A model generated the notes under the pieces. The model was not told where the DNA came from, did not search any database, and was given only the letters and a program-made list of their open reading frames with translations. 64,000 nt of DNA, taken from a virus. Location of the stretch: the IMG/VR virus record IMGVR_UViG_3300030333_004348, positions 4,137 through 68,136 of that record. One strand, written 5' to 3'. Below, in pieces: positions 1 through 64,000 of this stretch (the first letter of the stretch is position 1; the number at the start of each line of letters is the position of its first letter). The position numbers and the translations under genes were made by a program.

Positions 1-117
1 CCTAACAGAGGTAAAGGGGGTTTATGCTCAAAAGCTAATTGCACAAATGTACACCATGCAGGCGGTTTATGTCAAAAGCATTATAATCGATCCCGTTACC
101 ACAAAACAAAGACATAA
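1..117 (+). CDS. 3' end of a truncated ORF with a C-x4-C-x9-C-x2-H zinc-binding motif
   Basis: Frame 1 reads PNRGKGGLCSKANCTNVHHAGGLCQKHYNRSRYHKTKT*. The ..GLCxxHY motif is common in small phage zinc-finger and HNH-associated proteins. Start lies outside the window. Confidence 0.55.
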   Translation, partial: PNRGKGGLCSKANCTNVHHAGGLCQKHYNRSRYHKTKT

Positions 118-119
118 CT

Positions 120-590
120 ATGATAGTGGTATTACATTATGCAGACGGTGATTTTAATGCAATTCACTATGAACGTAAGAGGTTAGAGACTTACTTATCA
201 CAGCAGATAAAAAGCACAACCTATTTAGACAAGATGGATTACATTAGAATAGAATATGAAATGCATCATGAATTAGTTATTCCAAAAGGAATTAAAGTAA
301 ATAGATTTTTGAGAAATAGATTTGATGCCTACACAGGCAGCGATGGAGGGTTAATAAGTATTCCTTGTACTATTCTTCAAATTGTAGAAGATGAAGAAAA
401 ACAAATGAATAACGCAGACCCTACAACAATAGTATACAAGGATATCATAGTATATCCATTAAAGGTGGAAAGACAATTAATAAGATTATTCGAGATATCA
501 AGAAATGCCATATTTAAGAAGAGAGAAACTAAACCGAAGCCCAAAAGGGGTAGACGGCGACCACAAGGTAGGAAGAAGCGAAAGCGCTAA
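120..590 (+). CDS. hypothetical protein with basic C-terminal tail
   Basis: 156-aa ORF ending in a K/R-rich stretch; no recognised family. Confidence 0.55.
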   Translation: MIVVLHYADGDFNAIHYERKRLETYLSQQIKSTTYLDKMDYIRIEYEMHHELVIPKGIKVNRFLRNRFDAYTGSDGGLISIPCTILQIVEDEEKQMNNADPTTIVYKDIIVYPLKVERQLIRLFEISRNAIFKKRETKPKPKRGRRRPQGRKKRKR

Positions 591-1623
591 ACCTACCCCT
601 ACGTCTGCTACATCCGATACTGCTTTAATTGAAAGTATTTATGACGACGAAGTCAGATTAAATATGTTAGAAATGGCTGAGAAAAAAGTTTTAGAGCTAG
701 AAGATTTAGCAGAAAATGCATTAGGTGAAATTAATTTACTTATAGATCCTGATAAAAACTTTCCTCTAGTCAAAGCAATATCTACTTTAAAGGGAGAACC
801 AACTCTAGTACTAGATGGAGAGATTATACAAATGGCGGCAGATTTATCCATGGATGGCTTTACGCATATGAATGGATTTGATCCAGTAGCAGCTATGCTA
901 GGAGTACACGGAGGTGAAGATAAACCAGATGTGCCTGTTCCGAGATTGTTTATGGATTGTGAAGAAATGGCTGCATTGGGTAATATTCCTTCGCCTGGAG
1001 ATGAAGATTATGAAACTCAATCAGTAGAAGATGTACATGTTGAAGTAGAGCAAGTAAAAGCTATGGATATTTATACTAAATTATGGAAATTATTTAAATA
1101 TTTTCCAGGAGTTGATATTAGAAGTTTTCTTAAAAAAATTAGGAATAGATGGACTAAGCGCCCAGTTAATAGAGCAATTAGATGGGTTGAATGTCGAATG
1201 ATTAATCCAGGATTGTTTTTATTAACAGGTGAAGCAAGGTCATGTAAACCAGGAGATGATGCAGACGAAATGCCTGATCCTGGAGAAATTTACAATTTAA
1301 CTGAAGAAGACTTAGAAGGAACTGGTTTAGATTGTATGGAAGCAGCTGGTATGGTTGGGCAGTATTTAAGTAGAAATATGGATGGGGACAAAGCTATAGG
1401 TTTAATGTATTCTGCTATGGAAGAAAGAGCAATGCACGAAGCTAAAAAGTTTGGTCAGTTATCTATTAATATAAAAAATAAAAATAGATTTAAAGATAGA
1501 ATAGATAATCTATATGAAACGACAAAAAATAAACCTAGATACAAAAAAAGATTCTATGATCACAAAGATAGCTTTATTCCAACAGTAGGTAACACTAATA
1601 TAATGATGAAGGCAGATATATAA
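505..1623 (+). CDS. hypothetical protein (true start possibly downstream of 505)
   Basis: 372-aa acidic ORF overlapping the previous gene; its stop is coupled to the next ATG. Confidence 0.6.
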   Translation: MPYLRREKLNRSPKGVDGDHKVGRSESAKPTPTSATSDTALIESIYDDEVRLNMLEMAEKKVLELEDLAENALGEINLLIDPDKNFPLVKAISTLKGEPTLVLDGEIIQMAADLSMDGFTHMNGFDPVAAMLGVHGGEDKPDVPVPRLFMDCEEMAALGNIPSPGDEDYETQSVEDVHVEVEQVKAMDIYTKLWKLFKYFPGVDIRSFLKKIRNRWTKRPVNRAIRWVECRMINPGLFLLTGEARSCKPGDDADEMPDPGEIYNLTEEDLEGTGLDCMEAAGMVGQYLSRNMDGDKAIGLMYSAMEERAMHEAKKFGQLSINIKNKNRFKDRIDNLYETTKNKPRYKKRFYDHKDSFIPTVGNTNIMMKADI

Positions 1624-1904
1624 TGGATTACGATACACTATACAAACATGAAATCTATTTAGGCGATTATAGAATTGATTGGTCTGATCAAAAAATTACA
1701 GTAACGTGTGGCTGTGCGCATGCTCCAGATTTAGAAATATTTTCAGATACTCCTACAGTATGTCCGTACTGTAGTAGAAGATATTCTATATTAGAACTAA
1801 TTAAAATAGAAGTTCCATCCGATTTAGAAGATTATGAAACTCCTAGAGAAGATATATCCGTACAAGAAATTATAAATGAGGATAGAAGAAGGAGAGATAT
1901 ATAA
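1623..1904 (+). CDS. small zinc-ribbon protein
   Basis: CGC...CPYC cysteine pairs in a 93-aa ORF; TAATG coupling at both ends. Confidence 0.6.
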   Translation: MDYDTLYKHEIYLGDYRIDWSDQKITVTCGCAHAPDLEIFSDTPTVCPYCSRRYSILELIKIEVPSDLEDYETPREDISVQEIINEDRRRRDI

Positions 1905-2353
1905 TGGGTTTTATGCTTGATCAACTTAGAAAAAAGTTAAAGAAAAAACAAGAAGCTAATAATGCTGCAAAAGCATTTAAAAGAATTCCTAGAAAAGATA
2001 TTACATTTTTACCGTCAGACTCAAGTGCTGCTCAGATTACGGAGTTTGTAAATAATAGAACTGTGCAGTTAATTACTTCTGTAGGAGGAGAAGATAGATT
2101 CGTAGAAGGAGATTTTTCTGTAGATTACATTGATAGAACTAGTGAAAAAGATTATAAAAGAGAAGAAACACATACTTTAGAAGCCAATATAGCAAAGCAA
2201 AATACCGGAGGATGGGGCAACAATAACGAGGAACGAGATTGGGAAACTAAAAGTGTTGAAATAAATTCAAATATAAAAGAAGGACTAGATATCAATGCTT
2301 TACAATTTTATATGATTATTATAGAATTCACAGAACTAAAAGAAATAAATTAA
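1904..2353 (+). CDS. hypothetical protein
   Basis: 149-aa ORF, TAATG-coupled. Confidence 0.55.
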   Translation: MGFMLDQLRKKLKKKQEANNAAKAFKRIPRKDITFLPSDSSAAQITEFVNNRTVQLITSVGGEDRFVEGDFSVDYIDRTSEKDYKREETHTLEANIAKQNTGGWGNNNEERDWETKSVEINSNIKEGLDINALQFYMIIIEFTELKEIN

Positions 2354-2382
2354 TAATATTAACAAAAAACCAAGGAGTTTAA

Positions 2383-2982
2383 ATGAATAGATTAATCTAT
2401 GTAACAGAAGATATAAGATCTACTAGCGGTGCCTTTCAAAAAGACGATTCTTTAATTAGAAGAATTACCGATGATATAATATACTTAAACCTTATTTCGA
2501 CAAAGGATCCAATACACGTATTAGTAGATACTGATGGTGGTAATCTAAAAACTGCATTAGCCATATATGATGTACTTTTATCTTCTCAGGCCCCTATTTA
2601 TACTTATGGTTTATCTGAAGTAAGCTCTGCAGGTGTTTTAATTTTTATAGCAGGAAAGAAAAGATTTGCTTTTAAGCATACTCAGTTTATGACTCATGAA
2701 AGCTCCTTAGCAGTATCAGGTAGTAAAAAAGATTTTGAATCTACTTCAGCACAATGCTTAGAACAAAATGCTCAAGTTGAAAAACTATTTAAAGAAAAGA
2801 TAAAAATGGGTGCAAGAAACTTTAAAAAATTACATACTGTTAGTACGTTTATGTGGGCTGAAGAAGCTAAAAAATATAAAATAGTAACAGAGATTATGAA
2901 ACAAATACCAGACTGTTTGATAGCTGGATCAATTGAGTTTGCAATGGAACCTGTAGCACTTGAGATGAAAAGTGATAAATAA
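2383..2982 (+). CDS. clpP: ClpP-like protease subunit (peptidase S14 fold)
   Basis: ClpP-like motifs: DTDGG (cf. NSPGG), AIYD, VSSAG (catalytic Ser), FMTHE (catalytic His), FMWAEEAKKY (cf. FMSAEEAxxY). AGGAG SD upstream. Confidence 0.8.
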   Translation: MNRLIYVTEDIRSTSGAFQKDDSLIRRITDDIIYLNLISTKDPIHVLVDTDGGNLKTALAIYDVLLSSQAPIYTYGLSEVSSAGVLIFIAGKKRFAFKHTQFMTHESSLAVSGSKKDFESTSAQCLEQNAQVEKLFKEKIKMGARNFKKLHTVSTFMWAEEAKKYKIVTEIMKQIPDCLIAGSIEFAMEPVALEMKSDK

Positions 2983-3316
2983 ATATATTATATATACTAT
3001 TATTGTATTTTTTATTAGTAATATACTTATATGGTACCAAGTTAATAGTCAGTTAGTATGGGACTGGGCAAAAAGCAGTAAGTCTATGTGGTTTATGGCT
3101 CTTATGGGGGTACCTATAAGTCTCCTATTTTGGTTTGGTACCAAATGGGGTTATCAGGGTTTTGGTAACTTATGGGCTGTTAGGTTTATGGGCTTTGCAA
3201 CTTCAATGCTTGTATTTCCTATAATGACTTACTTATATTTAGGGGAAGCTGTAACACTAAAAACTGCAATTACAATAGGATTAGCTGTCGTAATAATGAT
3301 ACTGCAATTTATTTAA
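2972..3316 (+). CDS. small four-helix membrane protein
   Basis: 114 aa with four hydrophobic segments; size and topology resemble SMR/DMT-type proteins (inference). Confidence 0.6.
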   Translation: MINKYIIYTIIVFFISNILIWYQVNSQLVWDWAKSSKSMWFMALMGVPISLLFWFGTKWGYQGFGNLWAVRFMGFATSMLVFPIMTYLYLGEAVTLKTAITIGLAVVIMILQFI

Positions 3317-3323
3317 GGAGCAC

Positions 3324-3698
3324 ATGATGCAAAAAGTAGAATCTATAGAAGAATTACCACATCCAGTTAGGGCAATGGCTAGAAACTTTTTAGAAAGTGA
3401 CATTAATGAGCCAGAGATATATGAGGTGGTAGTAGACGAGTATGATGTTTTAGCAAGTAATCAAGACGTAGTTACTCAACTACTATATTGGAGAACAGAA
3501 AAAAAGTTTTACGCTGTATTAGCGGGGGATGCTGAACGAAAGATAGTATCTGATATAATTTATCATGACCCATTTAAAGTTAAAAGATCAATACTAGCAT
3601 TTTATGAAGTGGATTCAGCGGCTATAAAACTCTGGCAAAGTAAGTATAAAAAGAAATCACTAAATGAAGACATACTGGAGTTTAATGAAGAAAGTTAA
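3324..3698 (+). CDS. hypothetical protein
   Basis: 124-aa ORF with AAGGAG SD. Confidence 0.6.
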   Translation: MMQKVESIEELPHPVRAMARNFLESDINEPEIYEVVVDEYDVLASNQDVVTQLLYWRTEKKFYAVLAGDAERKIVSDIIYHDPFKVKRSILAFYEVDSAAIKLWQSKYKKKSLNEDILEFNEES

Positions 3699-3921
3699 AG
3701 ATATTAATTTAAATGCTTATAAGCCTTTTCGAAAAAAAATCTGTAAGTTAATAGATAAAGACTTACTCTCTGAAAAAACTTTAAAACAGAAGGAAATGAA
3801 TATTTTTGTTAAATTATATCGCAGTAATGGACGCAATTGCACGTATCTGTTAGCTTTATGCAAAGCTATACATAAAACTAATCCTAAACTTTATGAAAGA
3901 TTAGGGCAATTAAAAGGGTAA
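3664..3921 (+). CDS. hypothetical basic protein (start probably ATG 3685)
   Basis: 85-aa ORF; GGAG lies upstream of the internal ATG at 3685. Confidence 0.5.
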   Translation: MKTYWSLMKKVKDINLNAYKPFRKKICKLIDKDLLSEKTLKQKEMNIFVKLYRSNGRNCTYLLALCKAIHKTNPKLYERLGQLKG

Positions 3922-3922
3922 T

Positions 3923-4741
3923 ATGGGGAAAGAATCTGACATAACTAATAGGAACAACTATATTCCAGAAAAGCTTAGTCAAGCTCTTTCTAAGATAGAG
4001 CCTGATGAAAAGGTAAGATTATCAACTCTTCCAGCTGTTCCGGAGATAAGTAAAATATTATCTGCTTATCCCGATAAGATGAGAGATAAACTTGAGTTGT
4101 CCAGAGAACAAGTAGAGACATTAATTAAGAATGCTCAGATATCTACTTTTGGAGTAAACAACACTCTGCCAATGGTTTGTCAAAATGATGAGTGTCCTTT
4201 TTCTTCTATTTGTTCTTTTTATAAAATGGGTATTGCTCCGAAAGGAGAAAGATGTCCCGAAGAAATATTATATTTAGATGCAATGGTTCCTCAGTTAATA
4301 ACTGATATGGGTGTTGACTTGGAAAATTATTTAGAAATAAATATGGTACAAGAATATGCAGCTACGTTACTAGACGAAAGAAGAGCTAGAAATATGATAG
4401 CAATGGAAGGCGATGTGAAAGAAGTTGCTACTTCAGTTGTACAAGCTACAGGAACTGTTCTATATCAGGAGCAAATTACTCCATATGTAGATATTAAAGA
4501 AAAAGCATCTAAAAGATTAAGCTTAATTAGAAAAGAATTATTAGCTACAAGAGAGCAAAGAGCTAAATATAAACTATCAGATGATAGTGATCCATCGACA
4601 AGAGCGGCTGAAATGAGAGAAAAATTTGAGATTTTAAAAAGCAGAGAAGATGAAAAAAGAAATAATCAAAAAAAGAATTTAGATCAAGCGTTTCAAGAAG
4701 ATGTTAAAATATTAGGTAACGGAGAAAACAATGGCGATTAA
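3923..4741 (+). CDS. hypothetical protein with Cys cluster and coiled coil; possible terminase small subunit
   Basis: CQNDECPFSSIC...RCPEE cluster and helical C-terminus, upstream of the terminase large subunit. Function is inferred from position only. Confidence 0.4.
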   Translation: MGKESDITNRNNYIPEKLSQALSKIEPDEKVRLSTLPAVPEISKILSAYPDKMRDKLELSREQVETLIKNAQISTFGVNNTLPMVCQNDECPFSSICSFYKMGIAPKGERCPEEILYLDAMVPQLITDMGVDLENYLEINMVQEYAATLLDERRARNMIAMEGDVKEVATSVVQATGTVLYQEQITPYVDIKEKASKRLSLIRKELLATREQRAKYKLSDDSDPSTRAAEMREKFEILKSREDEKRNNQKKNLDQAFQEDVKILGNGENNGD

Positions 4742-5468
4742 ACAAGTAGCACAAGGTGTAGGAAGCGTATTTCGTACAATGTGGCAAAACAAGGGAGTAA
4801 CTCTGGGAATTACTGGAATTGGAGCTGCTGCTACTTTGCATGGGGCTCAGCAATTTACAAAAACAGGTTTAAACATACCAATGGGTCCTGATCAGACTAA
4901 TCCCTTTAATCCACAAAATTTTAAGAATGCTTCTTTTACTGAAAGACAGTCTGCAGTCGCCTCTTTAGGTATGTTTAATCATATGGCAGGAGGAGGGAGT
5001 GCTTTCTCTGCAGGTATGGGAGCTATGAAAGGGATGGCTGATTACAATGTGGCTAGAGCAAAGGATATATATGCTACATCAGGACTACCTGGACAAGCAA
5101 CTACAGAAGCTGGAGCTGCTGCTAGATGGGGAATGAAAGCAGGAGCAATAGCAGGAGGAATAGCAGGATTAGCAGTTGGAGGTCTAACAGGTATGGGTGC
5201 AGTAAGAGGTATGTTAAGTTTTGCAGGTCTGGGTGCAGTAACTGGGGGCTATAACGCTAGAAAGGTTTCTTTACAGGTTATGGAATCATTTAATCAAGCT
5301 AAAAAAAGTTCTTTAAATAGAAATAGAATGTCTAATAGGGCTAGAACAGGTGGTACTGGTTTTAGAAGCTGGACTAAAGGTTCTAGAATGGGAAGACCTG
5401 GCCATTTAGGGATGGATGGAACAGTCCCTTTTTCAATGCACAAAGCTCGACATAGGAGTACTATTTAA
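4731..5468 (+). CDS. Gly/Ala-rich putative virion internal or membrane-active protein
   Basis: Glycine-zipper-like hydrophobic stretches (GAIAGGIAGLAVGGLTG) and a basic C-terminus. Confidence 0.5.
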   Translation: MAIKQVAQGVGSVFRTMWQNKGVTLGITGIGAAATLHGAQQFTKTGLNIPMGPDQTNPFNPQNFKNASFTERQSAVASLGMFNHMAGGGSAFSAGMGAMKGMADYNVARAKDIYATSGLPGQATTEAGAAARWGMKAGAIAGGIAGLAVGGLTGMGAVRGMLSFAGLGAVTGGYNARKVSLQVMESFNQAKKSSLNRNRMSNRARTGGTGFRSWTKGSRMGRPGHLGMDGTVPFSMHKARHRSTI

Positions 5469-6523
5469 TGCCAGCAGGAGTTGGATACGGAGCAAACACC
5501 TTTCAAGCTACATTTGGTGCCAGTGCAATAGCTAGTTCACTATATGGTGGAGCTAACTGGGGTACCGGACAAGCTACAGGTGTAAACCCTTTAACTGGAA
5601 TTACACCTTTTCCTTGGGAGGGTGCATTATTGGCTTCCTTTATAGGTAATCCATTTAGAGCAGCAGGAAATATAATCTCTGGAATTAGAGGTGGACATAT
5701 GAAGCCGCCTGCCGTAAAACCAACCTGGGCTAATACAGATTTTGGATTTGGTAGAGCTTTCGATGGTTGGATGGGAGGTAGAAGTGGTCCAGGTTATCAT
5801 GGAAGAAGTACATATCATGGACCACTAGGTTGGAAAACTCTATTGTTAGGAGTAGATAGCGGAGGTATCTGGGCAAAAATGTCTATAGGTAATGTTGGTC
5901 TATCCGCGGTAGAATTAGCTGCAAATGCATTTGGAGGTATAACAGGTATAGATTCTCCTCTAGTTAACAAATTAGCAAACGCAAGAAAACTTGGAATTGC
6001 AGGTATGGCTAATATAGGAGATGGGAAAAATATAGGAATGAGAGGCCACGGTATGAACAATACATGGCTTTATGAAATAGCAGGCGTTGATCCTGAAAAT
6101 ATTGGAGTTACTTCAGCAAGAAAGGCAGGAATCAGAGGTGGAGGATTTAAAAAAGCTCCAATGGTAACTAGATCAGCCGCAAGAAAAGGTATTGAATTAG
6201 TTGGCCAATCGGTAGGAGCTAGAGCTTTTCAAGTAGCATCCGGTACATTCTCTTTATACGCATGGTACGCAACTTTTAGAGATATTAGTTCTTTTGCAGG
6301 AACTATAGCTGCAGAAGGAGTTGGATCAGCAGCTAGAGCTTTATTTGATTATACAGCAGAACTAAGAAAACATGAATTTGGACATGGCAGACTGCCTGGA
6401 GCAATGTCTTCATCAGCGGCTGCAACAGAAAGACAACGAGCTATAAGAGCTAGTTATAATAATAAAATTAACCCAAGTGGTAGAATGTATGGCAATGAAG
6501 CTATGTATCACCACTCAAGATAA
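5468..6523 (+). CDS. Gly/Ala-rich putative virion internal protein
   Basis: 351 aa, very Gly-rich, TAATG-coupled to the previous gene. Confidence 0.5.
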   Translation: MPAGVGYGANTFQATFGASAIASSLYGGANWGTGQATGVNPLTGITPFPWEGALLASFIGNPFRAAGNIISGIRGGHMKPPAVKPTWANTDFGFGRAFDGWMGGRSGPGYHGRSTYHGPLGWKTLLLGVDSGGIWAKMSIGNVGLSAVELAANAFGGITGIDSPLVNKLANARKLGIAGMANIGDGKNIGMRGHGMNNTWLYEIAGVDPENIGVTSARKAGIRGGGFKKAPMVTRSAARKGIELVGQSVGARAFQVASGTFSLYAWYATFRDISSFAGTIAAEGVGSAARALFDYTAELRKHEFGHGRLPGAMSSSAAATERQRAIRASYNNKINPSGRMYGNEAMYHHSR

Positions 6524-6531
6524 GGAGTATA

Positions 6532-6708
6532 ATGGTAGTAGTTAAACCGAAGTATAAAGACGAGCCTTTTGAGCAAATGCTACGAAGATTTAAAAAGAAA
6601 GTAGATGCTTCAGGAGTCATTAAAGAGATTTACTATAGAAAATATTATAGAAAACCAAGCCTCGCTAAGAAGGAAGGTAAACCATCTCAATGGCCTCGAA
6701 AAAAATAA
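6532..6708 (+). CDS. rpsU: 30S ribosomal protein bS21 (phage-encoded)
   Basis: Not in the ORF track. Manual translation: MVVVKPKYKDEPFEQMLRRFKKKVDASGVIKEIYYRKYYRKPSLAKKEGKPSQWPRKK* (58 aa). Matches the bS21 pattern E.FE..LRRFKK.V...G...E...R..Y.KPS. TAAGGAG SD directly upstream. Confidence 0.9.
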   Translation: MVVVKPKYKDEPFEQMLRRFKKKVDASGVIKEIYYRKYYRKPSLAKKEGKPSQWPRKK

Positions 6709-7439
6709 TAATAGGATCTAATCAGTTACTAATAACAGATAGTGGAGAAATAATAAAAGCAAAAAAATTATTAGACCGCTTCTATAATCTTATTCAATGG
6801 GATAAGAGTTATTCTTCAGTTAAGATTAAAAACTGCAATAAGAAAACAAGTAAATTATATAAAATAGGAGGAGCGCAAGGTAGGACTTTAACTTGTGGAG
6901 ATAATATAAGTTTGCCTGACATAAACGGAGCTTCAGTAACTATTTCTTCTTTTTTAAATAATATGTATCAAACTAATGTTCTAAGATACTATCCACTTTT
7001 TGGTAATAAAAATCTAAGTGATACAGATATAGACCTACTTGCAGCTTCCCTAAGTAATATCCAAAACAAAAGACCTAATGCATATTTAAATCAACCAATT
7101 CCTTTATATTTGTCTAAATTAGATAAAATAAGTTTATCGAAAATAATAAAAAGAATGTTTCTAAAGGGATATATTAAGCATTTAGATCAGACTAGCAAAG
7201 ACTTATTAATAATACTATTGGGTAGATTAGGAATTTATTTTGATGCTCAAGCAAAACAAAGCTCGGATAATATAACTGGTAGTATTAAATTATGTGAGTC
7301 TAAACTAGGTGTAAACTTACAAAAAACTAAAAAAGAAAATGTTCGTTTGCTAAACATAGTAGAAGAAGAAGGTATAGAAATAACTTTTGAAAATAATGTA
7401 AAACCAGTACTAGGTAGTTTTTTATGTCAAATAAATTAA
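6690..7439 (+). CDS. degenerate free-standing intein/Hint-like protein
   Basis: Block-A-like IIGSNQLLITDSGEIIKAKKL, block-B-like LYKIGGAQGRTLTC, LAGLIDADG-associated SKDLLIILLGRLGI, and F/G-like GIEITFENNVKPVLGSFLCQIN at the C-terminus. Cys1 and the His residues are absent. Confidence 0.5.
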   Translation: MASKKIIIGSNQLLITDSGEIIKAKKLLDRFYNLIQWDKSYSSVKIKNCNKKTSKLYKIGGAQGRTLTCGDNISLPDINGASVTISSFLNNMYQTNVLRYYPLFGNKNLSDTDIDLLAASLSNIQNKRPNAYLNQPIPLYLSKLDKISLSKIIKRMFLKGYIKHLDQTSKDLLIILLGRLGIYFDAQAKQSSDNITGSIKLCESKLGVNLQKTKKENVRLLNIVEEEGIEITFENNVKPVLGSFLCQIN

Positions 7440-9763
7440 CAGATCAAGAATTATTAGAAGCTCAGATACTGGCAGATCCAGTATATTTTGCTGAAATGTA
7501 TTTAAAGTCTCCTTCAAATCCTAAGGAAGATCTTGTTTTGCGTTCATACCAGAAAGAAATTCTAAGAGATAGAACTCAAAAAAGAGTTTTAAGAATGGGG
7601 CGTCGTACTGGAAAAACTGTTACACTAGCAATAGAAGCTATATGGAAAGCCTATACACATACTAATAGAGAAGTATTACTAGTTGCAGGTTATGACTCAC
7701 AGGTGCAAACTATTTTTAATTTAATTTTTAGAATGGCACGAGATGCTGATTTTATTGCAAGTTCTATAGAAAGAACTAGGATGAGGCCTTACGAAATATG
7801 GTTTAAAAATGGTTCAGTTATAATGGGATATGTTGGTAATAATGCTGTTCGTGGTAAATGTTTTCCACCTACTACAAATGTAGTGATGTGGGATCGAACA
7901 TTAAAAACTATAAAAGATTTAAAAATTGATGATGAAGTATTGTCTATAGACACTGAGTCCAAAAATGGAGATGCAGTAAAAGGGATTGTTAGTGCAATTC
8001 ATGACAATGGAGTTAAAGATATTTATAGTATAGAAACTACTAGTGAAAGAGTAATACATGCTACAGAAAATCATAAATTTATGTTATTATATAGAGGGTG
8101 GACAGAAGTTAAAGACATGAATACCCAAGAGAAACAAGAAAACTTAGCAGATTTTGTATCAATTATACATCCAGATGGGAAAGCATATTGGTCTAGAATA
8201 AAAACTATTAAAAAAATAGGAAAGTCACAGACTTACGATGTTACGATAGATAAATATCATGACTTAGTTGTGTTTAATGAATTTGAAGGATCCGCGAAGG
8301 GAGTTGCGGTAGGAGTTAATGTTACTTCAGGGCAAAAGGTTACTGGAGGGCATACCGGAGGGTTTTTAGCACATAATTCTGCAAATGATTTATATATTGA
8401 TGAGGTAGACTCTATTCCTTTTAACTCTTTAATTGAAGCAGTTATACCGATTGAAACTACGTATAAAGATACTACTTTAACGGTATCAGGAACTCCGACA
8501 GGTAGAAGAGAATACTTTTATCAGGTATCTACTAATAAGGAAGAACTAGGGTTTGGAGAGCACCACTTTCCTTCCATGGTTAGTCCAGAGTGGTCAGATC
8601 AAAGAGAAAAAGAATTAAAAGTTATTACTCCTGTTTCTCAGTTTGAACATGAGTATCTTGCAGAGTTTGGTAGTGCTGCTGATGGAGTATTTAAAAACCA
8701 CCATATTGATAAAAATTTATATGTATATAATTATAACGATTTAAAATATAATCCAAAAAATAAATATATACTTGGAGTAGACTGGAATGAATCACAGTAT
8801 GGAGTACAGGCTGTTATTTTAGAATATATGGTAGAAGCTGAAGAACTTATTCCATACAATGATGGAGAATGGAAATCTCCTACTGGTGAAATTATTAATC
8901 CAGTTACAGCCCAACATAAGCTTAGAGTATTCTATGCAGATAATATAGATGGGGCAGAATTTACAAATGTTGGAGCAGTTGAATTTATATTAAAGCTTAT
9001 GAAAAAATTTCATTTTACAAAATTAGTTTTTGATAGAGGACACGGAGAAGCTAATTATGAGATGTTGCGTGTTGCAATAAAGAATCAACAAGGCCCTTTA
9101 GGCACAGACTGCCAAGGATTATCAGAATATATTCAAGGGGATAAAATGATATCTTTAGATATGGGAGGAAATTCAGAAGTAATTGATCCTGTTTCTGGCA
9201 CCACTACTAAAGCTCTTACTAAAAATGTAATGGTTAAAAACGCTCAATTAATGAATGAGGAAGGTCGTTATGTTATTCCTGCTGTAGACAAAAAGGGAAA
9301 AACAGTGGAAAATGACGAACTTAATTTAGTAGGACAAATGCGTGGGTATGTTGTAGCAAGATATGGAAAGACTGGAGAAATATATGAGTCTACTGTAAGA
9401 GATGAACTTGACCACAGATTAGATGCATTTATGTTAGCAACGCATGGTTACACGCTATTAAATAATGAATTTTATAGATGGGATTCGGATCTTGTAGCAG
9501 AACAGTCTGAAAGTCTTATTACGACTAATGTTCAACCAGGATGGAGATCTAACTTAAAAGATCAAAAAATGCCTTCAGTTGAAAAGGGGAATGGCATAAC
9601 TATATATAGACACGGTAATTATGGAAATCCAGGAGAACCGGAAGAGTATGTAAGAGACAAAGATGGAAACTTAAAAAAGTACGGAGATAAGCAAAAAGCT
9701 TCAAGTACTAGGTTTAAGCATACTGAAAGAACTTTAATTAAAAAACCTAAAAGAAGATTTTAA
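7424..9763 (+). CDS. terL: terminase large subunit (intein-containing)
   Basis: YQ motif, Walker A MGRRTGKT, Walker B LYIDEVD, SGTP coupling motif, nuclease LGVDWN and DHRLDA. Confidence 0.93.
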   Translation: MSNKLTDQELLEAQILADPVYFAEMYLKSPSNPKEDLVLRSYQKEILRDRTQKRVLRMGRRTGKTVTLAIEAIWKAYTHTNREVLLVAGYDSQVQTIFNLIFRMARDADFIASSIERTRMRPYEIWFKNGSVIMGYVGNNAVRGKCFPPTTNVVMWDRTLKTIKDLKIDDEVLSIDTESKNGDAVKGIVSAIHDNGVKDIYSIETTSERVIHATENHKFMLLYRGWTEVKDMNTQEKQENLADFVSIIHPDGKAYWSRIKTIKKIGKSQTYDVTIDKYHDLVVFNEFEGSAKGVAVGVNVTSGQKVTGGHTGGFLAHNSANDLYIDEVDSIPFNSLIEAVIPIETTYKDTTLTVSGTPTGRREYFYQVSTNKEELGFGEHHFPSMVSPEWSDQREKELKVITPVSQFEHEYLAEFGSAADGVFKNHHIDKNLYVYNYNDLKYNPKNKYILGVDWNESQYGVQAVILEYMVEAEELIPYNDGEWKSPTGEIINPVTAQHKLRVFYADNIDGAEFTNVGAVEFILKLMKKFHFTKLVFDRGHGEANYEMLRVAIKNQQGPLGTDCQGLSEYIQGDKMISLDMGGNSEVIDPVSGTTTKALTKNVMVKNAQLMNEEGRYVIPAVDKKGKTVENDELNLVGQMRGYVVARYGKTGEIYESTVRDELDHRLDAFMLATHGYTLLNNEFYRWDSDLVAEQSESLITTNVQPGWRSNLKDQKMPSVEKGNGITIYRHGNYGNPGEPEEYVRDKDGNLKKYGDKQKASSTRFKHTERTLIKKPKRRF
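7859..8377 (+). mobile_element. mini-intein (173 aa, no homing endonuclease) in terminase
   Basis: RGK|CFPPTTNV...ATENHKF...TYDVTI...FLAHN|SANDLYIDE: Cys1, TxxH block B, terminal HN and Ser+1; inserted just before Walker B. Confidence 0.92.
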
Positions 9764-12069
9764 TGTCAAATAATGCAGATTTATATAAGTCACTAGAAGA
9801 AATAGCTACAGCCGCTGGACAAGCAGAGCTAGATAGGCAATTAGACTATTTAAACCAAGGTCTAGATGATATTAGACGTCAGCAAGAGAGAGAAAGAAAA
9901 AATCTACCTTTAGAATTTTGTGAGGGTGCTAATGGCGAAATTCTAACACAATTTACTAATAAAGATTCTTGTGCACAAGGAGGCGGACTCTGGACTGACA
10001 GAAGAAATGTAAGAGAAAAATTAAAGGATAAATGGGAAAAGTCAAGAGATGCGCTGCCTAATTATTTAGATAGGGCAACTGACAAAATGAAAAAAGCCGC
10101 AGCTAGTGTAGTTGAAAGTAGTAATCCTAGAAATAAAACGGCAAGAAAAACAGGTTATATAAATATAGACTACGGTTCATTTAGAGAAGCGTGCGTAAAT
10201 GGGGATGAATCTATAGTTTTTAAAAATTATTCGCCATCTTTAAATATTTTAAGGTTGCCTAATAAATTATGGGGAGGTAAACGTTACACTAGAAGTCTTG
10301 AATCGGTAACTTATACCGAAGATGCTAATATGTTTTTGGGCCCTACAAAGGTCAGCATACAGCGAGCTATTACTTCTGATATGCCTAATCCTGATAATCC
10401 TAAAGATCAGATTGCTGCATTTACTATGGCTATTAAAAAAATGACCTGGGAAAATACTGATCCCAATGATAAATCTGTAGGCGATTTAACTGTAGAATTT
10501 TATACAATGCCTGGAAGTCAATCTGTTTTTCCTAATAATGATTTTAGTGCCTATATTCCTTTAGAATTAACTAATTCATCTTTTGATGATCAGACTATTC
10601 AGTTTGGCAGATATGTTTTTACGGGAGCTGCTTCTGTTGATTTTATGAGTTCTTTTCATCAAGCATGGAGATTTGACACTGTAAATAGACTTCAAGCTGA
10701 TGGAATTAATTTAACCGCAAAAATTATAGATGTTGCTAATGAAGAAATATTATCTAGAGAATTTTTCTGCTGTATATTTTTTGAAATCATAGCTGCTAGT
10801 CCTGAACTAAAAGAAGTACTAGGAGAAGATCCGGGACTAGATCCAACTGATCTTGGAAAACTAAAAATTAAAGCTATTGAAAAGAAAATTAAGAAAATTA
10901 AAAAAGATGAAGAGTGGGATAGTGATCCAAATAAAGTTGCAAAAGTAAATAGCTATGAACAAAAAATAGCTTACTACGAAGAGCACGGCTATAGTGTTGA
11001 AGATTTTTTAAATCAACAAAAAGAATGGATGCTAAAATTAAAAAATATTCTTGAAATTATAGCAGGATTATTGACAGGACAAGGATTTCAATTTGGATTC
11101 CCTGCGTTTGCGTTTAATATTCTTGAGATACTAATAAATAGTGTTTATGCTGTACTAATGATTGTCTTAGAAGAAATACAAGCACATGTTCTTCAAGAAT
11201 GTTATGCATGGGTAGCAGAACAAAGAAAAGAAAAAGAAGAAAGAGTAGAAGAAATTCTGGAGCATGAAGGTGTTTGTGTAGATGGAGAGCAATACACTAG
11301 CAGAACAACATGCCAAGAAGCAGGATTTATATGGGAGCCGGGGGCTACGTGGGAAACAGCAGCAATAAATTGTTTACCTTGGGAACAGATATTAATAGTA
11401 GTAATAGATTCTTTATTTGGAAATGATGGTTTGTTTAAGCATGTAAAGGGTTTTATAGAAAGAGTAAAAAATGATATGCTATTAAAAACTCAACAGTTAG
11501 AGTCTGATTCCTATGATATAAATGAACAATTAGAAAATAGTAAATACTTAAAATATATATTACAAGCACTTGACATACTAGATTGGTTATTAGATTTAAA
11601 TGTTGATGCGCTACAATTATGTAACATGTATAATAGAAATTTATCGATGTTAGGCCCTGATCACTACCAACAAGCAGTAGAAGATTCTTTAACAGGATCT
11701 CCAAATATGGGAGGACAGACACTTAATACGGGAGTAGATCAAGATGATCTAATAGGTAATCCAAATATTTTACAAGGAAATGTTCCTGGAGCTGGTGGAA
11801 ATCTTTCAGCAGGCGGTAGAGTGCCTTCTGACTACCAATCGTCCTCAAAGATTGACATAACTGGTAATATAGTCAACCCATTAGGTTTGCTTTTGTATCA
11901 AAATAATGATGATATTAAAAAGTTTTTTACTCAATATATGGGGCTTACTCCTGCAGAAGCAGAAGAAGCAGTGACTGGAGAAAAAAGGGGACAATGTATG
12001 AAAAAATTATCTGAGAGTGAAGCCCAACAATTAAAACAAATTCTTAATAATACGAGAATGGAGGAATAA
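9763..12069 (+). CDS. large hypothetical protein between terminase and portal
   Basis: 768 aa with hydrophobic helices and two copies of the Cys2/GxxW micro-module. Confidence 0.6.
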   Translation: MSNNADLYKSLEEIATAAGQAELDRQLDYLNQGLDDIRRQQERERKNLPLEFCEGANGEILTQFTNKDSCAQGGGLWTDRRNVREKLKDKWEKSRDALPNYLDRATDKMKKAAASVVESSNPRNKTARKTGYINIDYGSFREACVNGDESIVFKNYSPSLNILRLPNKLWGGKRYTRSLESVTYTEDANMFLGPTKVSIQRAITSDMPNPDNPKDQIAAFTMAIKKMTWENTDPNDKSVGDLTVEFYTMPGSQSVFPNNDFSAYIPLELTNSSFDDQTIQFGRYVFTGAASVDFMSSFHQAWRFDTVNRLQADGINLTAKIIDVANEEILSREFFCCIFFEIIAASPELKEVLGEDPGLDPTDLGKLKIKAIEKKIKKIKKDEEWDSDPNKVAKVNSYEQKIAYYEEHGYSVEDFLNQQKEWMLKLKNILEIIAGLLTGQGFQFGFPAFAFNILEILINSVYAVLMIVLEEIQAHVLQECYAWVAEQRKEKEERVEEILEHEGVCVDGEQYTSRTTCQEAGFIWEPGATWETAAINCLPWEQILIVVIDSLFGNDGLFKHVKGFIERVKNDMLLKTQQLESDSYDINEQLENSKYLKYILQALDILDWLLDLNVDALQLCNMYNRNLSMLGPDHYQQAVEDSLTGSPNMGGQTLNTGVDQDDLIGNPNILQGNVPGAGGNLSAGGRVPSDYQSSSKIDITGNIVNPLGLLLYQNNDDIKKFFTQYMGLTPAEAEEAVTGEKRGQCMKKLSESEAQQLKQILNNTRMEE

Positions 12070-13817
12070 TGGCACAACAAAGAAGATCTATTTTTAATCC
12101 GTTTAGTTGGTTTGGGGCAAATTCTTCAAATTCTCTAGAAGATAAAATAGAAAATATAATAAATAAAAGAAATAATGCAATCACAAAAGAGAATGGTACT
12201 AATTTTGTAAAGGATGCTAAGTCTTTCAGTGTAGCTAATATTTTAAAAACTTTAAAATCTAAAGTATTGTCCGCAATTGATGGAGGAATGAGGGGTACTT
12301 TTATAAAACCAGAGTGGGATTTTAAAAAAATACATTTAGCTTTTAGTAATGAGTCTATATTTAGAAGGGCAGTTGAAAAATATGTAGAACAAATAAGAAA
12401 GCATGAATGGGAATTTGTAGGAAATAATCCCAATACAGTTAAATATATAAGAAAAAGATTTGATCAAATGGCTACTGTTACAAACAAACCTACATCGGAA
12501 TTGTTTGATGAGATAGCATTTAATTTGGTCTTGTACAGTAATGCTTTAGTAGTTAAACAAAGAAATAGAAAAGCTTCTGGCGGTAAAGAAAGAAAAACAT
12601 TTGATGGATATAAACGAGTACCAGTAGCTGGTTATTTCTGCGTTGATCCATCTACTGTAGAAGTTGATAGAGATGAATATGGTAACGTTAGAAAATGGAA
12701 GCAATTAAGAGAAGACACAAGTATACAGAGATTTTTTAGTAAAGAATTAAATAATGATACTGAGGTAGAATGGCCTGCATATAATATGATTCATATTAAA
12801 GATAAAGGCGCTTCTCCTTCTAACTACTTTTTTGCAATGCCTATGTCCGTTCCTGTTATAGCGGATATGCAGGCTTTAAGAGAGTTAGAAGAATTACTAC
12901 TATTAGAATCAATTAAAGTAGCTGTGCCAAAACTACATGCAAAGGTAGGAAGTAAGGAACAACCTGGTACACAGGAACAAGTTGATGATCTTGCTGCTAC
13001 TATTAGAAATTTAACTGGCGATGGAGTAATGATAACTACCGAACGAGTTACTATAGAAGATGTAGCAAAAGCTACAAGTGCTAATAATATATTGACTGCT
13101 GCTTTGACTTATTTTAGAGCAAGAGTACTTGCTGGTCTAGGCATGTCGGATATAGCTATGGGTCAAGGAGATACTGCAAATAGAGCAACAGCTCAAGTTA
13201 TGAACTCTGAGATACAAAGTACTTCAGCTAAATTTCAAAGAATATTAAAAAAAGCTATTGAGTTTCATATAATTAGAGAATTATTATATGAGTCAGGTTA
13301 TACTGAGTGGACTTTAGATGATGAAAGTATGGTTACATTATCTATACCAGAAGTAGCTTTACAAGAAAAAATTACAAGAGAAGCGCATCATTTAAACTTA
13401 TATTTATCTAATGGTATTACTCACTCAGAATTAAGGAAGGAATTAGGTAAAGACTTATTAGAAGCAGTGCAGGAAGAGGATATGTATTTAAATAGAGTAT
13501 CTATTCCTTTAGCCGAGGCTGGTAGTGTTTCAGACACTCCACAACAGAATGCTTCTAATAATACAAGCAGGCCTTCTAATCAGCATGGAACTCAGCTGGC
13601 TAGGCCTAAAGTTTCAAAAGATTCTTATCACAAATTATGGAATAGTTGCCTAAATGTCAGGACGAGAAAGAAATTGTTAGACACTCTGACAAAGTCTGAC
13701 TTAGACCCGTATGACATAACTATACTGCAGGTAATGATATCTAACTATTTGAATACCTACAACTTAAAAGACACAGTGAGGTTTGTCTTTACAGCTTTAG
13801 AGGATAAACTTACTTAA
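12069..13817 (+). CDS. portal protein
   Basis: Position and size (582 aa); portal-like segments LVLYSNA, VDPSTVEV, MIHIK, ARVLAGLG..GDTANRATA, GITHSELRKELG. Confidence 0.85.
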   Translation: MAQQRRSIFNPFSWFGANSSNSLEDKIENIINKRNNAITKENGTNFVKDAKSFSVANILKTLKSKVLSAIDGGMRGTFIKPEWDFKKIHLAFSNESIFRRAVEKYVEQIRKHEWEFVGNNPNTVKYIRKRFDQMATVTNKPTSELFDEIAFNLVLYSNALVVKQRNRKASGGKERKTFDGYKRVPVAGYFCVDPSTVEVDRDEYGNVRKWKQLREDTSIQRFFSKELNNDTEVEWPAYNMIHIKDKGASPSNYFFAMPMSVPVIADMQALRELEELLLLESIKVAVPKLHAKVGSKEQPGTQEQVDDLAATIRNLTGDGVMITTERVTIEDVAKATSANNILTAALTYFRARVLAGLGMSDIAMGQGDTANRATAQVMNSEIQSTSAKFQRILKKAIEFHIIRELLYESGYTEWTLDDESMVTLSIPEVALQEKITREAHHLNLYLSNGITHSELRKELGKDLLEAVQEEDMYLNRVSIPLAEAGSVSDTPQQNASNNTSRPSNQHGTQLARPKVSKDSYHKLWNSCLNVRTRKKLLDTLTKSDLDPYDITILQVMISNYLNTYNLKDTVRFVFTALEDKLT

Positions 13818-13829
13818 GTGGGAGTATCA

Positions 13830-14177
13830 ATGGATAAAAAAGATTACAGTGAATTTAGATGTCCATCTTGCGGTTCTTTATTATGCAAGTATGTGGATCA
13901 AGAAACACCATATGCTGTAGAAATAAAATGCCAAAAAAGAGGATGTGGTACAGTAGCTATTAGAGCAAATGTTGTACCAACGAAGCTAGTTGAATTAAGG
14001 TGCGATCATGTTGATGAAAAAAAATCAGAAAAATGGGGAGCACCAACTATCTGTAATAAATTATTAGCAAAAATTATACCAGGAACAGATATTGAAATTA
14101 AATGCCCTAGATGCAAAAAGATAACTTATAGTTTAGATCAATTTCCAGAGTTATTATCGGAGGATACTTATGAGTAA
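13830..14177 (+). CDS. tandem Com-like (Mu Com family) zinc-ribbon protein
   Basis: Two repeats: EFRCPSCGSLLCK..EIKCQKRGCG and ELRC..CNKLLAK..IEIKCPRCK. GGAG SD favours ATG 13830 over GTG 13818. Confidence 0.7.
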   Translation: MDKKDYSEFRCPSCGSLLCKYVDQETPYAVEIKCQKRGCGTVAIRANVVPTKLVELRCDHVDEKKSEKWGAPTICNKLLAKIIPGTDIEIKCPRCKKITYSLDQFPELLSEDTYE

Positions 14178-15528
14178 ATTATTAGGCTCATTTTCAGATG
14201 AGCAAGTTAGTAATGCCGCTGACAACCATTTGGTTGTAAATAAAACAGGCAACGAAAAACCAGAATCTTTAGTTATAACTATAGATGCTACCCATGCCGG
14301 GTACAAAAACAAAAATTTCTTTTACTATGATCCACAGTCTATGAAGTACGCAGTACAGCAAGACACGTGGACAAAACCTTTTCCCAAACCATTACTTAAG
14401 AATCATGATCTTGAATCGGAGCCTTTAGGCAGAGTTCAAGCAGCAAGATATATCGATACAATGGATGGGAAAGGGTATACTCAACTAGATGTTAAAGTAA
14501 CAGATAGTGAGGCTATTGATAAAATTTTAGACGGTAGATATTTAACCGTGTCAACTCACGGCGCTCCAATGAAGGACGCCGATTTAAAGCACAATTTTGT
14601 GCAATGTTCCATATGTGGAACTAACTTAAACCAAGATGAATGGTGTGGCCACAGTAGAGGTCAAATGTATGAAGATGAAGATACCGGCAGAGAGATGGTA
14701 TGCTTCTGGAAAGTAGGAGCTATGGATTATAAAGAAGTGTCTATAGTAAATAATCCTGCTGATAATGATGGAACTACTGCGGCACAAATTACGGCTGTTT
14801 CAATGATCGATGGAGAAAATCCGGCGATGGGAACAGACGAAGAAAATAAAAATTCAAATTTTTTAATTTTTAAAGATTCAGATGTAGAATATGCAGATGA
14901 ATCTTTTTTAAATTTAGAAGATCAACAATCAGTTGTTGCGAATATGGCTTTATGGGATTCTGTTGGTCAAGATGCTGAAAAGTATGTTGCTAACAAAGGA
15001 CTTATTCTTAGTGCTAACAAGCCTTTTAAAGGTGATGCACTAAATGGCGATGCAGATGGTGATTTAGATGATGCAGCTAAAGCTGGTTATCCACCTAACT
15101 GTAACCCTGGCTATAAAGTAGGGACTGTAGATGGTAAGGAGAAATGTGTACCAAGTGATAGCAAAGCTAAATCTAAAGGTAAAAGCAAAACTGCTTCCAA
15201 AAAATCTTATGATGCTGAGACATTATTAGAAGATATTCTAAATTTAAATACATCAGAAACTGATGCGAATACTAAATCTGTAGAGAAAAAGTCTAATTCG
15301 TCAGAGGACTCTGAAGACACTACTGCCATTACCGATCAAGAATATGATCACGATTTAACAATCTCTGATGATTCAATGACAGAGTTGTTAGAAAAAGGTG
15401 AATCATATATAGAGGTAAGCGATGGTTCTCAAAAAATGACTATATGGGTCAAGTATAATGGAACTAAGTTTTCCGCTGATTCGGAAGAGCAGCTTCAAGC
15501 ATTAAAGAGGATGTTTGAATTAGTATAG
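14170..15528 (+). CDS. prohead (capsid maturation) protease with zinc-finger insertion and acidic C-terminal extension
   Basis: PLLKNHD, PLGRV, ILDGRYLTVS, CSICG..CGH, YKEVSIVNNPAD motifs of the HK97/U35-type protease; between portal and scaffold. Confidence 0.85.
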   Translation: MSKLLGSFSDEQVSNAADNHLVVNKTGNEKPESLVITIDATHAGYKNKNFFYYDPQSMKYAVQQDTWTKPFPKPLLKNHDLESEPLGRVQAARYIDTMDGKGYTQLDVKVTDSEAIDKILDGRYLTVSTHGAPMKDADLKHNFVQCSICGTNLNQDEWCGHSRGQMYEDEDTGREMVCFWKVGAMDYKEVSIVNNPADNDGTTAAQITAVSMIDGENPAMGTDEENKNSNFLIFKDSDVEYADESFLNLEDQQSVVANMALWDSVGQDAEKYVANKGLILSANKPFKGDALNGDADGDLDDAAKAGYPPNCNPGYKVGTVDGKEKCVPSDSKAKSKGKSKTASKKSYDAETLLEDILNLNTSETDANTKSVEKKSNSSEDSEDTTAITDQEYDHDLTISDDSMTELLEKGESYIEVSDGSQKMTIWVKYNGTKFSADSEEQLQALKRMFELV

Positions 15529-15530
15529 AT

Positions 15531-15540
15531 TGACATAACT
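15531..15540 (+). promoter_or_regulatory. TGACATAHCT motif upstream of the scaffold/capsid genes
   Basis: TGACATAACT in the 35-nt intergenic gap. Confidence 0.55.
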
Positions 15541-15563
15541 ACAGACAAATAGGAACGTATAAT

Positions 15564-16331
15564 ATGAAACTAAATGAAAACACAATCAAAACACTAGAAG
15601 CTAAATTAGCTGAATCTAGTGATGAACAAATTGAAAGAATAAAACTTTTAATTGAAAATAATAGTGAAGTTTCTGACGATGTAAAAGAAGCATTACTTAA
15701 AGTTATATCAGATTTTGTGGCAGGTAAAGAAGAAGCCGCTAAAGAAGCTGAGGAATCTACAGAAGAGGTTGAAGAAAATTCAACTGAAGATTCAGCTCCA
15801 GCTGACTTAGTCAGAGCTTTGGAAACTCCTGGCATGAAGGAGTACTTAGACTCTGTAACTAAAGAAGCTCACGCTCTTGGGTATGCAGAAGCAAGTGCTT
15901 TATCTTCAGTAGAGAAAGTTGAAGATCCTGCAGTAAAAAAAGATGCAGAAGTATCTACAGAAGATAGCGAAAATGATAATACTCCCAACGAGGATGTAAA
16001 AAAAGTATTAATCGACTCAATAATACAGTCAGCTACTGCTCTACGTAAACCTGAAATAGACTTAGAAAAAGTTTCGGAGTCTCAGGATAAATACAGAGAA
16101 GAGTTGGAAAGCAAAGACCATGAAGATCTTAAAGCCATATATAGCGATTTAGCTAAGTCTATGGTTGATTCTTTTGTTAATGCTCCAACGGAGAGTCTCC
16201 CTCAAGAAGCTATTTCAGAGGATGCTCCAGAAGGTTTGGAGGACAAGGAGAATGATGCTGACAAGAGCGATGCATACAGAATACTAAAAGGTTATTTTAA
16301 CTCTACAAATGATAACAAAGGAGATAAATAA
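15564..16331 (+). CDS. capsid scaffolding protein (putative)
   Basis: Very acidic, helical 255-aa protein between protease and capsid genes. Confidence 0.6.
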   Translation: MKLNENTIKTLEAKLAESSDEQIERIKLLIENNSEVSDDVKEALLKVISDFVAGKEEAAKEAEESTEEVEENSTEDSAPADLVRALETPGMKEYLDSVTKEAHALGYAEASALSSVEKVEDPAVKKDAEVSTEDSENDNTPNEDVKKVLIDSIIQSATALRKPEIDLEKVSESQDKYREELESKDHEDLKAIYSDLAKSMVDSFVNAPTESLPQEAISEDAPEGLEDKENDADKSDAYRILKGYFNSTNDNKGDK

Positions 16332-16333
16332 AA

Positions 16334-17356
16334 ATGGCTAAGATTAATTTTACAGCAGGCGGTGTATCAAGAAAACTAAAAGCAACTCCTGCTAAATATA
16401 GACAGTCTCCCGGTAGACCTAACATTTCACAATCAGACGGGGTAAGACCTGCATTTCCATTAATGCCTTGGAAAGGTATGAATGGTGCTGGTTATGAAGA
16501 TGTATCTACTGGAGATCAAGTTGTAATACCAAAAGGCCGAATTGTTTCTGCTATCACTGCAAACGGTGGTGCGGATGTAATAGGCGATGGTTCTACTTAT
16601 TATGGTGTAGGCAAAGGCGTTATGGGATTAATAGTTCCAGCTAACGGTGGAGCTACAAGAGACGTTTCAGCAGAGTATAATGAAGCTGGTTGCTTAGCAG
16701 CTGGTTTAGTATGGGACGGTTCAGACTGTGCTACACTTACTCTAGATGCTAACGCACCTATCGGTGTTGTTGAACACGACGTTTTCATGGACGAAGCTGA
16801 TGGCGCATTAAACTACCAAAGTAGAAACAAAAACTGGGGAGTTCTTTCTCACCAGTTAATTAAAGTTCCTTACGTAGATGCAACAGCATGGAATGGTAAA
16901 AATGGATTAACAGACGACGCTGTCGATGATCCTGATTCAATGGGTACTGTAGGTGCAGTTTATAAAGCACTTGAGAAAAAATACTCATTCATGGTAAGCT
17001 CAGGTAAATCTGGTAAAGGTTTAGCTGGCGCTTTAATTGCTGCTGACAACTATGGAAACTATAAAGAAGTAACAACTGTAACAGCACAAAATGTAGGTAA
17101 ACTAATGGGTGTTGATTATAGATTCAATAAGGACTTACTAGACACAGTTCAATCTAAGTGGGAAGACGACGCAGGATATAGAACAGCAGGTACAGGTACT
17201 AAAGGTATACCTCAGTTCTTATATGATTTCGTTTACGATGCATTAGTAGCAGATTCTGGTTATACTGTTGACGCAGCTACTGTAGGTAACGATATATACA
17301 CAATGTGTGTAACTGACAAGATCTTTGGTGAAGCTTGGATTTTAATTAACGTATAA
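16334..17356 (+). CDS. head decoration / minor capsid protein, paralogue 1
   Basis: Upstream of the MCP; VVIPKGRIVSA and PIGVVEHDV; clearly homologous to the next gene. Confidence 0.65.
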   Translation: MAKINFTAGGVSRKLKATPAKYRQSPGRPNISQSDGVRPAFPLMPWKGMNGAGYEDVSTGDQVVIPKGRIVSAITANGGADVIGDGSTYYGVGKGVMGLIVPANGGATRDVSAEYNEAGCLAAGLVWDGSDCATLTLDANAPIGVVEHDVFMDEADGALNYQSRNKNWGVLSHQLIKVPYVDATAWNGKNGLTDDAVDDPDSMGTVGAVYKALEKKYSFMVSSGKSGKGLAGALIAADNYGNYKEVTTVTAQNVGKLMGVDYRFNKDLLDTVQSKWEDDAGYRTAGTGTKGIPQFLYDFVYDALVADSGYTVDAATVGNDIYTMCVTDKIFGEAWILINV

Positions 17357-17376
17357 ACTAATAGGAGAAAAGTAAA

Positions 17377-18771
17377 ATGGCAAAGATTAATTTTACAAAT
17401 AATGCAGGCCCTAGTACTACTAGGAAAATGCAATCGACTCCTGCTAAATACAGAGAGTCAAAAGGTAGACCTAATATTAGTCAATCTGATGGTATTAGAC
17501 CTGCTTTTCCATTAATGCCGTTCGCTCACTTACCTGTTAGTTTTACAGATGTTACTACTACAGATGCTGTAGTAATACCTAAAGGTAGAATTGTATCTGC
17601 TATCACATCTAATGGCGGCGTTGACGCTGGCGGTGATATGGATGGATCTGTCTACTATGGTGTAGGTAAAGGCATAATGGGATTAATGGTTCCAGCTAAT
17701 GGTGGTGCTGCGAGAGACGTAACTTCACCAGTTGATGCTGCAACTAAAGAGATTGCTGCTAACTCGCCTATAGGTATTGTAGAGCATGATGTCTATCAAG
17801 ATATCAATGGTGACAACTTGAACTATGATATGAGAAATAAGAACTGGGGAGTTCTTTCACAACAGTTAATCAAAATACCTGCAGTAGACACTTATGAATT
17901 TGATAAATTCACAGGTGAAGTATCTGGTTTCGTACCGGTTACTGCTACAGGTACTGAAGGCACACAAGAAAATGTAGCAGGTTCAGTTGCGGCTGAAACT
18001 GTAGCATTTAATGCTGCTGCTGGATCAACTGCAGCATTCACTCCTGCAACTGGTTATTTAGCAGGTAGTTTTGATATCGTTTCTATAACAGTAGATGGTT
18101 TCATTCAAGACGCTACAGTAATTGCAAATTCTACAATGAATGATACCGGTGATATTGATATCGTTGGTGCTGAAGGTTGTTCAGACGCTGCTGGTACAAC
18201 AGAAGCTATCTGTACAGACGCAGATGGTATAAATGGTACTTGGGCTGCTTTAACAGGCAATCCTGTTAACAGAACTGTTTCAGCTACATACACATATGAC
18301 TTAGATAACGTAGGAACTGCGGCACCAACTGCGGCTCTAACTGGTTCTATGGGTTATACTGAATGTGAAAAGAAATTCTCATTTTTAACTTATAATAGTG
18401 AGGCTGGTGAAGGATTGGCAGGAATGCCAGTTGCACCAGATTTTTACGGCAATTTCAAAGAAGGCGCGGCTACTAAAGACGCTCAGACTGTAGGACTTCT
18501 AATGGGTATTGATTACCGTTTCGGTAAAGACATGTTAGATACAGTTCAGTCTAAGTGGGAAGACGATGCTGAATTTGCTACTGCTGGAACAAGAACAAAA
18601 GGTATACCTCAGTTCTTGTATGATTTCGCTTACGCAGCTTTAAACGGCTACGTAATGAAAAAAACCAGTACCTGGGATGCTGTATGGCCAGGTAAGGATG
18701 CTGCTGTTGTAATCAAAGATGCTGTAGATGCTGGCGTTTTTGGTGAGGCATGGATCCAAGTAAACATCTAA
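17377..18771 (+). CDS. head decoration / minor capsid protein, paralogue 2, with internal insertion domain
   Basis: Shares MAKINFT, GRPNISQSDG.RPAFPLMP, RNKNWGVLS, DTVQSKWEDDA, KGIPQFLYDF and FGEAWI with paralogue 1; has an extra ~120-aa Ala/Thr-rich insert. Confidence 0.65.
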   Translation: MAKINFTNNAGPSTTRKMQSTPAKYRESKGRPNISQSDGIRPAFPLMPFAHLPVSFTDVTTTDAVVIPKGRIVSAITSNGGVDAGGDMDGSVYYGVGKGIMGLMVPANGGAARDVTSPVDAATKEIAANSPIGIVEHDVYQDINGDNLNYDMRNKNWGVLSQQLIKIPAVDTYEFDKFTGEVSGFVPVTATGTEGTQENVAGSVAAETVAFNAAAGSTAAFTPATGYLAGSFDIVSITVDGFIQDATVIANSTMNDTGDIDIVGAEGCSDAAGTTEAICTDADGINGTWAALTGNPVNRTVSATYTYDLDNVGTAAPTAALTGSMGYTECEKKFSFLTYNSEAGEGLAGMPVAPDFYGNFKEGAATKDAQTVGLLMGIDYRFGKDMLDTVQSKWEDDAEFATAGTRTKGIPQFLYDFAYAALNGYVMKKTSTWDAVWPGKDAAVVIKDAVDAGVFGEAWIQVNI

Positions 18772-18915
18772 AAAAAACAATAGGACTACAAGTCCAAATG
18801 TGGTAAATTACCACAGTTATTTTAATAATGAAAGTAAAGTTATTATTAAAAGGAGAACTCCTTTAATGAGAGTCTGCTTTAGAAATGCTTTATTAATTAT
18901 GGAGAACATCATAAA

Positions 18916-20265
18916 ATGAAAATAAGTAAGCTAACATCAAAGCAGGCTCATGCTCAAAAACTTATTTATGATATCTTTACGAATAATGGTGTTGTAGGTG
19001 TAGAAACCGAAGATAGAGATAAGTTAAGTCTGCAATTCGACTTTAATGACGTTTTCAAGATCGACTCGGTCATGAAATCTGAAGGTTTAGACGAATTTAA
19101 AGACGTCTTCTTTACAGAAGACTTAACTCGTTTCATTGGTACTACAGTTACATCTATCGTTCAAGAAGCTGTCGAGCCAGAACTTCTAGTTGTTCCTAAT
19201 CTTTTTAAGTCTATTGCTTATGAAGGTCCAGGAAGAACTGTGGAGATTGGCGGAGTAGGTGCACTGCATGCTGCGGAAGTTCCTGAAGGTCAGGAATATC
19301 CAGAGGCAGATTTCTCATATGGTGATGGATACATCATCCAATTGGGAATCGCAAAACATGGACTAAAATTACGAATTACTCAAGAAGTTATCGATGATAA
19401 CCTTTTCGATGTATTCGGAATGTGGTTACAAATGGCAGGTCGCGCACTCGCTAGACACAAAGAAGAATATGGTATTATGCTTCTGAACGACATGGGTATC
19501 ACAGTTGCTGATAACGCACAAGCTAACGATGACACAGAACTTGGACATATGTCTGGTCGTGACATCGCAGGTGCTTTTAACGGTACAATGACTGCTAATG
19601 ATATCTTTGACATGTGGGTATATGGTTACCTACGTGGATTCAACTACGATACCTTATTGATGAATCCTCTTGCATGGAAAGTCTTTATGAATGACGACAA
19701 AGCAAGAGAGATATTCTTCTCTAACGGAGTTATAGCTTCAAATAGACAACCTGATGGTTCAGGTGCAAGTACATTTGGTGCTGGTTTCGGTGGTTTAGGT
19801 TATAAATCAGATCCTTACGGTAATGATTATAATAATCTAGGTACTGGATTAGCTGGTCCAAATCCTTTCACACAAAATCTGAATCCTTTAGGTGCGTCTT
19901 TTAACATTGCTCCTAAGTATTTACCTTCACCATTAAAGATCATCGTTTCACCTCACGTAGGTTACGGATCATCAACAGTTGGCGGAAAAGCTGTAAAAGT
20001 TACCGACATCATGATGGCTGATTCACAAAACGCTGGTTTATTGATGACTAAAGAAGGTATTTCAATGGACGAATGGGCTGACCCAGAAAGAGACATCAGA
20101 TCGATGAAGATAAAAGAGCGTTGGGGTATGGCACTTCTTGCTCAAGGTAAAGGTGTTGCTGTTGCGAAAAACGTTGTTATCGCTGATAACTACCAATTCG
20201 AAAATAGTAATACTGCTAATCTTGCTGCAAAAGTAGTTGATGCACCTGCTATCTCTGGATCGTAA
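18916..20265 (+). CDS. major capsid protein (HK97 fold)
   Basis: AAEVPEGQEYP, KHGLKLRITQEVIDD, AGRALARHKE, DTLLMNPLAW, KIKERWGM; GGAG SD; followed by a hairpin. Confidence 0.9.
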   Translation: MKISKLTSKQAHAQKLIYDIFTNNGVVGVETEDRDKLSLQFDFNDVFKIDSVMKSEGLDEFKDVFFTEDLTRFIGTTVTSIVQEAVEPELLVVPNLFKSIAYEGPGRTVEIGGVGALHAAEVPEGQEYPEADFSYGDGYIIQLGIAKHGLKLRITQEVIDDNLFDVFGMWLQMAGRALARHKEEYGIMLLNDMGITVADNAQANDDTELGHMSGRDIAGAFNGTMTANDIFDMWVYGYLRGFNYDTLLMNPLAWKVFMNDDKAREIFFSNGVIASNRQPDGSGASTFGAGFGGLGYKSDPYGNDYNNLGTGLAGPNPFTQNLNPLGASFNIAPKYLPSPLKIIVSPHVGYGSSTVGGKAVKVTDIMMADSQNAGLLMTKEGISMDEWADPERDIRSMKIKERWGMALLAQGKGVAVAKNVVIADNYQFENSNTANLAAKVVDAPAISGS

Positions 20266-20301
20266 GAACCAGTAATAGTATAACGCATACTAATTAATTT
20301 A

Positions 20302-20325
20302 AGTGGGGGACTTTGTTCCCCCACT
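20302..20325 (+). terminator. GC-rich hairpin after MCP (probable terminator or mRNA stabiliser)
   Basis: AGTGGGGGA-ctttgt-TCCCCCACT, 9-bp perfect stem; weak U-tract. Confidence 0.7.
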
Positions 20326-20359
20326 AGATTAATTTAAAATAATAAATAAGGAGTATAGC

Positions 20360-21034
20360 ATGGCCGAACTAAGTAGTAAAGCTAAGTATATTAGATTAGC
20401 TCCAGGAAACGCCTTTTGGCGTACAGATGATAGTGATTTTATGTTAACAGGTATTGGTGACAAAGCTAAACCTTTTGCTGAAACTTCTAGTATTCCTAAG
20501 GATATTATTCCTAAGGTAAACCAGGCAGTTAAAGCAGGAACTTTAGAGTTTGTTAAAAAAGATCCTGAAACATATGCCACTGCAAAGTCAGAGAGCAATC
20601 CTATAGTAACTGGTATAAATAAATCTAACTTAAAGTGGAGTGATGAAGGTAGAGAAAAAAGTGGTAAAGCTTTAAAGACACCATCTTTTTCTGCTTATAA
20701 CTTGACTGTAGATACAGAGGATCCTGTTTATAAAAGTGCTTTTAAAATTATGTCACTACCTGCTTCTAAAGCAGTTATTGATGAAATGACAAAAGTATTA
20801 ACACAGGTGACTGACAAGGCGGAACGTAAAAAACTTCTTCTTGCATGTGCATCTATAGAAACAAGTGGTAAGAATCCTGCAGCATCTGCAAGAAGTCAGG
20901 TTGTAGAATATTTATCAGATGCACTTTTTGATTTAGGTGAAAGAAACGGAATTAGTGGTATCACTGTTACTTCCGAATCTGAAGAAGATGCTATCGTTGG
21001 AGAGGTTGTTCCTGTAAAGGTACAACAATCTTAA
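20360..21034 (+). CDS. hypothetical head-associated protein
   Basis: 224 aa with TAAGGAG SD, directly after the MCP. Confidence 0.6.
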   Translation: MAELSSKAKYIRLAPGNAFWRTDDSDFMLTGIGDKAKPFAETSSIPKDIIPKVNQAVKAGTLEFVKKDPETYATAKSESNPIVTGINKSNLKWSDEGREKSGKALKTPSFSAYNLTVDTEDPVYKSAFKIMSLPASKAVIDEMTKVLTQVTDKAERKKLLLACASIETSGKNPAASARSQVVEYLSDALFDLGERNGISGITVTSESEEDAIVGEVVPVKVQQS

Positions 21035-21139
21035 GTGAGTTTATTAAACCCTAAAGGTAAGGCTCTTAAACGAAAGTTAAAAAAACCTAAGAATAAAGTG
21101 GCAAAGCCGAAAGGCAAGAAGAAGGAAACAAATGAATAA
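21035..21139 (+). CDS. very small lysine-rich protein (34 aa)
   Basis: Manual translation (GTG start): MSLLNPKGKALKRKLKKPKNKVAKPKGKKKETNE*. Fills the gap exactly: starts right after the upstream TAA and its stop overlaps the next ATG. Confidence 0.5.
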   Translation: MSLLNPKGKALKRKLKKPKNKVAKPKGKKKETNE

Positions 21140-22503
21140 TGGCATTTAATGTTAAAGAAGCATCATTTTACGACGGGAGTAGTACCCCGAGTAATGCGTT
21201 ATCTGCAACTGATGTACCTATTGCTTCGCCAATAGATATAACTTTTTCAGAAAACGTTGCATCTTCATCTGTGCTATCATTTTCTGTTACCTTACTTCGA
21301 ACATTAGAAGATGGAGGAAGTGAAACTCCTGTTGACATTACGTTAACTCAACCACAAACTAATGTAGTTAGGATTGATCCAACAGCGGATCTAATAGAAT
21401 CTGGCAATTACACTGTCTATGTTCCTCGAAGTACTTATGGTATTAAGTCTGAGGATGGTAAAACTTTACAACAAAGTTTTTCATTTTCATTTAGTACTGT
21501 AGCTGGATCAGGCACTGCACCTGCTCCAAGTGAAACTGACATAGATATTGCTGAACAACCAGCTATTCCTGAAGAACTATTCCTTGTAACTAGTACACCG
21601 TCGGTGGACGCAGTTATGCAATATGGCTATGGAAGCGTGATAGCTAAATTTGACGGAAGAGTTCCTTCAACAACCACAGTAGAAGTAAGTACAAGACATC
21701 CTTTAGGACATAATCTTATACATAGTTCTCTCTGGGTTGCAAACATGTTAGAGCCTATTGTTGTAGGCTCTGAGGTCTATATTTCTAGTAAAATGCTATA
21801 TGCAGATTTAACCGCAGAACAAATAGAAAATTTAACAGTTGTAGGATCTGATCCTATAACTGATGATAGTATATTAGTTCTGGATAAAACTGCAGATAAT
21901 GATGGAAACATCACGCTAGATTTTGACCCAAATACGCTTTTTGAAATAACAGTAGATATTCCTGTCAATGAACAAAGTCCAACTGTAGGATTTATGGGTT
22001 TGTTATATCCATTTTTTACGACCGTACCTGAGACTAAGCTAGAAGTTGGTCCTTTTATAGAACAGTATAATGATTTTACAATTGCTTTAGCCATATATAG
22101 ACATAGCATTACTGCTGGTCAATTATGGCAAGGTACTGCAATAGATCCTTATACACCTCCGACTCGCGTTGCTGAGTATGTGATGGCTAGAACTAAAAGA
22201 GATATATTATCAACATTCTACACGGATCCAGGTGGTGCTGGTGCTGGGAGTTTAGCTCTTGGAGATTTAAAACTTTCTGGCAAGAACCTGACATCATATC
22301 TAAATGATAGTTTAAGCGCACTAGATTTAAAAATTGTAGCTTTGGAAACTATGCTTAAAAAGGGAGACACATCTAAGTCTCCTTTCACTGATCATGGACA
22401 CCAAAGTCTACCAGTTCAGACATCTGGCGCAGCATTTGGAGAGAATTGGGGTACCGATTTCGGATCAAAGGGATTTAATAGAAACCTAGATAAGAAGACT
22501 TAG
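21139..22503 (+). CDS. Ig-like (SbsA/Big_5-type) domain protein, probable head-tail connector
   Basis: ATDVP..PIDITFSENV..VRIDPTADL..GNYTV..FSFST Ig-like pattern; C-terminal helical domain with SLALGDLKLS typical of head completion proteins. Confidence 0.65.
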   Translation: MAFNVKEASFYDGSSTPSNALSATDVPIASPIDITFSENVASSSVLSFSVTLLRTLEDGGSETPVDITLTQPQTNVVRIDPTADLIESGNYTVYVPRSTYGIKSEDGKTLQQSFSFSFSTVAGSGTAPAPSETDIDIAEQPAIPEELFLVTSTPSVDAVMQYGYGSVIAKFDGRVPSTTTVEVSTRHPLGHNLIHSSLWVANMLEPIVVGSEVYISSKMLYADLTAEQIENLTVVGSDPITDDSILVLDKTADNDGNITLDFDPNTLFEITVDIPVNEQSPTVGFMGLLYPFFTTVPETKLEVGPFIEQYNDFTIALAIYRHSITAGQLWQGTAIDPYTPPTRVAEYVMARTKRDILSTFYTDPGGAGAGSLALGDLKLSGKNLTSYLNDSLSALDLKIVALETMLKKGDTSKSPFTDHGHQSLPVQTSGAAFGENWGTDFGSKGFNRNLDKKT

Positions 22504-22505
22504 TC

Positions 22506-22970
22506 ATGGCTAAGATATGGGGAAGATCATCAAAAGGGTCTCCAATAAAGAGAACTTTTGATAAGATTATTGACAATTATGGACATAAGGTTCTGTATAG
22601 GCGATATAATGTAGGAGTAGAAAGTAAGTATTATGATTCTGCTACAGGAGATAGCCAAGGTGGACCTAAATGGACATATACGGATGAAGTAATCGAAGTT
22701 AGACATGATCCCATGTCTGTTAGAGGAGCGGTAGGAACAACAATACAAGATTCGAAGATGTATACGAAGAGTAATGTTAGACCTAAAAGAGGAGATGTTA
22801 TAATTGAATTAGATTATGATTCAATTGATGATGAACCTAGCGAATCCGATTTGTACTATGCGCCTCATAGAGAAGCTTTTGAAATTACAGAAGTAGATAT
22901 CAAAAGAGGATTTAAGGGCAAGACAGAATTTTATTTACTGAGAGTGGTGCCTCACTTGGGAGATTATTAA
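22506..22970 (+). CDS. head closure / neck protein
   Basis: 154-aa beta-rich protein with PKRGDVIIE; position in the neck module. Confidence 0.6.
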   Translation: MAKIWGRSSKGSPIKRTFDKIIDNYGHKVLYRRYNVGVESKYYDSATGDSQGGPKWTYTDEVIEVRHDPMSVRGAVGTTIQDSKMYTKSNVRPKRGDVIIELDYDSIDDEPSESDLYYAPHREAFEITEVDIKRGFKGKTEFYLLRVVPHLGDY

Positions 22971-23635
22971 TGGCAAAGAATGATACAGTTGAAATAACCT
23001 TATATAACGATGGAGTCAGTGGAGCTTCAATGCCTCTCACTATTAATGGCGAGAGTATAATTGGAAATGCTGGACCTTTAGAGTATATAAGAAAACTTGA
23101 AGTAGGATTGCATTCACTAAAACCAAACCTGCAATTTAGTGCTGCATATCCTGAATGGGTAGTTAATAAGGAATCAACCATGCAAGTAGAAAACGGTATT
23201 GTTTGGAGCGTTAATAGAATGCTTCCAGTAAATTTGGGAGGTAAACCACTAACTAATCCTGAGGCAGGAACTAGAGAAGTTAAACCCCGTCTAAGAGAAG
23301 ATATTATGCTAGACGATGGTACTGCTTTAAGAGTTTTAGCTCAGAGATTTACAGTCTTTTATCAGTTTGACATTTTTGCTAAAAATCCAAACGATGCAGA
23401 AGAACTAGCAGATTGGTTTCAATTTGCTTTTATGGATCACTTCGGTGGTTTGTTTGGATCTCATTACACTGTGTTTAGGCAAAGATCTAAAGATAAAGAC
23501 GTAGAGGAATTAAATCAAAACTTCAATGTGAGAAGTATTGAGTATACAGTTGACCTAGAAAGATATACGGCAATTCCTCAAAGCTTAATAGATATCATTA
23601 CTTTCAAGGTCAATACTGACAAAAATGAAACATAA
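22970..23635 (+). CDS. tail terminator / neck protein
   Basis: YQFDIFAKNPNDAEELADWF pattern; immediately before the sheath. Confidence 0.6.
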   Translation: MAKNDTVEITLYNDGVSGASMPLTINGESIIGNAGPLEYIRKLEVGLHSLKPNLQFSAAYPEWVVNKESTMQVENGIVWSVNRMLPVNLGGKPLTNPEAGTREVKPRLREDIMLDDGTALRVLAQRFTVFYQFDIFAKNPNDAEELADWFQFAFMDHFGGLFGSHYTVFRQRSKDKDVEELNQNFNVRSIEYTVDLERYTAIPQSLIDIITFKVNTDKNET

Positions 23636-23692
23636 CCATGAGTTATAAATACTTAAATTATTATTAAATAATAAATATGGAGATTAATTCAA

Positions 23693-26059
23693 ATGGCAAC
23701 CCCAAAAGTAACTAGAACGCTGTTCGACAATAATCTTGATCGAACAACTCCACAGGGGCCTCAGAATAGAAGTGTCGTAATACTCGGTACTGGAACTGAT
23801 GGTCCTATGTACGAAGCAGTTAAAGTTACCTCAGCAGCAGATGCATCAGATGTATTTGGCGCGCTAGGTGATGGTACACTGGTTCGTGGTATTAAAGAAT
23901 GTTTTGATGCTCAGGTCGGTTCTCAAGCTGCTCCTAATGTCTGGGGTATGAGAATCGGTGGGAACAAATCGGGTAGATCTTCAATGAGTTTATCAGATAG
24001 CAACAGTAACGTTGTACTCAATGTAGAAGCACTATATGATGGAGCTACTTACAACGGTGTATTTCTAAAGAAAGCTTTAGATACACAATCAAATGCTCAA
24101 ATGATATTCCTTTGGAATCCTAAAACTCAGTTGTTTTCTAAATTTTCACCAGACTTAAATGTGAACGACTTAGCAGCCGCTATTAATTCCGATCCTAACG
24201 CAAGTTCAGTTGTATACGCTACTCCTACAGACTTTGAAGATGATTTTGAAGTAGCAATTGATACAGGAACTTCTGAAGGTTCGCATAGTGGTAACGATAT
24301 CAGAATACAATTAGCAAACCATGCTCAAGAAATTGCAGGAAACGGTATAGAATCGATTGATTCTATATATAGCATTAGTGATAGTGCCGAAGTTACACTA
24401 GCAGCAGGACAACAAACGTTTACACCAGGAACATTTGTTAGTGGTACAGCAAACAATAGTTGGTCTGGTATTGTAGGTAATCAAGTTGTAGCTGCAGTAA
24501 CCGAAACATTACTTAACGGAGCAATAACAAATCTACAATCAGGAGATGCAGATTTTGCTATATCTGTAACATTAGACGCTAATAAAAACGAACTTATAGC
24601 TGATAATGGATCTAAATCAGTAACATTAACTTTTGTTAAAGATGATGGCACTGAGGTACCTTACACTGTAGATGTAGCTATATCTGGTAATAGTGTCACA
24701 GGTAGTATAACTGCCGCTGACTTAATAGCAGGTGGTTTAGCTGCAGGTGATAATACAACTAGTGCAAAAATAGAGTGGAATGAAACAGTAGCTGTTACAC
24801 CTAATGCTGCACCAGGTAGTGTTACTCAATTTAAAATAAATACTGCTGAAACAGCTATAGAGTTTGGAGCTACACAGCCTTATCAACTAACCTTTAAATA
24901 TCATGTTAAAAAATATTATGAGTTAGGATCAAATGTGACTGTGAATGATTCAGTATCGGGTGATTTCTCAATTGTAGACACAACAATGACATCTACAAAT
25001 GCAGAAGGAACTGGCGGAGCTGAAGTAATTTACTTTGGTTTAGAATATCAGAATATAGGTAATGACCCTAATTGGGGTACTACAGAGGCTCCTTTCCACT
25101 TAGGTGGTGGGGCTAATGGTGCAGTTCTTACTAATCAAGATTTAGTAGGAACCTTGAACGAAGCATATGAAAACTTTGTATCTGATTTCTTTGATATAAT
25201 GTGTGTAGTAGATCTAACTATGGACGCAAAACTTGCTTCTGGCGCTTATGCTGGATTCGGTCAACAAATGTCTACTTTCCTAGATGGATTTAATGGAGAG
25301 ATGATCGGTGTGATTGGTTTTGAGCCTCTAGTTGGAACTGGAGTAGGTGGAAGAGTATTAAGAGAGAATGTTAAAGACAGGGTAACCTGGTTAACATCGC
25401 CTAATTCTCAACCATCTCCTGGAAATATAGCATCTGTACTTTCTGATTTTCATCAACCATTTATGTATGCGGTTGATATTGAAGGTATATTCTCGGCTAA
25501 CGGTGTAAGATATACAGCTATTTCTACTGCAGCTGTTGCAGGTCTAATGGCCGCAATGCCTACAGAAGAAGCTATATTTAGATTCACTGTACCAGGAATT
25601 TCAGGAATGAGATACAGATATACTGAAATAGATCAGACTACTGGTTCTAGACAGATAGATTTATTATCTGATTCTAGAATTGCTACAGGTATGATAGACG
25701 GTGGTGTAAAAATCACTGAATCAAGAACATTAGCTAAACCTGGTTCTGATTTTGAAAACTTAATGACAGTATTAATACTTCAAGAAGTTTTACAAATATG
25801 CAGAACTGTAGCAAAAGACTTTATAGGTAAAGTATCGAGTGAGCCTTTAATTCAAGCTTTCCAAAGTACGTTGGATAAGCAATTAGGCGATGCGATGGTA
25901 CCTAGAGTCTTAAGAGGATTCAAAGCACCTATTACAATGACTCCTGGCGAAAGAGTATTGGGACAGATTACTATCCCTCTTACTTTAAGCCCTCAATTTG
26001 AGATTAGAGATGTGCACTATAATGTACAATTAACTGCTGAAGATATAACTGCAGCTTAG
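23693..26059 (+). CDS. contractile tail sheath protein
   Basis: VVILGTGTDGP..V.S..DA..VFG N-terminus, LGGGANG, VAGLMA, C-terminal FIGK..ITIPLTLSPQFEIRDV; large beta-rich central insertion. Confidence 0.9.
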   Translation: MATPKVTRTLFDNNLDRTTPQGPQNRSVVILGTGTDGPMYEAVKVTSAADASDVFGALGDGTLVRGIKECFDAQVGSQAAPNVWGMRIGGNKSGRSSMSLSDSNSNVVLNVEALYDGATYNGVFLKKALDTQSNAQMIFLWNPKTQLFSKFSPDLNVNDLAAAINSDPNASSVVYATPTDFEDDFEVAIDTGTSEGSHSGNDIRIQLANHAQEIAGNGIESIDSIYSISDSAEVTLAAGQQTFTPGTFVSGTANNSWSGIVGNQVVAAVTETLLNGAITNLQSGDADFAISVTLDANKNELIADNGSKSVTLTFVKDDGTEVPYTVDVAISGNSVTGSITAADLIAGGLAAGDNTTSAKIEWNETVAVTPNAAPGSVTQFKINTAETAIEFGATQPYQLTFKYHVKKYYELGSNVTVNDSVSGDFSIVDTTMTSTNAEGTGGAEVIYFGLEYQNIGNDPNWGTTEAPFHLGGGANGAVLTNQDLVGTLNEAYENFVSDFFDIMCVVDLTMDAKLASGAYAGFGQQMSTFLDGFNGEMIGVIGFEPLVGTGVGGRVLRENVKDRVTWLTSPNSQPSPGNIASVLSDFHQPFMYAVDIEGIFSANGVRYTAISTAAVAGLMAAMPTEEAIFRFTVPGISGMRYRYTEIDQTTGSRQIDLLSDSRIATGMIDGGVKITESRTLAKPGSDFENLMTVLILQEVLQICRTVAKDFIGKVSSEPLIQAFQSTLDKQLGDAMVPRVLRGFKAPITMTPGERVLGQITIPLTLSPQFEIRDVHYNVQLTAEDITAA

Positions 26060-26066
26060 TGTAAGT

Positions 26067-26084
26067 GTGACATATCTAATATGA
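26067..26084 (+). promoter_or_regulatory. TGACATAHCT motif, copy after sheath (candidate phage promoter)
   Basis: GTGACATATCTAATATGA, identical over 18 nt to 63512-63529; intergenic. Confidence 0.6.
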
Positions 26085-26126
26085 GTTGACTAGGAGCTAA
26101 CTGCCTCTGAGTAGTCCTTATACTTT

Positions 26127-26160
26127 AAGAACCCTGTCAATGATGGGGTTCTTTTATTTT
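26127..26160 (+). terminator. intrinsic terminator-like hairpin between sheath and tube genes
   Basis: AAGAACCCTGTC-aat-GATGGGGTTCTT (with G-U pairs) followed by TTATTTT. Confidence 0.65.
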
Positions 26161-26172
26161 GGAGAAATTGAC

Positions 26173-26766
26173 ATGTCATTTAAATCGAACGTTGATACTA
26201 ACCCAGGATTAGTTACTACTTTTGCTGGATCAGATATAAAAACAGTGTTTGGTAATGTTGAAATTGGTAATCTTCAAGGTATTTCATGGTCCATAAACAG
26301 AGAGGTTAGACCTATATTTGTTTGTGGTGATCCTAACGCGTTAGCATATTCTAAGAATAAGCGTGGTGTTGCTGGATCAATTGTTATGACTTGCTTTGAT
26401 AGAGCCGCACTCCGTGACATAATGGAGCTTTCTTCAGTACATCGTACTGATCAAAGTTTTGTTCCCGGAATGACTCAGACAGCAGGAGGGACTGGTAGTC
26501 CTTTCGGAGAAGATACTAGAGTAGCTATATACTCTGATGAAATTCCACCATTCGATATTACTTTATATGGTAAGAACGAATTTGGAAAACAAATGGTTAT
26601 GAGAATTTTTGACGTAACTATTATATCAGAGGGTGCTGGTATTTCTATTGATGACGGTATTCAAGAGGCTCAATTCACGTATGTTGCAAGACATATAGAT
26701 GATTGGAGATCTGTTGAAGGACCTGCAGGCGCTGCTGAGAATAGCATTGTTACTACAATCACTTAA
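26173..26766 (+). CDS. major tail tube protein
   Basis: Directly after the sheath; TFAGSDI..LQGISWSINRE..KRGVAGSIV..DEIPPFDI..EGAGISIDD..YVAR. GGAG SD favours ATG 26173. Confidence 0.8.
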   Translation: MSFKSNVDTNPGLVTTFAGSDIKTVFGNVEIGNLQGISWSINREVRPIFVCGDPNALAYSKNKRGVAGSIVMTCFDRAALRDIMELSSVHRTDQSFVPGMTQTAGGTGSPFGEDTRVAIYSDEIPPFDITLYGKNEFGKQMVMRIFDVTIISEGAGISIDDGIQEAQFTYVARHIDDWRSVEGPAGAAENSIVTTIT

Positions 26767-26774
26767 TATAAAAA

Positions 26775-26812
26775 TAATACTAGAGGGTATAATAAATTAC
26801 CCTCTAGTATTA
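26775..26812. terminator. 15-bp perfect inverted repeat after the tube gene
   Basis: TAATACTAGAGGGTA-taataaat-TACCCTCTAGTATTA. Confidence 0.7.
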
Positions 26813-26831
26813 ACAGTTACTGGGAGAATAG

Positions 26832-29800
26832 ATGGCCAATCCTAATGAAATTATAGATCCGCAAACGCAGGAAAACTTAAAAAATCAGCAGGCAGAAGCT
26901 GAGGAAAGATCTAATCAGAATTTCAATATTGGAGGAGGTGGCGCAGCTGGTGATGTAGACACTGGAACATTCGGTCAGACATATACTCCTGCTCCCCCTA
27001 ATACTAATATTGCATACTCTGGTTCTGACTGTAAAGCTTTTATAGTTACTTATGGACAAGTAGCTAAAGACTCATTTATACCATTAAAAAACTTATCCGC
27101 TATTAGTTACTCTATTCATAGAGATAAATCTCCTGTAAGAAGTTTAGGAAGCTATGTTGCTACCGATTATACTAAAGGCACAAGAACAGTAGCTGGAAGT
27201 ATAGTTATAATAAACTTTGATAGGGCTGCTTTTTTTGAGCTAGTTAGTGGAGTTGATATCTATGGAGCTGCGGGACAGAATATAGAAGTGGCAGATAATA
27301 TTCCTGCATTTGATATTATGTTAGCCTTCTCTGAGGAAAATAAGGGAAGACATAGCGCTTTATGGACAGATGGGAAAATAGGTCCACCTAAGCCTGATAA
27401 TGCAGCTGACTTTTCATACATGTGGATACGTAATGTGCATTTTGTTGATGAAGGCTCAGTTACTGGAACTGAAGAAGCCTATTTAGAAACTACATTCCAA
27501 TACGTTGCAGAACATGTCGAGTACTTAAGACCTAATAATGTTAATATTGGAACTTCTCCTGTTGCAAATATTGCAAGTACTGTAGGAGGAAGTCCAAGTA
27601 CTACAACATATAATAGAGCTACCCCTCATAGACATTATACAGAGCAAAGAGATGAATTAGCAAACTGGGATACCGGTCAACAACAGATGAAGTTAATATT
27701 TGATAAAAAAGAAGTTGGAAATTTTGAAGCTTCTTTTGATTATACTATTAGTACTGTGTCTAATGCTGATGCTATTAAAACAGCGGGATCAGATCCTGCT
27801 GAATGGGTAAGACCTGATACTAATCTTATTTTTGTTGACGATGACGTCCCTGCTCATATGCTAGGAAACATGTCTAGTATAACAGAATTAACTGTAACAG
27901 GAATGCCTCAAGGAGGAACTGCAGAGGGTCCTGTTAATATTGTATATGAAAGTTTTCACCCAGATGCAGATATTAATAATAACAATATTATTCATATTAC
28001 TAATGCACATTTATTTCATGATTATGAAAGAAACTGTTGGCAAAAATTATGGGGATTAAATAAACCACCTGTATTTGGCAATAAATTCCAAGACGATCTA
28101 CATAATGTAGGTAGAGCAGAGTATGAAGAATTCGAAGAAATATTATATTACGATGGTGTAACGATGAATCCAGGTAGTGTAGAATTTACATTACAGGGTG
28201 AAGTAGATAGTAATGCTATTGTGGGATTTGCTAATGATGTAGATGAACATTATAAAGCTATAAGTAGTAAACGTCAACACCCAGTAACTTTAACTGCTGG
28301 AGTTAATCCAGGAGATCCAGGAAAAGCAACAGTAACTATTGATGAAGCAGATGTACAAGAAACTCTTACAGAGTCGTTTGAAATAGATCTTGAGCCTTAT
28401 ATCGAATCCTATCAAATAAGTAGATCATATATTAATAATTCTTTTGATAGAATTGATTTAGAAATGTGGATTTTACCAGACGACGGAGATCCTTCTGCTC
28501 TTACTACAGGGGCAGCTGCAATGCCTTATCGAGCAGATTTGGTGGATCTTCAAAACTCTACGACGGGTCCTGATACTAATCAATTACAATTTAAAGATTT
28601 TGAATTTTATACAACTCCACAGATAGCCCCGGATCATTGCGATAATGCGGGTTATACTAATCAGGTGGACTGTACTACTAATGGAGGGGCATGGACGACT
28701 GGACAGAATACTACAGGTAAGTTTACTATCTCAGTACCTCCTACTCCTTTAATAGACAAGAATGTTTCTGGTACTAGATCTGGTCCAGGAATATTAGGAG
28801 CTAATAAACAATTTATGGCAGATAAACCTGCAGCAGGACAAGATGTTATTGAAACTACATTAGGAGTAGGAGGACCTTCTTTAAATGAAGATCAAGTAGT
28901 TTTATCAGTTAAATCTCCAACAGGTGCAGATATATCTGGGTTCTTTAGTTTAACTAAACACGACGATGTATATGATGGTGATGGAGTTTTAGTTGACACT
29001 GAAGTAGAGATTTCAGGATATGCAGCAGAAATAACTGGTTATGAAGATAAAATTGTACAACCTAGTAGCAATACAGTATCATATACTCAAGATATAGGAA
29101 CATATACTTATTCATCTGAATCTAATATCCAAGATTTTGCTTTACAAGGTGATGCGGTTGATCATCAAATATCAGAAATAACTCAATTACTTTACGATTG
29201 GTCTGATACTGCTTATTTTCATCCGGAGTTAGTCCCAGAACAGGGATACTCTATTCAATATCAAGCAGGTACTAACAACTTTCAAGTAAGCGGTACAAGA
29301 GGTTGGACCTCAAAAGAACTAAGTCATCATTTAGGAAATATGGATAGTAGTCTAGTTCCTTTGACAGAACAATATCCTCTTGGAGCTGGTTATAGTGAGT
29401 TTTATGATTTTAAAGCAATGGGACAAAATAATGCTGTATATGTAGAAATATGCACAGTAGAGGACTACGTGATTGCTTCGGGAGTTAAACCAGTTACTTG
29501 GAGTAATTCTGCAGCCCATGTAGACCTACAGTCTTTTGGCATGTCATATAATAATGGTGGAAATTTTACTATAACCGACTTTAGTTATAATCCATGGATT
29601 GTATATCAAACATATAAAGTTAAAATTTATTATGAATACAAATATGTAGGAGATATTCCATTAGGAATTGATTATACTGCTGTAGATCCAGCTCCGCTGA
29701 CTACAACTATAGAACTAAATAATGCCGGTAATGACTCGTCAGCTGCTAGAGTAGTAAATGAAAGCAGTATCGAAGTATTTGTTACTGAAGGCAACACAGT

Positions 29801-31883
29801 GTCTAATACTAATTTTACTACTAGCTATGATGCTGGTACCAATATATTAACTATAGGAAATTTAACGTCCCACACTCCTTCTGAAATTATAGTAAATTAT
29901 CAGTTTGAGTATATAGGACAATTTCAAACTACTATAAATTATTATAGTTTTGCTAATAATTCTTTTGATGATGCAGTCACTGTAGATTTAGGACCAGATC
30001 AGCCTGTTAATTTTAATAAGGAAACAGATGTATCTTTAAGCTGTATTGATTCTTCTGCTCAAATAGATCCTACGCCTTTTGGAATAGTCGTAGGAGATCC
30101 GGTGCTAAACGCTACTACAAACAATTGGGAAGTTACTGTTTCTTCGATTCCCGGAATGATTATACATTCTGCACATGATGGCTGGTTCGCTTCCTTATGG
30201 AATCTAATATTTGGGGATCCTACAATGCCCGAAGGAAATATATTAATAGATATTAATTATAAAGTTTTTGACAGCACAACTCAGTCTCAACAGGTTATAC
30301 TTACATATGATGGACTAAAGGATAATCAAACAGGTGCTTGGGCTACTCATAATCAAATGGCTGGTGTAGATCCATTAGATGGTTTTACAGTAAGTAAAAC
30401 GTATGCAGCAGATCAGTATGAAAAAATTCAAATAATAAATCCGGGATTATACACTGAAACTCAGTCAGCTTGTAGTGATACACAATTTACTAATGAGAAT
30501 GAGTGTTTATGTGGAACAGGTGGAGTATGGAATGGAGTAGATTGTACATCAGGAACAGCTACAGCTAATACATGGACAGCAGGCTCTGGTACTCCCTTAC
30601 ATAGCCCCTTAAATATCACAGGCTGGCAGCAAAATGTTAATCACTCTATGAATATAACAGAGACTACCGACTACTCTAATCTTAGTACGCCTCCTACATT
30701 AACTTTTAATGTAGATGGAATCTTAGCTAAATTACCTGGTAAAAATATTTTAGATACGGGTTTTGAGCCAGGTAACACCAAAATTACATTTGATTTAACA
30801 TATGATGTACAGACAGGAGAGTTCCCTATTACTTTTACTTATTTAAGAAAAACAGGAGATACGTATCCATCTATAGATGCTAATGTTAACTTTAAATTTG
30901 AAGCAGAAGTTCCTATTTTTAAACATGATCCGGCCGTAGATGCTACTTTAGATATTGTAGATAAAGTATATTTTTGTGGCAGTGATCCTGCTATGCCTGC
31001 GAGTGATTGCAGAAACGCAGCTCTAACATTGCCTCCTGTGGAGGTTGAAGCTATAGTACCTACTCACGATACTAGCGGAGAACCGTGTACAACTATAGAT
31101 CCTAATAATGCAAGCAACAATATACCTTCAGGATGTAATCCTAATTATGGGGCTATTACAGGACCCGACACCTTAAATATAACTGATCCTTTACAGGCAT
31201 ATACTTTAGTTAAAGATCCGAATACTACTAGTGGATCTCCATTTACTATAGTATTTCCTACAGGCGTAAATCCAATAGCTGATGCGAATGGAGTAAACCA
31301 GCCATTGTTAGAAACAACAGCTGATCCTTATTATATTGATGTGGATTATAGTAAATTAGTATCTTATTATCCTCCTTCTACCTATGACACTCCTGGATAC
31401 TTGCTTACAGCAATACTGAATGTAACAGATCAAGACACATTCAGATTAGTCTTAGATTTAGATAATAATAGTTTAAATTATTATAGAGGTTTAGGTTCTT
31501 GTGAAGACAGTACTATTGATAATGTCGATGATTGTATACAAGGTGGATTTGTTTGGACTGAAGATGTTTCTCAAGATACCCAGTTGTGTGAAGCAGTTGG
31601 AGGTCAATACATCATGGAAGCACCTTTATTAGAAGATGAGGTTATACAAGGGATACTTAAACCTGCGGGTATATGTCAATTAAGTGACACAACTATAGAT
31701 AAATTGATTTCAGATCAAAAATTTGTACAATTTAGCTTTATGCTTGTAGGTCCTAATACTACAGGATTTACAAATAGCAATAAACCTATATATAAAATAT
31801 TTGAATCTTCAGAAAATTTTAGTACTTTAGATGCGGCTGTTTCAGCAATGCAAAGACAATACGATGAAAAATTCGGGAAATAA
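26832..31883 (+). CDS. tail-tube-fold protein with ~1450-aa beta-rich extension
   Basis: N-terminal ~230 aa is paralogous to the tube (YSGSD..ISYSIHRDKSPV..KGTRTVAGSIV..DNIPAFDI..FQYVA); remainder is acidic, Thr/Asn-rich, with Cys2 modules. Confidence 0.7.
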   Translation: MANPNEIIDPQTQENLKNQQAEAEERSNQNFNIGGGGAAGDVDTGTFGQTYTPAPPNTNIAYSGSDCKAFIVTYGQVAKDSFIPLKNLSAISYSIHRDKSPVRSLGSYVATDYTKGTRTVAGSIVIINFDRAAFFELVSGVDIYGAAGQNIEVADNIPAFDIMLAFSEENKGRHSALWTDGKIGPPKPDNAADFSYMWIRNVHFVDEGSVTGTEEAYLETTFQYVAEHVEYLRPNNVNIGTSPVANIASTVGGSPSTTTYNRATPHRHYTEQRDELANWDTGQQQMKLIFDKKEVGNFEASFDYTISTVSNADAIKTAGSDPAEWVRPDTNLIFVDDDVPAHMLGNMSSITELTVTGMPQGGTAEGPVNIVYESFHPDADINNNNIIHITNAHLFHDYERNCWQKLWGLNKPPVFGNKFQDDLHNVGRAEYEEFEEILYYDGVTMNPGSVEFTLQGEVDSNAIVGFANDVDEHYKAISSKRQHPVTLTAGVNPGDPGKATVTIDEADVQETLTESFEIDLEPYIESYQISRSYINNSFDRIDLEMWILPDDGDPSALTTGAAAMPYRADLVDLQNSTTGPDTNQLQFKDFEFYTTPQIAPDHCDNAGYTNQVDCTTNGGAWTTGQNTTGKFTISVPPTPLIDKNVSGTRSGPGILGANKQFMADKPAAGQDVIETTLGVGGPSLNEDQVVLSVKSPTGADISGFFSLTKHDDVYDGDGVLVDTEVEISGYAAEITGYEDKIVQPSSNTVSYTQDIGTYTYSSESNIQDFALQGDAVDHQISEITQLLYDWSDTAYFHPELVPEQGYSIQYQAGTNNFQVSGTRGWTSKELSHHLGNMDSSLVPLTEQYPLGAGYSEFYDFKAMGQNNAVYVEICTVEDYVIASGVKPVTWSNSAAHVDLQSFGMSYNNGGNFTITDFSYNPWIVYQTYKVKIYYEYKYVGDIPLGIDYTAVDPAPLTTTIELNNAGNDSSAARVVNESSIEVFVTEGNTVSNTNFTTSYDAGTNILTIGNLTSHTPSEIIVNYQFEYIGQFQTTINYYSFANNSFDDAVTVDLGPDQPVNFNKETDVSLSCIDSSAQIDPTPFGIVVGDPVLNATTNNWEVTVSSIPGMIIHSAHDGWFASLWNLIFGDPTMPEGNILIDINYKVFDSTTQSQQVILTYDGLKDNQTGAWATHNQMAGVDPLDGFTVSKTYAADQYEKIQIINPGLYTETQSACSDTQFTNENECLCGTGGVWNGVDCTSGTATANTWTAGSGTPLHSPLNITGWQQNVNHSMNITETTDYSNLSTPPTLTFNVDGILAKLPGKNILDTGFEPGNTKITFDLTYDVQTGEFPITFTYLRKTGDTYPSIDANVNFKFEAEVPIFKHDPAVDATLDIVDKVYFCGSDPAMPASDCRNAALTLPPVEVEAIVPTHDTSGEPCTTIDPNNASNNIPSGCNPNYGAITGPDTLNITDPLQAYTLVKDPNTTSGSPFTIVFPTGVNPIADANGVNQPLLETTADPYYIDVDYSKLVSYYPPSTYDTPGYLLTAILNVTDQDTFRLVLDLDNNSLNYYRGLGSCEDSTIDNVDDCIQGGFVWTEDVSQDTQLCEAVGGQYIMEAPLLEDEVIQGILKPAGICQLSDTTIDKLISDQKFVQFSFMLVGPNTTGFTNSNKPIYKIFESSENFSTLDAAVSAMQRQYDEKFGK

Positions 31884-32127
31884 AAATTATAAAAAGAATG
31901 TAGATAGTATTAATGGAGGTGACGGACTGCCTGATTGGATGCAGTTTACTATTACAATTTCAATGCTTGGCATGTTATTGTGGATATTATACCTTTTATT
32001 CCATCCCACATTAGCCCTAGATGAAACTCATAGAGACTTATTAAATATATTACTAGGGACATTTATCGCCTCATTTGGCAAGGTAATAGATTTTTGGTTT
32101 AGACACTCTAAAAAAAAGGATAAATAA
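31864..32127 (+). CDS. small two-TM membrane protein, holin-like
   Basis: Two hydrophobic helices, LLNILLGTFIASFGKVIDFWF and a basic C-terminus. Confidence 0.5.
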   Translation: MKNSGNKNYKKNVDSINGGDGLPDWMQFTITISMLGMLLWILYLLFHPTLALDETHRDLLNILLGTFIASFGKVIDFWFRHSKKKDK

Positions 32128-32130
32128 TAA

Positions 32131-32976
32131 ATGAAAAACATGTATGATTATAGTAAAGTAGTAAAAGCGATGAGGGATTTTTTTCAAGGTGAAAAAGGTT
32201 TTATAGAAGTGCCTGCGCAAAGCAGACAATCTATATTAGCAGCTTGTGAAGATCCAGCTACAATTTCGCAATACATATTCAGCGGAGTTAATTGGCCGCT
32301 GCCTCAAACAGGACAGATGTGGTTAGAAAGAGATCTTCTTGATAATCCAGATGCTAAAGGTGTATTTTGTGTAACTACAAGTTATAGAAATGAGCCTAAT
32401 CCTATAGAGGGACGTCATGATAAAATATTTCCAATGTTCGAATTCGAATCTCATGGAGGTATGGAAGATATGATAAAATTAGAAATGGAATTATTAAATC
32501 ACTTAGGATTTAATAACGGAAATACTAAAGAAGACTATGCGCGTATAACTTATGATGACGCTTCTGATAAGTATGGAGTATCTGAGTTAGACTACGCAGA
32601 AGAAGAAGCTTTGTGTAAAGATTTAGATCCATGTACTTTCTTAACTCATTTTCCACTTAGGACTCATCCATTTTGGAATATGAAACATGCTGGAGATGGA
32701 ATTTATAATAAAGTAGACGTTATTATGCATGGTATGGAAACAATAGGATCTGCAGAAAGAGCTACTGATGTACAGGAAATGAGAGAACAATTTCATAATA
32801 TATCAGATGGTGAATATGCAAACTTATTATATAATCACTTTGGTAAAAAAAGAGTTGAAGATGAATTAGAAGAATATCTATCATTAGAGATGTTCGAAAG
32901 ATTTGGCGGTGGAATAGGAGTTACTAGAATGGTGGCTGCTATGAAAGCTGCAGGTCTATTACTGGAGAAAGTGTAA
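32131..32976 (+). CDS. class IIb (Asp/Asn/Lys) aminoacyl-tRNA-synthetase-like catalytic domain lacking the anticodon-binding domain
   Basis: Motif 1 MRDFF..KGFIEV, LPQTGQMWLE, motif 2 YRNE..RH..FPMFEFE, ETIGSAER, motif 3 GGGIGVTRM; only 281 aa. Confidence 0.85.
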   Translation: MKNMYDYSKVVKAMRDFFQGEKGFIEVPAQSRQSILAACEDPATISQYIFSGVNWPLPQTGQMWLERDLLDNPDAKGVFCVTTSYRNEPNPIEGRHDKIFPMFEFESHGGMEDMIKLEMELLNHLGFNNGNTKEDYARITYDDASDKYGVSELDYAEEEALCKDLDPCTFLTHFPLRTHPFWNMKHAGDGIYNKVDVIMHGMETIGSAERATDVQEMREQFHNISDGEYANLLYNHFGKKRVEDELEEYLSLEMFERFGGGIGVTRMVAAMKAAGLLLEKV

Positions 32977-33563
32977 TGAGAAATTTACTATTATGTGCTT
33001 TAGTAAGTTTAGGATTATCAGCTGAGTGGGGTTCTTCTATTAGTGTAAGAACCCCCAACGACTCTACTAAACCTTTAGATTATGAATTGTCTATTAAGGT
33101 AGAAGAAAATGAAGGAAACTTTAAATACCTAATAAAAAAGGACTGGGAAAGAGAGCTAGGAGAAGATTATGTGGATGATTTAATTAACTTTTCTCATAAT
33201 CCTTATGACGTTTTTTACTATGGAATAGATTACGTTAACAAGGAATCAAAAGATATATCTTATATTACTTATAACTTTGGAGTTGTATGGAAGGAATATG
33301 GATTAAGTGCAGGTGTATCTGTAAAGGATTCTGTGCCTTTAGCAACAATAGGTTTTTCTAAAAAGTTAAAAAAAGATGATTTAGAGTATAATGTTTCTAT
33401 TAATATGAAGAGTGACATTAACGATAACTATATTGCAAATGTTAAATCTGAAATAAAGAAATGGTTAACTTCTAGTATAAATGTATTTGGATTATACAAA
33501 CATGAATACTATAATACTAAAGAAGATTTTCAATTTAAAATAGGGATTGGGATAAAAATATAA
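32976..33563 (+). CDS. exported outer-membrane beta-barrel-like protein
   Basis: Signal peptide MRNLLLCALVSLGLSA|E, alternating amphipathic strands, terminal strand FKIGIGIKI. Confidence 0.6.
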   Translation: MRNLLLCALVSLGLSAEWGSSISVRTPNDSTKPLDYELSIKVEENEGNFKYLIKKDWERELGEDYVDDLINFSHNPYDVFYYGIDYVNKESKDISYITYNFGVVWKEYGLSAGVSVKDSVPLATIGFSKKLKKDDLEYNVSINMKSDINDNYIANVKSEIKKWLTSSINVFGLYKHEYYNTKEDFQFKIGIGIKI

Positions 33564-34096
33564 TGTATTTTAATGGTACAAATGCTAGCGTGTATATAGA
33601 TGGGCTTTATGTAGCCCATGCTGTTACTTTTGAATTTAATGAATCAGTTCAAAAGTTACCTGTATATGGCTATAAGTCTGTACTATGGGATACTGTTTTA
33701 AAAGGAAACAAAGTAGTTAACGGTGGATTTTCTATTAATATGGAAACAAATCACGATATAGAAAATTACTTAACAAATGCGATAGATGATACTGTTGGTT
33801 CTTCGCCTATCAATGGCACAGCGGCTTTTTCAAGAGAATTTTTTGATATAAAACTAATGTATATGAAAACAGAGTTTGAAAAGGGACTGTCTATTGCAAA
33901 TACAGGAGTCAATAGTTACTCTACGGATCCTTATTTTAAAAATATGTTACAAGATGGAGAATATGAGTATACTGCAGATGTAGGGATTATAACGATTAAA
34001 CATGCATCTTTGTCAAGGGTACAGCAATCTATCGTTATGGACTCTACTCCTATTATAGAATTCTATGAATTTGTAGCAAAGGATGTAGACTACTAA
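33563..34096 (+). CDS. tail-tube-fold paralogue (tube initiator / baseplate)
   Basis: YFNGTNASVYIDG..KLPVYGY..KGNKVVNGGFSIN..YEFVAKD. Confidence 0.7.
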   Translation: MYFNGTNASVYIDGLYVAHAVTFEFNESVQKLPVYGYKSVLWDTVLKGNKVVNGGFSINMETNHDIENYLTNAIDDTVGSSPINGTAAFSREFFDIKLMYMKTEFEKGLSIANTGVNSYSTDPYFKNMLQDGEYEYTADVGIITIKHASLSRVQQSIVMDSTPIIEFYEFVAKDVDY

Positions 34097-34953
34097 TGTT
34101 TTTTTCTGGATCAAATTTATTAGTAAAGTTATATGGAGGCCCTTATCCATATCCTAAAGTTACAAGTACCTTTGTATTTCCTGTTTCAAAATTACAAGTT
34201 ACAATTGAACAAGGAGAGTTAAGATATTTAACAGCTGACGGTAGGGGAGTTAATAATAATCCCCAAGGATTTTGTTGGGATGATGCTACTAGCACATATA
34301 CTAATAAATATTTAAACGAAGTAGATTGTAATACTGCTGGATTAATTTGGAAACCTTATGTTACAGCTACTTCTGTTACAGATGTATCAACAGTAAAGTT
34401 AAATAATATACATCTTTCTATGGCATTACAAGAAATGTTAGATTATTATAAATCTAATAATGTTAATCGACAAGACTATGATGCATTATCTGATTGGGTA
34501 AATGAGGTTACATATCAAGCTTCTCTAAATAAAACATGGAGACCTAATGTAGGAAATCAAACCGGAGAGATATTGGATGCTGTTGCTATACAGTTTGGAT
34601 CTGAGCAAGCTTCATCTCCTATATACAACCCCGGTAACATGTTAATGGATACTCAAATGAGAGGAACTACAATGATTAATGGGGTAGTTAGTCTTAATTA
34701 CAAAGCAGATTGGAATAGAGATTTAATAGGGTTCGATGGTGGTCTTCCTATGAACTTAGAAGTCATTTACAATAAAGATGAGTTTGAACTTGAGGAAAAT
34801 CTAGAAGGAGCGGAGTATGAATGGGAAACAAACTCTTTTAATTACTTAATTCATGATGTTGAATTTATCGGAAGAAGTCATTCAACTACTCCTTCTCCTG
34901 AGAACGTCATAGAAAATTACCAATTCATAGCCAGGGCCCTTACACCTAAATAA
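34096..34953 (+). CDS. tail-tube-fold paralogue with N-proximal insertion
   Basis: FFSGSN, then a ~140-aa insert, then DAVAIQF..PIY..RGTTMINGVVSLN..YQFIAR. Confidence 0.65.
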   Translation: MFFSGSNLLVKLYGGPYPYPKVTSTFVFPVSKLQVTIEQGELRYLTADGRGVNNNPQGFCWDDATSTYTNKYLNEVDCNTAGLIWKPYVTATSVTDVSTVKLNNIHLSMALQEMLDYYKSNNVNRQDYDALSDWVNEVTYQASLNKTWRPNVGNQTGEILDAVAIQFGSEQASSPIYNPGNMLMDTQMRGTTMINGVVSLNYKADWNRDLIGFDGGLPMNLEVIYNKDEFELEENLEGAEYEWETNSFNYLIHDVEFIGRSHSTTPSPENVIENYQFIARALTPK

Positions 34954-34957
34954 ATTC

Positions 34958-34986
34958 TTGCATACCTAAATATATTATAGTAAATT
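34958..34986 (+). promoter_or_regulatory. possible sigma70-like promoter upstream of the tail chaperone
   Basis: TTGCAT-17 nt-TAAATT in the intergenic gap; the region is AT-rich, so evidence is weak. Confidence 0.3.
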
Positions 34987-35014
34987 ATACCACTTATTAA
35001 TAAGGAGAATTCTC

Positions 35015-35386
35015 ATGACAGAAAAAGAAAAAGAAAATATAATACCAGATTCGTACCCATTAGGTGCGGATGGTCCTTCTCAAAAAGAGGTTGATAAACT
35101 TAAAGAGGAACATGGGATGGTAAGAGCGTGTTTTATCGGCGGAAAACAATATGTTATCCGTATGATGAATAGAGCGGAATACACAGACTTTCAGAATGAA
35201 TTAAATGAAAGAATGCAAGCAGGTGATACATCTTTTGATGTTGATTCAGAAATATCTAAAAGATACACTGTATGGCCTGCAGATGTTGACTGGTCTGCAG
35301 AACCAGGAGGCGCTGTTACAGTACTTGCCCAAGAAGTATCTAAGTTTTCTGGCTTTGTAGCTGATAGAGAAAGCGTAGAACTGTAA
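35015..35386 (+). CDS. tail assembly chaperone (putative)
   Basis: KLKEEHG..YVIRMMNRAEY..PGGAVTVLAQEVSKFSGF; between tube paralogues and the tape-measure-position gene. Confidence 0.65.
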   Translation: MTEKEKENIIPDSYPLGADGPSQKEVDKLKEEHGMVRACFIGGKQYVIRMMNRAEYTDFQNELNERMQAGDTSFDVDSEISKRYTVWPADVDWSAEPGGAVTVLAQEVSKFSGFVADRESVEL

Positions 35387-35415
35387 AGTTCTATTCACTA
35401 GAAACTTCTATAAAG

Positions 35416-35447
35416 AAAAGGGGGGAGGGCAATTACTCCCCTTTTTT
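35416..35447 (+). terminator. intrinsic terminator
   Basis: AAAAGGGGGGAG-ggcaatta-CTCCCCTTTTTT. Confidence 0.75.
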
Positions 35448-35449
35448 AT

Positions 35450-35460
35450 TGACATACCTT
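35450..35460 (+). promoter_or_regulatory. TGACATAHCT motif between terminator and second chaperone
   Basis: TGACATACCTT directly after the terminator, beginning 15 nt before a GTG start that lacks an SD. Confidence 0.55.
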
Positions 35461-35464
35461 TAGT

Positions 35465-36067
35465 GTGAAGGATAAAATATTAGAGTGGAAAGCTGTATAC
35501 GGCAATGTATACATGTATTCAATTGAAGGACAAGACATTTATTATCGAACTCTTAATGGCTGGGAAATACAGAGTGTATTAGAGCTAAAGAGTAATAATA
35601 AGGCTAGTCTAGACGTTGAGATGGCTATGTGCGTCATGGCCGTATTACATCCAGAACCTCTACCTTCCTTCTCTAGGCCAGGTAGTATTTCAACACTTTC
35701 TTCAGAAATTTGGACTAAGTCATTTCCAACTGAATCAACTTTGCCTGATTTAACTGAACAAAATAGAAAGTGGGCAAAAGAGAATTTAGAAGCTAATTTT
35801 AATATAGCATTGTCCTCAATACTATGTAAAGTTATGCCTTCTCTTGATTTTGCTCATTTAATGGATTTACCTCTGAGTAAGTTGGTTAAAATTGCAGCAA
35901 TAGTTGAAGAAATTCTACAAACGCCTATACTGTCAAAAGACGGTAATTTTGATAATAACAATAATGCACAAGCTGGAGCAGTAAGAGATGGCTATGGTGT
36001 TAGCCAAGAAGAAGCTAATAAAGCAAGTGCAGCATTATCAAACGCATTAAAATCTATTAAAAAATAA
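35465..36067 (+). CDS. second tail assembly chaperone (putative)
   Basis: EWKAVYG.VY..IYYRTLN..E..PGSISTLSSEI resembles the previous gene; GTG start with no SD. Confidence 0.6.
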   Translation: MKDKILEWKAVYGNVYMYSIEGQDIYYRTLNGWEIQSVLELKSNNKASLDVEMAMCVMAVLHPEPLPSFSRPGSISTLSSEIWTKSFPTESTLPDLTEQNRKWAKENLEANFNIALSSILCKVMPSLDFAHLMDLPLSKLVKIAAIVEEILQTPILSKDGNFDNNNNAQAGAVRDGYGVSQEEANKASAALSNALKSIKK

Positions 36068-36082
36068 TAAGGAGTATTTCTT

Positions 36083-39000
36083 TTGAGAGAGTACGAAGAA
36101 GATTTAAATCCTAGGCAAGATCCCGGTAGTGCGATAGCTAAGTCTTTAGGACAAGCTGTAGCAACTATGGGACTATTTGTAGGAGGAACTATTCTTGCAA
36201 ATATGGGATTTAAAAGAGGTAAAAGTGCTATCTTTAAATCTATGGCTCAGCATAGCAAAGGATTTAGAGATGCGGCTAAGTACGCTCAGAAAGAAGGGGA
36301 CTCTTTAACAGCTTTTTTAAGTAGAGCCAATTTCCAAAAGGGATCAGTTATGGACAGTGTGGGAGGTCTAGCTGATTGGATGCACACTGCAGCTAACAGT
36401 GCAAGATACTCATCTATAAAAGAGTCTTGGGCTGGAATGAGTAAAATAGAAAGGTATAGAAATTATAGATCATTAGGAAGAGCGGGTAAAAGCGCAGTGC
36501 ACAGTGGCATGGCTGCAAGTTACGCTAAAGAAACTGCTTTTTTCTTTCCAGTTATCTACGCCCTAGATCATAATATAGGTAAATTTGGAGGAGGACCTGA
36601 TACAAGAGAAAGGCCTGCGTGGTATAATATACCTGGCCATGCTAAAGAAATGGCTAAATTTATACCTATGTACTTAGCTGGTGATGCTATATTCAGGGGA
36701 GGAAGTAAAGTAGTTGGTGCTGGTTTTGGAATGCTAGCAGATTCTTTTGCTAAAAGTATACCTAAAGGAGTACAATCTGGAGTTGCAGAAACTATTAGTT
36801 TTTTTAATAGTGGAAAATACTTAGATCAAGAATTTATGGGAAGGCCTATAAAAGAGTGGGGATCAGAATTAAAATCAAGTATGGGCGCTTTTGCGCATGC
36901 AGTTGGACCCGGGAGAAAGAAATTAGTTACAGCTACCAAAAAAACACAGTCAGGATACGAAAGGACTGGAAATAGTATTCGAAATATTTATAAAAGAGCA
37001 GTAGAAGATTTTCATGAAAAGAAAAGTCATCTTTATAAAGTGTCCTTAAGAAAGTATAAACAAAGAATGCAAAGAATGGATAAAAATTCTGACTTTGCAG
37101 TTAGAGATAATTTTGATGATTTTATACACTTTATGGGAACGGGTAGCGGAGAAAGTTTGTATGCAAGAATCATGGGAACTACAAACTATGCGGGTTCAGG
37201 TAGGAGTTTTGTACATAAACAATTTTATAATGAATCTGATAGAATGCCTTATATGGCAAAATTACTAGGTTTACGAAGAGCTCGTGGATCAGATTTTAAA
37301 GACAAGGATACTCTAGGTAGTATTTATGATACTTTAAAAAAGAAGCATGGAAGAGAGGGAAAGAAAAAGCTATTAAAAGAAAATAGCAAAGATGAATTTA
37401 TAGATAATTTAGTATCTAGAAATATGTTTATACATGAAGGATCAGGTAAGCTGGTGGACTTAGCTCCCATGAGCGGGAAGTATTGGTCTTCAAAAATGTT
37501 ACACTCTAAGCCTTTAGTATTAGGTGGAAAATTTTCTATGGCTGACTTATTTCCGTTTAAAGTAATGGCTGCGGATCAGCAAGCTTTTCATAGAATAATA
37601 CCAATGGAAGAGTTTGCAGCTATAAACCCAGCTAATCAAACTCAAGCTTTTAAAAACAGTCCATGGGTAACTCACTCTGGTATGGGCGGAAGATCCAAGG
37701 TTCACCCTAATATTTATAGATTTAATAAAGAGGTTGATGGACTTGGATTATTAACAAGGAAAGCAGGTGATTTAAATTATAATTTGTTTGACTATCAAGG
37801 TGGTGCATGGGATCAGATAGGAAGAGATTTAAAAGCTGGATTAGTTAGTGATTCTCCTAAGCTTGCAAACGTCTATATTCAAGGGTTAATAAGGCAGCAC
37901 ACTACTCCCAAAGATAGAATGTCTACTCCTAGTGATAATCCAATTGTTAGCTTCATACAAAGAAATTTTAGTTTATTAGATAATGAAGGTATTACTCCTA
38001 GTTGGTTTGGAAAACTTAGGAAGTTTATGCCAGATAATATTAATAGCCTACTAGATAGTAAAAGTAGTTTTCCATATAGTACTGGTTTTGCAAAAAATAC
38101 ACTTTCTGATTTAAAATCATGGGGGAAAGGTGTCGATGATAATGTTCTTGGAAGTAAAAGTGCTTCGCATAGGATAGCAAATTTATTAGCTAGAACAAGA
38201 ACTTATGGAAATAAAATGTCTAAAGAGTCTTTTAACGAAACTCTATCTGAAGATAGATTTATGGGAAGAGTTTTAGAATTTTTAGATAATCAGGGTGTGA
38301 TTCAAAAGTCTTCGCAGCATGAAAGATTTGATGCTAATGCTATATTAGCAGATGATGATGCTTTAATTGGAATTGCATCAGACTTGTTTAAAAAATCAAA
38401 GGATTCTCCGATTAAAGTATTTGGAGAAGATAAGGCTATTGATCGAATAATAGAATCTGTTAAAACAACAGGAAGAGGACTAGCAGACAGAGGGGGAGTA
38501 GAAACCCCAAAACAAAAAATTAAAAGATTTATTTATGAGTATGCAGTGCATCATTCTAATCTAAATAGACTAGAAGAAAATCATATAGTCAGCTTATTGC
38601 GTGGTGATTTGCAACAAGCAGCTACTGAGGGAATTGTATCTTCAAAACAACTAGCAAAAGTTGATTTTGGAATGTTTGCAGATAAATTAAGATACAGATT
38701 ATCAGGAGTTGTTCCAGAAAATTTATTAGATCCTGAAGTTGGAGGAGTTTTTAGCACAGAAGCAATTAATAGAGTAAGTAAATCTATAGGAGATAAGCAC
38801 CAATCTTTTCTTAATTTAGTTAAGACTGACTTATTAGACCGAACTGCACTATCAGGAAAAGGATCAGCTATAGATGAGTTAATGGCCCAGACAAATACTT
38901 TCGATACAGTTTATGCCGCTAATAGCTCTTTTGTTGTAGATGACGTTGTTAGAGCAGCAAATCAAGTAAGAGATGCTAATCCTTTTGTCGCTTATCCTGC

Positions 39001-42000
39001 TGCCCTTAAAGATCAAGCGGGACTTGGCATGGGATGGGCTCTACGTACAGTTAATAATATTACGAGTTTTACTGGGCTCGGATGGGATCAAGCAAAGCAC
39101 CCAGGAGTAGGAGATGTCGCAGCTTTATGGGGCAAAAGATTAGGAGCTTTTGCTTTAGGAAGTATAGCTTATAATGCTGCAGATACATTTACGGATACGT
39201 CAGGTCTTTTTGATTGGACATTTTTAGATGAAGGAATAACAGTAGGTGTCGCTGATCAAATGGTTAAAGCTAGAATGATGGCTGGCTGGGCTTATGATAA
39301 AATGGGAATAGATAATGCCGCGCGTTACATGGAAGGTCTTATGCCTGGCTCTACCAAAGTATTACCTGGAGCAGCGGTTGGATACGCTGCTGGAGGTATT
39401 AAGGGAGCTATATTAGGTGGGTTAGCAAATGCTTATTTACAGCCTCAACTTGCAGAAGGTCCTTTATCTTTCTTAGCAGCTCTACCTCCTTTAGCACCCT
39501 TTGTTACAGATATGACTAAAGATTTTAAATCTTTACAAAATATATATGAAGGAACAGAGCTACTTCCAGTAAGAAAAGGAAGAGGTTGGACTTTAGGCCT
39601 AACTCCTATAGCTGGAGGCAGAATAGAAAGATATGAACCGGGATGGTATCCTAGATTAAAATCTCAGTTCCAAGCTGGTCCTGAGTTGTATGGATCAAAA
39701 CTAGAACAATTTTTAGCTAAAGATATTCCACTAGTCGACTTTTCTTTAATGGATATAGTAGATCCACACTACTTAGAGAAAAAACAATATCAGAATAGGC
39801 CTTTCCATGAGCCTTCTACCGTATTTTCAGAAGTCCCTTTAGTTGGGCCCACTCTAGGAGCTACAGTAGGTCGTTTGTACAATAAGCTACATCCTATGGC
39901 TTTCTCAGGAGAAATGCATGCTAATGAAGCTAGACAAGCATATATGAAGGGTCAATCTTTTAATTGGAAGGGAGAAAGTTTAGGAACATATGGACCCCAA
40001 TATATGGGCTTTATGGGGGATTTTTCAGAGCAGGGCGCTGATGGAAAAAAAGCTGTAATGTCTCAAAATAATTTAAAACCTCTAATAGGAGAACAAGTTT
40101 ATAAGGGTTGGATAGAGCCTCTAGGTCTACCTGGTTTTATTACTTCAGCTATGTTATGGGGAGGAGATGAGCCCTTTACTGATATTCCAGTAGCTCAGAA
40201 TGCAAATATATTAGATTCTCATGCAAGAACTTTTTGGGATCAAGGTTTTGGTGATTTAATGGGAACTACTGAGTTATACAGAAGGGCTGTTCCTAGGCCT
40301 CGTACTAGTTTTGAATCAATTAATATTTTACAAAATCAAATGCCAGGATGGATGCCTGAAAACTTTCAACAAGGTGATCCTTATTGTTTAACTCCTGAGA
40401 CTTATGTTGAAACATCTTCTGGACTAAAAAGAGCTGACTCTATAAGTGAAGGAGATTTAGTAAGAACTTTACAAGGCAGATATTTTCCTGTTTCTGCAAC
40501 TAAAACTAGGAAAGTAGATGAAGATATATATGTGATTACCATAAATGGATTAGAAGACTTCCCAATCAGAGTAACAGGTGGGCATCCATTTTATATAGAT
40601 GAAGAATGGAAATTTGCAAAAGATTTAACAGAATCTGATAAAGTTACTTATCCATTACTTAATATAGATTTACCTTCTTCTGTCTCTGTTTTAACGGATG
40701 GAAGTGTAGCTGTAACTGCTTCTTTAGCTTATTTATATGGATTATTATCTAGGTGGTCTGATCATTCTAATCCTACAAACTTAAGATCTGATATTCCTGA
40801 AACTACTGAACTAGAAATTAAACAATATAGTGAATCATTATTAAAAAATAAAATTGATTATGAAATGATTCACCACTTTCAAAGATATGGACCTTCTAAG
40901 CACTTTGGAGATGCGGATCTTCCAGTACTATTAAATTACTTAAAACCTTTTTTTACAGTAACTGCAGATAAAACATTAGAGTTTGCTGTTCATACAAAAA
41001 ATGCTGCATACAATATATGGTCCTTGTTACTGCAAAACAAGATAGTTTCTAAAATAAAGTGTAATAAAATTATTATTGAAGGTACTTATGCAGTAGAAGT
41101 TGCGTTCTTTATGGGCATGACTCTGAACTACAGAACTCCTGCTTCAACTCCTTGTACATTTGATATGAATAAAAATACAACAAAGCACGGTCCAATAGTC
41201 TACTTAGATATAGCTTCTATAACTAAAGAAAAATATAAAGGATTAGTGTATGCAATAGATGTAGGCGAAGACGCAACCTTCACAGTACCAGGAGCAGCTG
41301 TACATAATAGTAAGATAGCAAGAGGTGAATTACTTTTACCTGGAAAGTCTTTTGAAAGTTTTTTTAATCCCAAAATAACATTCCCTACTGGTGCGTCGCA
41401 GTTAGGTAATACTCCTTATGAGCAGGCATTACATATGATAGGTCTTGGGGATTTTGCTATGGGCAACAACCCTGGTACAGATGATATACTAGAAGAAGGT
41501 ACTCAAATTCACGAAATGGTTCAAAGTCAATTAGTACAAGCTGGTCTAGTATCTCGGGTAGAGGCGCTGGTTGCTGATACAGAAAATAATATAAAAGGTT
41601 ACGTGGATGCCATGTATAATGATCCACGGACTGGAAAAGAATTACCAATTGAGATTAAGAGTATTGGGGGTGTAGGTTTGTATAAACTTAATGAACCCAA
41701 ATGGAAACATAAAATTCAGTTAAACACTTATATGGCTATGCTAGGAGTAACTAGTGGTAAACTCTTATACGTCTCTCGAGACGATCCTTCACAAACTAAA
41801 GAGTTTACTGTACGTTTTAATCCTAACCTTTGGGAAAGTACCAAAGGAGATTTAGCCCAAGCTAGGATGCTAGCAACTGAATATTTAGAACAAGGATATG
41901 GGCATGCTATGGAAGGTTACTCTTACTTAGACAGGCTACAAGTGTTACTAAATGCATCCCCCTACTCTAGAAAATTTAGAGAAACTCAAAAGCTCGTACA

Positions 42001-43426
42001 GCATCAATTAGATCAGGGATATTTATCTCCAGAAGAAGAAGAGCAGTTTACTACCTTAGGGAAACAGCATCAGTCTATGCTAAGAAAATATCAAATGTAC
42101 CCTAGAAGATTCCAGGTATCTGATTTATTAGACCCTGATACAGAGTACCAAAATTTATCTGATAATGAGAACATACAACCAGCAAGTGATTATAATATTT
42201 TTGAAAGAATAGTAGGATCGGTTTGGGAAACAGCAACACACTTAAGGTCACCAATTCACACAAAACTAATTGGCCATTATTCTCCAGAAGAAACATATGA
42301 GAATATGATGGTTAGAGGAGATTTCGCATCTTGGACTAGACCTATAGAAGGCTTTGTTAAGCCCTATGGAAGAGGCTTAAGGGCTGCAGATACACCGTTA
42401 CAGGGAGCTATTTCTTATGGAATGGGAGGAGCCCTTCTAGGAGGAGGTATACCTGGTGCTATTTTTGGTACTGTATTCGGCGGAGTATATGGTAGTCTGC
42501 ATGGAATGTATAGAAGTATGACTGGAACGAATTACACTCCTGATAGCTTTAAAGATAGAGTAGCAATGCAAGAGTATTTTGATAAAGTTGAATACGCAAG
42601 AGCACTTCAAATGTATAAAACTACAGGTAATAAAGAATGGAGAAGAGAAATCACTAGTAATCCATATGGATGGATTGAAACGGGAGGAGGACAAGCTTTT
42701 AATGTTCCTATGCCTAGTGCGTCTATTGGGTACAACAGTAGAGTAGCTAATCAAGCTTATAATACAATAGGAAGTCCAGATAGAGGATTCAGATCTCCCT
42801 ATGGAGGTCAGGACTCTCAACGTAGTTTAGATTTTGATCCGGACGTTAATATGTATAGTGCATTTTCTGCATTAGCTCCGTGGGACAGACCCTTTTGGAC
42901 AGCATTTATGGATACACCTGAAAACAAAAGAGCAGATGTGTTAAATGTAGTAGATAAACAAATGGGAGATATGCTACAAATATACTGGGGCAAAGGAGAA
43001 AATGTAGCAATGCCTAACATGGGAAGCTACTTTACTAATAATTATAACCCATCAAACCTACATCCATTAATGGATCCTACCGTTAATATAGAAGACTACC
43101 AAGTAGTAACTGCTGAGGATAATGGATTAAACGCACACGATTTTGGTTTAGGATGGCGTGATCAAATGAGAAGGATAGCTACTAATCCTTTTGCTATAAA
43201 ACCTGTAGATATAGAAGCTCAAGGAGTTTCCCCTTCTACGATAAGAAGTAATTTAAGTCAGGGAGAAATTAGAGATACATTAAGCAAACTACTAGAAAGA
43301 ATGGGATATGGGGGAGCTACAATTAATGTCAGACAGATACCGTCTAATAGCTCTGATACTACAGTAGTAATAAATGTTAAAAGAAGTTCAACTAATGACT
43401 TAATAGATCGGATGGGAGGCATTTAA
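36083..43426 (+). CDS. tape-measure-position giant virion protein with intein and PD-(D/E)XK nuclease domain
   Basis: Follows the tail chaperones; TTG start with AAGGAG SD; Gly/Ala-rich hydrophobic segments; intein; GTQIHE..GYVDA..IEIKS..QLNTYM..LLYVSRD. Confidence 0.7.
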   Translation: MREYEEDLNPRQDPGSAIAKSLGQAVATMGLFVGGTILANMGFKRGKSAIFKSMAQHSKGFRDAAKYAQKEGDSLTAFLSRANFQKGSVMDSVGGLADWMHTAANSARYSSIKESWAGMSKIERYRNYRSLGRAGKSAVHSGMAASYAKETAFFFPVIYALDHNIGKFGGGPDTRERPAWYNIPGHAKEMAKFIPMYLAGDAIFRGGSKVVGAGFGMLADSFAKSIPKGVQSGVAETISFFNSGKYLDQEFMGRPIKEWGSELKSSMGAFAHAVGPGRKKLVTATKKTQSGYERTGNSIRNIYKRAVEDFHEKKSHLYKVSLRKYKQRMQRMDKNSDFAVRDNFDDFIHFMGTGSGESLYARIMGTTNYAGSGRSFVHKQFYNESDRMPYMAKLLGLRRARGSDFKDKDTLGSIYDTLKKKHGREGKKKLLKENSKDEFIDNLVSRNMFIHEGSGKLVDLAPMSGKYWSSKMLHSKPLVLGGKFSMADLFPFKVMAADQQAFHRIIPMEEFAAINPANQTQAFKNSPWVTHSGMGGRSKVHPNIYRFNKEVDGLGLLTRKAGDLNYNLFDYQGGAWDQIGRDLKAGLVSDSPKLANVYIQGLIRQHTTPKDRMSTPSDNPIVSFIQRNFSLLDNEGITPSWFGKLRKFMPDNINSLLDSKSSFPYSTGFAKNTLSDLKSWGKGVDDNVLGSKSASHRIANLLARTRTYGNKMSKESFNETLSEDRFMGRVLEFLDNQGVIQKSSQHERFDANAILADDDALIGIASDLFKKSKDSPIKVFGEDKAIDRIIESVKTTGRGLADRGGVETPKQKIKRFIYEYAVHHSNLNRLEENHIVSLLRGDLQQAATEGIVSSKQLAKVDFGMFADKLRYRLSGVVPENLLDPEVGGVFSTEAINRVSKSIGDKHQSFLNLVKTDLLDRTALSGKGSAIDELMAQTNTFDTVYAANSSFVVDDVVRAANQVRDANPFVAYPAALKDQAGLGMGWALRTVNNITSFTGLGWDQAKHPGVGDVAALWGKRLGAFALGSIAYNAADTFTDTSGLFDWTFLDEGITVGVADQMVKARMMAGWAYDKMGIDNAARYMEGLMPGSTKVLPGAAVGYAAGGIKGAILGGLANAYLQPQLAEGPLSFLAALPPLAPFVTDMTKDFKSLQNIYEGTELLPVRKGRGWTLGLTPIAGGRIERYEPGWYPRLKSQFQAGPELYGSKLEQFLAKDIPLVDFSLMDIVDPHYLEKKQYQNRPFHEPSTVFSEVPLVGPTLGATVGRLYNKLHPMAFSGEMHANEARQAYMKGQSFNWKGESLGTYGPQYMGFMGDFSEQGADGKKAVMSQNNLKPLIGEQVYKGWIEPLGLPGFITSAMLWGGDEPFTDIPVAQNANILDSHARTFWDQGFGDLMGTTELYRRAVPRPRTSFESINILQNQMPGWMPENFQQGDPYCLTPETYVETSSGLKRADSISEGDLVRTLQGRYFPVSATKTRKVDEDIYVITINGLEDFPIRVTGGHPFYIDEEWKFAKDLTESDKVTYPLLNIDLPSSVSVLTDGSVAVTASLAYLYGLLSRWSDHSNPTNLRSDIPETTELEIKQYSESLLKNKIDYEMIHHFQRYGPSKHFGDADLPVLLNYLKPFFTVTADKTLEFAVHTKNAAYNIWSLLLQNKIVSKIKCNKIIIEGTYAVEVAFFMGMTLNYRTPASTPCTFDMNKNTTKHGPIVYLDIASITKEKYKGLVYAIDVGEDATFTVPGAAVHNSKIARGELLLPGKSFESFFNPKITFPTGASQLGNTPYEQALHMIGLGDFAMGNNPGTDDILEEGTQIHEMVQSQLVQAGLVSRVEALVADTENNIKGYVDAMYNDPRTGKELPIEIKSIGGVGLYKLNEPKWKHKIQLNTYMAMLGVTSGKLLYVSRDDPSQTKEFTVRFNPNLWESTKGDLAQARMLATEYLEQGYGHAMEGYSYLDRLQVLLNASPYSRKFRETQKLVQHQLDQGYLSPEEEEQFTTLGKQHQSMLRKYQMYPRRFQVSDLLDPDTEYQNLSDNENIQPASDYNIFERIVGSVWETATHLRSPIHTKLIGHYSPEETYENMMVRGDFASWTRPIEGFVKPYGRGLRAADTPLQGAISYGMGGALLGGGIPGAIFGTVFGGVYGSLHGMYRSMTGTNYTPDSFKDRVAMQEYFDKVEYARALQMYKTTGNKEWRREITSNPYGWIETGGGQAFNVPMPSASIGYNSRVANQAYNTIGSPDRGFRSPYGGQDSQRSLDFDPDVNMYSAFSALAPWDRPFWTAFMDTPENKRADVLNVVDKQMGDMLQIYWGKGENVAMPNMGSYFTNNYNPSNLHPLMDPTVNIEDYQVVTAEDNGLNAHDFGLGWRDQMRRIATNPFAIKPVDIEAQGVSPSTIRSNLSQGEIRDTLSKLLERMGYGGATINVRQIPSNSSDTTVVINVKRSSTNDLIDRMGGI
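40385..41308 (+). mobile_element. intein (308 aa) with decayed LAGLIDADG region
   Basis: GDPY|CLTPETYV..VTGGHPF..LAYLYGLL..VYAIDV..AAVHN|SKIARGE. Splicing residues are intact; the endonuclease motifs lack the acidic residues. Confidence 0.9.
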
Positions 43427-46400
43427 TGGCAGAAAAATCAGATAAAAGAATTGATGAAATTTTAGATGATGCTACCAATGATAAGTCTTTAGAAAGAAGA
43501 GGAGGTAGTGCGATTGCAGCATTGATAGCGTTACCTTCAATGTTAGGAATTGTTAGTTCTCAAAGTCAATGGATTTATAACGGAGGACTTCAATCGTTTA
43601 GAGAAACTATAGCAAGAAGGCTAGGAGACTTATTTGCTGCTGCAGAGGATAATGCCATAGTAAATTCTATGTCAGGCTCTAAGCCTATACAAGTACAAGT
43701 TAAAAATCTTAAAGAAGAACTTTTAAATAAAGCTAGAAATTCTGCAGGGGCTGAAACATTTAAGAAAGCGTCAGCTATACCAAACTGGGCTCAATCTGCG
43801 GAAGAATTAGCTAGAGACAGAGAGGCTGCTTTTCCTTCCAGAAATATGGTAAATGAAGTATCTGCTCCTGCAGAATTTCCATCTGTTAAACAGCAATTAG
43901 ATTTACCTGTTAATAATGCTCAAAGAGCTTATAATATTATGACTAATAATATAGTAGGGGCAGGTTCTGGGGTAGCTGAAAATGTATTTAGAGTATCAGG
44001 CGAAATGACTTCGGATGATATATTTAAAAATATTAATGCCATGCTGGGAGACTATACAACAGGTCTTACTCCTTCTGAACTTGCAAATGGAGGCAGTAGC
44101 GCTAGTGTAATAAATGAAAGAATGGCAAGTTTAGAACAAAAGCACTTAGCAATACTAAGAGCGGCAGGACATCCAGAGTTATATGACTCTACATTTAGTC
44201 ACACTGCATACGCAAAACAATTAAGTAATGGGTTATCTACTTATCAAAATCAGATTGCTGATTTAAAACAGCAAGTTAATAGATTAAATGAATTAGCTAC
44301 AACAGCGTCTAATCAGAAACAAAGACGAGCAGCTAAAGCTCAACTTAACTTGCTAGCAAAAAATGCAGGTCTTTCGCCTACTCAGTATATCCAAACTATC
44401 AACTCCATGTCTGTACGTGTAGAGTTAACTTCTATACTTAGAGGGGATATACCTTTTCCAAAAGCTACAGTTGTTATTGATATGGGAAAACATAAGTCTT
44501 CTATTAAACAATCTTTTAATATTGAAAGATTTGGAATGTTTCTTCCTCATAGAGGAGCTCAAGTACATAATACAGCACTGCTAGTTCAAGGAACTACAAA
44601 TGCTGTCACTGCGACCTTAGCTGAAATGCAAGATGCATTCTCTAATGTTACTAAACAAATTAATGATTTATTAGATGCAGGATTAGAGGGTTATCAGATA
44701 GATCAAATGAGTGCTCATACAAGAACGGTTTATAGAGAACTAGTTGGACCTCAAACCGCTCACTTACAAGATGTAATGAGAGGATTTAAAGTAATAAGCG
44801 ATGATTTTAGAAATCTAGCAGGAGAACGTCCTGACTTTTTCTATAAAATGCATGCTCTAGCTAAACAATCTTTCTTTACTGACTCTATGACGTACAACAC
44901 AGAGACACCTATAATTGCGTTTGATATGGAGTTTAATTCTCCTACCTCAAGTACTAAAGGTTCACAGCTTCAAACTAGAGATGCACGAACTAGAGTATTT
45001 TGGATGAACTACATTGTTAAAAAGGGCGGATCAGACGAAAAAATTTATAATCATTTTATACTACCAGAAAATTGGGAAGATGTCAGGCAGAGTGCAAGAT
45101 TATTTACAGCAAGACACCAAGATCCTTCAGGCTTTCAATTATTTGAAGATTTAGTTAAAACTTTTAAAGAGGCTCAAACTGATATAGATAGTGGGGCTAG
45201 ATTTGTAGATGTTAAAACTCATGGTTTAACTCGTGCAAAAGAAAGAATATGGAGTGAATGGGGTAGTATGGTGGAGATTGCTAGAAATGCATATAAATCT
45301 CCTGATGGAACAATTGCGTGGCTTGGTCACAATATTGCTAATGCAGACTTACCAATATTAAATAAAACTGTAAGCAGAGTACTAGAAAACAATAAAGACT
45401 TGCTTAGTGCAGATGAAATTAGATTATTAGAAAGATTAAAACTAGATACTAGTTCTCAGAGTTTAGCATCTAAGGGTCTAGTTATGGATACCTATGCTAT
45501 GGCCAGGGCTGCTTTTTTAGATGTTGAAAGAGTACAAAGTGCTAGTCTAGAAAATAGTTTTGAAGTAATTATGAATCAATCTGTTGCAGAAATTAATCCT
45601 GAAAAAGATTACATAAAAGGAGATACGTGGACTAGGGGGTTGTCAGATGCAGTTAAAAGATCTAAGGGAAGAATTAATAATGAAGTTAATAAATATATAA
45701 ATGAGCTTCCTAAAAATGTTAGATTAGGAATAAAAAACTGGATACTTCAAAATCCTGAGGATGTTATAAACACTTTTGGACAACAAGGACATCACTCTGC
45801 TCCTTTTGATACTAGAAAGTCTTTAATACTTAAAGATTTATTAAAATGGAAAATAGATAAAATTAAATCCTCTAACCCAGAGTTGTATAAGTCTATTACT
45901 CAACTAGGTAACACTGCACAACAAATCGTAGAAGGTAAACGTTTTGCATGGTATCGTAATATAGATTTAGCTGATGCTAGTTCTTTGTATGATGTACCAG
46001 AACGACCACAGGGACCCGAAGAATTTGGTAAAAGAATTTTTTCACATTTATTTGCATTTACACCAGCAGGAGCTGCAGCAGGTAGAGGAGGACTATTTGG
46101 TCCAGAAAATTATCTACCTTTTGGACAGTATACTAATTTGCAGAAACAAATGTATCAAACTGCAAGTTCTAAAACACTATTACCTGGTCTAGAGTCTGCA
46201 GAGATAGCTGCTTCAGGCGGACAAATGCCTGTTGTACAGAAAAGTATAGATGCTACTTCAGGGGATAGTTTATTTACTACTAGTTTACAAGCAACTATTT
46301 CAAGAAAATTTAATGAATATCAACAGCGTCTTGGAAGTTTAAATGCACCTGTTGCAAATAGATTTAATGTTATGACTGCCTATTTACCTGATCATAATAG

Positions 46401-49400
46401 TATCCTTGCTCAAGATACTGCTTTATGGGCTAATGAAAGCGCACATCAATTAGCTAGGCACTTTCCAAAAGGAGCAGAAGGAACTCATCCTGCTATTTAT
46501 AGTAAAAAAGCACAAGATATTTTTACAGCTATAAGTACTAGAGGAGCAGCTTCATTTTCTCAAGATCGTAGAACTAAAGCTAAAGCTTTCTTAAAAGATT
46601 TAGGAATAAATAAAAAAGAAACTATTACTGTCAGAGAATTTTTACATAAAGCTCACATGCCTGAAGAGATATTAAATATGGTTGATAATGAAACTATAAG
46701 TCTTGGACGCGGCAAATCTAGGATTAAAATGGGTGATCAACTATTAAAAGATGTTATCCAAATGGATGGAGATAACATGATCATGCAGCTTAGATTTCAA
46801 AACTCTTATAAAGATAGAGTAAATACTTTAATGGGTAAAAATAAAATTAATGTTCTTGAAGCAGGAAGTCCTTTATTGCTAGAAAATGAATTTAACGTTG
46901 ATGGACCAAATAAAAAGTCTAGGTATGATATTAACAATCCTTTAAAATACGCAGCTATTCTTGATCAAATAACTTTTGATTATGATAAAGGAACTTTTAT
47001 CTACGATATTACTCCGTTTGAAACTCCAGGTTTTGCGAAGATAGTTGATAGTGGAAAAATATTTAAAGGAAATATACATGGTATAGGTAATAATCTTAGT
47101 TTTGGTCAAGGCATTGGTTTAGTATTAGCTGCCAAAAAACCTAATATGGCAAATATGATAGATATTCATATGCGTAGATCTTTACTTAAAATACACCAGC
47201 AAGATCTGAGTGTTTTTGAGCAAAAAAGACAGATTAAGAATATGTTAAAAGAAGCTTTTAATGTAACTGATGAAGAGTTTCAAGCTGTATTTAATCTTAC
47301 AGAAGGGAAACCTGCAGCGGGTCAAAGATTTAAAAATCCTATTGTAATGGTTGAGCTTGTAGATAATTATAAACTAGGTTTAGGAAGTAAAGATATAATG
47401 AATAAAGTTTATAAGATGCTATCAAGTGCTGGAATAACTCATGCTGAACTTAGAAAAAACTTTATTAAACAAAATCAAGATATTCTAAAAAAATATGGAA
47501 TAGACAAAGATATAAGAAGTGAACTAGGGAGAGTGTATGATAAGGCTAGAGCTAACCAAGAAAAGGTTATATTATCTATGGCCACCAACTTTGATGCTTC
47601 TACATCAGAAGCTAATGTTATTAATGAAATGCAGAGAATAGTTAGAAAAACAGATGTAGCATTATTTGATCCTGTTATAGGGGTAGTTGGAGATGAAATA
47701 GATGTGAATAAATTACAAACTGGAAAGCTTTATGATGCAGAAGGAAGACTAGCTGCTGGAATTAAAGTAGAAGCATTTGCTACAATTATGCAGGGAGAGT
47801 TTTCAGTAGCTGAAGACTTTATGGACATTAGAGATCCTTTAAAAAGAAGTGTTGATGCTCATGGTATTCCGCTAAACAAAACATTTAGTATTTGGCAGCA
47901 AATGATTATATATAATAATTCTAGAAATAATGAAGTATTTAGAGATGCATTTATGAGACACGCCATGTCAACTTCTGGTAGATATGATAAAAATGTAAAG
48001 AAAGCTTTACAAGTTCATCTAGAAGCAGCAGCTGCACTACAAGATGGATATAATTTTGATAAAATAAAATATAAAACTTTATCCTATGAAGAAATGAAAA
48101 AAGATATAAGACATTTATCAAAACTTGATTTAAGTAAATTAAATGCTGATAAGTTTACAGCTAAAAATATAGAGCAAATCTTACTAGCTAGAGGAGCTTC
48201 AGAAGCTGATGCTTCTTCTTTAGCAGCTGAATTAACAGATGATATATCTTTAAAATTATCTCAAAGCGGAGTAGTAGGAGGATTACTAACGGCAGAATCT
48301 TTCGAAAATATGAATGTATTTAGAGGATCAAGTAAATTTGATTTTGTTAAAATGGAATTGTTATCTAAAGAAAATAAAGCAATGCTACAGAATGCTCTAG
48401 ATGCATTAGGTGATTCTAGATTAGACTTAAAAAACACAATAGATGACATAAATCTAAAAGGAAGAACTAAACTAGGTGCAGAGATTAGAAATGTATTAAG
48501 AGACTTAGCAAAAAGAAATCCAGGCGAACTGAAAATGCTTGAAACAATGTTTAAACAGTTACCTGGCTCATTTATCGATCCTTTAGATGGTATATTAATG
48601 CCTCATATACCAACAAGTAATCCTATATATTTAGCAGAAGAACAAAAATATTTATTAGCAGGAACCTCAGCTAATAAAGTTGAAATGGAAAAAATTATTA
48701 CAGATTTTAATGATGAGCTTAAAAAAGTAGTAGATCCTAGAAGAGGAGGAATAACAGAAAAAGATGTAGTAAAATTAAAAGGAATGTATGATAATCTATT
48801 TGCTGATATAGCTCCAGAAGTTGTTAAAGGTGTATACGGCGGAATAAGTAGTGGAGTATGGAAAGCTAATCAGTTATATGGAAGAGGGCAGCAGTATGCT
48901 AAAGCAGTAGATTCTGTATTATTAGCTAAGCAATCAGTTGGCGCTATGATTGCTAAATATAAAACTGGAGATGATAGCTTTGTTAGAAGCAAGGGTTTTA
49001 AGTCTTGGCAAACGTTTTTAGATTCTCATATATCTAATTATGGATCAGGAAAATCAGATCCAATAGTAGAAGCTCTTACTAAATTAAAAGATAAAGTAGG
49101 TATGAATCAGCTAGATGATGCTATTTCAGAAAATGCTAAAAAACTTAATTTAAGTAAAAGAGACTATCTTAAAACTGCAGAAGGTAAACATTATCTTGAT
49201 ATTAGAAAAAGGTTACGCAGTGCTCCTACTTTAATTGACAGCTTAATCGATGCAACTAAGTCAATTACGTATAGAGATGTGCTTTCTGGTATTACTACTG
49301 GAGGTAGTAGAATTGGAAATCTAGCAGAAGGAGGCTATTTAAGAGCAGCAGGGTTAGGTTTAGGTGAAAACTTTATTGCTTCATCTCAGCTTGCCTCTTC

Positions 49401-51351
49401 TATTGTAAATGGTGATCCATTTGAAATCATGATGGATTTAACTAAAGGAAATGATGCAGCAGATCATTGGAGAAAACTGTTAACAGGTAGAACACATTTA
49501 ATAGATACGTTAGCTCGTAATCCAATGTTTGAAAATAAATTAGGTTATATGTTCGCCAACACATACGTTTATCATGATAAGTTATTTTCAGATATGGGAG
49601 TTAAACCCGCAGAGTTAACAAAGATAGTAGCAATAAATGGATTAGAACTAATGATGATGCGTGGTGACTATGATGGTGACCTTGTTATGAGAATGATGCA
49701 AACTATTAGGCCTACTTCTAGTAATAATGATGATTTTAGCAAAGCTATATTTAAAGAAAGAATGAGAATTATAGAAAGTATGAGAATGAGAGGAATGGAA
49801 ATGGGAGGAGGTGCCCTGGAATTTAGAGGACTCGATTATAAAAATATTGCAGACTTAAATGCAGGAGCTATGGGATGGAATTACGATAGACATCTAATTG
49901 GGGAACTAGGCAATGATGATGTTGAAAAAGTACTAGCAAGACAATTAAATGAAATAGTAACAGGTATAGCTACAAATCATGCAGACGAGACTTTAAAAAA
50001 CAGAGGTTTAACTTACATGGTACAGCAGTTGCTAACGGGTCCTATAGGTGAGCAACAAAAACAGTGGGATTTGATGTACAATGGAAATACTTCATCCCTT
50101 AAAACTGATGTTGTTGACTTTTTAAAATTAAAACTTACAGATCCTACAATGGATGAAGATAGTGTGAGAGGTCTTTTGATTGATTTAGGATATAATGAAG
50201 CTTCTATGGATGGCGCAGACTTAAAAAGAATTGGAGATAGGGCTGTAAGGCAAGCTGATGATGCTTGGAAAATATTAAATTTACAAGCTGACTTTAAAAC
50301 TTTTAATCCAATTACAAAAGAATTTACACCAACTCAAGCATATAGAAATGTAGATTTACTAACAGATTGGATAAGGTTATTTACTCATGAAGTTCCTATT
50401 GAGAAAGCTAAAGGTGCAGGCATGATTCCTGATATTATGGCTACTGTAGCAACTAAGATGCAGTTTCATGCGGGTAGTATTAGTGAAGATCAAAGTAGAC
50501 AAATAGCTTTAAACATTTATGATGGATTAGGTATTAGTGGAGCAAACTTTGCAAATCTTTATATCGATCCTAGCTCCGATATTTTTTCTGGCGGGTCTAT
50601 GCAAGAAGCTAAATTACAGGCATCTAGTATAAAAGAACAATTTGTAGCGAGTGTGCAAGCATCTATGCATTTAAATAAAGTGCATAATACATTAGTAGGA
50701 AGTGGTATGAAGGTAGGAAATATTAATGCTACACTAGCTAGTAGAAATCCTAGAGGAGCCATTTATGGAGCATTGCTTGGAACAATGGGTGAAGGAGCAG
50801 ATAGATGGATAGGGAATGAATTAAGTCAAATAATGTCCCAACAAGATCTTTCTATGATATCGACCGTAGATGACTTTGCCAGTATTGCGTCTCACGAAAT
50901 GGCTAGTCAATTACCAAAAATGGCTCAAAGGTCAGGATTAGAAACTTTATCAAAATTTGGAAAGGGAATGATAGAAGGTATATCACATTCTAAGTGGACA
51001 AAAAGAACTGCAGTAGGTTTATTAGCTTTTTCAATAATGGATCCCAATACAAATTCTTTACTGCTTCCAGATCAGAGAGGGCAAGGAGAAGAAAATGACA
51101 TACCTTCATTAGCAGAAATTAGTAGAGGGTATCGAAGTCGAGAGGTTTCTATGAAAACAACCTCCCCTGTTTTAATAGACAGGCTTCGCCAAGCAGCTGG
51201 ATTACCTACATATATGGGATCCACAGGAGTGAGGAGTGGTTATGTTCCGCCTCCGCCCTCAAATACTATTAGACATAATAGACAGCTTAGAAGAAATAAT
51301 CCTGCTAATCTTCATGAGTTTTCTAGACAAATTGGAGGTGTAATGAAATAG
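43426..51351 (+). CDS. putative single-chain two-barrel virion RNA polymerase fused to a DEDDh 3'-5' exonuclease
   Basis: IAFDMEF / GHNIANAD / MDTY / HSAPFD (DEDDh, ~44911-45810); AKIVDSGKIFKG (two-lysine barrel motif, ~47035-47070); LARNP..MRGDYDGD (49510-49680). Confidence 0.75.
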   Translation: MAEKSDKRIDEILDDATNDKSLERRGGSAIAALIALPSMLGIVSSQSQWIYNGGLQSFRETIARRLGDLFAAAEDNAIVNSMSGSKPIQVQVKNLKEELLNKARNSAGAETFKKASAIPNWAQSAEELARDREAAFPSRNMVNEVSAPAEFPSVKQQLDLPVNNAQRAYNIMTNNIVGAGSGVAENVFRVSGEMTSDDIFKNINAMLGDYTTGLTPSELANGGSSASVINERMASLEQKHLAILRAAGHPELYDSTFSHTAYAKQLSNGLSTYQNQIADLKQQVNRLNELATTASNQKQRRAAKAQLNLLAKNAGLSPTQYIQTINSMSVRVELTSILRGDIPFPKATVVIDMGKHKSSIKQSFNIERFGMFLPHRGAQVHNTALLVQGTTNAVTATLAEMQDAFSNVTKQINDLLDAGLEGYQIDQMSAHTRTVYRELVGPQTAHLQDVMRGFKVISDDFRNLAGERPDFFYKMHALAKQSFFTDSMTYNTETPIIAFDMEFNSPTSSTKGSQLQTRDARTRVFWMNYIVKKGGSDEKIYNHFILPENWEDVRQSARLFTARHQDPSGFQLFEDLVKTFKEAQTDIDSGARFVDVKTHGLTRAKERIWSEWGSMVEIARNAYKSPDGTIAWLGHNIANADLPILNKTVSRVLENNKDLLSADEIRLLERLKLDTSSQSLASKGLVMDTYAMARAAFLDVERVQSASLENSFEVIMNQSVAEINPEKDYIKGDTWTRGLSDAVKRSKGRINNEVNKYINELPKNVRLGIKNWILQNPEDVINTFGQQGHHSAPFDTRKSLILKDLLKWKIDKIKSSNPELYKSITQLGNTAQQIVEGKRFAWYRNIDLADASSLYDVPERPQGPEEFGKRIFSHLFAFTPAGAAAGRGGLFGPENYLPFGQYTNLQKQMYQTASSKTLLPGLESAEIAASGGQMPVVQKSIDATSGDSLFTTSLQATISRKFNEYQQRLGSLNAPVANRFNVMTAYLPDHNSILAQDTALWANESAHQLARHFPKGAEGTHPAIYSKKAQDIFTAISTRGAASFSQDRRTKAKAFLKDLGINKKETITVREFLHKAHMPEEILNMVDNETISLGRGKSRIKMGDQLLKDVIQMDGDNMIMQLRFQNSYKDRVNTLMGKNKINVLEAGSPLLLENEFNVDGPNKKSRYDINNPLKYAAILDQITFDYDKGTFIYDITPFETPGFAKIVDSGKIFKGNIHGIGNNLSFGQGIGLVLAAKKPNMANMIDIHMRRSLLKIHQQDLSVFEQKRQIKNMLKEAFNVTDEEFQAVFNLTEGKPAAGQRFKNPIVMVELVDNYKLGLGSKDIMNKVYKMLSSAGITHAELRKNFIKQNQDILKKYGIDKDIRSELGRVYDKARANQEKVILSMATNFDASTSEANVINEMQRIVRKTDVALFDPVIGVVGDEIDVNKLQTGKLYDAEGRLAAGIKVEAFATIMQGEFSVAEDFMDIRDPLKRSVDAHGIPLNKTFSIWQQMIIYNNSRNNEVFRDAFMRHAMSTSGRYDKNVKKALQVHLEAAAALQDGYNFDKIKYKTLSYEEMKKDIRHLSKLDLSKLNADKFTAKNIEQILLARGASEADASSLAAELTDDISLKLSQSGVVGGLLTAESFENMNVFRGSSKFDFVKMELLSKENKAMLQNALDALGDSRLDLKNTIDDINLKGRTKLGAEIRNVLRDLAKRNPGELKMLETMFKQLPGSFIDPLDGILMPHIPTSNPIYLAEEQKYLLAGTSANKVEMEKIITDFNDELKKVVDPRRGGITEKDVVKLKGMYDNLFADIAPEVVKGVYGGISSGVWKANQLYGRGQQYAKAVDSVLLAKQSVGAMIAKYKTGDDSFVRSKGFKSWQTFLDSHISNYGSGKSDPIVEALTKLKDKVGMNQLDDAISENAKKLNLSKRDYLKTAEGKHYLDIRKRLRSAPTLIDSLIDATKSITYRDVLSGITTGGSRIGNLAEGGYLRAAGLGLGENFIASSQLASSIVNGDPFEIMMDLTKGNDAADHWRKLLTGRTHLIDTLARNPMFENKLGYMFANTYVYHDKLFSDMGVKPAELTKIVAINGLELMMMRGDYDGDLVMRMMQTIRPTSSNNDDFSKAIFKERMRIIESMRMRGMEMGGGALEFRGLDYKNIADLNAGAMGWNYDRHLIGELGNDDVEKVLARQLNEIVTGIATNHADETLKNRGLTYMVQQLLTGPIGEQQKQWDLMYNGNTSSLKTDVVDFLKLKLTDPTMDEDSVRGLLIDLGYNEASMDGADLKRIGDRAVRQADDAWKILNLQADFKTFNPITKEFTPTQAYRNVDLLTDWIRLFTHEVPIEKAKGAGMIPDIMATVATKMQFHAGSISEDQSRQIALNIYDGLGISGANFANLYIDPSSDIFSGGSMQEAKLQASSIKEQFVASVQASMHLNKVHNTLVGSGMKVGNINATLASRNPRGAIYGALLGTMGEGADRWIGNELSQIMSQQDLSMISTVDDFASIASHEMASQLPKMAQRSGLETLSKFGKGMIEGISHSKWTKRTAVGLLAFSIMDPNTNSLLLPDQRGQGEENDIPSLAEISRGYRSREVSMKTTSPVLIDRLRQAAGLPTYMGSTGVRSGYVPPPPSNTIRHNRQLRRNNPANLHEFSRQIGGVMK

Positions 51352-51695
51352 TGAAGACTATTATTGAAATTACTCTACAACCCTTGCCATATGAACACAA
51401 TGTTGTTAATCTAGCTGGCTACCTACAGGCTGTTATTTCAGAAATAACAAATTCTGCAACAATAGTCGATATAAATGACTTTGATTTTACAGATAAAATG
51501 TCTATATTTAGGTCTATGCGTCAAGCATCTCCTACACATCAGAACTCAAGTTTGTCTAGATCTGGAATCACTATAGGTGGATCAAATTCTATGTCTCCTC
51601 ACTATCAAGCTTCTAGCTTGGTAAACACAGCCGCTGCACACAGAGGACATGGTTTTCCAATGAATACAAACAATAATCAAGGAAATAGAAATTAA
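51351..51695 (+). CDS. hypothetical protein
   Basis: 114 aa; coupled at both ends (TAGTG, TAATG). Confidence 0.55.
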   Translation: MKTIIEITLQPLPYEHNVVNLAGYLQAVISEITNSATIVDINDFDFTDKMSIFRSMRQASPTHQNSSLSRSGITIGGSNSMSPHYQASSLVNTAAAHRGHGFPMNTNNNQGNRN

Positions 51696-54600
51696 TGGCT
51701 GTTAATTTAAATACAAATTCTTTACTTGATTATTTAAAATCTATACCTGGGTTTAAAGATGCATGTTCTACCGCTACCTGTTTTGAAGAAAGAAAAGAAC
51801 TCTATGAACAATATTGTGATGACCTAGGATATCATAGTTGTGCAGATCCTAATGGGCAATACTACTACACAGGCCTAGCTTGGCAGAATACAAAACTTTT
51901 AGATTTATTAAAAACTCAAAGTCCTCCTTTTCATGAGACGTTTAAGTCTACTTCTAATTCGTCTAGTGCACAAGGAAATACTAGACATAAAAATGTATCC
52001 CCTTCTCAATTTACTAAAGAAGATTTATTTATTACATTGAGAAATTATATTGCAAATTCAGAAGGAGGTCCGGGAAGGTACGGAGGAGTAGATCAAACTT
52101 ATAACGATGGTAATATTATAGATGATTATCACTTAGGATATTTTCAAATATCTGGCAAAAATATAAATACTTATTTGAGATATTTGCAAAAATATATTGT
52201 CCAACCTGGAGCTACGCCTTCTCCTCAAGATATAAAATATCAAGAAGCTATTGATGAATGGCATAGTTTAATTTTTGAAAATGCATATGAAGAGCTTAAA
52301 TTTTCTATGGATGGAAATAAGGAGTGTTCTTTATTTCCAACAGTACTAAATGTACCTGAACAAACTTTTTTACACTGCCTACATATAGCAGATGCTGTAC
52401 ATGGTAAACCTTCTCACACTTTTGAAAATTTAGTTTTACAAAATATAACTGGAAAACATGGCTATTTGGGATCGAAAGGATCAGTACAACCCTGGTCTTT
52501 ATCAAATATTCATACTAATATATATGTAAATAATCCAAATTTAAAAGCAGTAACTGCTTTCGATTATTTACAATGGTCAGGAATAGATACTATTCCTAAA
52601 AAATGCACTACTCAAGAAGAATTTGATAAGATTTTTACTACAGGAGTAACTAGGAAAGCAGTATATGAAAGTGTAATATACCATGCCAAAAAAGCGTATA
52701 ACGACACACAAAGCAGATTACATAAGTACTTTCCTGAATCTGCTATTGATAATTATTTTTCACAAAAAAATCTAAATGATTTATATTTATGTTCTGAAAA
52801 ATATCAAATATATGGAATAGATACTTTATTTTCTAACATTAATCAAAATAATACAACATTAGCTACAGTAAATAATGTTGTTCCTTCTGCGAGCACAAGT
52901 TCATACAGCTCTCCGAATAAAGTAACCGCTGCAGCTCTAAGCACTGTTGTTAATGCAGATGTACAAAAAAGATATAGCGAAGTATCAGTAGATCCATTAT
53001 TATATAAATATGGAATAGGAGCGGAAGAAACCGGCTTAACTTATATCGGGGATATTCTAATGGCAGTACCTCCCGTATCTTTAAGATACTCAGAGCACAA
53101 CCAAAGTACAGCTATAGATACATTAAGAACGTCAGGTGATCCATTATTTACTTATAATAATACAATACCTAGAATTGATATGACATTAATGTTTAATGGA
53201 GCTAGGGCTATAAATGAACAACTGAGACCTTTAGTTGCTATGTTTCATCGCATGCCTTTTTCTACTATACAAAATCATAGTGTGTGGGATATGTGGATTG
53301 GTAGAAGAGAATCCTTTAATACAGATTTAAAAACTAATCCTGCTGGAAGTTTATTAAATAGATTTGCTCCTATACCAGTATATCTAGAAAGTATAAATGT
53401 ATCTACTATTCCAGGATTTCCGAATAGTGTTCAAGCACATATTTCGGTGGTAAGAATGAATAGATCGCCATATGGTGTTTCTGCTAGAATGTGGAAGTAT
53501 TGGGAAGACGCTATGGCAGAGACTAAACTAAAAACGGTAAGAACTGCTAGAGATTCTACTATTTGGAGTACAGATAGAGATGAAAAAAACGAAGTAGATA
53601 AAATTTATATTGTAGATTCGGCTATGAAAAACCATATAATTGAGCTAGAAGATGGAGCTAGCACAGGAAATAAAAATATGGATGAAACATTAACTACAAA
53701 ATATCCGCAAGAATCTGTTCCTTACAAATATCAATATAGAAACTTACTATGGGATGATGGATATCCTAATAATCTAGTTCTTTCAGGAAGTAATACTTTA
53801 GGTAAAAATATATATGGAAATAATAAAGACCCATTAATACATTGGCCTGTGTATAGAGAAGAGCATAATAGAGATTTATTTTTAACGTATAAAAGTGCTA
53901 GAAAATTTTCAGATAAACTTAGTATATTCAAACAAAGACTAAAGGAGTTAACTGAAAACTATAGAAAAATACAAACTCTAAGTGCTCAAATTAGCACTAT
54001 GAGTCTAACTGATCTTTTAGATGTGTATAAACCTATAACAGAAATGACTTTAAAGGATACTTCTCAACTATTAATTGATAGTATGTCCGCAGTTAAAGTT
54101 GGAAAAGACTTTTCAGATAATATAAATGCTGCATTTAAGAATATAGCTTTAGAATTAACTCAGGATAGTGCAGGAAATCAACTTCCTATATTTACAGATA
54201 TTGTTAATTATTGTGATAAATATCTAGACAGCAATGGTAATGTTATTAAAGATGAACAAACTTGTGCTGCTGAAGGTGGAACTTGGCAAACAAGCGGTAC
54301 GCCTGGTTTTAGAAGTCCGGTTCCTCCCTATGATTTTATTCCAGTACCCTTAGCCTCAACAGATGAAAATGATTTTATTTATGTGGATGCTAACGGAGAA
54401 ATAACAAATTCTTTTGAAGTATTTTTAGACTGGTTAAACGATGCTAATAGAGCAGTTGGTATCTGTGAAGAAGATCCTACCTATGTTACTAAAAAATCAT
54501 GTAAAGATGCAAAGTATACTTGGAATGCTCAACCAAATAGTGACGAAAAACGAATAGCTTTATGGGAAAAAAATAATGCTATATACAGCGCATTTTATGA

Positions 54601-57600
54601 TAATATGGTAAATGATCCTCTAGGTTTGTTAGGCTTAGAAGATATAGGATCTAAATGGAACTATGATACCGCAGGAATACAGTTATCTTGGATAACAGAT
54701 ACAGATGACTTACTTAGTTATAAAGAAGACATAGATTCTTTAGTAAAAGATGATCAGCATAAACCTACTAAAAACAATAGGGCATCGTTTCCGTATTTTT
54801 ATCATTTTCAATCCGTAGTACAATCAGTAAATTATAGTTTTACAAATCAAGTTGTTCCTTTATTTACTGCCTCTTCAAATCTGCCAAGTTATCAACATAT
54901 GGGTATTTCAAATCCTACTGTAAGTATTGTTTTAAGGACTAGGGATGAAAGAATACACAAAGCTTTAACAGATATGAGAGAAACCGTACAAGAAATAGGA
55001 AATCAAACATTAGCAGGAAATACAAAACTAGTTGGGTTGGGAACTGTAGATGTTAGCGGAAATATATTAGGACATTCTTCAGATAGAAAAGATAAACGAA
55101 ATCAAGCTTTAAATTTACCAGGAAGTTCCGGGTCTCTTTCTGGAAATTTATTAAATTCTTTAGGATTTAGCCAAAGTAGTGTCCAGAACTTAACCTCAAG
55201 AACTTTAGAAGGTTTTCCCGGTTGGTGGGAAATAAGTTTAGATTTAATAGCTGACACTCAAAATATTAGAATTATAGAAAATTTAAGTGCTGTTACTGTA
55301 GAAAAAATACCAGATGGAATAAACAGTTTAATGGACTCTGTATTTCCAGCTTATAAAGCAAATTGGGGATTACTTACACTGTATCAAAATGCTGCAAATA
55401 AAGAAGAATTTTTAAAAGATAAGCTAAAGAGACTAGATGAAATAAAAGCAGAACGTGAAGCTGTTGAAAAACGAGTAGAGGACCTTCCTAACACTATTTG
55501 GTATAAGTACACAGATTTAGGAATCTGTCAAGATTGGGGCAGAGCAGCTAGGGGATGGAATTACGACTCAGACTTTGATGAGCAACCAGTTAGAGATGAC
55601 TACTACAATGGCTCAAGAATAATAGATAAAATAACTAAAGAAGAATACAATGCATGTGCTAAAGAAGGAATTAATTGTGAAGGATTAAACCTAGGTCAAT
55701 CTTGTGATGCAATGGATTATAACTGCCAGAGAACAATGCATGAAGCATTGGAAATGCCTGGATTAACTATAGACTGGGATGCATATGATAGAGCAATTGA
55801 AAATAGGGAAGATCCTAATCAACCATACGCTCCAAGCCCTTGGTTAGTGGCAGCAAAGTTTGATGACTCACCTGAAGATGCAGGAGGTGAACCTAGTTAC
55901 TGTGCTGCAACAGACGAATATGGTGTTGGTTTTTTTGAATGTTCGATGGCAGGTAGAATACATCATCCAGAAGGAGATAATGATACTGATGCATGTCACG
56001 CTATAAAAGATCAATATATGCAAATAGATGCGACAACAGATCCTATTCGTAATAAAGATACTTTTGATTTTATGGAAGTAGACCTGTGGGATGTATGTAA
56101 AGATAAAAGCGGAAACGAAGTTACAGATGGATTTCGGTGGTTACATAATGGATCTAAACTAGGTAATTACTATCCAAACGGTATATGTTGGGGAGGAGAT
56201 GTAAATGGTTGGGCTGGAGATACACCAACAGAATGCGAAAGCGGCGATGGAAGTAAGTACTGGGTAGGAACGAGTACTTTAGTGCATGATCCTAATGAGC
56301 CAGATAAAGGCTCATCTGGAGGGTATAAACTTGTTTGCCCTAATGGAGATAAAATAAGTACTTTTTTTGAGCCTCAGCTCATACGTCAGATTGATATAAC
56401 AGGATTTCCAATAATACAAAGTCAAGCTATATGTGAAGATCCATGGCAAGATGGAAGTGGAAGAGACGCTGGTCTGTGGATTCCTGCTTCGACTCCTGGA
56501 ATATGTACTCTTGACAAGTTAGAAGATGTTGCAATTAAATATACTGAAGACGATAATAATTGGGGCAATTTCCAAGCGTATACCTATCATAACTTTAGTA
56601 GCTTGACTCCTTTAGTAGGAGTTAATAGTTTTACTGAATGCTGTCAAGCGAATAACAGTACTAATTCAGCCAAAGAAGCCGGAAAATGTTATGCTTACTT
56701 TAATACTTATACAGAACGAAAAGCACCAGAAACTATTTTTCCTATGACCCAGACTAAAATTACTGATGAGATGGCAGAAAAGCAAAGAAAAACCTGCCTA
56801 GAATGGATAGGATTAGGAGTTGATGCTAAGGTTGGAACAGGGCCTAAACCTAATAGAAAATTAATTAATAATGAATGGACACAAGAGTGGTTCGAATGGG
56901 GAACTTCTCACAACGATTCTCTATTCTACAGTAAACCGGATTATATAACTGTTGATAGAGGGGATGTTGCCTTAAAACAAGAACTAGAAAACAGTTTAAG
57001 AGATTTAACTGAAGAAGAAGTAGCAGTTAATGCAGATATAAATGCTATAAACCAACAAGTATCAAGTATAGTTGATCATTTAATTCTAGGAGAAGGGGAA
57101 GCATTAGTTATTTATATAAATCCAGAATTAGATGATATATTAATACAAATAACTGGTAATAAGTTAACTTCTGCTCAGCTTTACGGTATAGCAGAAGATA
57201 GAGGAGATTTATATCAAAAATTATTCCAACCTGTATTAGATGAAATGGTTCTTTGGCTACAAAGATTAAAGGGTTGGGAACTCGATAAAATGAAAAATTA
57301 TCCTAACTGGACAGATGAACATCCTAGAGAGTTTCAATTAACAGCTACTTTAGCTACGTATTATATAGACTTTTTAAAAAATTGTATCTATACTATTTCG
57401 GGAATAGCTAACAGTGACTATGGAAAAGATTTATTAACAACTCCAGGAAAAGCGGTTTCTTTATTTCCAGGTTACTCTAGAGCAGCTGTAGAAGCTCAAA
57501 AGCTTGCAGTAGATCAACCTAGTGTTATACTACAAAGTATAATTCTAGGCAGTCAGCTACGTGTAGTATTCTATAATCTATTAAGAAGATCCGATTTTAG

Positions 57601-60600
57601 AACGTTCTTAGATGAGCAGGTAGTACCAAGAAATAAAGCTATAAAAACATTGAAAGACGCACTTAAAAGAGAGCTACTTTCAATACAAGTTGGAACAGCT
57701 CAAATTGTATATAATGTTAGTGCGCCAAATGTAGAAGAAGCTAAAAAATCTATAGAAAATGCGATTTACTTGATAGAAAATAGTGAAGAGTTTTTAGACA
57801 CTTCAAATGTTTCAACTAGTAATGAGTATCAAGATTTTATTAAGAATTTAAATTCAAAGATACAGGTAAATCATCCTGATCTAGGCTTGCCTAGAGAGTA
57901 TCTAAATGAAACAGGCCACGCAGCAGTTGGTCCAGGCTATCCTTTTGTTGATGATGACTTAGATCTAGAATTGATTGAAATGTCAAAGATGGCTGATAAT
58001 GTTAAAATGCAAACCTTCTCACAACTTGCGGCCATTACTTCTGGAAAATTTTCAGATTACTATCTGGATTTAGTGCAATATCTAGGGCACTATAAGGGTA
58101 CTTGCTACATAAGTAATATTACTGCTGAATCATGTGCTTCAATGATAGATGGAACTCATAAAGATGTTCAAGAAGGTGGTAAATGGGATATGTTCGCGTC
58201 AGGTAGGTGGGACGGTTCTAGAGACGATGGAGTCCAAGATACTCCGGGATGGTGCATAGTAGAAACATTAGTAGACCAAGAACCTTTAAATCATTTTTCT
58301 TGTGAGATTGCCGGATGGCAATTTGATTATGACTCCTTTGTTCCCAAAGGAGATGGGAAGGATGTTAATAACTTAAATAAATTATTAAAAGGAAGCTTTA
58401 CAGGAGATGATAACTTAGACTTTGTATTGCCGGCAGCAATAAGTAATGCAGATCGGAATGCTCTGGATATTCCAAAAATGCTAATGTCTTTTAAAGAACT
58501 AGCAAAAAGAGAAAAAGAAATAGCTGCAAATTTACCAAAGGGAGCTGACACGTTTGCAGGAAGCACCCAAGCTGCTCCAACTAAAAAAGCTATAATGGAT
58601 TTAATGGCGACTACTGCTATGCTGGATTATTTATTGATGCTTATGTTCGGTGCTGCTTATATGGAAAATTTAAATCTTGATCCAGAAAATAAAACATTCC
58701 CTTCTAATCAATTAGAAATTGATATTAAAAATTTAGCTGAAAAAACCTTAAAGGAAATGAAGAATTTAAAAATGGATACTACAAAGTATTCAACTTTATT
58801 AGCGCAGACTATGGCTCTTCCTTATTCTGAAGATTTAGATATGAGTGCAAAAGGACACGATGTAGCAGTAGCTTTATCTCAACAAATATTAGAGAAAAGA
58901 AAAGCTGCTGCGGATATTGCAACAATTTCAGCAACAGGAAACTATCAGGCATTTTTAAATTATTTTGGAATAGGGAATATAGAAAGTGTTCAAAGATCTT
59001 ATGAATTAAAAAGTAAATTTAATAATTATTTACAAAACAAAGACAGAGCATCTATGGATAGAGCATTTCCTGCTTATAAGCTTTTCTTTATTGAACAAGA
59101 TCAATATTCTTGGCAAGCTTTTGATGACTTTTATACTTATGATGCTGTAAATGAAATAACTATTGTAGACAGTAAACATGCTGCTAGTAAGACTGCGTCT
59201 ATTAAATTATCAAATGTTACTAATAAACTAACAAATGATATAGGTATAGGTATTATGAATGAAGGGGCTGCAATAACTCCTGGAGCATTATTAAGATTAA
59301 AAGTTGGCACTCCCGTAATGCTAATGATTGGATATGGAGCAGATTATAGGCAATTAAGAATGGTATTTAGAGGAGCCGTTACAGAAATGAAAACAGGTCC
59401 TATCCTTGAGTTAACTTGCCAATCTTGGGGAGCAGGTTTACTAAATTCTGTAGGGGCAGGAGAAGGAGTTGCGTATAGCACTTTCTCAGGTCCTACTACG
59501 TTAGGAGCTTCTGTTATTGATATATTAGCACAGACTCCCGGCTTGAGTGGATTAGGAAGATGGGAAATGAGGGATGAAAGCTTAAATAATCCTAATAATA
59601 TAGCTGAAAGTACTTTAAAAAATGCATGGTGGGCTAGGGCGTTAAATACATTTAGTGGAACAATGGGTGATTATATTAAACTAGATAATAATATAAGTGA
59701 TATTATTGGTACTTTTTCTGGAGATAGTGGATTGCCTACTACAGCAGATGATATAGCAGAAGGAATAAGAGAAAATAATGTAATATATAAATCTGTTGGT
59801 AATTCTTTGTTTGACAATATTATTATTAATGATAAAAATCCTAATGGTTATGGGTTCTATAACTTTTATAGTAGAGGATTAGGATATCTGTCAGATGTTT
59901 ATAGTAAAAAATCGTTTAAATGGTTTGTTGTTAGGCAGACTTGTTGGGATGCACTTCATGAAGTAGCCTTATTTTTAGGTGATTATATAATAACAACAAG
60001 ACCTTATAATGAAGGTAATGATATACTTAACCAAGCACCAAGAGACACATTGTACTTTGGTCCTAGAGAAGGTATGTACAGGGCTAAGTCATTTGTTCCA
60101 AAAATAAACGCTGAGTATGAAATGCAAAAGTTAGCAGAACTTGTAAAATCATCTGCTATGCCTACTAAACAGATTTTACAAGATATTCCAGGTAAAAGTG
60201 GTCCAGGTATTTATACTACTATAGTGGATAAAAATGCTCTAAAGCTTATGAGTGAAGAGGCGAGAAACAAAGTATATGAAGACGACTGGGATCTTGAAAA
60301 TAAATTACTAGATTTTGGTAAAACAGCCCTTAGTCGTATACTAGACCACCATATTGATACTGGAGATATGCCTGGTGGAGGTCAATATCCTAGTTTAAAC
60401 AATAATTATTTTACTAGAATACAAGAGTATACTGGAACAAATTGTGACGGTGATCCAAATAATTATGGACCTGTATTTTATGGTAAAGTTTACAACAATA
60501 AAAATCTTATAAATAACTTTGCTCACTCATTATTTTTAAATGGATTTTACCACACTGCAATTCACTTTGATCAGTCAACAATTGTTAGAAGGCCTGAGCG

Positions 60601-63511
60601 CGTTTCAGATGAAGAATGGCACGGAGGAATGGATGAAAATTACAACATGCAGACTTTAGCAACGGATCCAGATGGATACTATAGGATTGGAAATGATTAT
60701 TCTTACACTGATAGCAAAATAGTAGGCAAACACAAAGCAAACTACACACATATGTGCTATGATAAGATGTGGAAATCAGCATTTGCAGAAATGTTAAATT
60801 TTGGTCAAAACGGTCATGCTCCTTTCGGATTGGTTAAACAAATTTTATTAAATGATTGGGAACAAAGGTATAATTTTCCAGGTAAGAGCTATCAAACTTT
60901 TAATTATAGCCAAGATGAATGGAATAATATAATAAAACCTATTTCTCAAGGAAAGTGGTTTGATCCAAAGAGCTATCAATACCAAGATAGTGAAGGAGAA
61001 TGGTATCAGGGAATTTATAAATATGGAGTAGACTCTAGCAATACGTTGTGGGGGTTATTGGATGATAGACCAGATGATGGGAGAGTATGGGGAACTAAGG
61101 ATCAACCAGAAATGGAAACTAGACATTGGGATAATTGGGACGATGGTAGCGGGGATTCAGCAATATATTCATTAGTTCCATGGCTATTTGCAGGGTACAG
61201 TGTAATGGGAAGTACAGGAGGTGGACTGTTTAGTGCCGACGTTGTAGGATTATCAACTGGTGGGCCTGAATATGACCAAGGAAGTGTGTTTGATAATTCA
61301 ACTTACTGGCTTGCAAGATTGACACGGACACCATTAAAGTCTACTGGTTACTTATCTTATGAACATGCAAGAGACGATACATTGTGGACTCAAATACAGG
61401 AACATCATTTTGTTGATCCTACGGGTAGAGGCGAGAGGACTGCAATTGATAGAAAAATAATTGATGATGTTAGGGCTCTTATTTTAAATTACACGGATGT
61501 AATGAAAAATCAGCAAAAAACATATGATCAATGGATTAGCAGTGAAGGATTAAGAGGAACGAGTGCCTTAGAAGGGAATCCTTGGGCTCTAGATTTACAA
61601 CAAGCACTGGCAGTTTCTGGTGGTTTTAGAAATAGTTTTGCATTTAGACCGGTAATTGATACCCATGCAGTAAATAGCTACGAAGATATAGTAGATAACA
61701 GCATTGTTGCTACTACGGATCAAATGTATAATCATGTAGAAGTTTTATATGCTGATGAGGCAGATCCAGAAGCTTCGGTTACTAATGCTAAATTTAAAAC
61801 TCAAGCATACATTAGTTATGATCAGGATCCTGATTATCTGAGAACGTATCAATCATACCAAAAAAACATTAATCCTAGCGACTGGTATGATATGAGTGAA
61901 GCAGATTCACATATATCAGCGATGTCTCAGGGAGGTAGATACAGACCTGAAGGTGGAAGGATATCTAGAGCTATGGGATTAACACAACATAGAGTAGCTC
62001 AACAGATTTTAATGAATCAAATGAGACCAATGTATCAGGGAACTATGACTTTAGTGGGTAATCCTCATATTAGGTCTTGGGATATTGTTCATATACATGA
62101 TGATTCGATTGGAATGTACGGACCTGTAGAGGTTGAGCAAGTAGTACATCATTTATCTCCTACAGGGGGATTCACCACAACTATAATTCCTAACCTACTA
62201 GTGTATTATAGAAGTGCATCGGCAAGTATAGATTCTGTAGTTATGAATATACATTCAGCTATAACAGTTATGAACTACTTTTTTATTGTGGCAAAACATG
62301 CAGCAATGGCATTAGGAGTTTTAGGTATGACTCAGCCTTTAATAAGTTCCGGTGCATTTGGTACAGTAGGTTTTAGAGCCCTTCCTTTTATTGGAACAGG
62401 TTTAAATAGATTAAATAGAAGAACAATGAAATGGAACAAAGCAATAGATTTATTTGAAAAAGCATCTGTCGATGATATTCTAAAAGAAAAAGATATTGCT
62501 AGAAAGTATTTGAAAAAAAGTGAGTTTGTTGAATTAGAAGACTTAGCTTCTAAAAAGAAAGCACAAACTACTAAATTAAATTTAGTTAGAAATCAATGTC
62601 ATGTTAGAATTAAATATGCCAATGTTGTACATCAGTTATCTCCTGCTGCAGATGATTTAAGAGAGTTAGACAGGCTATTGACTCAAAAAAATGCAGGTAA
62701 TAAAGGTAAGGCTCATTCTGTTAAGATAAGAAGGTTAGAAGATAAAATAGCTAGAACTCTAGGTAAGGGGGATATGACTCTAGGTAGAGCAAGGCTCACA
62801 AAATTAACTAGTGGTAAATTAGATAATGCTTTAGCAAGTGTAGACGATGTAATTAAAGTATTTGGAGAAATAGATCCTGATAATAAAGATTTAAAAAATC
62901 TTAAAAATTTACAGACAACTATTCAAAACCAAAAGAAGGAGTTAGATGATCTTATTAAAAAAAGAAAGGCTGGAAATAAAGTAGGACAAAAGTCTAGGTT
63001 CAAAAGCTTGGGAAATAGTATAAAAACTAAAAGAGATGCGTTGGCTAAAAATCTAATTAGATTTGATAAACAATCAGAATTGTTACGATCAGGAATGAAA
63101 AATAAAATTAATAAAGAAATTAACAGGAGTACCACTGGAATAATAAAAAATAGAGCTAAAGCTTTAGGAAAAAGGAAAGCTGCAGCTAAAATGGCCGGAA
63201 AATGGATACCTATTCTTGGACAAGCATGGGCAATATATGATGTTGCAAAGATGGGAACTGAAGTATTCTCAGCAACTGCTCAAAGTAAAATATTTATGAC
63301 AGGGTTATTAGCTGGTGAAAATCAATTAGTATGGTTACCTCTAGAGTATCAAGGAAAAGAATATGTAGCAGGATTAGAGGGAATTATTGGAACTCCAAGA
63401 GCAGTAGATACAATTTTATATGGAGAGTTAACAGGCGACTTAAGCAATAATAACAGAGGAATGTTAGTTATGAATATGTTAGCAAAGTTTAAACAATCAG
63501 AAGAGCTTTAA
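51695..63511 (+). CDS. giant baseplate hub / tail-tip protein (3938 aa)
   Basis: Hub-like segments LKVGTPVMLMIGYG..VFRGAVTE..LTCQSWG and MYQGTMTLVGNPHIRSWDIVHI..VEQVVHHLS..GFTTTI; lysozyme-like SEGG..GYFQ near the N-terminus; Cys-rich middle; hydrophobic then Lys-rich C-terminus. Confidence 0.7.
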   Translation: MAVNLNTNSLLDYLKSIPGFKDACSTATCFEERKELYEQYCDDLGYHSCADPNGQYYYTGLAWQNTKLLDLLKTQSPPFHETFKSTSNSSSAQGNTRHKNVSPSQFTKEDLFITLRNYIANSEGGPGRYGGVDQTYNDGNIIDDYHLGYFQISGKNINTYLRYLQKYIVQPGATPSPQDIKYQEAIDEWHSLIFENAYEELKFSMDGNKECSLFPTVLNVPEQTFLHCLHIADAVHGKPSHTFENLVLQNITGKHGYLGSKGSVQPWSLSNIHTNIYVNNPNLKAVTAFDYLQWSGIDTIPKKCTTQEEFDKIFTTGVTRKAVYESVIYHAKKAYNDTQSRLHKYFPESAIDNYFSQKNLNDLYLCSEKYQIYGIDTLFSNINQNNTTLATVNNVVPSASTSSYSSPNKVTAAALSTVVNADVQKRYSEVSVDPLLYKYGIGAEETGLTYIGDILMAVPPVSLRYSEHNQSTAIDTLRTSGDPLFTYNNTIPRIDMTLMFNGARAINEQLRPLVAMFHRMPFSTIQNHSVWDMWIGRRESFNTDLKTNPAGSLLNRFAPIPVYLESINVSTIPGFPNSVQAHISVVRMNRSPYGVSARMWKYWEDAMAETKLKTVRTARDSTIWSTDRDEKNEVDKIYIVDSAMKNHIIELEDGASTGNKNMDETLTTKYPQESVPYKYQYRNLLWDDGYPNNLVLSGSNTLGKNIYGNNKDPLIHWPVYREEHNRDLFLTYKSARKFSDKLSIFKQRLKELTENYRKIQTLSAQISTMSLTDLLDVYKPITEMTLKDTSQLLIDSMSAVKVGKDFSDNINAAFKNIALELTQDSAGNQLPIFTDIVNYCDKYLDSNGNVIKDEQTCAAEGGTWQTSGTPGFRSPVPPYDFIPVPLASTDENDFIYVDANGEITNSFEVFLDWLNDANRAVGICEEDPTYVTKKSCKDAKYTWNAQPNSDEKRIALWEKNNAIYSAFYDNMVNDPLGLLGLEDIGSKWNYDTAGIQLSWITDTDDLLSYKEDIDSLVKDDQHKPTKNNRASFPYFYHFQSVVQSVNYSFTNQVVPLFTASSNLPSYQHMGISNPTVSIVLRTRDERIHKALTDMRETVQEIGNQTLAGNTKLVGLGTVDVSGNILGHSSDRKDKRNQALNLPGSSGSLSGNLLNSLGFSQSSVQNLTSRTLEGFPGWWEISLDLIADTQNIRIIENLSAVTVEKIPDGINSLMDSVFPAYKANWGLLTLYQNAANKEEFLKDKLKRLDEIKAEREAVEKRVEDLPNTIWYKYTDLGICQDWGRAARGWNYDSDFDEQPVRDDYYNGSRIIDKITKEEYNACAKEGINCEGLNLGQSCDAMDYNCQRTMHEALEMPGLTIDWDAYDRAIENREDPNQPYAPSPWLVAAKFDDSPEDAGGEPSYCAATDEYGVGFFECSMAGRIHHPEGDNDTDACHAIKDQYMQIDATTDPIRNKDTFDFMEVDLWDVCKDKSGNEVTDGFRWLHNGSKLGNYYPNGICWGGDVNGWAGDTPTECESGDGSKYWVGTSTLVHDPNEPDKGSSGGYKLVCPNGDKISTFFEPQLIRQIDITGFPIIQSQAICEDPWQDGSGRDAGLWIPASTPGICTLDKLEDVAIKYTEDDNNWGNFQAYTYHNFSSLTPLVGVNSFTECCQANNSTNSAKEAGKCYAYFNTYTERKAPETIFPMTQTKITDEMAEKQRKTCLEWIGLGVDAKVGTGPKPNRKLINNEWTQEWFEWGTSHNDSLFYSKPDYITVDRGDVALKQELENSLRDLTEEEVAVNADINAINQQVSSIVDHLILGEGEALVIYINPELDDILIQITGNKLTSAQLYGIAEDRGDLYQKLFQPVLDEMVLWLQRLKGWELDKMKNYPNWTDEHPREFQLTATLATYYIDFLKNCIYTISGIANSDYGKDLLTTPGKAVSLFPGYSRAAVEAQKLAVDQPSVILQSIILGSQLRVVFYNLLRRSDFRTFLDEQVVPRNKAIKTLKDALKRELLSIQVGTAQIVYNVSAPNVEEAKKSIENAIYLIENSEEFLDTSNVSTSNEYQDFIKNLNSKIQVNHPDLGLPREYLNETGHAAVGPGYPFVDDDLDLELIEMSKMADNVKMQTFSQLAAITSGKFSDYYLDLVQYLGHYKGTCYISNITAESCASMIDGTHKDVQEGGKWDMFASGRWDGSRDDGVQDTPGWCIVETLVDQEPLNHFSCEIAGWQFDYDSFVPKGDGKDVNNLNKLLKGSFTGDDNLDFVLPAAISNADRNALDIPKMLMSFKELAKREKEIAANLPKGADTFAGSTQAAPTKKAIMDLMATTAMLDYLLMLMFGAAYMENLNLDPENKTFPSNQLEIDIKNLAEKTLKEMKNLKMDTTKYSTLLAQTMALPYSEDLDMSAKGHDVAVALSQQILEKRKAAADIATISATGNYQAFLNYFGIGNIESVQRSYELKSKFNNYLQNKDRASMDRAFPAYKLFFIEQDQYSWQAFDDFYTYDAVNEITIVDSKHAASKTASIKLSNVTNKLTNDIGIGIMNEGAAITPGALLRLKVGTPVMLMIGYGADYRQLRMVFRGAVTEMKTGPILELTCQSWGAGLLNSVGAGEGVAYSTFSGPTTLGASVIDILAQTPGLSGLGRWEMRDESLNNPNNIAESTLKNAWWARALNTFSGTMGDYIKLDNNISDIIGTFSGDSGLPTTADDIAEGIRENNVIYKSVGNSLFDNIIINDKNPNGYGFYNFYSRGLGYLSDVYSKKSFKWFVVRQTCWDALHEVALFLGDYIITTRPYNEGNDILNQAPRDTLYFGPREGMYRAKSFVPKINAEYEMQKLAELVKSSAMPTKQILQDIPGKSGPGIYTTIVDKNALKLMSEEARNKVYEDDWDLENKLLDFGKTALSRILDHHIDTGDMPGGGQYPSLNNNYFTRIQEYTGTNCDGDPNNYGPVFYGKVYNNKNLINNFAHSLFLNGFYHTAIHFDQSTIVRRPERVSDEEWHGGMDENYNMQTLATDPDGYYRIGNDYSYTDSKIVGKHKANYTHMCYDKMWKSAFAEMLNFGQNGHAPFGLVKQILLNDWEQRYNFPGKSYQTFNYSQDEWNNIIKPISQGKWFDPKSYQYQDSEGEWYQGIYKYGVDSSNTLWGLLDDRPDDGRVWGTKDQPEMETRHWDNWDDGSGDSAIYSLVPWLFAGYSVMGSTGGGLFSADVVGLSTGGPEYDQGSVFDNSTYWLARLTRTPLKSTGYLSYEHARDDTLWTQIQEHHFVDPTGRGERTAIDRKIIDDVRALILNYTDVMKNQQKTYDQWISSEGLRGTSALEGNPWALDLQQALAVSGGFRNSFAFRPVIDTHAVNSYEDIVDNSIVATTDQMYNHVEVLYADEADPEASVTNAKFKTQAYISYDQDPDYLRTYQSYQKNINPSDWYDMSEADSHISAMSQGGRYRPEGGRISRAMGLTQHRVAQQILMNQMRPMYQGTMTLVGNPHIRSWDIVHIHDDSIGMYGPVEVEQVVHHLSPTGGFTTTIIPNLLVYYRSASASIDSVVMNIHSAITVMNYFFIVAKHAAMALGVLGMTQPLISSGAFGTVGFRALPFIGTGLNRLNRRTMKWNKAIDLFEKASVDDILKEKDIARKYLKKSEFVELEDLASKKKAQTTKLNLVRNQCHVRIKYANVVHQLSPAADDLRELDRLLTQKNAGNKGKAHSVKIRRLEDKIARTLGKGDMTLGRARLTKLTSGKLDNALASVDDVIKVFGEIDPDNKDLKNLKNLQTTIQNQKKELDDLIKKRKAGNKVGQKSRFKSLGNSIKTKRDALAKNLIRFDKQSELLRSGMKNKINKEINRSTTGIIKNRAKALGKRKAAAKMAGKWIPILGQAWAIYDVAKMGTEVFSATAQSKIFMTGLLAGENQLVWLPLEYQGKEYVAGLEGIIGTPRAVDTILYGELTGDLSNNNRGMLVMNMLAKFKQSEEL

Positions 63512-63529
63512 GTGACATATCTAATATGA
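63512..63529 (+). promoter_or_regulatory. TGACATAHCT motif, copy after the hub gene
   Basis: Identical 18-mer to 26067-26084, immediately after a stop codon. Confidence 0.6.
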
Positions 63530-63651
63530 TGGTACTAGAATTAATTTTAACAATATGTGCATTAACTTTATTTTTATGTGGAGGGTACTTAACAATGATG
63601 ATATGTTTAAAAACTTATAAAATGCCTGGTAGGAGTAAAAAAAAACTGTAA
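63526..63651 (+). CDS. small single-TM protein (41 aa), possibly leaderless
   Basis: Manual translation MMVLELILTICALTLFLCGGYLTMMICLKTYKMPGRSKKKL*; starts 13 nt after the first base of a TGACATATCT motif; no SD. Confidence 0.45.
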   Translation: MMVLELILTICALTLFLCGGYLTMMICLKTYKMPGRSKKKL

Positions 63652-63681
63652 TTAGAGCAATGCCGTACTTAGGAGAATACA

Positions 63682-63912
63682 TTGGAGAATAAAAAATATA
63701 ATAAGCTACTTCAAGCAGCTATAGATTACTATAAAGGTTTAAAATCTGAGGCACTAGCACACTTGGATTTATTGTTTAATAAATCTGTTGGAATAGGTGA
63801 ACACACTGATATTTTAGCAGAAATAAAAAAGTGGACTGAGATACTATCACAAGCATCAGAAAACTTAGAAGTGCTAGAAAATAACTTTAATGAATACGGA
63901 GAAGTTAAATAA
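63682..63912 (+). CDS. small helical hypothetical protein
   Basis: TTG start with AGGAG SD; contains SVGIGEH. Confidence 0.65.
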   Translation: MENKKYNKLLQAAIDYYKGLKSEALAHLDLLFNKSVGIGEHTDILAEIKKWTEILSQASENLEVLENNFNEYGEVK

Positions 63913-64000
63913 TGAATAGAATAGCAATTCTACTTATTAGCTTTTGTGTTTTATTAGGAGAAGAAAAAGGCAATTACTTTATGGATAACTTCCTAAAGTA
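63912..64000 (+). CDS. 5' end of a probable exported protein (truncated by window edge)
   Basis: TAATG-coupled; MNRIAILLISFCVLLGEEK looks like a signal peptide. Confidence 0.5.
   Translation, partial: MNRIAILLISFCVLLGEEKGNYFMDNFLK

What the first reader, a model, noticed from the sequence alone, without database searches (positions are those of the whole stretch)
9919..58325. A ~20-aa two-cysteine module recurs in at least six different structural-module proteins
Seen: the pattern (G/x)xC-x(5-15)-[TN]-x3-C-x3-G-[G/x]-x-W recurs at 9919 (CEGANGEILTQFTNKDSCAQGGGLW), 11275 (CVDGEQYTSRTTCQEAGFIW), ~16676 (YNEAGCLAAGLVWDGSDC), 18178 (CSDAAGTTEAICTDADGINGTW), 28638 (CDNAGYTNQVDCTTNGGAW), 30471 (CSDTQFTNENECLCGTGGVW), 31500 (CEDSTIDNVDDCIQGGFVW), 34273 (CWDD..YLNEVDCNTAGLIW), 54212 (CDKY..KDEQTCAAEGGTW), 54464 (CEEDPTYVTKKSCKDAKYTW) and 56186, with weaker copies to ~58320. 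The hosts are otherwise unrelated folds: pre-portal protein, both head decoration paralogues, two tube paralogues and the hub. The two decoration paralogues carry it at different positions, and it is absent from the other two tube paralogues, which suggests independent insertions. Inference: a mobile, probably disulfide-stapled micro-domain displayed across the virion (adhesion, ion binding, cross-linking, or a docking tag for a shared partner), spread by some dedicated or recombinational mechanism.
Basis: partly seen in the sequence, partly recalled or inferred. Interest (0 to 1): 0.82.

Follow-up and report, generated by a model that had tools for sequence, protein, structure and literature searches.

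The report
Widespread two-cysteine plug-in mini-domain in phage
The repeated two-cysteine motif is real: it is a tiny, probably disulfide-stapled mini-domain that has been slotted many times into the virion proteins of this uncultured jumbo phage, and it belongs to a large, so far unnamed family that also occurs in phage T4's baseplate protein gp8 and in bacterial pilin-like proteins.

Summary
Nine full copies in four virion-module proteins (768-aa pre-portal, 1683-aa tube-domain fusion, 285-aa protein, 3938-aa hub) and one half copy in the 340-aa MCP-adjacent paralogue pass leave-one-protein-out and fixed C/C/W-skeleton controls. The copy in the 464-aa paralogue is marginal; those at 56186 and ~58253-58320 fail.

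It is not private to this phage. A profile of the copies finds 173 protein clusters at E<=1e-3 among 1.84 billion, many with 4-19 tandem copies. The rule is C-x10(-21)-C-x6-W. Hosts include phage tail, baseplate and decoration proteins and prepilin-type bacterial proteins. No Pfam, NCBIfam or PHROG model covers it. The best PDB match is T4 gp8 residues 141-163.

Orthologue alignments show presence or absence at discrete sites, several as clean indels: four sites in the pre-portal family alone. AlphaFold2 folds one module confidently, pLDDT 84.5, with its ends paired. The helix cysteine almost always has a partner cysteine. No DNA-level mobile signature was found.

Verdict: a new member of a known kind, a promiscuous accessory mini-domain on virions. 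Function is inferred, not shown.

The parts
9763..12069 (+). 768-aa protein between large terminase and portal ('pre-portal'); host of two module copies
   Evidence: ORF list. No Pfam or PHROG family. Orthologues in 6 related viral contigs.
9919..9993 (+). Module copy, aa 53-77, with a long loop (C-x16-C-x6-W). Site A, present in all 6 pre-portal orthologues.
   Evidence: 30.9 bits held out; 0/1000 decoys.
11275..11334 (+). Module copy, aa 505-524 (C-x11-C-x6-W). Site D, present in 4 of 6 orthologues; a 24-31-aa gap in the other two.
   Evidence: 21.2 bits; 0/1000.
16676..16729 (+). Half module in the 340-aa MCP-adjacent paralogue: helix Cys, x6, W, with the partner Cys downstream. A clean 15-aa insert relative to the 464-aa paralogue.
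   Evidence: 12.5 bits, 0/1000 decoys. The same downstream-partner variant is seen in external proteins.
18178..18243 (+). Doubtful copy in the 464-aa paralogue (C-x10-C-x9-W). It lies at the end of a ~130-aa insert.
   Evidence: 1.8 bits held out; 4.9 bits, 13/1000 decoys.
26832..31883 (+). 1683-aa protein: N-terminal tail-tube-like domain plus a ~1450-aa extension. Host of three copies.
   Evidence: 27% identity to the 208-aa tube protein at 26140-26766. Orthologues.
28638..28694 (+). Module copy, aa 603-621 (C-x10-C-x6-W). The divergent orthologue has a Cys-free segment of similar length at this position.
   Evidence: 20.5 bits; 0/1000. This copy was the query of the single-module fold.
30471..30530 (+). 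Module copy, aa 1214-1233 (C-x10-C-x7-W, with an extra Cys), in a four-Cys patch. The region is a ~25-aa gap in the divergent orthologue.
   Evidence: 18.5 bits; 16.6 bits, 0/1000.
31500..31556 (+). Module copy, aa 1557-1575 (C-x10-C-x6-W). A clean ~24-aa gap in the divergent orthologue.
   Evidence: 22.2 bits; 0/1000.
34273..34350 (+). Module copy, aa 60-85 of the 285-aa protein (34096-34953), with a long loop (C-x17-C-x6-W). Conserved in both homologues found, at 64-69% identity.
   Evidence: 22.1 bits; 0/1000. It is the best-predicted part of an otherwise poor model.
51695..63511 (+). 3938-aa giant protein ('hub') with an endolysin-like region at aa 3316-3612. Host of two copies.
   Evidence: phrog_20474, E 7.7e-37. 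Orthologues.
54212..54286 (+). Module copy, aa 840-864 (C-x16-C-x6-W). Kept in orthologues down to ~40% identity; absent from a 30%-identity orthologue.
   Evidence: 9.4 bits; 20 and 62 of 1000 decoys with the within-window model; 20.5 bits, 0/1000 with the external model.
54464..54523 (+). Module copy, aa 924-943 (C-x11-C-x6-W). Kept in orthologues down to ~40% identity; a 13-aa gap with no Cys in the 30%-identity orthologue.
   Evidence: 12.8 bits; 7 and 5 of 1000 decoys with the within-window model; 28.9 bits, 0/1000 with the external model.
56186..56263 (+). Claimed copy, rejected (C-x15-C-x8-W). It lies in the Cys-rich part of the hub.
   Evidence: Not found by either HMM.: -1.3 bits, 860/1000 decoys score as well.
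58253..58318 (+). Claimed weak copy, not supported (C-x15-C-x4-W).
   Evidence: 2.4 bits, 48/1000 decoys score as well.

Best explanation
The motif is a ~20-26-residue, autonomously folding mini-domain. It is a member of a large, uncurated family with this consensus, taken from 231 external copies: G-x-C-S-[DN]-P-x-Y-T-[TD]-x-x-x-C-E-A-[AN]-G-G-T-W-T.

Predicted anatomy. A short strand carries the first Cys. A variable loop follows, then a one-and-a-half-turn helix carrying the second Cys, capped by G-G. A short strand carrying the invariant Trp pairs back with the first strand. The two chain ends therefore lie side by side, which is the geometry that lets a unit be spliced into a surface loop or linker without disturbing the host fold.

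Inferred chemistry. The two Cys form an intramodule disulfide once the protein is outside the reducing cytoplasm: in the free virion in oxic water, or in the periplasm or on the surface for the bacterial pilin-like hosts. The disulfide staples the helix onto the strand pair, with Tyr and Trp as a miniature core.

In this phage lineage. The unit has been gained, and in places lost, repeatedly at different sites of unrelated virion proteins, and then diverges quickly. Its most likely role is structural: a cheap, compact, oxidation-locked knob that rigidifies and protects exposed loops and linkers of a very large virion.

How it spreads. Ordinary short-segment duplication or illegitimate recombination, possibly from tandem arrays of the module in fibre-like proteins. 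There is no sign of a dedicated mobile element.

Shown: the motif is real and family-wide, the sites are polymorphic as indels, the Cys come in pairs, the fold is confidently predicted, and there is no DNA-level signature.
Inferred: the disulfide itself, surface exposure, the stabilising role and the donor pool.
For: 1. Non-chance recurrence in the window.

2. A family outside the phage.
- The profile A2 (19 copies) finds 173 proteins at E<=1e-3 and 26 at E<=1e-10 among 1,835,955,588 representatives, with up to 19 stretches per protein.
- The canonical C-x10-C-x6-W occurs 349 times in 120 of the 150 listed proteins, against a mean of 2.8 in 100 shuffles.
- C-x6-W holds in 278 of 279 full copies and C-x10-C in 196 of 279.

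3. A solved exemplar.
- The best of 177,635 distinct PDB sequences is T4 gp8 (1N7Z), residues 141-163, E 0.082. It scores 17.2 bits with the model built from external copies.
- Reciprocal hits run the other way. Pfam Phage-Gp8 positions 125-168 hit module-array proteins at E 0.0028 and 0.075. phrog_977 positions 136-169 hit them at E 2.1e-5 and 7.5e-4.
- The segment is conserved in all 5 aligned T4-like gp8 proteins, down to 42% identity.

4. Polymorphic sites, several as clean indels.
- The pre-portal family has four sites. One is in 6 of 6 orthologues, one in 2 of 6, one in 1 of 6 and one in 4 of 6; the others show gaps of 24-31 aa.
- In the 1683-aa protein, the site at aa 1557 is a ~24-aa gap and the patch at aa 1214 a ~25-aa gap in the 1566-aa orthologue, which has only 4 Cys.
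- The 340-aa paralogue has a 15-aa insert relative to the 464-aa one.
- The hub copies are kept at ~40% identity and lost at 30% identity in a protein with 3 Cys in 3725 aa. Orthologues carry extra copies elsewhere.

5. Obligate Cys pairing.
- Of 476 helix-half motifs in the 150 proteins, 442 have an upstream Cys. 29 of the other 34 have a downstream Cys. 5 have none.
- In the window's virion proteins, 63 of 102 Cys have a partner 4-25 aa away, against 32.2 +/- 5.8 (max 50) in 500 shuffles.

6. Fold. AlphaFold2 on one 31-aa module with 49 aligned copies gives mean pLDDT 84.5, with 14 of 31 residues at 90 or more. Residues 6-7 bridge to 25-26 and the helix is 15-20. In the poor 285-aa model (pLDDT 36.2) the module is the best part, at 57-71.

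7. Host proteins are virion or extracytoplasmic. Of 101 scanned, 11 carry N_methyl. Others match pilin, distal tail, tail fibre, gp8 and decoration PHROGs, and ZnuA, PKD, fn3 and VWA. Fourteen Methylobacter-type loci encode a prepilin-like protein with ~10 tandem copies.

8. Modules evolve faster than their hosts: 91/174 against 4452/6500 identical positions, Fisher p 1.5e-5.

9. Site-specific or lineage-restricted copies score closest to the consensus: 37.3 bits for the copy unique to L031, 43.5 for the L004 extra copy, 37.1 for the P0156 extra copy.

10. Precedent for functional disulfides in virions: phage Milano (PMC10811340, abstract read).
Against: - No coordinates were available, so the Cys-Cys distance was never measured, neither in the models nor in T4 gp8. 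The disulfide is inferred.
- The T4 gp8 match is weak by E-value (0.082). AlphaFold2 was trained on structures that include gp8, so the confident module fold is not fully independent of it.
- Foldseek found no PDB match for the 31-aa model.
- Phage proteins fold in a reducing cytoplasm, and no thiol oxidase was seen among the ORFs scanned.
- At aa 603 of the 1683-aa protein the divergent orthologue has a Cys-free segment of similar length rather than a gap, so not every site is a clean indel.
- The hub modules are not faster-evolving than the rest of the hub (0.71 against 0.65).
- Gain and loss cannot be told apart for sites shared by whole sub-lineages.
- Some of the 173 hits may be Cys-rich false positives, for example cytochrome c7 or EGF-like proteins.
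- One 15-nt word is shared by two module regions. It exceeds the control 95th percentile (12) but not the control maximum (16).
Confidence: 0.62

Rival explanations
1. The module and fold are the same, but the main role is binding rather than stabilisation. It would act as a small adhesin (glycan or host-surface contact) or as a common docking tag for one partner protein, displayed on head, tail and hub. This would parallel the Ig-like accessory domains of phage virions.
For: - Interior residues vary fast while the C/C/W scaffold is fixed: 0.52 against 0.68 identity. That pattern fits a binding loop on a rigid scaffold.
- The loop length is variable, x10 to x21.
- Hosts include tail fibres, distal tail proteins and pilin-like proteins, which are classic adhesive structures.
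Against: - No ligand, partner or binding-site conservation was identified.
- The conserved positions are those expected for folding: Cys, Gly-Gly, Tyr and Trp.
- In T4 gp8 the segment lies in an internal baseplate wedge protein that contacts gp6, gp7 and gp10 and is not a receptor binder (PMC3004832, passages).
- A single shared docking partner is hard to square with 23-38% identity to the first copy of the alignment.
Confidence: 0.2
2. The cysteines form intermolecular disulfides that cross-link neighbouring virion subunits. This would be a covalent network or redox latch, as in phage Milano, rather than an intramodule staple.
For: - Disulfide networks across all tail components are documented in phage Milano (PMC10811340, abstract).
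- The copies lie in proteins of several virion substructures.
Against: - Cys come as local pairs with fixed spacing, and a partner Cys is almost always present within the module or just after it (471 of 476). This argues for an internal bond.
- Tandem arrays in monomeric pilin-like proteins and the confident single-chain fold with paired ends need no second subunit.
Confidence: 0.07
3. The module is a small metal-binding site. Two thiolates plus the conserved acidic residues would form a beta-beta-alpha zinc-finger-like unit rather than a disulfide unit.
For: - The strand-strand-helix arrangement resembles a beta-beta-alpha finger.
- One array protein gave a weak hit to a TFIIIA C2H2 model, E 0.036.
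- D/N at position 3 and E at position 13 are common.
Against: - There are only two Cys, and no His column is conserved as a ligand (H reaches only 12% at the aromatic position 6).
- The D and E positions are only 52% and 48% conserved.
- The hosts are extracytoplasmic or extracellular, where Cys2 sites are usually oxidised.
Confidence: 0.05
4. There is no shared module. The resemblance would come from chance, composition, or independent convergence of ancestral loops in each fold.
For: - The motif is short.
- Three claimed copies fail the controls or only marginally pass them.
- At aa 603 the orthologous segment exists without Cys.
Against: - Shuffle, leave-one-out and fixed-skeleton controls all reject chance for 9 full copies and the half copy.
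- The profile retrieves hundreds of copies elsewhere with the same spacing rule.
- Clean indels occur at several sites.
Confidence: 0.03

Closest known systems
Residues 141-163 of bacteriophage T4 baseplate wedge protein gp8 (PDB 1N7Z, 5IV5; Pfam PF09215 Phage-Gp8)
   Same: - Same pattern: G-x-C-S-x(8)...C-x3-G-G-x-W-T-P with C-x10-C and C-x6-W.
- It is the top PDB hit of the module profile.
- Reciprocal Pfam and PHROG hits fall on that segment.
- It is conserved in all 5 aligned T4-like gp8 proteins.
   Different: - The window's host proteins are not gp8 homologues; none matches PF09215.
- In gp8 the segment is a fixed, ancient part of one protein. Here it is a multi-copy, site-polymorphic insert.
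- In the passages seen (PMC3004832) the gp8 segment is not singled out as a module, and whether its cysteines are bonded is not stated.
Ig-like and other accessory domains added to phage structural proteins (recalled: Fraser et al. 2006, not read here)
   Same: Promiscuous, non-essential-looking small domains found on head, tail and fibre proteins of unrelated phages. They are gained and lost between close relatives and are presumed to be surface-exposed.
   Different: The module is four to five times smaller (~22 aa against ~90 aa). It depends on a Cys pair, has a different fold, and can sit inside loops because its ends are adjacent. It also forms tandem arrays.
Small disulfide-stabilised extracellular repeats (EGF-like, thrombospondin-type and similar)
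   Same: Short Cys-defined units used singly or in tandem in extracellular proteins. The scaffold is conserved and the loops are variable.
   Different: The module has only one Cys pair, where EGF has three. It has an invariant Trp at fixed spacing and occurs in bacteria and phages. No Pfam EGF model covers the copies as a family: only 1 member each of the 101 array proteins matched EGF models.
Disulfide network of Agrobacterium phage Milano (PMC10811340)
   Same: Cysteines of virion proteins are used for covalent stabilisation outside the cell.
   Different: The Milano bonds are intersubunit cross-links at specific interfaces, not a recurrent portable motif (abstract only).

Membership tests
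Two-Cys 'CSDPxYTT...C...GGxW' mini-domain family (uncurated; defined here by profile A2 and the external-copy model) | Second Cys followed by exactly six residues and then Trp (C-x6-W) | tested here: met
   - 278 of 279 external full copies obey it.
- 8 of the 9 full window copies and the half copy obey it.
- The copy at 30471 has x7.
- The rejected or doubtful copies have x4, x8 or x9.
Two-Cys 'CSDPxYTT...C...GGxW' mini-domain family (uncurated; defined here by profile A2 and the external-copy model) | A partner Cys 10-21 residues upstream, or failing that just downstream of the Trp | tested here: met
   - External proteins: 442 upstream plus 29 downstream of 476 motifs.
- Window: the 9 full copies have an upstream partner at x10-x17.
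- The copy at 16676 has the downstream variant.
Two-Cys 'CSDPxYTT...C...GGxW' mini-domain family (uncurated; defined here by profile A2 and the external-copy model) | Profile score above decoys that keep C, C and W fixed, i.e. information beyond the skeleton | tested here: met
   - 0 of 1000 decoys reach the real score for 9 full copies and the half copy.
- This does not hold for the copies at 18178, 56186 and 58253.
Two-Cys 'CSDPxYTT...C...GGxW' mini-domain family (uncurated; defined here by profile A2 and the external-copy model) | Intramodule disulfide | not testable with these tools
   No coordinates are returned for the models or for PDB entries. It is inferred only from the pairing statistics.
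T4 gp8 family (Pfam PF09215 Phage-Gp8; phrog_977) | Whole-protein match to the gp8 profile | tested here: not met
   None of the 6 host proteins matches PF09215 at E<=0.1 or phrog_977 at E<=0.001. Only the module resembles gp8 residues 141-163.
Beta-beta-alpha (C2H2-type) zinc finger | Two Cys plus two His (or four ligands) at conserved spacing | tested here: not met
   The column frequencies of 231 copies show no conserved His ligand and no third or fourth Cys.
Mobile DNA element (MITE-like insert, homing element or similar) | Conserved DNA termini, target-site duplications or near-identical DNA copies | tested here: not met
   - No flanking direct repeat of 6 nt or more at 8 of 9 sites; the ninth has one 6-nt word.
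- The longest word shared between module regions is 15 nt, against a control 95th percentile of 12 and a maximum of 16.
Any curated Pfam-A, NCBIfam or PHROG repeat family | A library model that matches the repeat in most array proteins | tested here: not met
   - Pfam on 101 array proteins: the most frequent family is N_methyl (11 members), and none covers the repeat.
- PHROGs on the same 101 proteins: at most 5 members per family.
- NCBIfam on 10 proteins: nothing on the repeat.

The most novel reading that the evidence does not exclude
A previously unrecognised ~22-residue disulfide-stapled 'plug-in' domain family runs through the phage world. T4 gp8 residues 141-163 would be its overlooked structural prototype. 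The module is still being copied into new loop sites of virion proteins. The site-specific or lineage-restricted copies are the ones closest to the family consensus, as if drawn from a shared donor pool such as tandem arrays in fibre proteins. Because it can only lock after the particle leaves the reducing cytoplasm, it could act as an oxidation-triggered maturation or hardening step for virions in oxic water. Lineages would either adopt it wholesale or avoid it altogether; sister lineages have nearly Cys-free virion proteins.
Probability: 0.3. Interest if true: 0.7.

Novelty: new member of a known kind. Interest (0 to 1): 0.55.

Why it matters
- **A new domain family.** It would add a very small domain family to the catalogue. 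The family has a solved example and hundreds of members, and Pfam, NCBIfam and PHROGs currently leave it blank.
- **A possible general solution for decorating proteins.** A unit with adjacent termini and a single staple may be how phages and some bacteria decorate or harden exposed loops and build thin extracellular arrays.
- **Virion stability in oxic water.** The sharp contrast between Cys-rich and nearly Cys-free sister lineages offers a natural experiment on how disulfides contribute to virion stability.
- **A practical scaffold.** A 20-residue, insertion-tolerant, self-folding scaffold with a variable loop is attractive for display or engineering in laboratory phages such as T4.

Tried and rejected
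- **Chance or composition:** rejected by shuffles, leave-one-protein-out HMMs and fixed-skeleton decoys.
- **Copies at 56186 and 58253-58320, and other Cys pairs tested** (hub aa 2137, and aa 1382 and 1586 of the 1683-aa protein): not supported as module copies. The copy at 18178 is marginal.
- **Known-family assignment of the host proteins:** Pfam and PHROGs gave nothing relevant.
- **AlphaFold2 of the whole 285-aa protein** with 3 sequences: too poor to use beyond the module (pLDDT 36.2).
- **Foldseek of the 31-aa model against the PDB:** no match. The pdb_via_wide library was not on the machine.
- **ESM Atlas with a four-copy protein:** no usable hit.
- **tblastn of two array proteins (P0007, P0005) against isolate phages:** no match. 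The low-complexity filter may be the cause.
- **Viral-contig search for hub orthologues:** none. They were found through the protein database instead.
- **Exact-consensus DNA pattern in viral contigs:** only 2 stretches, so strict consensus copies are rare. One stretch yielded a useful extra pre-portal orthologue.
- **Sample of 300 genomes of the class of the Methylobacter centre:** only the centre itself matched at E<=1e-4. One further genome could not be scored. The module was therefore not found in those searched, which does not show absence.
- **Thiol oxidase or other redox enzyme** among 10 upstream and small ORFs: none.
- **Literature:** five keyword searches found no description of this motif. 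They are narrow and cannot show that none exists. Supplementary files were not consulted.

Full report
**What the window is**

The window is all but the first 4,136 bases of a 68,136-base viral record. It is AT-rich (32-39% G+C) and encodes one long + strand block of virion genes:
- large terminase, 7424-9763
- a 768-aa protein, 9763-12069
- portal, 12069-13817
- major capsid protein, 18916-20265
- tail sheath, 23693-26059
- a tube-like protein, 26140-26766
- a 1683-aa protein whose N-terminus is a paralogue of the tube protein (27% identity)
- three giant ORFs of 2447, 2641 and 3938 aa

The portal is 31-33% identical to those of Bacillus phage 0305phi8-36 and Moorella phage MTATph1. Closer relatives are uncultured IMG/VR contigs, with portals at 67-90% identity. 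One homologue of the 285-aa protein carries a Tara source label. This is therefore an uncultured myophage distantly related to the 0305phi8-36 group, probably marine.

Every quoted peptide is present at its coordinate. Cysteine is rare, at 0.65% of 20,848 residues. The strict pattern occurs 6 times, against 0.003 expected from 300 shuffles.

An HMM built from nine copies is circular for its own members, so I ran three further controls.
- **Leave-one-protein-out.** Held-out copies of the pre-portal, 1683-aa and 285-aa proteins scored 18.5-30.9 bits and the hub copies 9.4-12.8. The shuffled six-frame maxima were 5.7-9.9. The copy in the 464-aa protein scored 1.8.
- **Fixed C/C/W skeleton, within-window model.** Decoys kept C, C and W in place with all else randomised or permuted. 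For the six copies in the pre-portal, 1683-aa and 285-aa proteins, 0 of 1000 random-residue decoys reached the real score. The hub copies were weaker under this small model: 20 and 62 of 1000 for 54212, and 7 and 5 of 1000 for 54464.
- **Fixed skeleton, model built from proteins outside this clade.** 0 of 1000 decoys reached the real score for both hub copies, for the copy at 30471 and for the half copy at 16676. The copy at 18178 was marginal (13 of 1000). The copy at 58253 was weak (48 of 1000). The copy at 56186 failed (860 of 1000).

The result is nine full copies in four proteins, one half copy in a fifth protein and one doubtful copy in a sixth.

**The module is not private to this phage**

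A profile of 19 copies, from the window and its IMG/VR relatives (A2), was searched against 1.84 billion representative proteins. It returned 173 proteins at E<=1e-3 and 26 at E<=1e-10, with up to 19 matched stretches per protein.

In the 150 listed proteins:
- The canonical C-x10-C-x6-W occurs 349 times in 120 proteins, against a mean of 2.8 in shuffles.
- Among 279 full copies the C-to-W spacing is six in 278. The C-to-C spacer is ten in 196 and otherwise runs up to 21.
- The consensus of 231 canonical copies is G-x-C-S-[DN]-P-x-Y-T-[TD]-x-x-x-C-E-A-[AN]-G-G-T-W-T.
- The commonest repeat periods are 23-25 residues.

Host proteins are virion or extracytoplasmic:
- Of 101 proteins of 800 aa or less that were scanned, 11 carry the prepilin N-terminal methylation motif.
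- Others match PHROGs for pilin, distal tail protein, tail fibre, tail protein, baseplate wedge gp8 and head decoration.
- Others match Pfam ZnuA, PKD, fn3, VWA and Cna_B.
- A few, such as cytochrome c7 and EGF-like proteins, may be Cys-rich false positives.
- One prepilin-like protein with about ten tandem copies has homologues at 14 loci, 13 titled Methylobacter and one an uncultured gammaproteobacterium; they include a complete chromosome and two scaffold-level draft assemblies.
- The module is patchy in cells. In a sample of 300 genomes of that class, only the centre genome matched at E<=1e-4.

No Pfam-A, NCBIfam or PHROG model covers the repeat.

**A solved example**

Searching the profile against all PDB sequences puts T4 baseplate wedge protein gp8 (1N7Z and 10 further entries) first, at residues 141-163. 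A second T4-like wedge protein is also listed.
- The E-value is weak (0.082), but the match obeys every rule of the family.
- It scores 17.2 bits with the external model.
- It is reciprocated. Pfam Phage-Gp8 positions 125-168 and phrog_977 positions 136-169 hit module-array proteins.
- The segment is conserved in gp8 of T4, Acinetobacter phage Acj9, Aeromonas phage AS-zj, Klebsiella phage Olmo and a Vibrio schizoT4 phage at 42% identity.
- The passages I read of the T4 tail review (PMC3004832) do not single this segment out and do not say whether its cysteines are bonded.

**Inserted or ancestral?**

*Pre-portal family, six orthologues.* There are four module sites.
- Site A (window aa 53) is present in all six.
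- Site B is present in two, L004 and L031. It is a 24-aa gap in the other four.
- Site C is present only in L031. It is a clean ~30-aa insert relative to its closest relative, L004.
- Site D (window aa 505) is present in four. It is a 24-31-aa gap in L004 and L031.

*1683-aa protein against its 1566-aa orthologue, which has only four Cys.*
- The copy at aa 1557 is a ~24-aa gap.
- The four-Cys patch at aa 1214 is a ~25-aa gap.
- At aa 603 there is a Cys-free segment of similar length, so this site is not a clean indel.

*The two MCP-adjacent paralogues, 61% identical.* The 340-aa protein has a clean 15-aa insert that is the half module.

*The hub.*
- Both copies persist in orthologues down to ~40% identity.
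- Both are missing from a 30%-identity orthologue with three Cys in 3725 residues.
- Two orthologues carry strong extra copies at other positions.

*The 285-aa protein.* The copy is conserved in the two homologues found, at 64-69% identity. Its paralogue at 33563-34096 aligns only with the C-terminal part, so nothing can be said about insertion there.

Several copies are therefore discrete additions or losses rather than core parts of the folds. Parsimony favours gain at least for site C. Copies restricted to one lineage score nearest the family consensus, at 37-43 bits. The universally conserved site A has a stretched loop and scores lower in the relatives (8.3-17.1 bits).

**How it probably works**

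- **Fold.** AlphaFold2 on one 31-residue module with 49 aligned copies, taken from the window, viral relatives and Methylobacter loci by reference (A4), gives mean pLDDT 84.5. The residues around the first Cys bridge to the W-T residues, and a helix carries the second Cys. The poor whole-protein model of the 285-aa protein shows the same strand-strand-helix-strand pattern, and the module is its only confident part.
- **Adjacent ends.** The paired ends explain why the unit is tolerated inside loops.
- **Alternative partner Cys.** The paired ends also explain the variant in which the partner Cys sits just after the Trp instead of before the helix. Either flanking strand can reach the helix Cys.
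- **Obligate pairing.** Of 476 helix-half motifs, 442 have the upstream Cys. 29 of the remaining 34 have a downstream Cys. In the window's virion proteins, 63 of 102 Cys have a partner 4-25 residues away, against 32.2 +/- 5.8 in shuffles.
- **Inference.** An intramodule disulfide forms outside the cytoplasm. I could not measure any S-S distance, so this is an inference.
- **Divergence.** Module interiors diverge faster than their hosts in three of four proteins: overall 91/174 against 4452/6500 identical positions, p 1.5e-5. This fits exposure on the surface. It is equally compatible with a binding role, which I keep as the main rival.
- **Precedent.** Disulfides do matter in virions, as shown for phage Milano (PMC10811340, abstract).

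**How it spreads**

- Module regions have no flanking direct repeats.
- They share no long DNA words beyond one 15-nt stretch that encodes the same five residues in two copies. The control 95th percentile is 12 nt and the control maximum 16.
- Their G+C content is unremarkable.
- The copies are only 23-38% identical to the first copy of the alignment in protein.

Nothing points to a dedicated mobile element. Short-segment duplication or illegitimate recombination, followed by rapid divergence, is the economical reading.

**Comparison with what is known, and novelty**

- The closest known instance is the gp8 segment. The host proteins here are not gp8 homologues.
- In behaviour the module resembles the Ig-like accessory domains of phage structural proteins (recalled, not read) and small Cys-defined extracellular repeats. 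It differs in being far smaller, in having a single Cys pair and an invariant Trp, and in having adjacent termini.
- Five keyword searches of the paper library found no description of it. This is weak evidence of absence.
- I rate it a new member of a known kind, namely promiscuous accessory mini-domains of virions and surface proteins.
- Interest is moderate: the phenomenon is real, general and unannotated, but its function is not established.

**Limits**

- The search of earlier findings, the listing of cluster members and the wide structural library were unavailable.
- The taxa and habitats of most of the 173 proteins are therefore unknown.
- No structure coordinates could be inspected.

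Noticed in passing
window 26832-31883 (and L006:2752-7788; G001 orthologue in L009): A tail-tube-like N-terminal domain (aa ~56-233, 27% identical to the neighbouring 208-aa tube protein) is fused to a ~1450-aa extension. It is conserved as proteins of 1679 and 1566 aa in relatives. This is an unusual architecture for a tube paralogue.
   Followed up: partly
window 36083-63511: Three consecutive giant ORFs of 2447, 2641 and 3938 aa have very different cysteine use: 3, 0 and 40 Cys. The hub's Cys are concentrated at aa ~1278-1701.
   Followed up: no
L009/L010 (G001), P0158, P0159 versus the window: Sister lineages have almost Cys-free virion proteins: 4 Cys in 1566 aa, 3 in 3725 aa and 2 in 2820 aa. 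They also have few or no module copies outside the pre-portal protein. Cys and module use looks like a lineage-level choice.
   Followed up: partly
window 30975-31010 (aa 1382-1393 of the 1683-aa protein): A different 12-residue Cys-bounded loop is a clean insert relative to the G001 orthologue. It does not match the module profile, so other disulfide-loop inserts exist as well.
   Followed up: partly
window 17377-18771 versus 16334-17356: The two MCP-adjacent paralogues are 61% identical. The 464-aa one carries a ~130-aa insert of unknown nature. Neither protein matches any Pfam or PHROG family, so the label 'decoration protein' is unverified.
   Followed up: partly
L011-L024 (14 bacterial loci, 13 titled Methylobacter): Prepilin-type proteins of ~500-800 aa consist largely of about ten tandem copies of the module. 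These are an uncharacterised pilin-like family in methanotrophs.
   Followed up: partly
window 2383-2982 and 13818-14177: A ClpP-like protease gene (Pfam CLP_protease, E 5.7e-26) lies upstream of the terminase. A 119-aa, 9-Cys ORF with a Com-type zinc ribbon lies directly after the portal gene.
   Followed up: no
L007/L008 (G002:7433-30877): In a relative, large proteins of 859, 925 and 2169 aa upstream of the terminase region carry weak module copies (7.9-12.6 bits). The window ends before any equivalents could appear.
   Followed up: partly

What the first reader, a model, noticed from the sequence alone, without database searches (positions are those of the whole stretch)
43426..51351. Single-chain two-barrel RNA polymerase fused to an intact DEDDh exonuclease, encoded inside a myovirus tail module
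Seen: one 2641-aa ORF carries, in order, a complete DEDDh set (ExoI FDMEF ~44920, ExoII GHNIANAD ~45325, DTY, ExoIII HSAPFD ~45793), a K-x8-KG segment (AKIVDSGKIFKG ~47035), and RNP (49516) followed ~50 aa later by MRGDYDGD (49657-49680). Established: RxP...DxDGD is the Mg-binding barrel of beta'-type polymerases, two conserved lysines mark the beta-type barrel, and crAss-like phages package single-chain two-barrel RNAPs. Inference: this is a virion-delivered RNAP with its own 3'-5' nuclease, which could proofread, trim transcript ends or process the entering DNA. It is translationally coupled to the tape-measure-position gene. I do not know of a characterised RNAP with a DEDDh fusion.
Basis: partly seen in the sequence, partly recalled or inferred. 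Interest (0 to 1): 0.92.

Follow-up and report, generated by a model that had tools for sequence, protein, structure and literature searches.

The report
Giant tail-gene exonuclease–RNA polymerase fusion
A 2,641-residue protein encoded among the tail genes of an uncultured large contractile-tailed phage most likely joins an intact 3'-5' exonuclease to a very diverged one-chain relative of the cell's RNA polymerase, so the phage probably carries its own transcription enzyme into the host.

Summary
ORF 43426-51351 (+) encodes 2,641 aa, and every quoted motif sits at the stated place. In 11 full-length relatives (identity down to 18%) only 65 columns are invariant. They include D500/E502 (ExoI), D641 (ExoII), K1214, R2031/P2033 and D2081/D2083/D2085.

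No sequence tool names the protein: Pfam, PHROGs, PDB and 50,697 phage genomes gave nothing. Both AlphaFold models were too poor to test the folds (pLDDT 42 and 60.5; under 50 at DYDGD).

The best support is indirect. A second family of tail-module giants from Bacillus jumbo myoviruses (KLEB27-3 gp034; 36 members) has the same layout. One member passes Pfam's threshold for the beta' catalytic barrel. An E. coli DEDDh profile hits its N-terminal domain (E 3e-4). My family matches it collinearly by HHalign at the exonuclease (E 1e-3 to 0.02), the lysine barrel (0.02) and the DxDGD loop (0.005-0.03).

The gene lies in a sheath-tube-giant-giant-lysin module, syntenic with Bacillus phage 0305phi8-36. 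Virion packaging and activity are inferred, not shown.

This scan has noted the same exonuclease-polymerase architecture on other genomes; I found no paper describing it. Verdict: a new, very divergent variant of the known virion two-barrel RNAP kind; confidence about 0.6.

The parts
43426..51351 (+). Whole gene, 2641 aa (P0001); start overlaps the stop of the upstream 2447-aa gene (TAATG), stop overlaps the GTG of the downstream 114-aa gene (TAGTG)
43414..43419 (+). Shine-Dalgarno-like GGGAGG, 6 nt before the ATG
   Evidence: read directly
43504..43560 (+). Conserved N-terminal hydrophobic segment (aa 27-45, ..AALIALPSMLGIV..; P37, L40, G41 invariant); the only stretch with Kyte-Doolittle mean >1.5 over 19 aa
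44893..45855 (+). DEDDh (DnaQ/RNase T-like) exonuclease-like domain, aa ~490-810, with long insertions between the motifs
   Evidence: Invariant D500, E502, D641; near-invariant H790, D795. HHalign to the family B exonuclease domain: E 0.022 whole against whole, 9.8e-4 in the sliding scan. To the E. coli DEDDh profile: ExoII E 0.3/0.076, ExoIII P 0.006. Fold not confirmed.
44920..44934 (+). ExoI motif FDMEF (D500, E502)
   Evidence: D-x-E in 11 of 11
45325..45348 (+). ExoII motif GHNIANAD (N636, D641), N-x4-D spacing as in the E. coli SbcB stretch GYNNVRFD printed and in family B (GYNVHNFD)
45790..45810 (+). ExoIII motif HHSAPFD (H790-x4-D795)
46042..46158 (+). Strongly conserved block SHLFAFTP...GPENYLPFGQYTNLQKQMYQ (aa 873-911), of unknown role; collinear HHalign match to family B aa 1093-1133 (E 0.028)
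46975..47280 (+). Candidate beta-type barrel (aa ~1184-1285) with K1205, K1211, K1214-G and KKPNMANMIDIHMRR
   Evidence: K1214 in 15 of 15 rows, K1205 in 14 of 15. Reciprocal best HHalign match to family B aa ~1342-1460: E 0.020 and 0.025 against the whole of the other family. With other window borders the match was lost. Top hit on single RpoB falls at PSRMNIGQ (E 0.17), but on the 61-sequence beta profile it falls just after the barrel. Low-confidence beta strands in the model.
49489..49713 (+). Candidate beta'-type catalytic barrel (aa 2022-2096): ARNPMFEN ... RGDYDGDL, with the Asp triad D2081/D2083/D2085
   Evidence: R2031, P2033, D2081, D2083, D2085 invariant in 11 of 11. Top hit on the full beta' profile is NADFDGD, E 0.029. 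Reciprocal best match with the family B RYP...ADYDGD region, E 0.027/0.017 and 0.0049 in the sliding scan. RxP and DxDGD align together over 60 columns, P 7.5e-4. Fold not confirmed (pLDDT under 50).
50995..51117 (+). C-terminal hydrophobic segment followed by the invariant motif DPNTNS..LPDQRG.GEE.DIPSL (aa 2524-2564); family B and 0305phi8-36 gp146 have a hydrophobic segment at the same relative place
51096..51105 (+). One of eight copies of TGACATAHCT, inside the 3' end of the gene and 246 nt before the next start

Best explanation
The gene encodes a giant multidomain protein of the tail/ejection module.

Domain order:
- a conserved hydrophobic N-terminal segment;
- a catalytically intact DEDDh (DnaQ/RNase T-type) 3'-5' exonuclease domain (aa ~490-810);
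- a single-chain two-barrel polymerase core, with a beta-like barrel supplying basic residues (K1205/K1214) and, about 870 aa later, a beta'-like barrel supplying the Mg-binding triad (RxP ... GDYDGD, aa 2031-2085);
- a C-terminal hydrophobic segment with an invariant DPNTNS motif.

Inferred mechanism. The protein is made late, coupled to its neighbours, and built into the particle with the two other giants of the module. On sheath contraction it is expelled with the DNA. It then transcribes the first phage genes without the host polymerase, as shown for crAss-like gp66 and P23-45 gp96. The exonuclease acts on free 3' ends. The most likely role is trimming backtracked or misincorporated transcript ends for a polymerase that has no Gre/TFIIS partner. 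Alternatively it attacks host or entering nucleic acid ends.

Shown here: the motifs, their conservation, the gene context and remote profile similarity.
Inferred: the folds, the activities, packaging, delivery and the substrate of the nuclease.
For: 1. Conservation. All predicted catalytic residues are among the 65 invariant or the near-invariant columns of an 11-sequence alignment reaching 18% identity.

2. Unbiased sliding scan. 34 windows of 150 aa of my family were run against the whole profile of family B, the KLEB27-3 gp034 family (21 of the 36 relatives found, plus gp034 as first row). The two best matches are the exonuclease ExoII-beta5 stretch (E 9.8e-4) and the DYDGD loop (E 4.9e-3). 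Each falls on the corresponding motif of family B. A third collinear block scores E 0.028.

3. Whole-family comparison. The top hit is the exonuclease, E 0.022 over 84 columns. Reciprocal sub-region searches against the whole of the other family land on the expected barrels: E 0.020/0.025 for the lysine barrel and 0.027/0.017 for the Asp barrel.

4. Family B anchors the annotation.
- P0050 hits Pfam PF00623 (RNA_pol_Rpb1_2) at 25.5 bits against a cut-off of 25.3; P0034 hits it at E 0.015.
- Its barrel aligns RAPTLH...NADFDGD of full-length RpoC as top hit: E 0.0016 on the single sequence and 7.3e-4 on a 61-sequence profile.
- Its lysine region has GDKMAGRHGNKG...PSRM of beta as top hit (E 0.18).
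- A 5-paralogue E. coli DEDDh profile hits its ExoIII at E 3.1e-4 and its ExoI at 0.076, collinearly.

5. Direct comparisons of my family.
- DYDGD region against the full beta' profile: top hit NADFDGD, E 0.029.
- DEDDh profile against the whole family: the only hit is ExoII.
- ExoIII against the DEDDh profile: P 0.006, in register.

6. Context.
- A tail sheath lies upstream (phrog_16991 at 1.2e-27; tblastn to sheaths of 0305phi8-36-like phages).
- The order sheath / tube / ... / giant / giant / lysin-bearing giant mirrors 0305phi8-36 gp139-gp147 and KLEB27-3 gp025-gp036.
- 0305phi8-36 gp146, the positional counterpart, is annotated in its record as found in virions by mass spectrometry. It shares the exonuclease domain with family B (E 1.9e-4 over 232 columns).
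- The gene has 1-nt stop/start overlaps with both neighbours.

7. Precedent. Virion two-barrel RNAPs were recognised from a conserved DxDxD alone in P23-45 gp96 (PMC10770324, sections 6, 11 and 12 read) and in crAss-like phages (abstract of 10.1101/2020.03.07.982082 in the listing).
Against: 1. No standard tool recognises either domain.
- Pfam: no match that covers or names either domain at E <= 1 for the window protein or for any of the 11 family members; only a few weak hits to unrelated families.
- PF00929 against the six frames of the record: nothing at E <= 10.
- PHROGs: nothing relevant.
- PDB sequences: nothing relevant.
- tblastn on 50,697 phage records: nothing.

2. Structure prediction gave no double-psi barrels.
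- The exonuclease model had pLDDT 42.
- The polymerase model had pLDDT 60.5 and pTM 0.32; the DYDGD stretch was under 50 and drawn as helices.
- Foldseek and VIA-align gave only helical-hairpin matches.

3. All HHalign E-values linking my family to anything are modest (1e-3 to 0.03).
- One off-target match was as strong as the weaker true ones: aa 498-579 to family B 942-1038, E 0.012.
- In whole-against-whole mode the DYDGD match was not among the 12 best alignments.

4. Several expected matches were not found.
- ExoI and ExoIII of my family did not find their partners in family B (E 0.24 and 0.6, off target).
- The lysine barrel was lost with other window borders.
- On the 61-sequence beta profile its top hit fell just after the barrel, not on it.

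5. Whole-family HHalign against single RpoB, RpoC and phi14:2 gp66 found nothing at the barrels.

6. The barrels are about 870 aa apart.

7. 0305phi8-36 gp146 has the exonuclease but no DxDxD. So a giant in this position need not be a polymerase.

8. No data on expression, packaging or activity.
Confidence: 0.6

Rival explanations
1. Structural or ejection protein (tape-measure-like or inner-tail cargo) that carries only a nuclease domain. On this reading the conserved RxP...GDYDGD loop is a metal-binding or structural site unrelated to nucleotide polymerisation, and there is no two-barrel core.
For: - The positional counterpart 0305phi8-36 gp146 has the exonuclease domain but no DxDxD at all.
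- The predicted model of aa 1160-2349 is mostly helical, as tape measures are, and shows no barrel at DYDGD.
- Language-model neighbours of aa 1960-2340 were tape-measure/minor-tail clusters, but at only 0.78-0.82.
- No profile library recognises a polymerase.
Against: - The Asp triad, the glycine and the upstream RxP are invariant or nearly so across a family at 18% identity.
- The region's top hit on a full-length beta' profile is the catalytic loop itself.
- It is the reciprocal best match of a barrel that passes Pfam PF00623 in family B.
- A conserved basic loop lies upstream.
- The model is under pLDDT 50 exactly where it would matter.
Confidence: 0.2
2. A real two-barrel polymerase, but not a DNA-dependent transcriptase. 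It would be either a PolD-like DNA polymerase or primase whose DEDDh domain is a proofreader, or a QDE-1/RdRP-like enzyme copying RNA or single-stranded DNA ends. It would act on the entering genome (end repair, second-strand or primer synthesis) rather than on early promoters.
For: - A dedicated 3'-5' exonuclease is the hallmark of DNA polymerases, and none is fused to any RNAP I found in print (2 papers held all five terms, neither on this subject by title and abstract).
- The motif GDYDGD resembles the RdRP/QDE-1 form (recalled, from no call).
- The superfamily includes the archaeal DNA polymerase PolD (PMC7824862, passage read; PMC10770324, section 11).
Against: - The nearest anchored relative (family B) matches the beta' domain model of cellular RNAPs, RNA_pol_Rpb1_2.
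- The two phage precedents with giant virion proteins are transcriptases (PMC10770324).
- Nothing in the sequence speaks to sugar selectivity, so this is not excluded.
Confidence: 0.1
3. A polymerase-exonuclease that is expressed with the late genes but not packaged. On this reading it is a non-virion enzyme that happens to be encoded in the tail operon, for example one transcribing late genes from the recurrent TGACATAHCT motif.
For: - Packaging was not tested.
- Eight same-strand copies of TGACATAHCT (0.63 expected) lie in this structural region, suggesting phage-specific late transcription signals.
Against: - Tight translational coupling with structural neighbours.
- The positional counterpart gp146 is recorded as a virion protein, and KLEB27-3 gp034 is annotated 'structural protein'.
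- Conserved terminal hydrophobic segments are typical of ejected or tail-lumen proteins (inference).
Confidence: 0.07

Closest known systems
Thermus phage P23-45 gp96: tape-measure-fused virion two-barrel RNAP (Chaban et al. 2024, PMC10770324; sections 6, 11 and 12 read)
   Same: - A giant tail-module protein.
- The polymerase was recognisable only through a conserved DxDGD (DFDGD) with no other detectable similarity.
- It is proposed to enter through the tail and transcribe the earliest genes.
   Different: - gp96 belongs to a siphovirus, is 5,002 aa, has its polymerase at the N-terminus and has no exonuclease.
- Here the tail is contractile, and a DEDDh domain precedes the core.
- The barrels lie about 870 aa apart.
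- I did not fetch gp96, so no sequence comparison was made.
Exonuclease-polymerase giants of Bacillus-type jumbo myoviruses (Bacillus phage vB_BauM_KLEB27-3 gp034, UNY39803.1, 2434 aa, annotated 'structural protein'; 36 relatives)
   Same: - The same order: DEDDh exonuclease, conserved PFG block, basic-loop barrel, RxP...DYDGD barrel at about 79% of the length, C-terminal hydrophobic segment.
- The same place in the tail module.
- Collinear HHalign matches.
   Different: - Only profile-level similarity (E 1e-3 to 0.03); no BLAST or HMMER similarity.
- In family B the exonuclease sits at aa ~90-360; here it sits at aa ~490-810, behind an extra N-terminal region.
- Family B is detectable by Pfam PF00623; my family is not.
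- I found no paper on family B: 0 papers for 'KLEB27-3'.
crAss-like phage virion RNAP (Cellulophaga phage phi14:2 gp66, YP_008242290.1; PDB 6VR4 as cited in PMC10770324)
   Same: A virion-packaged single-chain two-barrel RNAP of about 2,200 aa, encoded beside two other giant virion proteins.
   Different: - Podovirus capsid cargo rather than a myovirus tail module.
- Motif DFDID rather than DYDGD.
- No exonuclease.
- HHalign of my family against gp66 found nothing (probability 0.09%).
Bacillus phage 0305phi8-36 gp146 ('hypothetical tape measure protein', 2537 aa, virion protein by mass spectrometry according to its record)
   Same: - The same position: after sheath, tube and chaperones, and before the lysin-bearing giant.
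- Similar length.
- A DEDDh-like domain with the same GQNVADAD-type ExoII. It matches family B at E 1.9e-4.
- A C-terminal hydrophobic segment.
   Different: - No DxDxD anywhere in gp146.
- The exonuclease sits at aa ~1200-1700.
- No significant direct match to my family (best E 0.14, at the C-terminal segment).
E. coli DEDDh exonucleases (DnaQ, RNase T, Orn, ExoI/SbcB, ExoX; Pfam PF00929)
   Same: - ExoI D-x-E after a hydrophobic strand.
- ExoII (G)HN-x4-D, as in the SbcB stretch GYNNVRFD.
- The D-T motif after beta5.
- ExoIII H-x4-D-T.
   Different: - Inter-motif spacings are about 135 and 150 aa, much longer than in the E. coli domains, whose whole matched stretches were 144-176 aa.
- The Pfam model does not match.
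- Profile similarity is weak: E 0.076-0.3 for ExoII and P 0.006 for ExoIII.

Membership tests
Two-barrel (double-psi beta-barrel) RNA polymerase superfamily | beta'-type barrel carrying the metal-binding DxDxD triad, preceded by RxP | tested here: met
   Met at the sequence level only.
- R2031, P2033, D2081, D2083 and D2085 are invariant in 11 of 11; DxDGD is intact in 16 of 20 rows.
- Top hit on a full-length 61-sequence beta' profile is NADFDGD, E 0.029.
- RxP and DxDGD co-align with the family B barrel, P 7.5e-4.
Two-barrel (double-psi beta-barrel) RNA polymerase superfamily | beta-type barrel supplying two basic residues to the active site | tested here: inconclusive
   - K1205 in 14 of 15 rows and K1214 in 15 of 15.
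- Reciprocal best match with the family B GTK..G.R.T region, E 0.020/0.025, but lost with other window borders.
- Top hit on single RpoB falls at PSRMNIGQ, E 0.17.
- On the beta profile the top hit falls just outside the barrel.
Two-barrel (double-psi beta-barrel) RNA polymerase superfamily | Two DPBB folds facing each other, with bridge helix and trigger loop | tested here: inconclusive
Two-barrel (double-psi beta-barrel) RNA polymerase superfamily | Template-dependent NTP polymerisation | not testable with these tools
   Needs biochemistry.
DEDDh (DnaQ/RNase T-like) 3'-5' exonucleases, Pfam PF00929 | ExoI D-x-E, ExoII N-x(3,4)-D and ExoIII H-x4-D, in this order | tested here: met
   D500/E502 in 11 of 11; D641 in 11 of 11 (N636 in 9 of 11); H790-x4-D795 in 10 of 11.
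DEDDh (DnaQ/RNase T-like) 3'-5' exonucleases, Pfam PF00929 | Significant match to the family's profile | tested here: not met
   - No PF00929 match at E <= 1 for any of the 11 members, nor at E <= 10 on the six frames of the record.
- HHalign with a 5-paralogue E. coli profile: the hits are in the right place but not significant (ExoII E 0.3/0.076; ExoIII P 0.006; ExoI none).
- Indirect link through family B: my family to B at E 9.8e-4 to 0.022; B to DEDDh at E 3.1e-4.
DEDDh (DnaQ/RNase T-like) 3'-5' exonucleases, Pfam PF00929 | RNase H-like fold with the five residues clustered | tested here: inconclusive
   The model from a 3-sequence alignment had pLDDT 42 and was not searched.
crAss-like virion RNAP (phi14:2 gp66 family) | Detectable sequence or profile similarity to gp66; DFDxD motif | tested here: not met
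   HHalign of A5 against gp66 gave probability 0.09%, with no match at the barrels. tblastn against all phage records found nothing. The motif here is DYDGD; in gp66 it is DFDID.
P23-45 gp96-type tape-measure-fused virion RNAP | Homology to gp96/gp64; fusion to a tape measure with membrane and peptidase domains | not tested
   gp96 was not fetched. The likeness is one of architecture and logic only (PMC10770324).
Exonuclease-polymerase tail-module giants of Bacillus-type jumbo myoviruses (KLEB27-3 gp034 family; unnamed in print as far as I could search) | Collinear exonuclease, PFG block, basic-loop barrel and DxDGD barrel; position before the lysin/hub giant | tested here: met
   Four collinear HHalign matches with E 9.8e-4 to 0.028. 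One off-target match at E 0.012. Synteny. The similarity is remote, so at most this is a sister family, not a member.
Virion-packaged, tail-delivered protein | Presence in purified particles and ejection into the host | not testable with these tools
   Context only: tail module, translational coupling, and the positional counterpart gp146 recorded as a virion protein.

The most novel reading that the evidence does not exclude
The DEDDh domain works in cis on the 3' end of the chain that the two-barrel core is making. That would make this the first polymerase of the RNAP/PolD superfamily with a built-in DnaQ-type proofreading or backtrack-rescue nuclease. If the product is RNA, it would be a proofreading transcriptase. 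If the core accepts dNTPs, it would be a phage PolD-like DNA polymerase injected through a contractile tail.
Probability: 0.15. Interest if true: 0.9.

Novelty: new variant of a known kind. Interest (0 to 1): 0.72.

Why it matters
Phage-carried two-barrel RNA polymerases are experimentally known from only a few lineages: crAss-like podoviruses, P23-45-like siphoviruses and phiKZ-like multisubunit enzymes.

If this reading is right, large contractile-tailed phages far from any cultured one also inject a cell-type polymerase. The family has 27 representatives among 1.84 billion clustered proteins and none among 50,697 sequenced phages. The polymerase is hidden in a protein that annotation calls hypothetical or 'tape measure'.

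The fusion to an intact DEDDh exonuclease recurs in a second family with only profile-level similarity to this one. That suggests the nuclease is functionally tied to the polymerase, which no described RNAP has. It makes two questions testable:
- whether a transcriptase can use a DNA-polymerase-style editing nuclease;
- how a 290-kDa enzyme travels through a tail tube.

It also gives a conserved motif set for finding such enzymes in metagenomes.

Tried and rejected
Sequence libraries
- Pfam on the protein and on all 11 family members: nothing relevant.
- PHROGs on the whole protein and on five cut pieces: nothing relevant. The one hit under E 0.001 is phrog_1368 'transcriptional regulator' at aa 201-286 (E 2.5e-4), which I did not follow.
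- PDB sequence search with the protein and with a 4-sequence profile: no relevant hit.
- tblastn against the phage collection: no match.

Searches for relatives
- Shorter stand-alone relatives of the exonuclease part (aa 470-860): none at E <= 1.
- Relatives in 185,579 species genomes: none, so no host or prophage lead.
- The viral and metagenome scans added one locus each.

Structure
- The first prediction job went on a 3-sequence alignment and gave pLDDT 42. In hindsight that job was wasted.
- The second, with 31 rows, gave pLDDT 60.5 with the key loops under 50.
- Foldseek against PDB: no match at E <= 0.001. Several mycobacterial beta' chains appeared at E 1.5-3.8, but the second look showed they match only a helical hairpin, model residues 585-652.
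- I therefore draw nothing from the folds, for or against.

ESM Atlas
- The exonuclease part had an RNase_T cluster at rank 7 (score 0.89), which is a lead only.
- The DYDGD part had only low scores (0.85 or less), among them tape-measure clusters.

HHalign runs that failed
- Whole family against single gp66, RpoB, RpoC, KLEB27-3 gp034 and 0305phi8-36 gp146: no meaningful hit.
- The profile of aa 1160-2349 against the E. coli chromosome: nothing.
- Whole against whole with 12 alternative alignments: the DYDGD loops were not aligned in register.
- ExoI and ExoIII sub-regions against family B: off target.

Considered and rejected
- WKANQLYGRGQQYAKAVD (aa 1812-1829) as an alternative beta-type barrel closer to DYDGD. 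It is conserved, but the model draws it as helices/loop, and it has no match in family B.
- A calcium-binding reading of DYDGD. I set it aside on recalled grounds only: the glycine position and the conserved upstream RxP.

Literature
- Four searches found no paper on an exonuclease-fused two-barrel RNAP or on these families.
- Subscription journals and the supplements of PMC10770324 (its 23 RNAP family alignments) were not visible and might contain them.
- PMC7824862 (passages read) reports a YonO-like single-chain RNAP in 0305phi8-36 under accession ABS83659.1. I did not establish which ORF that is.

Full report
**What is there.** The window is most of a 68-kb IMG/VR virus record that CheckV rates 36% complete. 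ORF 43426-51351 (+) is one open frame of 2,641 aa.
- FDMEF, aa 499-503
- GHNIANAD, aa 634-641
- DTY, aa 688-690
- HHSAPFD, aa 789-795
- AKIVDSGKIFKG, aa 1204-1215
- RNP, aa 2031-2033
- MRGDYDGD, aa 2078-2085

The start codon overlaps the stop of the upstream 2,447-aa gene (TAATG) behind a GGGAGG. The stop overlaps the GTG of the next gene.

**Relatives and conservation.** The protein belongs to a small family.
- A word-indexed search of 5.8 billion proteins gave 3 full-length relatives.
- The viral and metagenome contig scans gave one locus each.
- An exhaustive HMM search of 1.84 billion representatives, using a profile of aa 1160-2349, gave 27 hits. Seven of them are full-length proteins of 2,695-2,994 aa.
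- None was found in 50,697 phage genomes or in 185,579 species genomes.

In the alignment of 11 full-length members (identity to the window protein 76-18%) only 65 columns are invariant. They include D500, E502, D641, D688, K1214, R2031, P2033, D2081, D2083 and D2085. H789/H790, D795, K1205, G2080 and G2084 are near-invariant (row-by-row tables). The most divergent member (P0030) keeps the three aspartates as DFDRD but lacks ExoIII. The motifs are therefore not chance: they are the most constrained residues of the protein.

**What direct annotation says: nothing.**
- Pfam found no family that names either domain on any of the 11 members.
- The RNase_T model found nothing in the six frames of the record at E <= 10.
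- PHROGs, PDB sequences and a search for shorter stand-alone relatives of the exonuclease part were all empty.

**Structure.**
- A model of aa 440-900 from three sequences had pLDDT 42.
- A model of aa 1160-2349 from 31 rows had pLDDT 60.5 and pTM 0.32, with under 50 at both polymerase motifs.
- Fold searches returned only helical hairpins.

I treat the fold question as open. It is neither supported nor refuted.

**A bridging family.** Notes of this scan reported exonuclease-polymerase giants in the tail modules of Bacillales jumbo myoviruses. The sheath of my phage has its only tblastn hits in such phages, so I looked there.

Bacillus phage 0305phi8-36 has the same module order: sheath gp139, tube gp140/141, chaperones, gp145 (1,930 aa), gp146 (2,537 aa, 'hypothetical tape measure', virion protein by mass spectrometry) and gp147 (endolysin). 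My window has sheath (23693-26059), tube, a 2,447-aa ORF, the 2,641-aa ORF and a 3,938-aa ORF with an endolysin-like part.

In Bacillus phage KLEB27-3 the corresponding gp034 (2,434 aa, 'structural protein') reads GYNVHNFD, H-x4-D and RYP...ADYDGD at aa 1933. It has 36 relatives, which I call family B.

Family B can be anchored:
- P0050 reaches Pfam PF00623 (the beta' catalytic barrel) at 25.5 bits against a cut-off of 25.3.
- The family's barrel profile has RAPTLH...NADFDGD of full-length RpoC as its top hit, at E 0.0016, or 7.3e-4 with a 61-sequence beta' profile.
- Its basic-loop region has GDKMAGRHGNKG...PSRM of beta as its top hit (E 0.18).
- A profile of the five E. coli DEDDh paralogues hits its ExoIII at E 3.1e-4 and its ExoI at 0.076, in order.

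**Linking my family to family B.**
- Whole profile against whole profile: the single reported hit is the ExoII-to-beta5 stretch, at E 0.022 over 84 columns. GHNIANADLPIL aligns to GYNVHNFDQPMM.
- Unbiased scan of 34 overlapping 150-aa windows of my family against the entire family B profile: the best two matches were that exonuclease stretch (E 9.8e-4) and the DYDGD loop on ADYDGD (E 4.9e-3). A third collinear match joined the conserved PFG blocks (E 0.028). One off-target match reached E 0.012.
- Sub-region searches run both ways against the whole of the other family landed on the expected partner. The lysine barrel gave E 0.020 and 0.025. The Asp barrel gave 0.027 and 0.017. RxP and DxDGD aligned together over 60 columns at P 7.5e-4.

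**Direct comparisons of my family.**
- The DYDGD region's top hit on the full beta' profile is NADFDGD (E 0.029).
- The DEDDh profile's only hit on my whole family is ExoII (E 0.3).
- ExoIII aligns to ExoIII at P 0.006.

**Against.**
- ExoI and ExoIII did not find their partners in family B.
- The lysine barrel match depends on window borders.
- Its hit on the beta profile falls just outside the barrel.
- In whole-against-whole mode the DYDGD match was not among the 12 best.

Taken together, four collinear matches at the a priori expected places, the identical domain order and the same genomic slot make common ancestry of the two families likely. None of the E-values would stand alone.

**Interpretation.** I conclude, at about 0.6, that this is a tail-module giant combining an intact DEDDh exonuclease with a highly diverged single-chain two-barrel polymerase. 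By analogy with P23-45 gp96 and crAss-like gp66 it would be carried in the particle and expelled into the cell to transcribe the earliest genes (PMC10770324, sections 6, 11 and 12 read; abstract of the crAss preprint in the listing).

Packaging is inferred from three things: the gene's position, its translational coupling, and the virion status recorded for the positional counterpart gp146. gp146 shares the exonuclease domain with family B (E 1.9e-4) but has no DxDxD. That last point keeps alive the rival that a giant in this slot can be a nuclease-bearing structural protein without polymerase (0.2).

The role of the nuclease is open. I favour trimming of transcript 3' ends. A DNA-polymerase-like or RdRP-like chemistry is not excluded (0.1).

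**Comparison and novelty.** The kind, a virion two-barrel RNAP hidden in a giant virion protein, is known. This protein is not a member of the crAss gp66 family. I did not compare it with gp96.

The exonuclease fusion and both families appear in no paper I could find. The jumbo-phage survey PMC7824862 (passages read) mentions only a YonO-like RNAP for 0305phi8-36. The same architecture has, however, been noted repeatedly by this scan on other genomes. So the window adds a new, much more divergent lineage from an uncultured phage rather than a first sighting.

I class it as a new variant of a known kind, with interest 0.72.

Noticed in passing
window 36083-43426 (+): The upstream 2,447-aa giant carries a Cas4/PD-(D/E)xK-type nuclease match at aa 1797-1929 (phrog_1706 E 5.4e-17; phrog_2506 'exonuclease' E 1.4e-8). 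Two consecutive giants of the module therefore each carry a nuclease.
   Followed up: partly
window 51695-63511 (+): The 3,938-aa giant after the 114-aa ORF matches an endolysin PHROG (phrog_20474, E 7.7e-37, aa 3316-3612). It is the positional counterpart of 0305phi8-36 gp147 (endolysin).
   Followed up: partly
window 3937, 11853, 13712, 15531, 26068, 35450, 51096, 63513 (+): TGACATAHCT occurs 8 times, all on the + strand, against 0.63 expected (0 of 100 shuffles reach 8). It is a candidate phage-specific promoter or processing signal in the structural region. One copy lies inside the 3' end of the gene studied.
   Followed up: partly
window 50995-51117 (aa 2524-2564) and 43504-43560 (aa 27-45): There are conserved terminal hydrophobic segments. 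The C-terminal one is followed by the invariant DPNTNS..LPDQRG.GEE.DIPSL. Family B has GA.AFGAMWAASAL.RSGPTPE at the same relative place, and gp146 a similar segment. This may be a membrane-insertion, tube-anchoring or maturation-cleavage signal.
   Followed up: partly
L013:16624-24234 (Bacillus phage 0305phi8-36 gp146): The 'hypothetical tape measure protein', a mass-spectrometry-confirmed virion protein, contains an unannotated DEDDh-like exonuclease domain (YLDIETTG, GQNVADAD, H-x4-D; aa ~1200-1700). It matches family B at E 1.9e-4. It has no DxDxD motif.
   Followed up: partly
L014:13004-20305 (Bacillus phage vB_BauM_KLEB27-3 gp034): This 'structural protein' of 2,434 aa is an exonuclease plus beta'-type DxDGD barrel fusion (weak PF00623 hit at E 0.015; the relative P0050 is over the Pfam cut-off). 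It is not annotated as a polymerase in the record.
   Followed up: yes
window 46042-46158 (aa 873-911): This is among the most strongly conserved stretches of the protein outside the catalytic motifs (GPENYLPFG..N.LQKQ.YQ). It has a collinear counterpart in family B (PFG..NPMARENIMKSVNY). Its function is unknown.
   Followed up: partly
window 26832-31883 (+): A 1,683-aa ORF right after the tube gene matches PHROGs annotated 'major head protein' at aa 57-169 (phrog_9206, E 3.7e-17).
   Followed up: no
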